From assembly GCF_004010195.1 (NCBI RefSeq), contig NW_025213777.1:1-35977 (forward strand): a stretch of 35,977 bases of DNA, given 5' to 3'. Shown piece by piece: positions 1 through 35,977 of the stretch (position 1 is the stretch's first letter; each line of letters starts with the position of its first letter). The notes beneath the pieces are model-generated. The model was not told the origin of the DNA. It saw only the letters and a list, made by a program, of their open reading frames with translations, and ran no database searches. The DNA comes from Chiloscyllium plagiosum. Lineage: Eukaryota. The translations under genes were made by a program, and so were the position numbers.

Positions 1-310
1 CTGCCCTTCTGTGTGTTGTTTTCCTCCTGGAATGATTGAGAGTTAGATATTTAGGGAGATGAAAGCATATGGCAATCTCAGACCCGGCTGGAATGATCTG
101 GGTGTTGGGGCCACCAAAGCTGAAGGAGGGAGAAGTCCTGTATTGTCACTTTCCCGAACAATAGGACCTCCCAGGACCCTGCCCACAAAGTAGGGCATCA
201 ATTATCCCTACCTGCCATTTCTGGAGATAATGTCAGCAACCGTGCAGGGCAACACCATCCTCACAGTAATATGAAGCAAAAAAATGTGGATCTCAAAATT
301 AGAAACAAAA

Positions 311-473
311 ACAGAGAGTGCTGGAGAAACTCAGCAGGTCTGACAGCATCTGCTGAGAGAACAAGAGTTAACATTTCACGTCCAGCTTGAAGGGTCACTG
401 CATTCAAAATGTTAGCTCTGCTTTCTCTGCACTCTTGCTGCCAGGCCTGCTGAGTTTCTCCAGCAATTTCTGT
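311..473. mobile_element. Palindromic short repeat, probably PLE terminal-repeat-derived, with decayed hammerhead region
   Basis: Inverted arms tgctggagaaactcagcaggtctgacagca (319-348) and tgctgccaggcctgctgagtttctccagca (436-465); same architecture as other fold-back elements in the window. Confidence 0.65.
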
Positions 474-495
474 CCTATTCTGACCATGTTTATCA

Positions 496-586
496 ATCAC
501 CTGATGAAGGAGCAGTGCTCTGAAAGCTAGTGCTTCCAAATAAACCTGTTGGACTATAACTTGGTGATGTGTGATTTTTAACTTTG
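496..586 (+). mobile_element. PLE pseudo-LTR 3' fragment (family B)
   Basis: Nearly identical to 18578-18665 and to the reverse complement of 6660-6747 (gaaagctagtgcttccaaataaacctgttggactataac...gatttttaacttt). Confidence 0.75.
498..532 (+). ncRNA. Minimal type-I hammerhead ribozyme motif
   Basis: CAC-CUGAUGA-A-GGAGC(agu)GCUCU-GAAA-GC-UA-GUG: stem I CAC/GUG, full catalytic core, 5-bp stem II, palindromic AGCU stem III. Confidence 0.75.
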
Positions 587-1221
587 GGCCTGGACGTGTT
601 GTTGAAGTGAAGATGGACAACATCACGTCTTTCATGATAATTCTCAATGCCGGTGCCCCACAAGGATGTGTATTCAGCTCCTCACAGTTTTCCCTGTATA
701 CTCACAACTTGTGTGGCCAAATTTTATCCAAGCGCACTCTGCAAATTCGCTGATGACACCACTGTGGTGGGGTGAATATCAAACAATGACAAGTCGGAAT
801 ACAGTAAGGAGATAGAATGCTTGGTGTGGTGGTGCAGAAATAACAATTTCTCCCTCAATGTCTGCAAAACTAAAAAATTGATCATCGACATCAGGAAGAA
901 AGATGGAGGACACATCCCTATATACATTAATGGAGCTGAGGTGGAGAGGGTCAAGAGCGTTAAACTCCTAGGAGTAACGATAACCAACAATCTGCCCTGG
1001 TCCTCCCATGTAAATGCAACAGTCCAGAAAACACAACAATGCCTCTTCTTCCTCAAGTGGCTCAGGAAATTCAGCATGTCCATAAGGATCCTCACCAACG
1101 TTTACAGATGCACCATTGAAAGCATTCTGTCTGGGTGCATCACGGCTTGGTATGACAACTGCTCTGCCCAGGGCTGTAAGAAACTAAGAAGGTTGTGAAT
1201 ACAGCCCAGACAATTACAGAA

Positions 1222-1424
1222 CTGAAAATGTGCTGCTGGAATAGTGCAGCAGGTCAGGCAGCATCCAAGGAGCAGGAGAATCGACGTTTCGGGCATAAGC
1301 CCTTCTTCAGGGCTCATGCCCGAAACGTCGATTCTCCTGCTCCTTGGATACTGCCTGACCTGCTGCACTTTTCCAGCAACGCATTTTCAGCTCTGATCTC
1401 CAGCACCTGCAGTCCTCACTTTCT
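1222..1424 (+). mobile_element. Fold-back PLE terminal-repeat element (family A) with 17-bp TSD
   Basis: Near-perfect palindrome 1222-1390 plus tail to 1424; exact direct repeat cccagacaattacagaa at 1205-1221 and 1425-1441; matches the 3' end of the Penelope element at 20197-20328. Confidence 0.9.
1279..1312 (-). ncRNA. Hammerhead ribozyme core (stem I broken by inversion junction)
   Basis: Minus strand reads CUGAAGA-A-GGGC(uuau)GCCC-GAAA-CG-UC-GAUU. Confidence 0.6.
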
Positions 1425-2448
1425 CCCAGACAATTACAGAAGCCAACCTCCCATCCATTGTCCCCACCCACACTTCATGTTGTCATGGAAAGGCTGCCAA
1501 CCTCATCAAAGACCCCTCCCACCCGGTTATATTCTCTTCCAACCTCTTCCATCAGGCAGCGGATCCAGAAGCTTAAACACACGTACCAACAGATTCAAGA
1601 ACAGCTACTTCCTCACTGTTAATAGACTACTGAGTGGACCTCCCTAATTTCAAATCTAATGATGATCTTGCTTTTGTGTACCTCCTCTGCAGCCATAACC
1701 CTGTATGCTTCACACTGTTTGTCCCTGTATATTATGATCAGCCTGTACTGCACACAAAACAAAACTTTTCACTGTAATTAGGTACATGTGACAATAATAA
1801 ATCTAATCAAAGTAATCTGTTGGCTGAAAGTAGTGTTTTGTCAATCATGGCTTGCTATCAGATAATCTTGTAACACTTGCCCTTGTGTTTAATTTGAAAT
1901 TCATGAGATATCATTGAAATAAATGTCAGATTGCCAAAATACTTGGCTTAAGTCCCTTGAAAATCCTCTTGTATTTATTTTACTGGAGGTTGATGTCCCT
2001 TTCCAACAATATTTGTAAGTATCTCTTTGATCATTTGTTTTTCTGTGTTTGTGTCCTGCATCAGAAGTTGCCTATTGTTGTACAATAAAAACATTCACAT
2101 TTGAATGGGCACTGTTTGCATTTGTGAAGGTTCATTGCTTCAGAGCACTGGCAAGGGTTTTTAGTCTCATGTCAGTCCTACTTGCTGCAATGTCTATCGT
2201 GCGAGATTTTTTGTGGTTTTATATTTCAAGCATTATTTGGATTCTGAAGATCTTCTGAGTATCTCCTCTATGTAGCTTCTGAACCTCTGCTGCACTCACT
2301 ATCTGAATGACTTTCCCCTGAGTCAGATCTCTTTTGGACTGTGATAAGTCTGACGAAGGCTCATCAATGATGTCTACAACAATCCAGTCTATTATGAATT
2401 CTGACTCACCATAATCGCATCTCTCTACGATTCTTTGAAGATCATTGT

Positions 2449-2790
2449 GGGCGGCACGGTGGCGTGTGGGCGGCACAGTGGCACAGTGGTTAGCACTGCT
2501 GCCTCACAGCGCCAGAGACCCGGGTTCAATTCCCGCCTCAGGCGACTGACTGTGTGGAGTTTGCACGTTCTCCCCGTGTCTGCGTGGGTTTCCTCCGGGT
2601 GCTCTGGTTTCCTCCCACAGTCCAAAGATGTGCAGGCCAGGTGAATTGGCCATACTAAATTGCCCGTAGTGTTAGGTAAGGGGTAAATGTAGGGGTGTGG
2701 GTGGGTTTCGCTTCGGCGGGTCGGTGTGGACTTGTTGGGCCGAAGGGCCTGTTTCCACACTGTAATGTAATCTAATAAAAAAAAATCTAA
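2449..2790 (+). mobile_element. HE1-type tRNA-derived SINE, young copy with duplicated 5' start
   Basis: A-box gtggcacagtggttag, B-box gggttcaattccc, V-SINE-like core, tail ggcctgtttccacactgtaa; gggcggcac start occurs twice. Confidence 0.9.
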
Positions 2791-2882
2791 TCAATTAATA
2801 AGATTATCCACGGATGCTGCATTCTTCTGTCAAATCTTGTTATTCCAAGAATTGTACTATTTCCAAAGTTGGAATAACTGCC

Positions 2883-3181
2883 GTGGTTGTGGATATGTTC
2901 GCTGAGCTGGGAAGTTGACTTGCAGACATTTTGTCCCTTTCTAGGTGACATCCTCGATGCTTTGAAGTCCCTATGAAGCGCTGCTGTATTTATTTGGTTA
3001 CGTTCCTGCTGCTTCCGGTTTCTGGTTCCGGTTGTTCATTGCAGCAGTTCCCAATGGGCTCCAAAGCACTGAAGACGTCACCTAGAAAGGGGATGGAACA
3101 TTTGCAAATCAACTTTTGAGCTCGGTGAACATGCCCACAGCTACAACAACCAGCACCTGAGCGACAAATCTTAGCTCAAGC
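2883..3181 (+). mobile_element. Fold-back PLE terminal-repeat element (family C), degenerate TSD
   Basis: Inverted arms about 2883-2965 and 3060-3143; decayed hammerhead gca-CTGAAGA...ggaa-cat-ttgc at 3066-3105; gttggaataactgcc (2868-2882) vs gttggaatgattgtc (3182-3196). Confidence 0.75.
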
Positions 3182-3770
3182 GTTGGAATGATTGTCAAAG
3201 GCTTTTAGGGCACCTCTTCAAATATGACTGCTGTTCTTTGAGCCGCAGGTGAACAAAAACACTGCTGCCCCAATTGTCCACAGAACTGTATTTACTTGTT
3301 CAGATTCTGACTTAGTATCCAATTCAAAAGCTGTTCAGTAACTCCAGAATTGTCTTCTCCAGAATGTCTAATTTTGTGCTTTGTTTAGTCCATCTTGGAT
3401 ATTAAATCTTCCTGGCAACACTATTTCTGATGCTGTGCCTTTGCAATGTAATCAGATTTTTTTTATCTTCTTTAAAGATAAAATATTTTGCAGCGATGGT
3501 AGTTCTTTACATTTTGATGCAGATCTGGAACATCTTCCTGCTCTCCACAGCATTAGGAGCTGTTATTGTCTGCATCTGTAATGGAACCCCTGAAAAAATG
3601 TCCATGTTCAACCAGAATGTTTACCTTTGTAAATTTCCCATGGATTATCTGTTTCAAATAACTGGGTTTGCAATGTCCCTGCCTGTCTGCTCCTGGATAA
3701 TGCAAATTGCTCTCTCTTGGCCCTCTTACTTCCACTTTTTTTCTAAATGTGCTTTGCATTATCCATGTTT

Positions 3771-4130
3771 TAGAATCATAGAATTCCTACAGTGTAGAAG
3801 CAGGCCATTCAGCCCATCCAGTCTGTATCGACCCTCCAAAGAGCATTCCAGCCAGACCCATCATCCCTCGAATCTTATTCTCTGTAACCCTGAATTTCCC
3901 ATTTTTAATCCACCAAACCTGCACATCCTTGGAAATTATGGGCAATTTAATATGGCTAGTGCGTCGAACCTGCTTTTCTTTGGACTGTGGGAGGAAACTG
4001 GAGCACCAAGAGGAAACCCACGCAGACACAGGGAGAACATATAAACTCCGCATAGACAGTCGCTCAAGCGTTGAATCGAACCCTGGTCTCGTGAGACATC
4101 AGTGCTAACCACTGAGCCACCGTACAGCAC
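3771..4130 (-). mobile_element. HE1-type SINE
   Basis: Reverse-complement match to the 2449-2790 head, core and tail. Confidence 0.85.
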
Positions 4131-4159
4131 ACATGTTACTGTGATAATGTCTGTGATAA

Positions 4160-4425
4160 TGGCAAAACCAATGTAGTGTACAAAATCCCATGCAAGGACT
4201 GCACAAAACACTATATAGGACAAACAGGAAGACAGCTAACGATCCGCATACATGAACATCAACTAGCCACGAAACGACACGACCAGCTATCCCTAGTAGC
4301 CACACACGCAGATGACAAGCAACATGAATTCGACTGGGACAACACTACCATTATAGGGCAAGCCAAAGACAGGGGACGAAACGTTTGCAACAAAAACTTC
4401 CAGCTCGGCGAACAGAACCACAGCA
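4160..4425 (+). mobile_element. Penelope-like element GIY-YIG endonuclease fragment fused to terminal repeat (family C)
   Basis: VYKIPCKDCTKHYIGQTGRQLTIRIHEH (GIY-YIG); jumps at about 4368 into gacaggggacgaaacgtttgc...cagctcggcgaacagaaccacag, homologous to 3085-3140. Confidence 0.9.
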
Positions 4426-4749
4426 ATGTCTGATCCAACTGACAACTCCTTATTTAAACTCTCACCTTTCTAGCCTGAATTACTGTGCCAGTTAAAGTTT
4501 CTCCTACCCAACATAGTTTTGTAGTTTTGACTCATCCAATCACTGCTGTCTGCTTGCTCAATGGCTGAACTCAGATTCAGGACTACTCTCAAATTCTGTT
4601 ACCTCATGAGGCAAGCCTGTACCTTCACTTGGGCGCTGCAGATTTATTCTGGGCCAACACGTTTTGAATCAGGTCTGAAATGCTTTATTCCATTCTTTAA
4701 AGTATTCTTCAGTGTTGTTGAGCATTGCCACAAGTTATTTCTACAAGAA

Positions 4750-5078
4750 GCATTGCAGAAATTCACCAAAGATCCTCATACAGCACCTTCCAAACCCATG
4801 ACTACTTCCATCTAGAAGGACAAGGGCAGCAGGTACATTGGAAGAACACCATCTTCAAGTTCCCCTCCAAAGCGCTCACCACCCTGAATTGGAAATATAT
4901 CACTGTTTCTTCACTGTTGCCGGGTCAAAATCTTGGAATTCCCACCTTAATGGCATTGTGGGTCAACTTACAACAGGTGGACTGCAGTGGTTCAAGAAGA
5001 CAGCTCATCACCACCTTCTCAAAGGAAATTAGGGACGGCCAATAAATGCTGGCTAGCCAGTGAGGCCAACACCCCACA
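4750..5078 (+). mobile_element. CR1/L2-group LINE 3' fragment ('HHHLLKGN' family)
   Basis: cagcaccttccaaaccc...caccaccttctcaaaggaaattagggacggccaataaa; homologous pieces at about 5580-5750, 16520-16945, 17915-18000, 21080-21290(-), 28735-29130, 33810-34260. Confidence 0.7.
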
Positions 5079-5081
5079 AAT

Positions 5082-5295
5082 GGGCAGTACGGTGGCACAG
5101 TGGTTAGCACTGCTGCCTCACAGCGCTAGAGACCCAGGTTCAATTCCAGCCTCGAGTGACTGTCTGTGTGGAGGTTGCACATTTGCCCCATGTCTTTGTG
5201 GCTTTCCTCCCACAGTCCAAAGATGTGACTGTTCGGTGCATTGGTCGGGGTAAATGTAGAGTAATAGGGTAGGGGATGGGTCTGGGTGGGTTACA
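5082..5295 (+). mobile_element. HE1-type SINE, 3'-truncated
   Basis: A-box/B-box head and core as in 2449-2790. Confidence 0.85.
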
Positions 5296-6624
5296 TGACT
5301 GGTGCTACTCAATTAAATTTTCAGATCCCACACTGATCACCATGTCGTATGTCCCATCATCTGTATCTTCTGAGTGTATGGGTTGTTACGGGGCTTCAGC
5401 GGTCCGTGTATGAGTGGAACCACTCTGTGGTTCAATGAGAAGAGTCTTGTAGAATAACAAAGGTAGTTATTTGCATCTCTGCAACTATTTACAGTTTGTA
5501 GGCTGTAAATTGCTCCAAAATACTGTTAGGAGGACCTAGTTTTAGATCTGTGTCCCCCAAGCTTTACACTTCTACCAAGTCAACATGACATTATCACAGT
5601 GACAGTACAGAACCCTGGAATTCTCACTGCTGTGGCTATATCTATGTCCAAGGGACTGCAGTGGCTTAGGAAGGCAGCTTATCACCAACTTCTCAAAGGC
5701 AATTAGAAATGGCAAATAAATATTGGCCCAGCCAACAATGATTATGTTTCATTTTATTAAAATTAAAAAGTGGGTGTTGCTTACCTCACTCAATTAAGTA
5801 TTAACCCCCGCAGACCCTTATAAGACATTGGGCGGCTTAAAATGTGTAGAATTAGAGGAAGTAGAGGACGAGGATTACTGAGGGATCATGAAGAAGGTGG
5901 GCCATTTTGAAGATCAGAAGCACAGAATGCAGGAGGCTGCAGGCCTGATTCAGAAAGAAACAACAGATACAATGATGTGGAGAAATAATAGTGTATCAGA
6001 GGAAGGACTGAACGTGCTCACTAAGGTTTCATAATTCATTGTGATTCCAGACGAGGTTTACTTTATTCATTTGAGTTAGTCAATAATTTGCTGAGACTAA
6101 AGCTGATTGATTTGATTCACTGAGTAGCTTGAGAATCAATTTGTGAAAGAAGGATTCATTCAGTCTTGATTTGGTGATTTAGAGTTGAATAGTGAAAAGA
6201 TCTAGTTGTGTATTAATTTATGATGTTAAATTGGAGCAGGAGGGAAGCTAATTATTTATTTGTGCATTGACTTAACTATAACACATTGCCAATCTTTTTA
6301 TGTAACATGCTTACAATCTTTTTTATTGTCCATATAATTCATTTCCAGTCCCTGTTATTCTTTATGTACACACTTCCACTCGTTCTTATTATCTCATCTA
6401 AGCTGAGGCAAGTTGGTAGCAGCTTTCCCTGCGAGATAGACAACTGTGAATTTTAAGCCTCACTCTGCAGCACCAGTGGCTAAGAGGGTGCTGCACCGCT
6501 GGAGGTGATGACTTGTTGGAGGGGACACCTCTGATATGACCAGTGCAGTCAAGTTTGGAATAGGCTTTGCAAATTGGAATTTACTTGGGATTCTAATTTA
6601 TCGATGTTGCTCAGGTACATTCCA

Positions 6625-6787
6625 TGATGTGGAGGTGCCGGTGGTGGACTGGGATGAACAAAGTTAAAAATCACACAACACCAGGTTATAGTCCAACAGG
6701 TTTATTTGGAAGCACTAGCTTTCGGAACCATGCTCCTTCATCAGGTATGAAAGCTAGTGCTTCTAAGTAAACCTGTTGGACTATAAC
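6625..6787 (-). mobile_element. Fold-back PLE terminal-repeat element (family B) with 13-bp TSD
   Basis: Exact repeat caggtacattcca at 6612-6624 and 6788-6800; inverted arms ggttatagtccaacagg...ctagctttc and gaaagctag...cctgttggactataacc. Confidence 0.9.
6713..6747 (-). ncRNA. Minimal type-I hammerhead ribozyme motif, intact core
   Basis: Minus strand UAC-CUGAUGA-A-GGAGC(aug)GUUCC-GAAA-GC-UA-GUG; all stems can pair (two G-U wobbles). Confidence 0.75.
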
Positions 6788-7023
6788 CAGGTACATTCCA
6801 GTCATGGGAAGGGAAAGTAAGTGCTTCTTTGACTTACATTACCTGTCGTCCATGTAATGATTGCGATTCAGATGACACATGGATGTTCAGGAAATCTGCC
6901 CGGTACAGAATCTCCTAACTCCTATCCATTAAATCCTCCTTAGGCCAAGCTCTTGGTGCTCCTTCAATTCTAGCTGCACAGTCCATACTTTCTGCACAAC
7001 CATTCACACTTCCTCTCAGCCTC

Positions 7024-7080
7024 ACCACACACACACTCTCACATACACTCTCTCTCACACACACACACATTTTACACACA
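7024..7080. repeat. Compound (CA)n/(CT)n microsatellite
   Basis: Directly visible dinucleotide runs. Confidence 0.85.
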
Positions 7081-8084
7081 TTCTGCATCAATTTGCTTTC
7101 TCCTCTGGATTGCTTTGAGATCTATTCTGTATTTAAGACTTAAATAGATACACGCTTTTCTTGATATCGATAGGTAACTCTGGAGTGCCCTCTTTTGGTT
7201 GCTATTTTTCTCCTTTGAGAAAAATACCATAATGCCAACCTTTTACTTGTCAAACACAATTTCGGTATCGATTTTTTAAAAACACAATTTAAATCAAAAA
7301 AGAATAGAGGTCAAATGCTGACAGAATGATTTGGGTTCCTCCATGCTCTGTTGTAGAATTGATGGATCATAGCCAGTACCTATGAAGTCCTACATCACAA
7401 ATTAATTCAGGTTATAGTGGGAAAAGTATCAAGTGAATTACATTTCTTTTCCCTATGGAAAAATCACTGACTGGTTCAAAGCTGGCTACTGGACTGCATG
7501 CATGTAGCTCCCAATAATAAAGACAGATTGTGCAGTGAAGGGCTTTAGCTTTCCTCCTGATCGTGGGGCAACAGAGGCATAGTTGAAAAATATGCTGTAA
7601 GGTAATCCACGAAAATGGTAATGAAAATACCAGTTTTTATCTGATCATGCTGAGTTAACTGGTCTCAGGAAAAGAAGCAACAATGGAACAACGTATCACA
7701 GCAATATTCACAGATTAATTTGGTGAAAATCATGGTTAAAAATCAATTAACTGGAAATGAGCATGAATGGTCATTGATTAAAAACAAGATCAGGACCTGC
7801 TAAGATAAATAATCTAGTAATACTTACATGTCAAATACAAATAGTATAGATGTCATATCAAAAGATTGCTACTTTGTCATAGAATGAATCAAATCTAGGA
7901 GAAGTTATTACTGGCTTGAAGGTACCAGTCTCACATTTACGTCAAAAGGATATAAATTTGCTGTCGCACCCTCGCACAGAACTAATGACACATTTGTAGC
8001 TGACTTTCAGTACAATGCTGTGAGAGTGCTGTATCTTCTCGGGTGGGTGTAAAATATCCCATTTTGAGAAGAAGAACAGGGGAG

Positions 8085-8565
8085 CTATAGAGTCGTACAG
8101 CACAGAAGAGGCCCATCGGCCCATTGAGTCTGCACTAACATCCCACTTTCCGGCACTTGGCCCACAGTTTTGAATGTTATGACATTTCAAGCACTCACCC
8201 AAGGATGTTTTAGAGGTTGTACCGTTTCCTGCCTCTGCAACCCTCCCAGGCACTGCAATCCAGATTCCCACCACCCTGTGGGTGAAAGAGAAATTCCTCC
8301 ACTCCTCTCAAACTCTCCTGCCCTTCCCCTTCAAATTATGCCCTTGTTACTGACCTTTCAACTAAGGGGAACAGCTGCTTCCCATCTACCCTGACCAGGA
8401 TCTTCATAATCTTATACAACTCAATCAGGTCCCCCCTCAGACTCTTCTGCTCTACAGGTAACAACCTGAGTCTATCCAGCCTCTCTTCATAGCTAAGATG
8501 CTGTAACCAAGGCAGCATGCTGGTGTATTTCCTTTGCACCCTCTCCAGTAAAATCACATCTTTCT
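8085..8565 (-). mobile_element. CR1-type LINE 3' fragment
   Basis: LLERVQRKYTSMLP...SYEERLDRL...LRGDLIELYKIMK; tail cctcttctgtgctgtacgactctat. Confidence 0.85.
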
Positions 8566-8840
8566 ATGTTGACTTTTAAAAGTTGACTAGCAATAACAAA
8601 AACAAATTTATTTCTCAACCAAAATCAATGAAACAGATTATCTAGTATGAATAATCACAGAAACATTCATTTTTTATTGCAAAAAATATATTTTATTCAT
8701 AAAAAAACTTTATCTACATTTAGGGGTATGCGAGATTTGAGAAGATTTATGGGGATGAAAACAGCTCGGTACAGTCTTTGCGTAACAACAAAATCAAACG
8801 TTGGAGTTTGATATTCAGTTGAAAAAACTAAAGGTATTTC

Positions 8841-9095
8841 TTAGAATCTCTTGGAATGTGAAAGCAGGCCATTCCACCCATTGAGTCCACACCAACCTTC
8901 GAAACAGCACACCACATATCCCTGTAACCCTGCATTTTGCCTGCACAGCCCTGGATACTATGGGCTGTTTAGCATGGCCAATCCACCTAACCTCCACATC
9001 TTTAGACCTTGGGAGAAAACCAGACCACCTGGAGGAAACCCACCCAGACACAGGGAGAATGTGCAAGCTTAAACAGACAGTTGCCCAAGACTGGA
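8841..9095 (-). mobile_element. HE1-type SINE, 3' part (head at 10174-10234, split by CR1)
   Basis: Core and tail match; stops in the B-box (ggaatgaa) and resumes after the CR1 at about 10174. Confidence 0.8.
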
Positions 9096-9104
9096 ATGAA
9101 ATCC

Positions 9105-10171
9105 ATTGGCATGGATTGGGGATTGACTGCCTCACAGAAAGCAAAGAATTGGGATAAAAGGTTCTTTTTTGGAATGGTAGCTGGTGACAAGTGGGGTCCC
9201 GCAGGGTTCAGTGTTGGGGCCGTAGCTGTTCACTTTATATATTAATGATCTGGATGAAGGGACCGGGGGCATTCTGGTGAAGTTCGCTGATGATACCAAG
9301 TTAGGCAGACAGGCAGGTAGTACTGAGGAGGTGGGGAGGCTGCAGAAAGATTTAGACAGTTTAGGGGAGTGGTCCAAGAAATGGCTGAAGAAATTCAACG
9401 TGAGCAAATGCGTGGTCTCACACTTCGGAAAAAAGAATACAGGCATGGACTATTTTTTAAACAGTGAGAAAATTCATAAAGCCAAAGTACAGTGATCTGG
9501 GAGTGCTAGTCCAGGATTCTCTAAAGTTTGATTTGTAGGTTGAGTCCGTGATTAAGAAAGCAAATGTAATGTTGTTATTTATCTCAAGAGGGTTGGAATA
9601 TAAAAGCAGCGATGTGTTTCTGAGACTTTATAAAGCTCGAGTTAGGCCCCATTTAGAATACTGTGTCCAATTTTGGACCCCTCACCTCAGGAAGGACATA
9701 CTGGCACTGGAGCGTGTCCAACGGAAATTCACACAGATGATCCCTGGAATGGCAGACTGAGGATCCTGGGATTGTATTCATTAGAGTTTATAAGGTTGAG
9801 GGGAGATCTAATAGAAACTTACACGATAATGCATGGCTTAGAAAGGGTGGATGCTGGGAAGTTGTTTCTGTTAGGTGGGGAGACTAGGACCCATAGGCAT
9901 AGCCTTAAAATTAGAGGGGGTCAATTTAGAATGGAAATGAGGGGACATTTCTTCAGACAGAGAGTGGTGGGCCTGTGGAATTCATTGCCACGGAGCGAAG
10001 TGGAGGCTGGGACATTGGGTATCTACAAGGCAGAGACACAAGGAATTAAGGGCTATGGGAAGAGTGCAGGTAAGTAGAATTGAAACACCCATCAGCCATG
10101 ATTAAATGGCGGAGTAGATTCAATGGGCTGAATGGCCTTGCTTCCACTCCTATGTCTTATGGTTTTATGGT
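9105..10171 (+). mobile_element. CR1-type LINE 3' ~1 kb
   Basis: SGVPQGSVLGP, KFADDTKLG, RPHLEYCVQFW, LRGDLIETY, VVGLWNSLP; 3' UTR ending atgtcttatggttttatggtt. Confidence 0.9.
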
Positions 10172-10173
10172 TT

Positions 10174-10234
10174 AAACCTGGGTCCCTGGCACTATGAGGC
10201 ATCAGTGCTAACCACTGCGCCACTGTGCCACCCC
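10174..10234 (-). mobile_element. HE1-type SINE head
   Basis: Reverse complement of ggggtggcacagtggcgcagtggttagcactg...gacccaggtt. Confidence 0.85.
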
Positions 10235-10290
10235 AGAATGTAGGCATCAATCCCACTGCCTCTCACATGTTAAGCGAGCGCTGTGCTATT
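10235..10290 (-). pseudogene. 5'-truncated tRNA-Ala(AGC)-derived pseudogene
   Basis: About 46/56 match to my recalled vertebrate tRNA-Ala(AGC) (...GAGCGCTCGCTTAGCATGCGAGAGGTAGCGGGATCGATGCCCGCATTCT); mostly transitions; anticodon now reads AAC. Confidence 0.75.
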
Positions 10291-10694
10291 CTTACACATG
10301 CAGGAGATTACATTGAGGCAAAGAGAGGATCTGATAACTGTACAGATCCTTGTTAAATTTCTGCAGAAAGACCTTAGAAGGTGGTCATTCCCCATTGCAC
10401 CTTGCAGCAGCTGACCCAACTTTTGGTGCATCCCTCCACATGTAACCCTTGTCTTTGGAATGTTTTATCAAAACGTACATCACTGAAGGAACCTGTTCAG
10501 CCCTTTGTACCTCAGCCTGGTCTTTCAAACAAATTTCCAATTCTTTCTGCACCCTGCTTTTCTCATCATGCCTTATTTTATTTTATTTTGAATTTCCAAA
10601 ATTCATGGAACTGTGCATTACACAAACTGGTTGCTGGCTTTCCTGCGATACAATAATGATCAAACATCAAAAGTGTTTTGGGATAAGAGAGAAA

Positions 10695-11735
10695 TCAAAA
10701 GGGAGTAAACGGGACATGAGAAAGCTTTAGCAAATAGAGTTAAGGAGAATCCAAACAGTTTTTACAAATACATTAAGGACAAAAGGGTAACTAGGGAGAG
10801 AATAGGGCCCCTCAAAGATCAGCAAGTCGGCCTTTGTGTGGAGCCGCAGGAGAGGGGGGAGTTACTAAACGATTATTTTGTATCAGAAGTTACTGTGGAA
10901 AAGGATATGGAAGATATAGAATGTAGGGAAATAGATGGTGACATCTTGAAAAATGTTCATATTGCAGTGGAGGAAGTGCTGGATGTCTTGAAACGGTTAA
11001 AGGTGGATAAATCTTCAGGACCTGATCAGGTATACCCTAGAACTCTATGGGAAGCTAGAGAATTGATTGCTGGGCCTCTTGCTGAGATATTTGTATCATT
11101 GATAGTCACAGGTGAGGTGCCGGAAGACTGGAGGTTGGCTAACGTGGTGCCACTGTTTAAGAAAGGTGGTAAGGACAAGCCAGGGAACTATAGTCCACTG
11201 AGCCTGACATTGGTGGTGGGCAAATTGTTGGAGGAAATCCTGAGGGATAGGATGTACATGTATTTGAAAAGGCACAGACTGATTAGGGATAGTCAACATG
11301 GCTTGATTGAGGTTTTTGAGAAAATAACAAAGAGGATTGATGAGGGCAGAGTGGTAGATGTGGCAGATGGAGTTTAATTCAGATAAATGTGAGGTGCTGC
11401 ATTTTGGGAAAGCAAATCTCAGCAGGACTTATACACTTAATGGTAAGGTCCTAGGGAGTGTTGCTGAACAAAGAGAGCTTGCAGTGCAGGTTCATAGCTC
11501 CTTGAAATTGGAGTCACAGGTAGATAGGATAGTGAAGAAGGTGTTTGGTATGCTTTCTTTTATTGGTCAGAGTATTGAGTACAGGAGTTGGGAGGTCATG
11601 TTGCTGCTGTATAGGACATTGGTTAGGCCACTGTTGGAATATTGCATGCAATTCTGGTCTCCTTCCGATCAGAAAGATGTTGTGAAACTTGAAAGGGTTC
11701 AGAAAAGATTTACAAGGATGTTGCCAGGGTTGGAT
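10695..11735 (+). mobile_element. CR1-type LINE ORF2 fragment with internal deletions
   Basis: KSSGPDQVYPR, VPEDWRLANVVPLFKKG, DSQHG, then jump at about 11357 to WQMEFNSDKCEVLHFG, RPLLEYCMQFWSP; the YADD region is deleted. Confidence 0.9.
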
Positions 11736-11744
11736 GGAGAATAA

Positions 11745-14140
11745 ATGAATCAAGTGATAATGAGAACTTGTGAAAAGTCAGTACATTAATCATGGGTAAA
11801 TTTCATCCTCAAAAACATTGGGAAGATCAAAGAGATAGCTAGGATTCATAGAGTGTATTTGGGACAGTTTCCTTGAACAACATGTTGTGGATCCAATTGA
11901 GGCTCAATTTAGTTTAGATATGGCAATGTGTAATGAAGCAGGTTTAATGAATGATCACAGAGTAAAGGTCCCTTAGGGCCAGTGACTATAATTTGAGAGT
12001 GAGAAACTTGGGTCAGAAACAACTTGCTAAATTAGGGTAACTAGAAAGGAATGAGGGTGGAGATGGGTGGAGTGGACTGGTGCCAAAACCCATAGGCCCT
12101 TAGAGAATGAGGCTGGAGAAATAATAATGAGAAACCAGGAAATGGCATTGCAGTTGAACAAATGCTTTCCAACAGTCTTCCTGGTAGAAGACACTAATAA
12201 CATTAAAAGAAATACTAAATAATCAAGCAGCAAAAAGTGGGATAAAATAAGTGTGGTACCTGTAAGTAGAGAAAAAAAAAACTAGGGAAACTAATAGGGT
12301 TTAAGACAATAAGTCCCTGGACCTGATAGATTGCCTTCTAGAATACTAAAGATAGTGGATGCACTGGTAGCAATGTTCCGAGAATCTTTAGACTCTGGAG
12401 AAATTCCAGGGCATGGAAAAACTGGCAATGTTTTTATTCAGAAAGAGAGGGATTCAAAAACAGGTAACTATAGGCCAGGTAGCTTATATCTGACATTAAT
12501 AAAATGTTAGAGTTTATTCTCAAGCATGTATTAACAGAGCATTCAGGAATACATAATAATATCAGTCAGAGTCAGCATGGCTTGATATGAGGCAAATCAT
12601 GCCTGAGAAATTGATTAGAATTCTTTGAGGAGATAACAAGTGGGTGGATGGAGATAAATTAGTTGGTGTAATAAAAATCATAGGACCTGTAGAAATGATA
12701 CAGCACAGAGTGTGGGGGTGGCGGGGCATTCAATCCATCTTGTCTATGTCTTCACCCATAGACAGTCAGATGCCCTTTCTTAACCCATCTTCCTGCACGA
12801 AGCCCATTGCCCTGCAGCTTACAGCATTTGAGATGCAATCCAAATACTTTTAAAAGGGTTTAGGGTCTCAGCTTCCAACACCAACCCAAACACCAAATTC
12901 CAGGCACCCTCCACCCTCTGTGTAAAAATGTTTTTTCTGCTCATTCCCTCTAATCCTTTTGTCACTTAGGTTGAATCTTTGACTGCTGGATTTTTAACTT
13001 TCTGCCAAGGGATACAGATTCCCTATCTATTCTATCTCTATCCCTCACAATTTTTTATACCTCAATCTTGTCACCCTTCAGCCTTTTCTGTTCCAAGGAA
13101 AACAACCCCAACCTCACCAATCTCTACTTGAGAGATATCATATTTGCATTTCGAGAAGGAGTTTGACAATTAACTGCCACTTATTAAGTAGGAGCCTGTT
13201 CTGTCATACCTAATATATTAGCATGGATAGAAGATTGACTAAATAATAGAAGACAGAGAGGTAGGATCAGTGGGCATTTTCCATTTAACTACAGGGATCA
13301 GTGCTGGGGCCATAATTAGTTATAATATTTACTAATGGCTCAGATGAGAAAAGTGAATGTACTATACCCGAGTATTGTTAAGGTGGCTAATGACATCAAA
13401 GTGAGTGGGAAGGCAAACGATGAGGGTGGTTCAAAGAATCTGCAGGGGAAGTATAAATAGGTTTAAGTGAGTTGACAACAACTTGGCAGATGGAATGTAA
13501 TGTGAGAAATATATAATGGTACTTTGGCATGAGGAATAGAGAAGCAGAATATTATTTAAATGGAGAAAGACTGTGGAAAGCTGCAGCACAGAAGAACTTG
13601 GGTGGTCTCATGCATAAATCACAAAAAGGTAGCATTGAAATTTAGTGAGAGATGTACTGGCATTAGAGACAGTCCAGAGAAGGATCACTGGACTGACACT
13701 GGGTATGAAAGGATTTCATGTCTTATGAGGAGAGATTGTGTAGTCGTTGGATTTTTAGAAGAATGAAAGGTCACCTTATTGAAACATGCAAGATTCTTAG
13801 AGTCTTTACAGGGTAGATGTGGAAACATTGTTTCCCTTTTGTGGGAGAGTCGAGGATGAGAGGGAATATCTCAAAATATCTCCTATTTAAGACAGAGATG
13901 AGGAGGGATATTTTATCTCAGAGGTTAATGAACCTATCGAATTCTTTCCTGCAGAGATTTGTCAAGGTTGCATCATGATTTATATTCAAAGATGAAATAG
14001 ACTTTTAATTTGCAAAAAAGTCAAGGGTTATTGGGAAAACACAGGAAAGTGGAGTTGAGGATAATTGGATCATGATCTCGATAAGTGGTGGAGCAGACTC
14101 TCAATGGGCTGAATGGCCTATTTCTGCTTTTCCATCTTTA
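11745..14140 (+). mobile_element. Old, highly decayed CR1-type LINE ORF2 and 3' UTR
   Basis: Remnants of KSPGPD (aagtccctggacctga), GNYRP, SQHG, QGSVLGP, WQMEC, and tail aatgggctgaatggccta; nested CR1 at 12676-13128. Confidence 0.75.
12676..13128 (-). mobile_element. CR1-type LINE 3' fragment nested in older CR1
   Basis: Reverse complement has agagattggtgaggttggggttgttttccttggaacagaaaaggctgaagggtgacaagattgagg and a ctgtgctgtatc tail. Confidence 0.75.
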
Positions 14141-14290
14141 GATAATAAGGAAGGTGTATACAGAGAAATGTGTAAATGTGATGTACATTAATTACTGATT
14201 CAACATTCAACAAGGTATTCCTATTGAACTTACTACAGATAATAAGAGCTTGTGGTGTATACAGTTACACATTAGCCATGGATGGAGGAT

Positions 14291-14556
14291 AAGAAGAAAG
14301 TGGGGACTGCGGATGCTGGAGATCAGAGTCAAAAAGTGTGGCACTGGAAAAGCACAGCAGGTCCGGCAGCACTCAAGAAGCAGGCACAAACTACACAACC
14401 TCTCCTCATAAGACATGAAATCCTTTCATACCCAGTCAACTTTTCAGGCATTAGCCCTTCATCAGGAATATCTGAGGCTTATGCCCAAAATATCGACTCT
14501 CCTGCTCCTTGGATGCTGCCTGACCTGCTGTGCTTTTCCAGTGCCACACTTTTCCA
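14291..14556 (-). mobile_element. Fold-back PLE terminal-repeat element (family A) with 14-bp TSD and internal foreign insert
   Basis: catggatggaggat (14277-14290) and catggatagaggat (14557-14570); minus-strand CUGAUGA-AGGGC(uaau)GCCU-GAAA at about 14441-14469. Confidence 0.85.
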
Positions 14557-15097
14557 CATGGATAGAGGATTGCTTAGCTAACAGGGAGCAGAAAGTAGGA
14601 AATAGGTTTTTATTGTTGACAAACAGGTACTGTTGGAGTACCAGAGGGATCAGTGATGAGTCCTCTCATATTTATGATTTATTTCAATGATGTGGATTAC
14701 TGTGAGTGTTTACTGAATTTACTCATGACACCAGAGTAAGTTGTCAGTAGGAAGGAGAGAGTCTGTGAAGGATAATAGACAGTTAATATGAGTGGGTAAA
14801 ACATAGGCAGCTATGAACAAACCCACTTTGGCAGAAAGAAAAGCAAAGCAGTGTATTATTTAAATGGATAGTGATTACAGGACATGGGTGGTATAAAGGG
14901 ATCCTAGTATATGAATGAAACAAGTTGGAATGTGGCCACAGCAAATGACAAGGTGGGTAAGTGAGATAACAGCCATTATTGCTAAGGGATTGCAATATAA
15001 AAGAAGTAAAATATTTCTATAACTTGTGCAGCAGATTGCATTTGGAGTACTGTATACTATTTTGATCTCCTTATTCAGGAAGGAGATAAGTACATTT

Positions 15098-15375
15098 TTT
15101 ATTGCTCATCTCTAATTCCCCAGAGGCTAGTTAAGAGTCAACCACATTGCTTTGGATCTGGAGTCACATGTAGGCCAGTCCATTAAGAAAGGTCAGCAGT
15201 TCCCCTTTCTTAATGGACATAGTGAGCTAATGAAGTTTTCCCCAACAATTGATTCATGGTCATCACTAAACTATTCAATTCCAGATCTTTACTAAAGTCA
15301 AATTTCACCATCTGCCATGGCAGGATTCAAACCTGAGTCCCTTGAACATTACGAAGGTCTCTGGATTAATTGATT
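15098..15375 (-). mobile_element. Second SINE family (B-box-like head, tail shared with the 'HHHLLKGN' LINE)
   Basis: gttaagagtcaaccacattgct...ggattcaaacc; related copies at about 29800-29920 and 32795-33070. Confidence 0.65.
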
Positions 15376-15799
15376 CCTTAGATGAAGACCTTATCCTACA
15401 AAGGTTGAAAAAGTTAGGTCTGTATCAATTGGAGTTTAGAAGAGTGAAAGGTGATTTTTTTGGAAACATATAATATTTTGAGGAGACTGGACAGAGTGGA
15501 TGCTGAGAAGAAGATTAATATTGTGGGACGGGGGGGCGCGGATAGAACTACAGATGCAGTTTAAAAAGTGAAGATTTGATCATTTAAAGCAGTGATTAGG
15601 AGAATTTCTTTCACTCACAAGGTCATTAGTCTCTTACCACAAAAGCAGTGGAGGCTGGGTCATTGAAGATATTTAAGGGTGAGTTGGATGGATTTCTGAA
15701 GATAAAGGTTTATGGAAGACAGAAGAAAAATGCATGAGAAATAAAAGTGACTCTTCAAAACAGAAGAAAGGTGGAGGTGACACCCCAGTTAGATCAGCC

Positions 15800-16440
15800 A
15801 TCTGCATCTCTGCAAGATGGTGGCAGAATAGACTCATTCACTCTGTCCGCTTTCCTTTCTTTTCTGTTTCTCCTTTTTTCATTTACTTTCTCTTCTTTTT
15901 AGTTTTAGTTTTTTTTAATAGTTTTTTTTCCCACTAACTTATCTTCTGGAGAGTGGCAATGGTGGTATTGGGCTCGCCCACTGCTGGGTAGCAGCGGAGG
16001 GTCTAACTCACGGTTCTCGGTGAGTTCCCGATGCCTGGTGCACGGACCAAAGCGTGAAACCGAGGCCCAGTGCGGACGGTGCCTGTATCGGGGCCTGAGA
16101 TCCCAGGGGTGAAGCCAACACTCCAATGGAGGTTATCCAACATCTGCAATGACAAAGAGAGCAGGGGAGATTGAACCAGTGTGTGCAAAGCGTGCCAAAG
16201 TGGAGGAGACCAAGCCCATGTAGGCAGTGTGGTCCCAGCGTGGCTAAGCACTTAGGAAAGACTTAATACTAAGAAGGACTATAAAGTTTAACTTTTACTG
16301 TTGTTCCTTATTTCTTTCTACCTTGATCCTAAGTTTTTGTAACTAGAAAGTTGTACCACCATGAGTGGCGACATTATATTCATGTGTACTCAAGTACAGA
16401 AGTACAAAGTACAGTGAAAGATTTTCTAAAGCAAATCAAG
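15800..16440 (+). mobile_element. Non-autonomous non-LTR element with Rex1/Babar-like 3' end
   Basis: caagatgg start, T-rich tract, aacttatcttctggagag motif shared with the 30318-31030 copy (minus); 3' end micro-inverted. Confidence 0.6.
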
Positions 16441-16519
16441 TGATCTTATTGAATGATGGAGCTGGCTCAAGGGCCAAATGGCCTCCTTCTGATCTCCTTG
16501 TTATGTTATTATATTACCA

Positions 16520-16945
16520 TTCGGCTCCACAAATCTCTGATGATCAACATCAATGGTGTAACCATTGACCAGAAACCGAATTAGGCTAGCCATATTAATA
16601 CATTGACTACAAGAGCAGGTCAGAGACGAGGAATTCTGCAGTGAGTAACTCACCTCCTGACTCTCTAAAGCCTGTGTACCATCTGCAAGGGACAGATCAG
16701 GAATTTGTTTTTATATCCTACAATGTTTTGCTGCGTGCCATTCCAACAGCAATCCTGTAGCTTGACACCAGCCAGGACAAATCGGGCTAGTTAACTGGCA
16801 CTATATCCACCACCTTCAACATTCAATCCCTTCATCGCTGGTCCTTTATTCCAAGAGGGTACACCATCTACAAAATGCACTGCAGCAACTTACCAAGCTC
16901 CTTGGACAGCACCTTCCAAACAAATGACCCTACCACCCAAAGAGC
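16520..16945 (+). mobile_element. CR1/L2-group LINE fragment
   Basis: accattgaccagaaacc...ctacaagagcaggtcagag...cagcaccttccaaac; homologous to 33810-34100. Confidence 0.7.
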
Positions 16946-16975
16946 CTGTAGAACATGAGAGCGTTGACCCTGATA

Positions 16976-17455
16976 GGGTGGCATGGTGGCTCAGTGGTTA
17001 GCACTGCTGCCTCACAGCACCAGGGACCTGGGTTTGATTCCAGCCTTGGATGACTGTCTGTGTGGAGTTTTGCACATTCTCCTCGTGTCTGCATGGGTTT
17101 CCTCCCACAACCTAAAGATGTGCAGGTTAGGAGAATTGGCTATGCTAACTTGCCCAGAGTGTTCAGGGGTGTGTAGATTAAGTGCATTTTTCAGGGTAAA
17201 TGTAGAGCAATAGGGTTGGAGAATGGGTCTGGGTGGGTTACTCTTCAGAGTATCGGTGTGGACTTGGGTCAAACGGCCTGTTTCCACACTGTAACGATTC
17301 TATGATAAGTTGCCCATAGTATTCAGGGATGTCTAGATTAGGTGCATTTTTCAGGATACATGTAGGGGAATGGGTCTGGGTGGGTGGCTGTTTTGAGGGT
17401 GAGTTTTGACTTGTGGGGTCAAATGGCTTGTTTCCACAGTGCAGGGATTCTATGA
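16976..17455 (+). mobile_element. HE1-type SINE followed by a tandem second 3' half
   Basis: Full copy 16976-17307; 17310-17455 repeats ttgccca...tgcatttttcagg...gattctatga. Confidence 0.85.
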
Positions 17456-18010
17456 TGTACAGAAGGAATGAACTGACTGAAACCCTGCCTCAGGATGGGT
17501 TTGGAGAACACCGAGAGCTAAGCAATGCCACAGGTTAACCGCAGTAATGAATCAGTCAGTTCCTGGCAAGAATGGAAGGAGCCTCCATCACTGTGATGGC
17601 AATCCCATCAGCTTTCTGTTCTGAAGAAGGGACACTGGAGAGTGAGAGGGTGACCAGGAGACGAGGAGAAAGGTCACTGCAGTCAGGGACAAGTCATCTG
17701 CAGATCCAGGTCCCCAGTCAACACTGGGAATGACCAACGATGTGGGTGATGGTAAGTTTCAGTCAGATCATAAAGGGCTGTGACTTTTTGCTCAATAATT
17801 TCATGAATTTAAGATTGATCTGAGCATTTTGTTCTTATAATTCCGGGAATCACTTTCAGAAGTGAACAGAATTTTTTGCAGGCCAAAGCACAAACCATAT
17901 GTGAATGAGATCATTTGTAAGGTCAGCGCCAAACCCCACACCCTCCTGACTTGGAATTGCATCACTTCACTGTGGTTGGGTCAAATTCCTGGAACCTCCT
18001 CCCCCACCCC

Positions 18011-18666
18011 CATGTAGAATTCTGAGCTCAAAAACTGCATGAATTTATGTAAAACTCTGTTATCTCACTTTTTAGATTAAAATCAATCTGACCATCAGGT
18101 CATAGACAGAGAACACAGGGGGCTAACACCTTCAACACATTGTCTAGCTATCACCATTGTTAACAGCTAACCCGAGAATGCAACTTTAAACAAAAGGTTT
18201 TGTGATCTACATACATTCATGAATGTATGCATGCATTCATGTAGAATTCTGAGCTCAAAAACTGCATGAATTTATGTAAAACTCTGTTATCTCACTTTTT
18301 AGATTAAAATCAATCTAACCATCAGGTCATAGACAGAGAACACAGGGGGCTAACACCTTCAACATATTGTCTAGCTATCACCATTGTTAACAGCTAACCC
18401 GAGAATGCAACTTTAAACAAAAGGTTTTGTGATTTACACATGAAAGAAGTGAAACTATCACTGTATTCTAACAGATGAAAGGCTTAACAGACAATCAATT
18501 TTTCAATGTATAATTTCAGTTACATCACACTGCAAATTTTTGCTATAAATTCTGTGTTACGATTGAGCCCTCCACTATCACCTGATGGAGAGTCACTCCG
18601 AAAGCTAGTGTGCTTCCAATTAAACCTGTTGGACTATAACCTGGTGTTGTGTGATTTTTAACTTTA
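18011..18666 (+). mobile_element. PLE 3' region (family B) with internal ~200-bp direct repeat and mutated hammerhead
   Basis: 18011-18211 nearly identical to 18238-18438; cacctgatggagagtcactccgaaagctagtg at 18579-18610; 3' end as 496-586. Confidence 0.75.
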
Positions 18667-18715
18667 TACAGAAACACATTGTATAGACATTCAGTCCATC
18701 TGGTCTATACTTGTG

Positions 18716-18975
18716 TTTAGATTAGATTCCCAACAGTGTGGAAACAGGCTCTTTGGCCCAACAAGCCCACTCCGACCCTCCAAAAAATAACCCACCCAGA
18801 TCCATTTCCCTCTAACTAATGCACATAACACTACGTTAGTGTGTTTAACATGCATGGCCAATTCACCTGACCTGCACATCTTTGGACTGTGGGAGGAAGT
18901 ACACACACACACACACACGGGGAGAATGTGCAAACTCCACACAGACAGTCATCCGAGGCTGGAATTGAACCTGGG
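18716..18975 (-). mobile_element. HE1-type SINE body (head at 20332-20362; split by Penelope insertion)
   Basis: Ends at B-box ggaattgaacctggg; A-box part cagtgctaaccactg follows the Penelope; contains an (AC)n expansion at 18901-18918. Confidence 0.85.
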
Positions 18976-18976
18976 C

Positions 18977-20328
18977 CTTCCTCCAGACCAAAGGGGTAGC
19001 CATGGGCACCCATATGGGCCCCAGCTATGCCTGTCTCTTTGTTGGCTACGTAGAACAGTCCATCTTCCATAATTACACCGGCACCACTCCCCACCTCTTC
19101 CTCTGCTACATTGATGATTGCATTGGTGCCACCTCGTGCTCCCACGAGGAGGTTGAGCAATTCATCAACTTCACCAATACATTCCACCCTGACCTTAAAT
19201 TTACCTGGACCATCTCTGACACGTCCCTCCCCTTCCTGGACCTCTCCACCTCCATTAATGATGACTGACTTGACACCGATATTTTTTACAAACCCACCGA
19301 CTCCCACAGCTACCTGGATTATACCTCTTCCCACCCTACCTCCTGCAAAAATGCCATCCCCTGTTCCCAATTCCTCTGCCTCCGCTGTATCTGCTCCCAG
19401 GGGGACGGGTTCCACCACAGAACACACCAGAAGGCCTCCTTCTTTAGAGACCGCAATTTCCCTTCCCACATGGTTAAAGATGCCCTCCAACGCATGTCGT
19501 CCACATCCCACACCTCTGCCCTCAGAACCCACCCTTCCAACTGTAACAAGGACAGAATGCCCCTGGTGCTCATCTTCTACCCTACTAACCTTCGCATAAA
19601 CCAAATCATCTGCCGACATTTCCGCCACCTCCAAAAAGACCCCACCACCAGGGATATATTTCCCGCCCACCCTTTTCCGCCTTCCGCAAAGACCGTTCCC
19701 TCCGTGACTACCTGGTCAGGTCCACGCCCCCCTACAATCCACCCTCCCATCTTNNNNNNNNNNNNNNNNNNNNNNNNNNNNNNNNNNNNNNNNNNNNNNN
19801 NNNNNNNNNNNNNNNNNNNNNNNNNNNNNNNNNNNNNNNNNNNNNNNNNNNNNNNNNNNNNNNNNNNNNNNNNNNNNNNNNNNNNNNNNNNNNNNNNNNN
19901 NNNNNNNNNNNNNNNNNNNNNNNNNNNNNNNNNNNNNNNNNNNNNNNNNNNNNNNNNNNNNNNNNNNNNNNNNNNNNNNNNNNNNNNNNNNNNNNNNNNN
20001 NNNNNNNNNNNNNNNNNNNNNNNNNNNNNNNNNNNNNNNNNNNNNNNNNNNNTTCCTTTCCACCTATCCACTCCACCCTCCTCCCTGACCTATCACCTTC
20101 ATCCCCTCCCCCATTCACCTATTGTACTCTATGCTACTTTCTCCCCACCCCACCCTCCTCTCATTTATCTCTCCACCCTTCAGGCACTCTTCCTGTATTC
20201 CTGATGAAGGGCTTTTGCCCGAAATGCCGATTTTACTGCTCCTCGGATGCTGCCTGAACTGCTGTGCTTTTCCAGCACCACTGTAATCTAAACTCTGGTT
20301 TCCAGCATCTGCAGTCATTGTTTTTACC
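18977..20328 (+). mobile_element. Penelope-like element (family A): RT fragment, gap, 3' terminal repeat
   Basis: QTKGVAMGTHMGPSYACLFVGYVE, CYIDDCIG, LKFT, LPFLDL, then YLDYTSSHP..CKNAIP; in-frame stop at about 19266; terminal repeat with attc-CTGATGA-agggcttttgccc-GAAA-tgcc at 20197-20228. Confidence 0.9.
19754..20052. other. Assembly gap (299 N)
   Basis: Run of N; smaller ambiguities at 22601-22604 and 27965. Confidence 1.
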
Positions 20329-20410
20329 CAACAGTGCTAACCACTGAATCACCTTGCTGCCCCAGTGGCATGGGACTCTCCCACTTTCCTACATCACCTT
20401 AGTAGATACA

Positions 20411-20725
20411 GGACATGGTGGCTCAGCTGGTTGGCACTGCTGCCTCACAGCGCCAGGGATCTGGGTTCACCTTTGGGTGACTGTCTGTGTGGATTTTTCA
20501 TATTCTCCCCATGTCCGCATGAATTTCCTTACACAGTTCAAAGATGTGCAGGTTAGGTGGATTGGCCATGCTAAATTGCCCATAGTGTCCAGGGATTTCG
20601 AGGCTAGGTGGATTAGCCACAGCAAATGTGGGGTTACAGGCATAGGGTAGGGGGCTGAGACTGGGTGAGATGCTCTTTGGAGAGATGGTATGGACTTAAT
20701 GGCCTGCTTCCACACTGTTGAGATT
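20411..20725 (+). mobile_element. HE1-type SINE
   Basis: Head, core and tail ggcctgcttccacactg. Confidence 0.85.
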
Positions 20726-21079
20726 GTCTGAGTGAAGACACAGAAGGAAATAAAAGGAAGCAGATCCTTCCCTCTGGACTCCATACAATATCCTGCCCCA
20801 TGTCCAGAGCTCAGTAAATCAAGAATCACTCTCCTCAGTCTCGTAAAACCCCTTGGCAGAAATCCATGACCTTCCAACAACGTCACCTTCAAATTGAACA
20901 GATGAGGTACTTTTCTCCCTGCTTCACCTTCAGGTTATTGATCATATTTGCATCAATTTCTTGTGAAGGTAGCAGTTTCCACTGTTTCTTTCAGTAAGTT
21001 CTCCCAGAATCCACATTGGATTTATTTATGGTCCTTGCTTGAACCTGCCACAGAACCGAAGATATCATCTGTCCTGCTG

Positions 21080-21290
21080 CAGTCCATGTGGTATGTACAT
21101 TCATAGTGCTGTTAGGAAGGGAGAACCAGGATTTTGACCCACTGACACTGAACGAACAGTGATATTTTTCCAAGCCAGGATAGTTTGTTGCCTTGGATGG
21201 GAACTTTGTTGGTGTTCCCATGTGTCTGCTACTCTTGTCCTTCTCGATGGAAGTGGTCATGGCTTTGGGAGATATATTAGAAGAGTTGGG
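21080..21290 (-). mobile_element. CR1/L2-group LINE 3' fragment
   Basis: Reverse-complement homology to 4790-4990. Confidence 0.7.
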
Positions 21291-22509
21291 GTGAATTACT
21301 GCGGTGCATCTATCGAAACCTTTCATAATTTTAATGACCTCTCTCACATCAAGCTGAGGCTTTCAATTTTTGGAGATGAACTGACCCAGGCTGTTTTGTT
21401 TTCCTTTTGATCAGCATTGTCTTATAGTCCAGTTACATCATTTATGAATTGAGTTGTCCCAAAGTTTCCAATATCTACATAATAAAGACCCACCGAAGTG
21501 CAGTTCCACAGCACCCAAAACCCTTGTTGCCAATTCCCAATCTCTTACTTCAGCGAGTGCGTCAACTGCTTGGTTTGTGCAAGTGCCCCTGATGTTGGCA
21601 ACTTCGATGGAACTGACACTAACTTGCTTGCTTCTCGTGGCTACATTCTTCTGGATGACAGGCCTATGCAAAAAGATTCTGACACGATGATCTAAGTTTC
21701 GAGGTAGCTTCTCCAGCTACTGTTCAAGCATCGATCTCCATGTTTCAATTGAGCCGACAATACACTCAGAGGACTGGGGCAGCTTGTAGCATATTGTAAG
21801 CAATCATTGTTTCAACATATTGACCCTTCAATAGCCTTGTGGTTTGCGAGTGCTCACACTTGTCGTCGTCAGTTAAATCTAATTTGATAGATTTAGTGGA
21901 ATCTTATCCAGCCATTGCAGGTACTCTGCATACTAATCTAAGTACAGGCATTAGCAGAAGTGCCACATTACAGGCTTGCCAGCGATGCTGAGGATGATAG
22001 AGTTAAAAAAACATGATTGTATGGACACAAAGCCTGCTGGGAAACAGAGAACAGTCTTCAGCCTAGAGGAAGCTTATGCAGTGGTATTCCCAGCATGCTA
22101 TATTTGAACTGGCTCTTCTTGACCAATATGAATACCTCAGCATTGTGTCTATGGAGAATAAATTTGAAATTTGCAGAAAACCAGGAAATATGTTGAACAG
22201 CGAGGCAATAGTGATAAGCTTCAAGTTGAGGGACTGGTACAATGGGTGGACATGTGACAGGTAAAGTTTATTGTGAAGTGGTAGCAAGTATAACGTGAGC
22301 GATAACCTAAATTAAGAGCTAAAGGAAAGGATAAAGGTATGGAAAATTGAAGGGCCAGTAGAGAAAGTGATTTTAAAAAGCCCTCTATGGCCCAGCAATG
22401 CTCTGAAACAGTGTGACATCATCAGCGTGTGGCCATATGGCACTGGAACTGGAGGCTGGTGCCACTGACATCATGATTGTGTGTGCCTTGCTGCTGTCTG
22501 TCCCTCACT

Positions 22510-22812
22510 ACCCCATTTGCTGCCTTCATCACCCCCCAACTCCAATCAGTGACCTGCTTCCCCCCCTCCACCCCATTCGCTGCACCACATCACCCCACCA
22601 NNNNTCACACTCCAACTCTAATCAGTGACTTGCTCTCCCACCACCACATTCACTGCACCCCATCAACCCCCAACTCCAATCAGTGACCTGCTTCTCCATC
22701 TCTGCCCCATTCACTGCCCCCATCACACTCCAACTCTAATCAGTGACTTGCTCTCCCACCACCACATTCACTGCACCCCATCAACCCCCAACTCCAATCA
22801 GTGACCTGCTCC
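22510..22812. repeat. C-rich minisatellite, ~59-bp unit with alternating variants (~118-bp higher order)
   Basis: Recurrent caactc(c/t)aatcagtgac(c/t)tgct, five copies. Confidence 0.85.
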
Positions 22813-23399
22813 ACTGACTGCCCAGTCTCCATCCCTCTTCTCCCAGTGACCTCTCCCCTCACTGCCATGGCCTCCACTCCCTTGTGAATCCTTTCACCTG
22901 TTGCCTTGCTGTGAGAGTGAGACAGTGAGTGACATAGCCCTGGGTATCCTGATTTAAGTTGTTCTATCTGGGAACTCCTCCGGGTCAATAGTGTTACAAT
23001 TCATTCCTAGGGCATTGCAGGCTGCCTCAGTGAATAGGTACACAACAAGTATTGGTATAACATGGAATTGCTTTTGTTTGACAATCTCTTGCTTTGAAGC
23101 CTGTGATACATGTTATAAAGTCATGTCAGCCATTACAAATGACCTGACAGTAATGTCACAGGCACGGAAGCTGCTTTGGCTGTCAGTGTTCCCCCTTCAG
23201 TTACAGTGTCAACAAATGCAGTCTTGAAAAGGGCAGGAACTTTATAAATAAAGGGATTACATTAAGAAATAGTTGTTACGTTAACCCTGTATAAAATACT
23301 GGTTCGTCCCTGGGTAATTCTGGGCCCAACTTGCCAATGCCAATTGAAATACCAGAGTCCACAATCTTCCTGAACAATTGCAAGAGTGTAACCCTTTGA

Positions 23400-23697
23400 A
23401 AAAGCACTGACGTCAGAGCTGCTGTCAATGCCAGTGTCACCGACACTGTCTCAAGCCCTGCGCTGGGCCCACTAACGTCAAAGTTTGTACGCTCTCACCG
23501 CTGGGTCCACACTCACTTCACTGACCTCGCTGATGCCGCCAGTATCACTGCAACTGAGCTGCCCAAGGGCAAGAGGTAGGAGAGGACTGTAGAGAAAAGA
23601 AAAGTAGAAGGAAAAAAAAGAAAAAGAGAAATAGATGGAAGCAAGCAGCAGGTGACCAGGTGCCCGAATGCTGTTACTCCGTCGGCGCCATCTTGAG
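23400..23697 (-). mobile_element. 5' part of non-autonomous element related to 15800-16440
   Basis: Minus strand starts caagatggcgccgac, then pyrimidine tract and GC-rich body. Confidence 0.5.
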
Positions 23698-23699
23698 AT

Positions 23700-24000
23700 T
23701 AAGACAGGTGGCCAAAGCCTGAGTCAAACTAATCAGTCTTTAAGAGGAGCTGAAGGAGGGGAAAGTGCTGGAAGGTTTTAGATCAGGAATTCCAGACCTT
23801 TAATACTTCGGCACCTGAAGATGATGGCCAACGATGGAATGACCAATCATGAATGACCTATCAGCTTGAACGGGAGCAGAGCAGCAACATGGGACAGATG
23901 TGGGACTGAAGTATCTTTCGCAAGGAGTGGAGGACTGAGACCTCAGAAGAACTTGGGAACTGGGATGAGAAATTAAAATTGAGGCTTTGTCTGATTGAGA
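23700..24000 (-). mobile_element. Old L2-type LINE fragment
   Basis: Similar to 25130-25290 (caaagcctga...ggaattccaga...ggcc). Confidence 0.5.
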
Positions 24001-24172
24001 GCAGAGATAAATCATGGGCATAGCACTATGGGTAAGTGGTGTACGGACTGTGGGGGCACAGTCTTGATGACAGCAAATGCAGCCTTGAAAAGGACATAGG
24101 ATCCTGGACTTTATAAATAGAAGGACAATGTTAAGAAATAGTAGTTATAAAACATTGCTTCTACCCAAGTGA

Positions 24173-24442
24173 AGGGTGGCAAGGTGGATCAATGGTTAGC
24201 ACTGCTGCCTCAGTGCCTGGGTGACTGTCTGTGTGGAGTTCGTATGTTCTCCCTGTGTCTGCATGGGTTTCCTTCACGTGTTCTAGTTTCCTCCCAAAGT
24301 CCAAAGCTGTGCAGGTTAGGTGGGTTAGCTGTGGGAAATGTAGGGTTACAGGGATACGGTAGAGGGTTGAGTTTGGGCAGGTTGTTGGTGGTTGGTGTGG
24401 ACTCGATGGGCTGATAGAATCCCTACCATGTGGAAGTAGGCC
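24173..24442 (+). mobile_element. HE1-type SINE with inverted terminal 29 bp
   Basis: Head and core on plus; 24414-24442 is the reverse complement of the expected tail. Confidence 0.8.
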
Positions 24443-25014
24443 TAAGTATTATGCCCAATCCTAGGCACTGCACTTTGGGAAAAGTGTGAAAGCTTTAGAG
24501 AGGGGGCAAAGAAGACATTGGAGAATTTCTCTGGAGATGTGGAACTTTAGTTCTCTGTGGATAGATTGGAAAAGCTGGGGTTGTTCTCAGGAGATTTCAT
24601 ACAGGTGCTCAAAATGAAAAGGGATCCTCCGAGGTGATCAACTGAATAGGATTTATCATCCTCATTGCACATAATCCAGATCTGATTCATTTAAACCGGC
24701 ATTTGAGCAACAAAATCTTGCATTTGTCTTTAGACCCAGTAAAGTCCCCCACCATGCCCCCTGGGGCTGCTAGCAAAATTTGATCAAACTGCATGAAGGT
24801 ATCTGGGAACAGGTGGGTATGTGGGAAAAGACACAGAGATTCGGGTGAAGTTTAGAAAGGATGGGAGTGGAAAACTGGTCAGGATAGTAACTCTTATGCA
24901 ACTTTTTTGTTGGGCCAAATGGCCTGTTTCCACACTGCAGGGATTCTATGATTTCTGCTTAGCCTCGTTACTGAACCAAGCATTTTACAGTCTTGTTTTG
25001 TGACTATATTACAA

Positions 25015-25290
25015 CAACTATAACTTGCATTTGTAAAGCACCTTTAAGGAACCAGGATTTACCAAGATGCTTTACAGAGTGTTTTGAGACAAATGTGACA
25101 CCAAGCCACCTAAAGAAGCATCATAATCGGCTCCCAAAAGCTTGACCAGAGAGGTAAGAGTTAAGTCTTCCTTTAAAGTAAGAAGAAGAGGTGGACAGCT
25201 GTAGGGAGAGAATTCCAGAGCCCACGCAGCAGACGGCATAGCCGCCAATGGTGGGCGATTAAAATCCAGGATGCTCAAGAGGCCACTTAG
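25015..25290 (-). mobile_element. L2-type LINE 3' end
   Basis: Minus strand ends taaaggtgctttacaaatgcaagttatagttgttg, a typical L2 tail. Confidence 0.65.
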
Positions 25291-26220
25291 AGAGTTTTTA
25301 AAGTAATATTGATTTTGATGCGTTAATTGGGATGCATTCCATGAGCGGTGGATGAGAAGGCATCCTGGTAATGGGCTGCACAATGCACAGCACATTGCTG
25401 GAAGGGTTAGTTACTGTGCGATGGGATCTGTGGGAGGTAAAAGCAACAAGTCAGTTTCAATTTTCCCTAATCTCTTTTAATGGCTCCGTTAAAGCTGCTG
25501 TGCTAAACCAGTACTGGGTGTAAAGGGTGACATTAGCGTCGGTAATCAGCACTGGCCTGAGAAATTCATTATCAGTCTTTAACTGATTCACCAATCTCAG
25601 TGTTTGACTAGATGGAACACCACTAATTACAGGGCTTGATTAGTAATTATGTACTAATGGTTAGAAAATCGAATAGGTCTGATTTGTAATTCTTTTTTTA
25701 TGTTTTTTTGTTTGAATGCTTGGAGTAAACCATGATTATGGGATGCAGCAAGAGGCAAATCTTACTTACTCAGAGTATAAGAAATAAAGCATTACTTCCT
25801 TTTTTTAAAAATTGAGAAACACAAGATGAATGGTAAGGGGTCCCAAGGGCAGGTTGCGACCACATTTGAGCAGAGCAGGAGATACAACAACTTAAATCAG
25901 GATGCCCAGGGCTACCAATGATCCCAGACTGTGGGGAGTCTCTCAGAATTAAAGATTAATTCCCAGGTCTCCTCTGGGAGGAAGTCAGGAGGTCAATCAC
26001 CATGGCGATAAATGAAAAGGTGTGCTTTCTTTGACATTGTTCGATCCGTTGTAAAATCGTCAGAGTTGGGTGCAAAGGTGAAAAGAGACAGCTCATGTTC
26101 CAATTGGCTGAGGAGGTGGCGCCCAATCAGTTGCTCGTTTTGGGTGACCAATAGGAGGACACCTCGTGAACCGGTCAATCAGTAGTGTCAAAGTCAGTGA
26201 CACAAACCAGAACACTGACG

Positions 26221-28218
26221 CCCGGATCTGACTTTTGTACGTCGCTGCAGAGTGTCTGGTTAAAGTTAACGGGTCCCTGACGGCGCCACTTCGCTTTGGG
26301 AGAGGAGTGCGTCAAGGCTGCCCCCTGTCCGGCCAGCTGTATTCCCTGTGCGTGGAGTCTTTCCTGCGCCTCTTGCAGAGGAGGTTGTCGGGGCTGGTTC
26401 TGCGCGGGCAGGGTTGTGGTCCTCTCGGCCTACGCCGACAACGTGCTCCTCACTTTCACCGACTCGGCTGACCTGGGGAGGATGCGCGAGTGCCAGGCCA
26501 TGTACTCGGTAGCGTCTTCCGCCAGGATCAACTGGGCCAAATGTTCCAGACTACTGGTCGGTCCGTGGCAGGTGGACTCTCTGCCGGAGGAGTTACAGGG
26601 GTTCAGCTGGAGAACCACCCATCTCCTCTACCTGAGGAATCCTGGCCGGCCAACTGGCAGGAGCTGGAGGCCAAAGTCTCAGCTTGTCTAGGCCGCTGGA
26701 CAGGACTGCTCCGAGTGCTATCTTACAGGAGTCGAGTGCTGGTGGCCGCCATGCTGTGGTACCGGCTGGTCACTTTGGTCCCTCCTCCTGGCTTTGTCGC
26801 TGACATCCAGAGAACGTAGGTCAACTTCTTCTGGGACAAAAAGATGCGCTGGGTCGCCGCGCAGGTTCTGAGTCTCCCTATTGAGGAGGGTGGTCAGTCG
26901 CTGGTGTGCGTCCGCACCCAGGTCGCGACGTTCCGCCTTCAGGCCTTGTGGCAATACCTTTACGTCGAGCCTCCTCCTAGGTGGTGCGCCCTGGCGAAGT
27001 ATTTTTTCCGCCAGGTGCGTAACCTCAACTATGACACGCAGCTCCTGTTCGTCGACCGTGACGGTTTGGAGGTCGCCCTCAAGACGCTGCCTGTCTTTTA
27101 CCAGGACCTGATCACTGTCTGGAACATGGTCGAATCGTGCCGCACCTACCCTCCGCTGGAGTAGCGGCTGTCGTCAGGGAGCCGTTGCTCAGGAATCCGC
27201 ACCTCCGTACTCGCGGGTTCGAGTGGCTGTCGGAGGGGAGGGCCGTGGCGGCGAGGGTGACCAGGGTCGGGGACGTGCTGGGTGCCGGGGGCCTTGGCTG
27301 GACGCTGCCGCAGGACAAAACGAGCAGGGCAGCGTTAGACTTCCGGTTCGTGGCCAACGCCACCCGACGCCTTAAAACGGCGGTGCTCGGACCCGACGTA
27401 GTGCACCAGTTGGAGGACGCTCAGGTGTGCGGTGGGATCCCGTCCGCGCTTACCCCAGCCCGGAAGGAATTTCACATTGGCCCCAGGGTCCCGTACTTCC
27501 CGCGGGAGCCTGTGCCCCACAACCTGAGCCGCCTCCGAGACTTTAATTTTGTTTTGTTTAGGCAGGTGATAAGGAGAGCCCTGTACCGACTGCTGCTGCA
27601 CACCATCCACCTCTTCTCCCGCATCCACCGTCCGGACACGCCTTGGCGTGCCCATTTGCCACCGGGCGGTGGGGATCCCCAGTGGAGGGCTCTCTACGCG
27701 GGAGTCCTCCCCCTTTCTCTCGGGGATCTGGGGTGGAGGGTGCTGCACGCAGCAGTCCCCTGCAACCGCAGATTGCGGTGGTTCACGGACTCCCAGCCCA
27801 ACTGCTTGTTCTGTGGCGCTGTGGAGTCCGTGGACCATGTATATATTGGGTGTGGGCGTTTGCACTCCCTTTTTGATTTCCTTAAAAACCTTCTCCTCTG
27901 TTTTTGGCTGCACTTCAGTCCCACGCTCCTGATCTTTGGGCACCCGGTACGGAGAAGGGAGGGCNCTCCAACTCTATTTTGATTTAGTCCCTACCCTCCC
28001 CTTCACTGTTTAATCACACAGCACTGCCTTTCGTGAAGGGCACTACTTGTCACTGGCCACTCGGGTGTTTTCCTATCTTCCTGGTGGTGGAAATTGAATA
28101 AAGATTCATGCACCTTATGTCTCTCACTGTGTCTCACACCTGCACACACACAACATGGGTGCTGGGGAAAAAATAAGCACTACCGCAGTTAGGCGGTAGT
28201 GTGGGGGGTTAAAAAAAC
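26221..28218 (+). mobile_element. Tx1 (L1 group) LINE, 5'-truncated, with poly(A) and TSD
   Basis: GRGVRQGCPLS, SAYADNV (mutated YADD), LSLPIEEGGQ, C-terminal CLFCGAVESVDHVYIGC zinc finger; AATAAA 28097; A-run 28211-28217; TSD ccagaacactgacg 26207-26220 and ccagaacaccgacg 28219-28232; several frameshifts. Confidence 0.92.
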
Positions 28219-28249
28219 CCAGAACACCGACGTTTTCCAACCAACTTGC

Positions 28250-28420
28250 TCAGAGACATTATGACACACCTCTGGAGTAGTTGAGACATGACCTGGATCT
28301 CCCGGTCAAAGGGAGATCTGTGCTGTGCTGTAGGAGTCTGTGACTCTATGACTGTAAGTGGAAGGTGATATCTCTCATGAAATGGAAATTCACACTACCA
28401 CCATTCGTGAGAGCCCCCTC
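28250..28420 (-). mobile_element. Decayed tRNA-related SINE-like repeat interrupted by templated insert
   Basis: ttatgacacacctctggag...cacactaccacca...gagcccc flanking 28323-28389; recognised by resemblance only. Confidence 0.45.
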
Positions 28421-28734
28421 AAACCAGACCACAATCAACCCATCCATTCACAGGTTGGGGGTGGAGGTGGGGAGGGGAAGGGGGTGTGGTGTGGGGTGGT
28501 GCAGAGGCAGAATGAATTGATTAACCTCCAAACTTGTAGCCTGCATTCTGGTAGTTCCATCACTTATTTGGTACAGCTCGCCATCCTGAAAAGGGCCATT
28601 GCAATGATAGCATTAACTTGCTCACCTTGGCCATCTTGCGTGAATTAATGTAGCATTTACATACCATCATTCATGACCTTAGAAAAGTCCAAAACACTTT
28701 ACAGTCAACTTACAATACTAACCCCCACCCCCCA

Positions 28735-29130
28735 AGGCTCCTATGAAAGGATCTTCCAAACTCCTGTGACCTTTACCTTCTAGAAAGATAAAGGCAACAG
28801 GCACATGGGAACACTAGCCCCCCTGCAAGTTTCCTTGAAGCCACTCACCATCCTGTCTTGGAACTATATTGCTGTTCCTTTAGTGTTGTTGGGTCAATAT
28901 CCTGGAACACCCTCCCTAACATCTTTGTGGTGTACCTACACCAAATGGACTGCAGACATTCAAGATGGCAGCTCACTGCTCCCATCTCCAGGGCAACTAG
29001 GGATAGGCAATAAATACTGGCACTGCCAGTGATGTCCACATCCCATGGACGAATTAAAAAATGGTGAATCACTACCACATTCTCAAGGGCAATAATTATT
29101 GGCCCAGTCAATGATACCATTTCATGAATG
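28735..29130 (+). mobile_element. CR1/L2-group LINE 3' end with repeated tail
   Basis: Homologous to 4780-5075; tail occurs twice (about 28960-29060 and 29068-29130). Confidence 0.7.
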
Positions 29131-29339
29131 GATGATTAAAAAGTACTTCTGAAATATGGTTGTGGTTCTATCCCAGGAAGTGCAAAATCCAGCTTGTCCA
29201 CAGCATTGTTAGAGATTTCCATTGACTGAGATGCTGAAGAGAGGTTTCTATTCATCTTCACATCGTAGCCAGAATTACAGTATTTACATCCACTGAAAAG
29301 GCAGATTTCCATTTCATGAGAGATATCACCTTCCACTTA

Positions 29340-29705
29340 TAGTCATAGAGTCACAGACTCCTACAGCACAGAGACAGGCCCTTTGGCCCAAACTGGTCTC
29401 TGCCAACCAAATTTCTGTCCACACTTACCGCATTTCCCTGCACTTGGCCCATATCCTTCTAATCCTTTCCTATCCATAAATCTGTCCAGATGCCTTTTAA
29501 ATGTTGTTAATGTACCTGCCTCAACCACTTCCAGTGGCAGCTCATTCCATGTGCTCTGTATAAAAAAGTTGTCCCTTAGATTCCCTTTTATTCTTTCCGC
29601 TCTAACCTTAAATTGATGTCCTCTAGTCCCCAACTCTGGGAAAAAGACTGAGTGTATTCACCCTATCCATGCCTCTTATGCCTCTATAAAGTTCCCCTTC
29701 AGTCT
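29340..29705 (-). mobile_element. CR1-type LINE 3' fragment
   Basis: TRGHQFKVR...WNELPLEVVEAGTLTTFKRHLDRFMD; tail ctgtgctgtaggagtctgtgactctatgact. Confidence 0.88.
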
Positions 29706-29939
29706 CTTAGTAATTGGCCATATTGCTATTAAATAATGTCCCAACTTATTACTTTGAACTGCGCCTAATGCACTCATTGGATCTGGGGATCAGTGTTAAA
29801 TCCAGCATTATTGCCCATCTCTAATTATTCTTGAACCAGGTGTTTTGTTGAGCCTTTTCAGAGGGCAGTTAAGAGTCAACCACATTGCTCAGGATCCAAA
29901 GTTGCATGTAGACCACAAAGATTTTAGATGTCATTAAGT

Positions 29940-30318
29940 CAGAGAGTCATAGAGACCTACAGCAGAGACAAGGCCCTTCAGCCCATCACGCCCTCACTGG
30001 TCAAAAACAACCACCAACTATTCCTAACTCCATTCTCCAGCACTTGGTCTATAGCCTTGTATTTATTGGCATCTCACCATTTCTTCAATATTATGAGAGT
30101 CATGAAGGACCTGAACCAAATAGAGAGGAACTGTTGCTGTTGGCAGAAGAATCAAAAACCCAGAGGAGATCAGTTTTAAGCTGTTTGACAAATGAGTCAC
30201 CACTAGCAGGATGAGGGTGGTTCGGGTCTGAAACACACTACCTGAGCATGGAGTGATAAAGGCTTCAATCATGGGTTTCAAAATTCAATTAGATAATTTA
30301 TTGAAGAGAAAAGAATTG
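29940..30318. mobile_element. Two adjacent CR1 fragments (29940-30090 minus; 30090-30318 plus, resuming about 31040-31135)
   Basis: CR1 tail agagtcatagagacctacagc on minus; plus-strand piece ends with ctcccttctgtgctgtaacc after the nested insert. Confidence 0.6.
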
Positions 30319-31030
30319 AATTTAGATTTAGACTTTATTGCCACATGTACTCAAGTACAAAGGTACAGGAGCGAAACGTTTTCAATGTTGCCACACACGG
30401 CGCCATATTAGGTACAAGCACCTCGATACAAAAACATAAGAAGAAGGTAGAAAGAAATAAGGAACAAAGTTAAAGGTTAAACATTATGGTTACTCTTAAG
30501 CATTGCATAAAAGTAAAGAAATAAAGTTAAAAGTTCTATCAATGAAGTCTTTCTTAAATGCTTAGCCATGCTGGGATCGCATTTCTTACAACAGCTCGAT
30601 TTCCTGCACTTTGTAATGCTCTCCCTGTACTGGGTCAACCTCCCCTGCTCTCTCATCATTGCTGCAGATGTCAGGGGGGGATCCTCCATCACCACGTTGG
30701 GTTTGCTGTTGGGATCTCAGATTGCCAAAGCCTCAGTCCAGTCCTTGGCCTTACCTTCTGTCCGTGTGCCGATCCTTGGGTCTTGTCTTTGGTCTGCGTG
30801 CTGAGCATTGAGAACTTACCAAGAGTCCTGCATCAGGCCCCAGCTGCTGCCTCACACTGGTCATCTAGCCAACCATCTAATTCAACGAGCCGCTGCTACC
30901 TCTCTCCAGAAGGTAAGTTTGTAGGGAAAAAAAACTAATAAAAAACTAAAACTAAAATGAAGGAAAAAAACGAGAAAACAAGAAAAAGGAAGAGAAAAAA
31001 GAAGAACATACAGAGCGGATGAGCCTACAT
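30318..31030 (-). mobile_element. Non-autonomous element with Rex1/Babar-like 3' end
   Basis: Minus strand: T-rich tract, aacttaccttctggagag, 3' gtacttgagtacatgtggcaataaagtctaaatctaaa, similar to the LINE tail at 1765-1810. Confidence 0.65.
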
Positions 31031-32184
31031 TTTGCAAATATTGCAGAGGATTAAGAATAAATAAGTTCTCTTGCAGAAAGTTGGCACAAACACAATGGAC
31101 TGAATAGCTCCCTTCTGTGCTGTAACCATTTTGTCTATAATAAGGATGTGGCACATTGTTGATTGATGTTGTGAGGTGACTCTATGGCTCCAGTGAAACA
31201 AGACGTAGGGAAAAATGATTTTCCTCACAACCATCTCAAACTCTCCCCCAGAATTCCACCAACACAGCCTTCGGTTGCAAGAGATCAAAGAATACGGTAG
31301 CCAAAGATTAATCTTGAAGAGCTCTGAAAAAATTACCAGTGTTAAAAAAAATGTAGATGGTGGATGGAGCTCCAAACCAGGATATTAATGGTCTCGTCAA
31401 GGAGAATACAATGAGCTCTGAAACTCAGCCTTGCATTATTTATAATTATACATTGAATGTAATCACAGAAATATTCTTGCCTGCAAATTGAAAAATGGTG
31501 AGTGTGTTTACCAGTGATCACTGGAGTTAGCCAGTATTTAAACAAGATAGCCATGATCTAGTTGGGAACGCAATGAGGTGGGTTAAGTCATTCGTCAAGT
31601 CCAAGTATACAGTAACAGTTTCACTCACTTTACTTTTCCACCAGTCTTTTCTAACAGTAATTGAGGTTTCTGCTCAGGAAAATGGTGCAGTTTATGAGAT
31701 AATGGTTACTTGTTGTGAACATTAAGAATATCAGAGACTTGGAATCTGTTGCAAATAGGACTTCCAGAACCAAGAGTTTGCAACAAGAAACTTGAGATCC
31801 ACAGGCAGTTAATGTCGAGATTTCCCCCACCTTAACAACTGAATCCATTTTGATGGGGTTGAATTAGTCCTGTCTTTTTAAAATTTTGATTCATTGTGAG
31901 ACAGTGTTAGCCAATTAACAACATAGATCAGCCTTTTAAATATTGTTGAGACACATGTTTTGTCCTGGCAATTGTATAAGAACATTTCAGCTTTTAAGAG
32001 ATTTTGATGGTGATTACATTTTTCTAATTCTTTTCTCTCATTATCAAGACCCTGAACAAAATGGTTTTGATTTTGATCAAAGCCTGAAGCAGAAGACTGT
32101 TAATCATTTCTAGAATGGGGGGGCCGTACTCTCTGTCCCAGAAGCTATCCCAGTGACATCTCCAAGACTACAGCACCACTAAAA

Positions 32185-32247
32185 AAATGAGGCTGACACT
32201 CCTGTGCAGTACTGAGTGGGTGCTGCACTGTCGGAGGCACTGTCTTA
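32185..32247 (+). mobile_element. Deu-domain SINE fragment (SacSINE1/AmnSINE1-like)
   Basis: ggctgacactcctgtgcagtactgagtgggtgctgcactgtcggaggc; weaker related pieces at about 6470-6510 and 33140-33350. Confidence 0.6.
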
Positions 32248-32262
32248 CTGGTCAGAGAGTAA

Positions 32263-32414
32263 GGCAAAAGTGAGGACTGCAGATGCTGGAAACCAGAGTT
32301 TAGATTAGAGTGGTGCTGATGAAGGGCTTTTGCCCGAAACGTCGATTTTCCTGCTCCTCGGATGTTGCCTGACCTGCTGTGCTTTTCCAGCACCACTCTA
32401 ATCTAAACTCTGGC
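32263..32414 (-). mobile_element. Fold-back PLE terminal-repeat element (family A) with 10-bp TSD
   Basis: cagagagtaa at 32253-32262 and 32415-32424; inverted arms ccagagtttagattagagtggtgctg and cagcaccactctaatctaaactctgg. Confidence 0.9.
32316..32347 (+). ncRNA. Hammerhead ribozyme core, perfect consensus but stem I lost at junction
   Basis: CUGAUGA-A-GGGC(uuuu)GCCC-GAAA-CG-UC-GAUU. Confidence 0.65.
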
Positions 32415-32794
32415 CAGAGAGTAAAATACAGACACAGCAAAAGAACAGGGAGGAGGGGGAGGGTAGACAACAGACAACACACATTTGTGTTATTTGTGCT
32501 GAGGATACAGAGTGAAATGTGGATTTTTTTTTCAAGCTGCATGTTTCTATGATTTTGAATGAATTGTTCGAAGGTTTGCTGCAACCCGTTTCATATATAT
32601 GTCCGTGTCTCCCTTACATGGCCCTTAGAATGGAGTTGGCTAAATATTGGAAGGGGAAACGATCGCAGTGTTATAAGGAAAGAGCCAGGCAGTAAGTCTA
32701 ATTGGATTGTTCTTTTTGGGAAAAAAAGTCATGTGATTGGACATTTGTTCCCCATCCATTGAACTGAATGGCTCTCTGGGCCGCTTCAAAGGAT

Positions 32795-33070
32795 AGTGAA
32801 AAGTCAATCACATCATAGTGGGTCTGGAATCATACATAGGCTAGATCAGAGACAGCAGATTGCTTTCCCCAAAGGGCATAAGGGAAGCAGATGGTGTATT
32901 ATAACAATCAATGAGAGTGCAACCCAGTCACCATTGTTGAGACTGGTTCAATTCCAGACTTATAATTTGCTGAATTTAAATTCTACCAGCTGCCATGGTG
33001 GGATTTGAACCCAACCTCCAGATTATTAGCCTCTGGATTACTATTCAAGTGATATTACTGTTATGCAGCC
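32795..33070 (-). mobile_element. Second SINE family copy
   Basis: Homologous to 15130-15375. Confidence 0.6.
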
Positions 33071-33547
33071 ATTTTTCGCTGACAGTGACAGCATAAGGAT
33101 AAGGGCTGAATGGCATACTCCAAAGCTGTAATATTTGAGCTCTCTCCAGGGTCCTGACTAATATTTATGCTGTAACTACAATCATTGCAACAGGCTATCA
33201 GCAATAATTGCTGCTTGTGGGTGCTTTTGCAATGTATAAATTAGCAGCTGCTTTTCTTACAATTCAATACTGACTCAATTCCAAATAGCTGTAAAGCAGA
33301 TTGGAATGTTCTGAAGTCATGAAAGACTTTGTATCAATGGAAGGCACTATTCTTTTTATTCATACAGTGTCAGGAGTTGCAGAGGAGCTGGAGACAGCAA
33401 GCTGACCCTGTGCCTGACACATAAAGATCAACCAATTTCTAACAGGTATCTGCATCTGACACCAAACCACTAATGAGATTGATGAGAGAATTTTGGTTAA
33501 AACTTGATTCATGGTCTTGTTTAAATCTGAAACGTGGGCAGGATCTC

Positions 33548-33605
33548 TGCTCCTGGGATGCTGCCTGACCTGCTGTGCTTTTTCAGCACCATTCTAATCT
33601 TGACC
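33548..33605 (+). mobile_element. 58-bp PLE terminal-repeat sliver (family A) with 9-bp TSD
   Basis: caggatctc at 33539-33547 and 33606-33614 flanking tgctcctgggatgctgcctgacctgctgtgctt...ctaatcttgac. Confidence 0.8.
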
Positions 33606-33809
33606 CAGGATCTCAGAAAAGCCAACGCTTTCTTTCTTCATCCATGCTAACAGCACATTTAAAAGTATTACGTCTTTTGCTGCACTGGCTGTTGGGCACG
33701 ATACTTAATTTTCCCAAAATTTAGCATGGTGTCTACCAAAAGATCTCTCATCCCAGACACTGCAACAGGTTCAGACATGGAGGACAAGGGACAAAGTCCC
33801 AGACTGTAT

Positions 33810-34260
33810 AAATACTATGGCTACAAGAGTAGAAACCTACCAACGAGTAACTTACCTCTTGACTCCCCAAAGTCTGTCCACTATCTACAACATATAAGTC
33901 AGGAATGTATTGGAATACTCCCTCCTTGCCTGAATGGGAACAGATCCAATAACACTCAAGAAGCTTGACACCATCCACAACGAAGCAGCTAGTTTGATTG
34001 GCACCACATCCACAAACATTCACTCTTTCCACTATAGATGCACAATAGAAAATTCATGAAGGCTTCTTAGACAGCACCTTCCAAACCCATGACCACCATC
34101 ATCTCAAAGAAGAAAGGTAGCAGATACATGGGAACACTGCCATCTACAAGATTCTCCCCACTCACCATCCTGACTTGGAAATATGTTGCCATTGCTTCAG
34201 TGCTGCTGGGTGAAAATTCTGGACTTCCCTCCCTGACAGCAGTGTGGGTCTACCTACAGC
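33810..34260 (+). mobile_element. CR1/L2-group LINE fragment
   Basis: Homologous to 16600-16945 and 4780-4975. Confidence 0.7.
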
Positions 34261-34261
34261 A

Positions 34262-34588
34262 AATCATAGAATCCCTACACAGTGGATAGAGGCCATTTGG
34301 CCTATTGAGTCTGCATCAACTCTATGAAGAGCATCCCACCTAGATCCATCTCCCACCCTATCCCTGTAACTCTGCATTTCCTATGGTTATCCCACCTAGC
34401 CTGCACATCCTTGAACACTATGGGGCAATTTAAAATGGCCAATCTGCACAACCTGCATACTGAGGGAGGAAACCGGAGCACCCAACTGAAGGTCATATAG
34501 ACACAGGGAGAACCAAACTCTACACAGATGGTCACCCAAGGCCAGAATTGAGCCCAGATCCCTGGTGTTGTGAGGCAGCATGCCACCC
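34262..34588 (-). mobile_element. HE1-type SINE
   Basis: Reverse-complement head, core and tail. Confidence 0.8.
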
Positions 34589-34593
34589 AAGTA

Positions 34594-34706
34594 GAGTCAT
34601 AGAATCATACATCATGGAAACAGACTCTTTTATCCAACTCACCCATGCCAATCAGGTTTTCTAAACTGAACTAATCCCATTTGCCTGTTTTTGGCCTATA
34701 TCCCTC
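34594..34706 (-). mobile_element. CR1/HER1-type LINE 3' tip
   Basis: agagtcatagaatcatacatcatggaaacag...cccatttgcctgtttttggcctatatccctc. Confidence 0.7.
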
Positions 34707-35621
34707 GTTACAGTATCCTCAGGATATTCAATACATTTCTTCACGTGTTACCGTACTCTTAGGATATCCAATACATTTCTTCACGTGTTACAGTATCCTC
34801 AGGATATTCAATACATTTCTTCACGTGTTACCGTACTCTTAGGATATCCAATACATTTCTTCACGTGTTACAGTATCCTCAGGATATTCAATACATTTCT
34901 TCACGTGTTACCGTACTCTTAGGATATCCAATACATTTCTTCACGTGTTACAGTATCCTCAGGATATTCAATACATTTCTTCACGTGTTACTGAATCCTC
35001 AGGATATCCAATACATTTCTTCACGTGTTACTGTACCCTTAGGATATCCAATACATTTCTTCACGTGTTACTGAATCCTCAGGATATCCAATACATTTCT
35101 TCACGTGTTACAGTATCCTCAGGATATTCAATACATTTCTTCACGTGTTACCGTATCCTCAGGATATCCAATACATTTCTTCATGTGTTACCGTACTCTT
35201 AGGATATCCAATACATTTCTTCACGTGTTACTGAATCCTCAGGATATCCAATACATTTCTTCACGTGTTACCATTCCCTTAGGATATCCAAAACATTTCT
35301 TCATGTGTTACCGTATCCTCAGGGTATCCAATACATATCTTCTCATTTTACCGTACCCTCAGGGTATCAATACATTTCTTCTCATTTTACCGTACCCTCA
35401 GGTATCCAAAACATATCTTCTCATTTTACCGTACCCTCAGGGTATCAATACATTTCTTCATGTTTTGCTGTATCCTCAGGATATCCAATACATTTCTTCA
35501 TGTTTTGCTGTATCCTCAGGGTATCCAAAACATTTCTTCACGTTTTGCCGTATCCTCAGGATATCCAATACATTTCTTCTCATTTTACCGTATCCTCAGG
35601 GTATCTAATACATTTCTTCAC
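34707..35621. repeat. 40-bp tandem repeat, ~23 units
   Basis: Unit tcacgtgttac(a/c)gtatcctcaggatat(t/c)caatacatttct; exact 40-bp period to about 35340, then diverged 39-40-bp units. Confidence 0.97.
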
Positions 35622-35977
35622 ATTGGCAGTTTCAGCAAGCAATATGCACACAACAAAATCCCATAAACAGCTGTTAATCTAATTTTAGTGTTGGTTGGAT
35701 GAGGAGCACTGGTTACTGAATCCAGAAAATGTTGTACAACATTCTGAATAAAATATTGGATATTTTAGCATCCTCTTGAACAGCCACATAGAGCTTTGGA
35801 AATGGTGTCTCTAACGATGCAGTAATCCATCCTAAAGTGACAACCTAGGTAATGAAGGGTATGAGTGGTGAGAAGGGAACACACATTTCAGAAACATAAA
35901 GTATGGAGCAAATCTTCAATTGGATAAATATTGCTTCTGCCATTTGCAGAACAATATGGTAATGCAATATCTGAATG

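Follow-up and report, generated by a model that had tools for sequence, protein, structure and literature searches.

Short Penelope-like insertions in the shark Chiloscyllium plagiosum and a 5' edge at the hammerhead motif

The replication of Penelope-like elements (PLEs) is still poorly understood, and Schostak and colleagues reportedly saw, in 2008, no obvious mechanism for the step that regenerates the pseudo-LTR (pLTR). The EN+ PLEs of the Neptune and Poseidon clades leave, in the passages cited here (Craig 2021, PMC8557442; Arkhipova 2013, PMC3846280), 5'-truncated copies with an adjacent inverted pLTR, a one-sided tail of 30-40 bp and a target-site duplication (TSD). The use of uncleaved RNA as template has already been reported in vitro, in the cited part of Frangieh 2024 (PMC11167929). 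According to the same part of that study, truncation of the RNA at its 5' end shortens the product of the anole Poseidon element PAc, and hammerhead mutants leave the insertion band unchanged.

We analysed a stretch of 35,977 nt of C. plagiosum DNA (the window; positions 1 to 35,977 of contig NW_025213777.1, assembly GCF_004010195.1). The shark copies resemble EN+ PLEs, as the cited passages characterise them, in their head-to-head arms, single-arm tail, TSD, junction microhomology and, in relatives, RT with a C-terminal GIY-YIG domain. The five copies named in a preliminary description of this DNA are real short insertions of Penelope-like pLTRs in shark DNA, and their combination of head-to-head arms, TSD and one-sided tail is already described. 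An edge of such copies at the hammerhead is partly confirmed here, with n = 8 in the window; our literature search, over the main texts of openly accessible papers, found no report of this edge.

Penelope-like copies in the window

Element positions are counted from the C of CUGANGA (+1), and predicted cleavage falls after +28 in family B and after +29 in family A. The reference copy is a long, 5'-truncated family B element on the plus strand (18978-20328) with a broken RT C-terminal coding region, an assembly gap (19754-20052), a pyrimidine-rich 3' UTR, a hammerhead (20201-20232) and a tail to about 20328, where loose read ends set its 3' end; by tblastn it continues upstream of the hammerhead. 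Its coding piece (18978-19750) is 84-87% identical to the shark PLE proteins P0001 and P0002 (tblastn), and its endonuclease part falls inside the gap. Both proteins carry RVT_1 above the cut-off and GIY-YIG just under it (E 2.5e-4); in the relative P0012, GIY-YIG is above the cut-off. The RT-EN linker of P0001, the closest relative, reads Cx4Cx2C and fits the CX2-5CxxC of the Neptune clade, so that family B can be provisionally classed as Neptune-type from its relatives' linker. Families A and C, for which an attached RT-EN ORF was looked for in the window and not found, are putatively assigned to EN+ PLEs by hammerhead, tail and TSD only.

A hammerhead pattern scan gave 9 matches against 2.55 expected, and seven window copies have a core with a stem II of 4-5 bp; an Rfam search of the window returned no hammerhead match and only chance hairpin matches. 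The predicted stem I comprises only 3 bp. In predicted folds the isolated motifs do not adopt the three-way junction, and the inserts form long hairpins. Shark-specific patterns searched in viral and metagenome contigs gave 0 matches.

All four named fold-backs have the EN+ PLE architecture of an inverted 5'-truncated arm, a tail of about 35 nt on one side and a 13-17 bp TSD. The family B insert at 1222-1424 lies in a decayed LINE between a 17-bp TSD (1205-1221 / 1425-1441); its minus arm (-1/+3 to +88) and tailed plus arm (+8 to +126) meet at the core, as had been described, through an AGG common to both. The family A insert at 6625-6787 (13-bp TSD, 6612-6624 / 6788-6800) joins a tailed minus arm (-2 to +121) to a plus arm (+21 to +60), and its junction at the hammerhead, with ends at -2 and +21/22, also stands. 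At 14291-14556 (family B; 14-bp TSD with one mismatch, 14277-14290 / 14557-14570) the arms do meet at -4 to -10 and +5 to +10, the tailed minus arm running to +126 and the plus arm to +90, but the long minus arm is itself broken at +29 to +35 by a 47-nt templated insert (14390-14436). The insert matches 13698-13744 (plus strand), its local donor and sole strong match in the window, at 46 of 47 positions. The fourth, also of family B, has a tailed minus arm (+73 to +128) and a plus arm (+1 to +94) that starts at +1 via a common CTG, as first reported; its 15-bp TSD, with one mismatch (32248-32262 / 32410-32424), places the insert at 32263-32409, so its right end is 32409 and not 32414.

The fifth named copy is a tail-less family A solo stub on the plus strand (496-586, -5 to +86, core 501-525). 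A TSD was looked for at this copy and none was found, so its reported start 5 nt before the core, which we recovered, rests on cross-subfamily homology to the copy at 18577; the neighbouring insert at 311-473 bounds the start to about -27. That neighbour is a family C pLTR fold-back with a decayed central hammerhead, a self-inverted repeat of 74% over 168 nt and arms ending at about +4 and +13; its similarity to family B is weak, its core was placed from the decayed motif, and a search for a TSD found none. The preliminary description lacked this copy, the reference element and three others: a putative long family A pLTR of a second subfamily (18577-18665, plus strand, decayed core at 18582, putative upstream extent), a family B solo stub without a hammerhead core (33548-33605, plus strand, +37 to +95, candidate 9-bp TSD), and a Poseidon-like head-to-head insert (2876-3181, candidate 8-bp TSD) with arms ending at about -97 and -12, the first of which is a counter-example to the edge. 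In a further Poseidon-like fragment (4116-4430, plus strand), a GIY-YIG coding piece (Pfam E 0.017, below the cut-off; tblastn E 2e-9) is fused straight to about +16 of the hammerhead, by internal deletion or a template jump.

Arm ends at the front of the hammerhead

The clustering of breakpoints at the hammerhead held in part. The furthest 5' end lies at about -10 to +5 in 6 of the 8 short window insertions, and three arms end elsewhere (+37, +73 and about -97). For six of eight in one 11-nt window, the scan-corrected p lies between 0.0004 under a fitted exponential and 0.007 under the steepest decay tested; across all eight insertions this exceeds what the smooth length decay that had been named as evidence to the contrary would give. 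Among TSD-bounded insertions alone, 4 of 6 end at the edge (p 0.003-0.07, and up to 0.17 with a 16-nt window). What the edge marks is the 5' border of the ribozyme, as opposed to its cleavage site (+28) or the 3' feet of its stems. Arms begun 35 nt apart (81-94 versus 119-132 nt long) share this end point, which argues that the stop is positional.

The cluster could instead follow from geometry and homology, with no special edge, given short copies, a hammerhead 60-130 nt away from their 3' ends and conservation that stops at stem I. The small n, the upper p of the TSD-bounded test, the three arms off the edge and the subfamily joints at 20196-20199 fit such an account. We nevertheless consider it quite improbable, because 4 of the 5 core-bearing fold-backs in the window end within 8 nt of the core, bracketed without any reference, compared with 1 of 31 control fold-backs among the loci listed (Fisher p 4e-4).

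These controls came from at least 120 loci of other lineages chosen for an intact core; 32 fold-backs were called and one microsatellite (L085) was dropped. Three of those kept are weak calls (L039, L080, L090), the script missed the inverted arm of L014, and reference-free end and homology disagreed for some (L023, L071, L119). Except for the near-match L038/L119, every one of the 31 listed has its own pair of arm ends. In each of two small control families, 3 of 3 copies do begin at one fixed 5' edge, which precedes the core by about 21 nt in one family and about 24 nt in the other.

We then weighed the reading of the preliminary description, in which the ribozyme fold makes the RT stop or switch template, together with a variant in which a dimeric hammerhead bound by protein does so. 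Four junctions do sit inside stems or at their 3' feet: 6748 (+21/22) at the stem II foot, the 14291 insert (+29 to +35) and 33548 (+37) at the stem I foot, and 4367 (about +16) within stem II. Moreover, 17 of the 31 control second arms among the loci listed end within -10 to +35. However, the commonest end is the 5' border, where the whole fold has already been copied, and a stall predicts the 3' foot (+21, +33). Control first arms among the loci listed show no edge, their ends following a smooth decay (mean 88 nt, KS p 0.82), and by our rough estimate the second-arm ends are close to a smooth decay from 3' ends 50-90 nt away. In the cited part of PMC11167929, anole RT products are the same with core mutants. 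A stop set by the fold is therefore unlikely.

Read data gave a step at the same border. In raw reads of run X21, plus-direction depth is flat at 33-52 over 20073-20192 and then reaches 120 and 187; contigs of two species have 4.3- and 4.9-fold steps at the same place. Run X22, from the same sample, yielded no aligned reads. The 4-5-fold rise falls at 20197-20205 (plus strand), the 5' strand of stem I and the core start, and coincides with conserved stem I. Some contigs (e.g., five in X1 and two in X12) differ from the reference over a diverged stretch and match it again at 20196-20199. A homology edge between subfamilies therefore has a share in the step, and their divergence partly confounds it. 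One expressed locus is probably the main source of the 126 loose ends at 20197 (agreement 0.64). The 40 differences listed (147 more exist) include no variant at 20215, a position diagnostic of subfamily; this suggests that reads of the same type as the reference account for most of the step, and it counts against geometry alone. The best-supported strand-switch joint, 20197/20236 (21 and 27 contigs, 5 reads), surrounds the motif as a stall might predict, but both its sides are alignment clip points; we rejected it as proof of an identical junction. Read starts in X21 gave no listed pile-up, and no back-joint was among the 15 of 84 joints shown; a poly(A) single-cell library such as this one tests only weakly for RNA 5' ends and cleavage and is ill suited to circular RNA.

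Template and mechanism

The inserts had been said to span the predicted cleavage site. Most arms do, so the template, earlier given as uncleaved or re-ligated, was mostly uncleaved. The tailed arm of the 32263 insert does not, as it breaks at +73, 45 nt past the site. Self-cleavage would instead set the ends if the RT ran off a cleaved 5' end at +29 and at times jumped the cut. The 14291 arm switches to a foreign template 1-7 nt from the cut and 33548 begins 8 nt past it, but the site is spanned by both arms in 1222 and 6625 and by one arm in 14291 (the short arm) and 32263. Reads have no pile-up at 20228/9, and the depth rise at 20236 was rejected as a breakpoint, being a clip from the reference's private mutations. 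We regard this as the least probable of the accounts.

It is very improbable that the template is a retrozyme-like RNA, short or circular, or a palindromic master element that moves as a unit. In favour of such a template, the motif is a type I hammerhead of minimal form whose stem III is palindromic, the inserts fold into hairpins, RNA circles have been proposed for PLEs (PMC4209133) and, in the cited passages of PMC7229834, shown for tandem retrozymes. Single high-depth contigs also join the 3' end to +48 to +52, possibly as short tandems, but lack the core. Against it, none of the 11 window insertions has head-to-tail hammerhead repeats, same-strand cores lie kilobases apart, all 6 window fold-back junctions differ, and each insert has its own TSD and its own short-arm microhomology. 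An RT on a circle would also continue into tandem copies rather than stop at -5. With differing junctions and no tandem unit in the window, and no circle junction among the joints listed, neither the circular template nor the reproducible mobile palindrome is supported.

Our preferred explanation, which we hold to be reasonably probable as a whole, is that the window copies are ordinary target-primed Penelope-like insertions with short cDNA. Its first two steps are very probable. The element protein would nick both target strands 13-17 nt apart, as the anole element does in vitro, and RT would begin at two internal RNA sites, about +126 (with the tail) and about +90 (tail-less). One cDNA would be primed per nick, the second aided by 4-5 nt of target-RNA homology, and the two ends would be joined via 2-3 nt of inverted microhomology, rebuilding the palindrome at every insertion. 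Consistent with this, all four named fold-backs have two distinct 3' ends, a TSD and a tail on a single arm, and short-arm 3' ends match the target at 15 of 20 letters in four inserts (binomial p 1e-5). A single snap-back from the tail arm was rejected for 1222 and 32263, where the arm without a tail extends further in the 5' direction.

The third step, on which we are evenly divided, is the new part, the inverted-arm architecture being already known. In families A, B and C the cDNA would usually run off a fixed 5' end of the RNA, located just a few bases ahead of the hammerhead, and arms stopping sooner would be ordinary premature ends. The ribozyme would be copied uncleaved, marking the front of the RNA without itself stopping the enzyme. 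Run-off of this kind, in which each of the two nicks acts as a primer, explains the copies better than a stop induced by the fold. The RNA end would most likely be a transcription start in the 5' pLTR, since in a pLTR-ORF-pLTR transcript the RT start site would likewise be close to the 5' end. A YYANWYY initiator scan of the reference copy found no match at the edge. In D. virilis Penelope, a 46-nt exon and a 75-nt intron place the start about 120 nt before the hammerhead; a front-edge start is thus no general rule. A spliced template was rejected as the cause: acceptor-like AGs lie about 17 nt (family B) and 15 nt (family A) before the core, and no copy ends at one or bears an exon.

More tentatively, and somewhat doubtfully, most shark Neptune-type stubs might be complete "strong-stop"-like cDNAs rather than random truncations, from an RNA that begins at stem I and with RT starting near the transcript's 5' end or on a dedicated hammerhead-headed RNA of about 130 nt. 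If so, a jump of this cDNA to the 3' part of the transcript would regenerate the pLTR, and stubs would map PLE transcript starts family by family.

Collectively, the edge more likely marks the start of the copied RNA than a roadblock or an RNA circle. Very many shark stubs would then record where the template starts, in vitro internal initiation would be tied to the textbook inverted-pLTR-plus-tail architecture, and pLTR formation would gain a testable route. Should geometry alone produce the edge, these copies are no more than ordinary retroelement debris. The stubs are also evidence that copying usually takes place on an uncleaved hammerhead.

Comparison with known systems

In L1 twin priming, a second nick primes via short target homology and microhomology joins the cDNAs, producing an inversion. 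The L1 arms cover adjacent parts of one RNA, whereas both shark arms cover the same 80-90 nt. The cited passages of the EN+ PLE papers (PMC8557442, PMC3846280) treat truncation as variable and make no mention of a constant end point at the hammerhead's front.

Published minimal hammerheads share with the shark motifs CUGANGA, one extra base, stem II, GAAA, a palindromic stem III and a short stem I, and are likewise mostly solo, with some opposite-strand pairs 100-700 bp apart; their breakpoints were not mapped relative to the motif, and the shark motifs are predicted ribozymes.

For anole PAc, the cited part of PMC11167929 reports that both strands are nicked and extended, as proposed for the shark, that two RT start sites yield the tail, that uncleaved RNA is the main template and that the RNA 5' end fixes product length. 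That element belongs to a clade other than that of family B, and inverted junctions were not reconstituted there. The same part reports no homology between primer and start site; by contrast, 3 of 4 shark inserts have a 4-5 nt target match.

Non-LTR retrozymes, in the passages cited (Cervera and de la Pena 2020, PMC7229834; Li 2026, bioRxiv 10.64898/2026.07.22.740005), are short, non-coding and pLTR-related with a type I hammerhead, as are the shark copies. They form head-to-tail tandems that yield circular RNA, whereas the shark copies are solo or head-to-head and carry minimal motifs.

Penelope-like insertions in the window

Our evidence base comprised the window itself, one read mapping and a cross-organism control set. 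Self-comparison and searches for target duplications (TSDs) revealed 11 insertions derived from Penelope-like elements (PLEs), belonging to four families. All five copies named in the preliminary description exist; its junction list omitted the +73 arm of the insert at 32263, the insertions at 33548, 2876-3181 and 311-473, the junction at 4367, and two long copies. Arm ends were numbered with the C of CUGANGA as +1; standard hammerhead topology predicts cleavage after +28 in family B and after +29 in family A.

Four fold-backs, in which two inverted arms of the terminal repeat (pLTR) stand head-to-head, were located at 1222-1424 (17-bp TSD; arm ends -1/+3 and +8), 6625-6787 (13-bp TSD; -2 and +21), 14291-14556 (14-bp TSD; -4/-10 and +5/+10) and 32263-32409 (15-bp TSD; +1 and +73), each carrying a tail of about 35 nt on one arm and none on the opposite arm. 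The copy at 496, placed by homology only, starts at -5, and a solo copy at 33548 starts at +37. The remainder include a Poseidon-like fold-back at 2876-3181 (arm ends about -12 and -97), a third-family fold-back at 311-473 and an endonuclease fragment jumping into stem II at 4367. The long arm at 14291 is interrupted at +29 to +35 by 47 nt from 13698-13744 (46/47 identical). This templated insert (14390-14436) lies 1-7 nt past the predicted cleavage site, and its donor is a LINE-like stretch approximately 650 bp away.

The coding fragment at 18978-19750 shares 84-87% identity with proteins named from Chiloscyllium punctatum, which marks the window as shark DNA. Because these relatives harbor an RT domain, a GIY-YIG domain and a Cx4Cx2C linker, family B is classified by sequence as a Neptune-type PLE. 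Other features include a decayed, putatively Rex1/Babar-like LINE at 587-1800, containing the 1222-1424 insert and adjoining the 496 copy; a disrupted coding fragment of a Tx1/L1-like LINE at 26281-27982, which weakly matches zf-RVT; a 40-nt tandem repeat (34547-35683) with chance minus-strand CUGAGGA..GAAA matches lacking further hammerhead features; and a 201-nt direct duplication (99%) at 18011-18438, shortly before the family A copy that starts at 18577, which may be a partial tandem of that copy's 3' UTR or an assembly artefact. The window elements are a real and already known kind: textbook descriptions of PLEs include inverted pLTRs with 5' truncation, tails and TSDs (PMC8557442, PMC3846280), and solo and opposite-strand minimal hammerheads are also known (PMC4209133).

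Position of the 5' ends

Using one value per insertion, the furthest 5' end, we observed that 6 of 8 short insertions ended inside a single 11-nt window (p 4e-5 to 0.007 against simulated smooth decays; 0.0004 with the fitted mean). TSD-bounded insertions alone gave 4/6 (p 0.003-0.07; with a 16-nt window, p up to 0.17). Arms of 81-94 nt and of 119-132 nt share one end position, indicating that the stop is set by position and not by length. Collectively, there is probably a modest but genuine positional signal at the hammerhead front.

The preliminary description had located this cluster correctly, yet its explanation by the ribozyme fold or a circular RNA is most likely wrong. Since RT reaches the fold from the 3' side, a structural stall should place ends at +21 or +33. 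Although four junctions fall at these positions or within stem II, the modal end is the 5' border of the hammerhead. Retrozymes are head-to-tail tandems (PMC7229834; bioRxiv 10.64898/2026.07.22.740005), whereas such a tandem occurred in 0/11 window insertions, leaving a circle or retrozyme unsupported. The suggestion of a mobile palindromic unit is likewise unsupported, as all six window fold-back junctions differ and each named fold-back insert has a separate TSD.

Control loci, presumably animal host DNA, were retrieved from metagenome contigs with a generic minimal-hammerhead pattern (at least 120 loci). Among those listed, 32 were head-to-head fold-backs, and 31 were analysed after removal of one microsatellite. 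Their core-bearing arms ended 5 to 318 nt upstream, fitting an exponential with a mean of 88 nt (KS p 0.82, n=31); ends within 8 nt occurred in 1/31 controls versus 4/5 in the window (Fisher p 4e-4). Every copy of the largest control family (22 loci) showed homology reaching at least 22 nt upstream. The second arm ended within -10 to +35 in 17/31, which geometry would largely account for, given a distance of just 50-90 nt to the short 3' end. Two small families showed a fixed edge about 21 nt (L028, L050, L095) and 24 nt (L057, L068, L090) ahead of the core. The hammerhead therefore imposes no edge in general; certain families have a fixed 5' end nearby. Among the open-access main texts searched, none described a fixed edge at the hammerhead front. 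Of the control fold-backs, 8/31 (L005, L013, L027, L043, L049, L053, L075, L115) were almost perfect palindromes whose loops measured 1-9 nt, which suggests that self-priming by snap-back may provide a second route.

Read depth across the edge

Four runs were mapped against 20053-20345 at 88% likeness, with joint counts for run X1 being lower bounds. Run X21 contributed 1572 raw RNA reads and X22, from the same sample, none; two species contributed 75,618 and 64,668 contigs. Depth of X21 in the + direction was 33-52 across 20073 to 20192, followed by 120 and 187, and at this position contig depth climbed from 1.03 million to 4.45 million in one species and from 1.55 million to 7.51 million in the other. 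This step agrees with the window, where the edge (about -10 to +5) is the stopping point in 5/7 of the family A/B insertions that bear the core. It is confounded, however, because some contigs show a diverged stretch and then rejoin the reference at 20196-20199, so that subfamilies share stem I and differ upstream. A single expressed locus apparently supplied most of the 126 loose ends at 20197, given their agreement of 0.64 and a direction-skewed variant at 20224 (91/345 reads on one direction, 1/178 on the opposite). No read-start pile-up was listed anywhere in 20053-20345, cleavage site included. At 20248-20324, high-depth contigs link the pLTR 3' end with +48 to +52; they may represent short pLTR-derived tandem arrays that lack the hammerhead.

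Proposed mechanism and known elements

For an anole element, Frangieh 2024 (PMC11167929) reports that both target strands are nicked and extended, that two internal RT start sites account for the tail, that RNA 5' truncation shortens the product, and that the product is the same with ribozyme mutants, the main template being uncleaved RNA. The uncleaved template proposed from the window is supported and already published. The window inserts fit two separately primed cDNAs joined through microhomology. When the first five TSD letters are compared with the element sequence that follows the short arm, 15/20 positions agree (5, 4, 4, 2; p 1e-5), and in two inserts the tail-less arm extends further 5' than the tail arm. 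Tail-less arm ends share 4-5 nt with the target duplication at 32410-32414, 6788-6792 and 1217-1221, which suggests annealed priming by the second nick.

As the simplest reading, we infer that RT would run off an RNA beginning just ahead of stem I; no transcript start was seen in the mapped reads. Unlike the start proposed here, the start in D. virilis lies approximately 120 nt upstream (46-nt exon plus 75-nt intron ending at helix I). In families B (20140-20184) and A (18531-18567), a pyrimidine-rich tract with an acceptor-like AG 15-17 nt ahead of the core recalls this Penelope intron.
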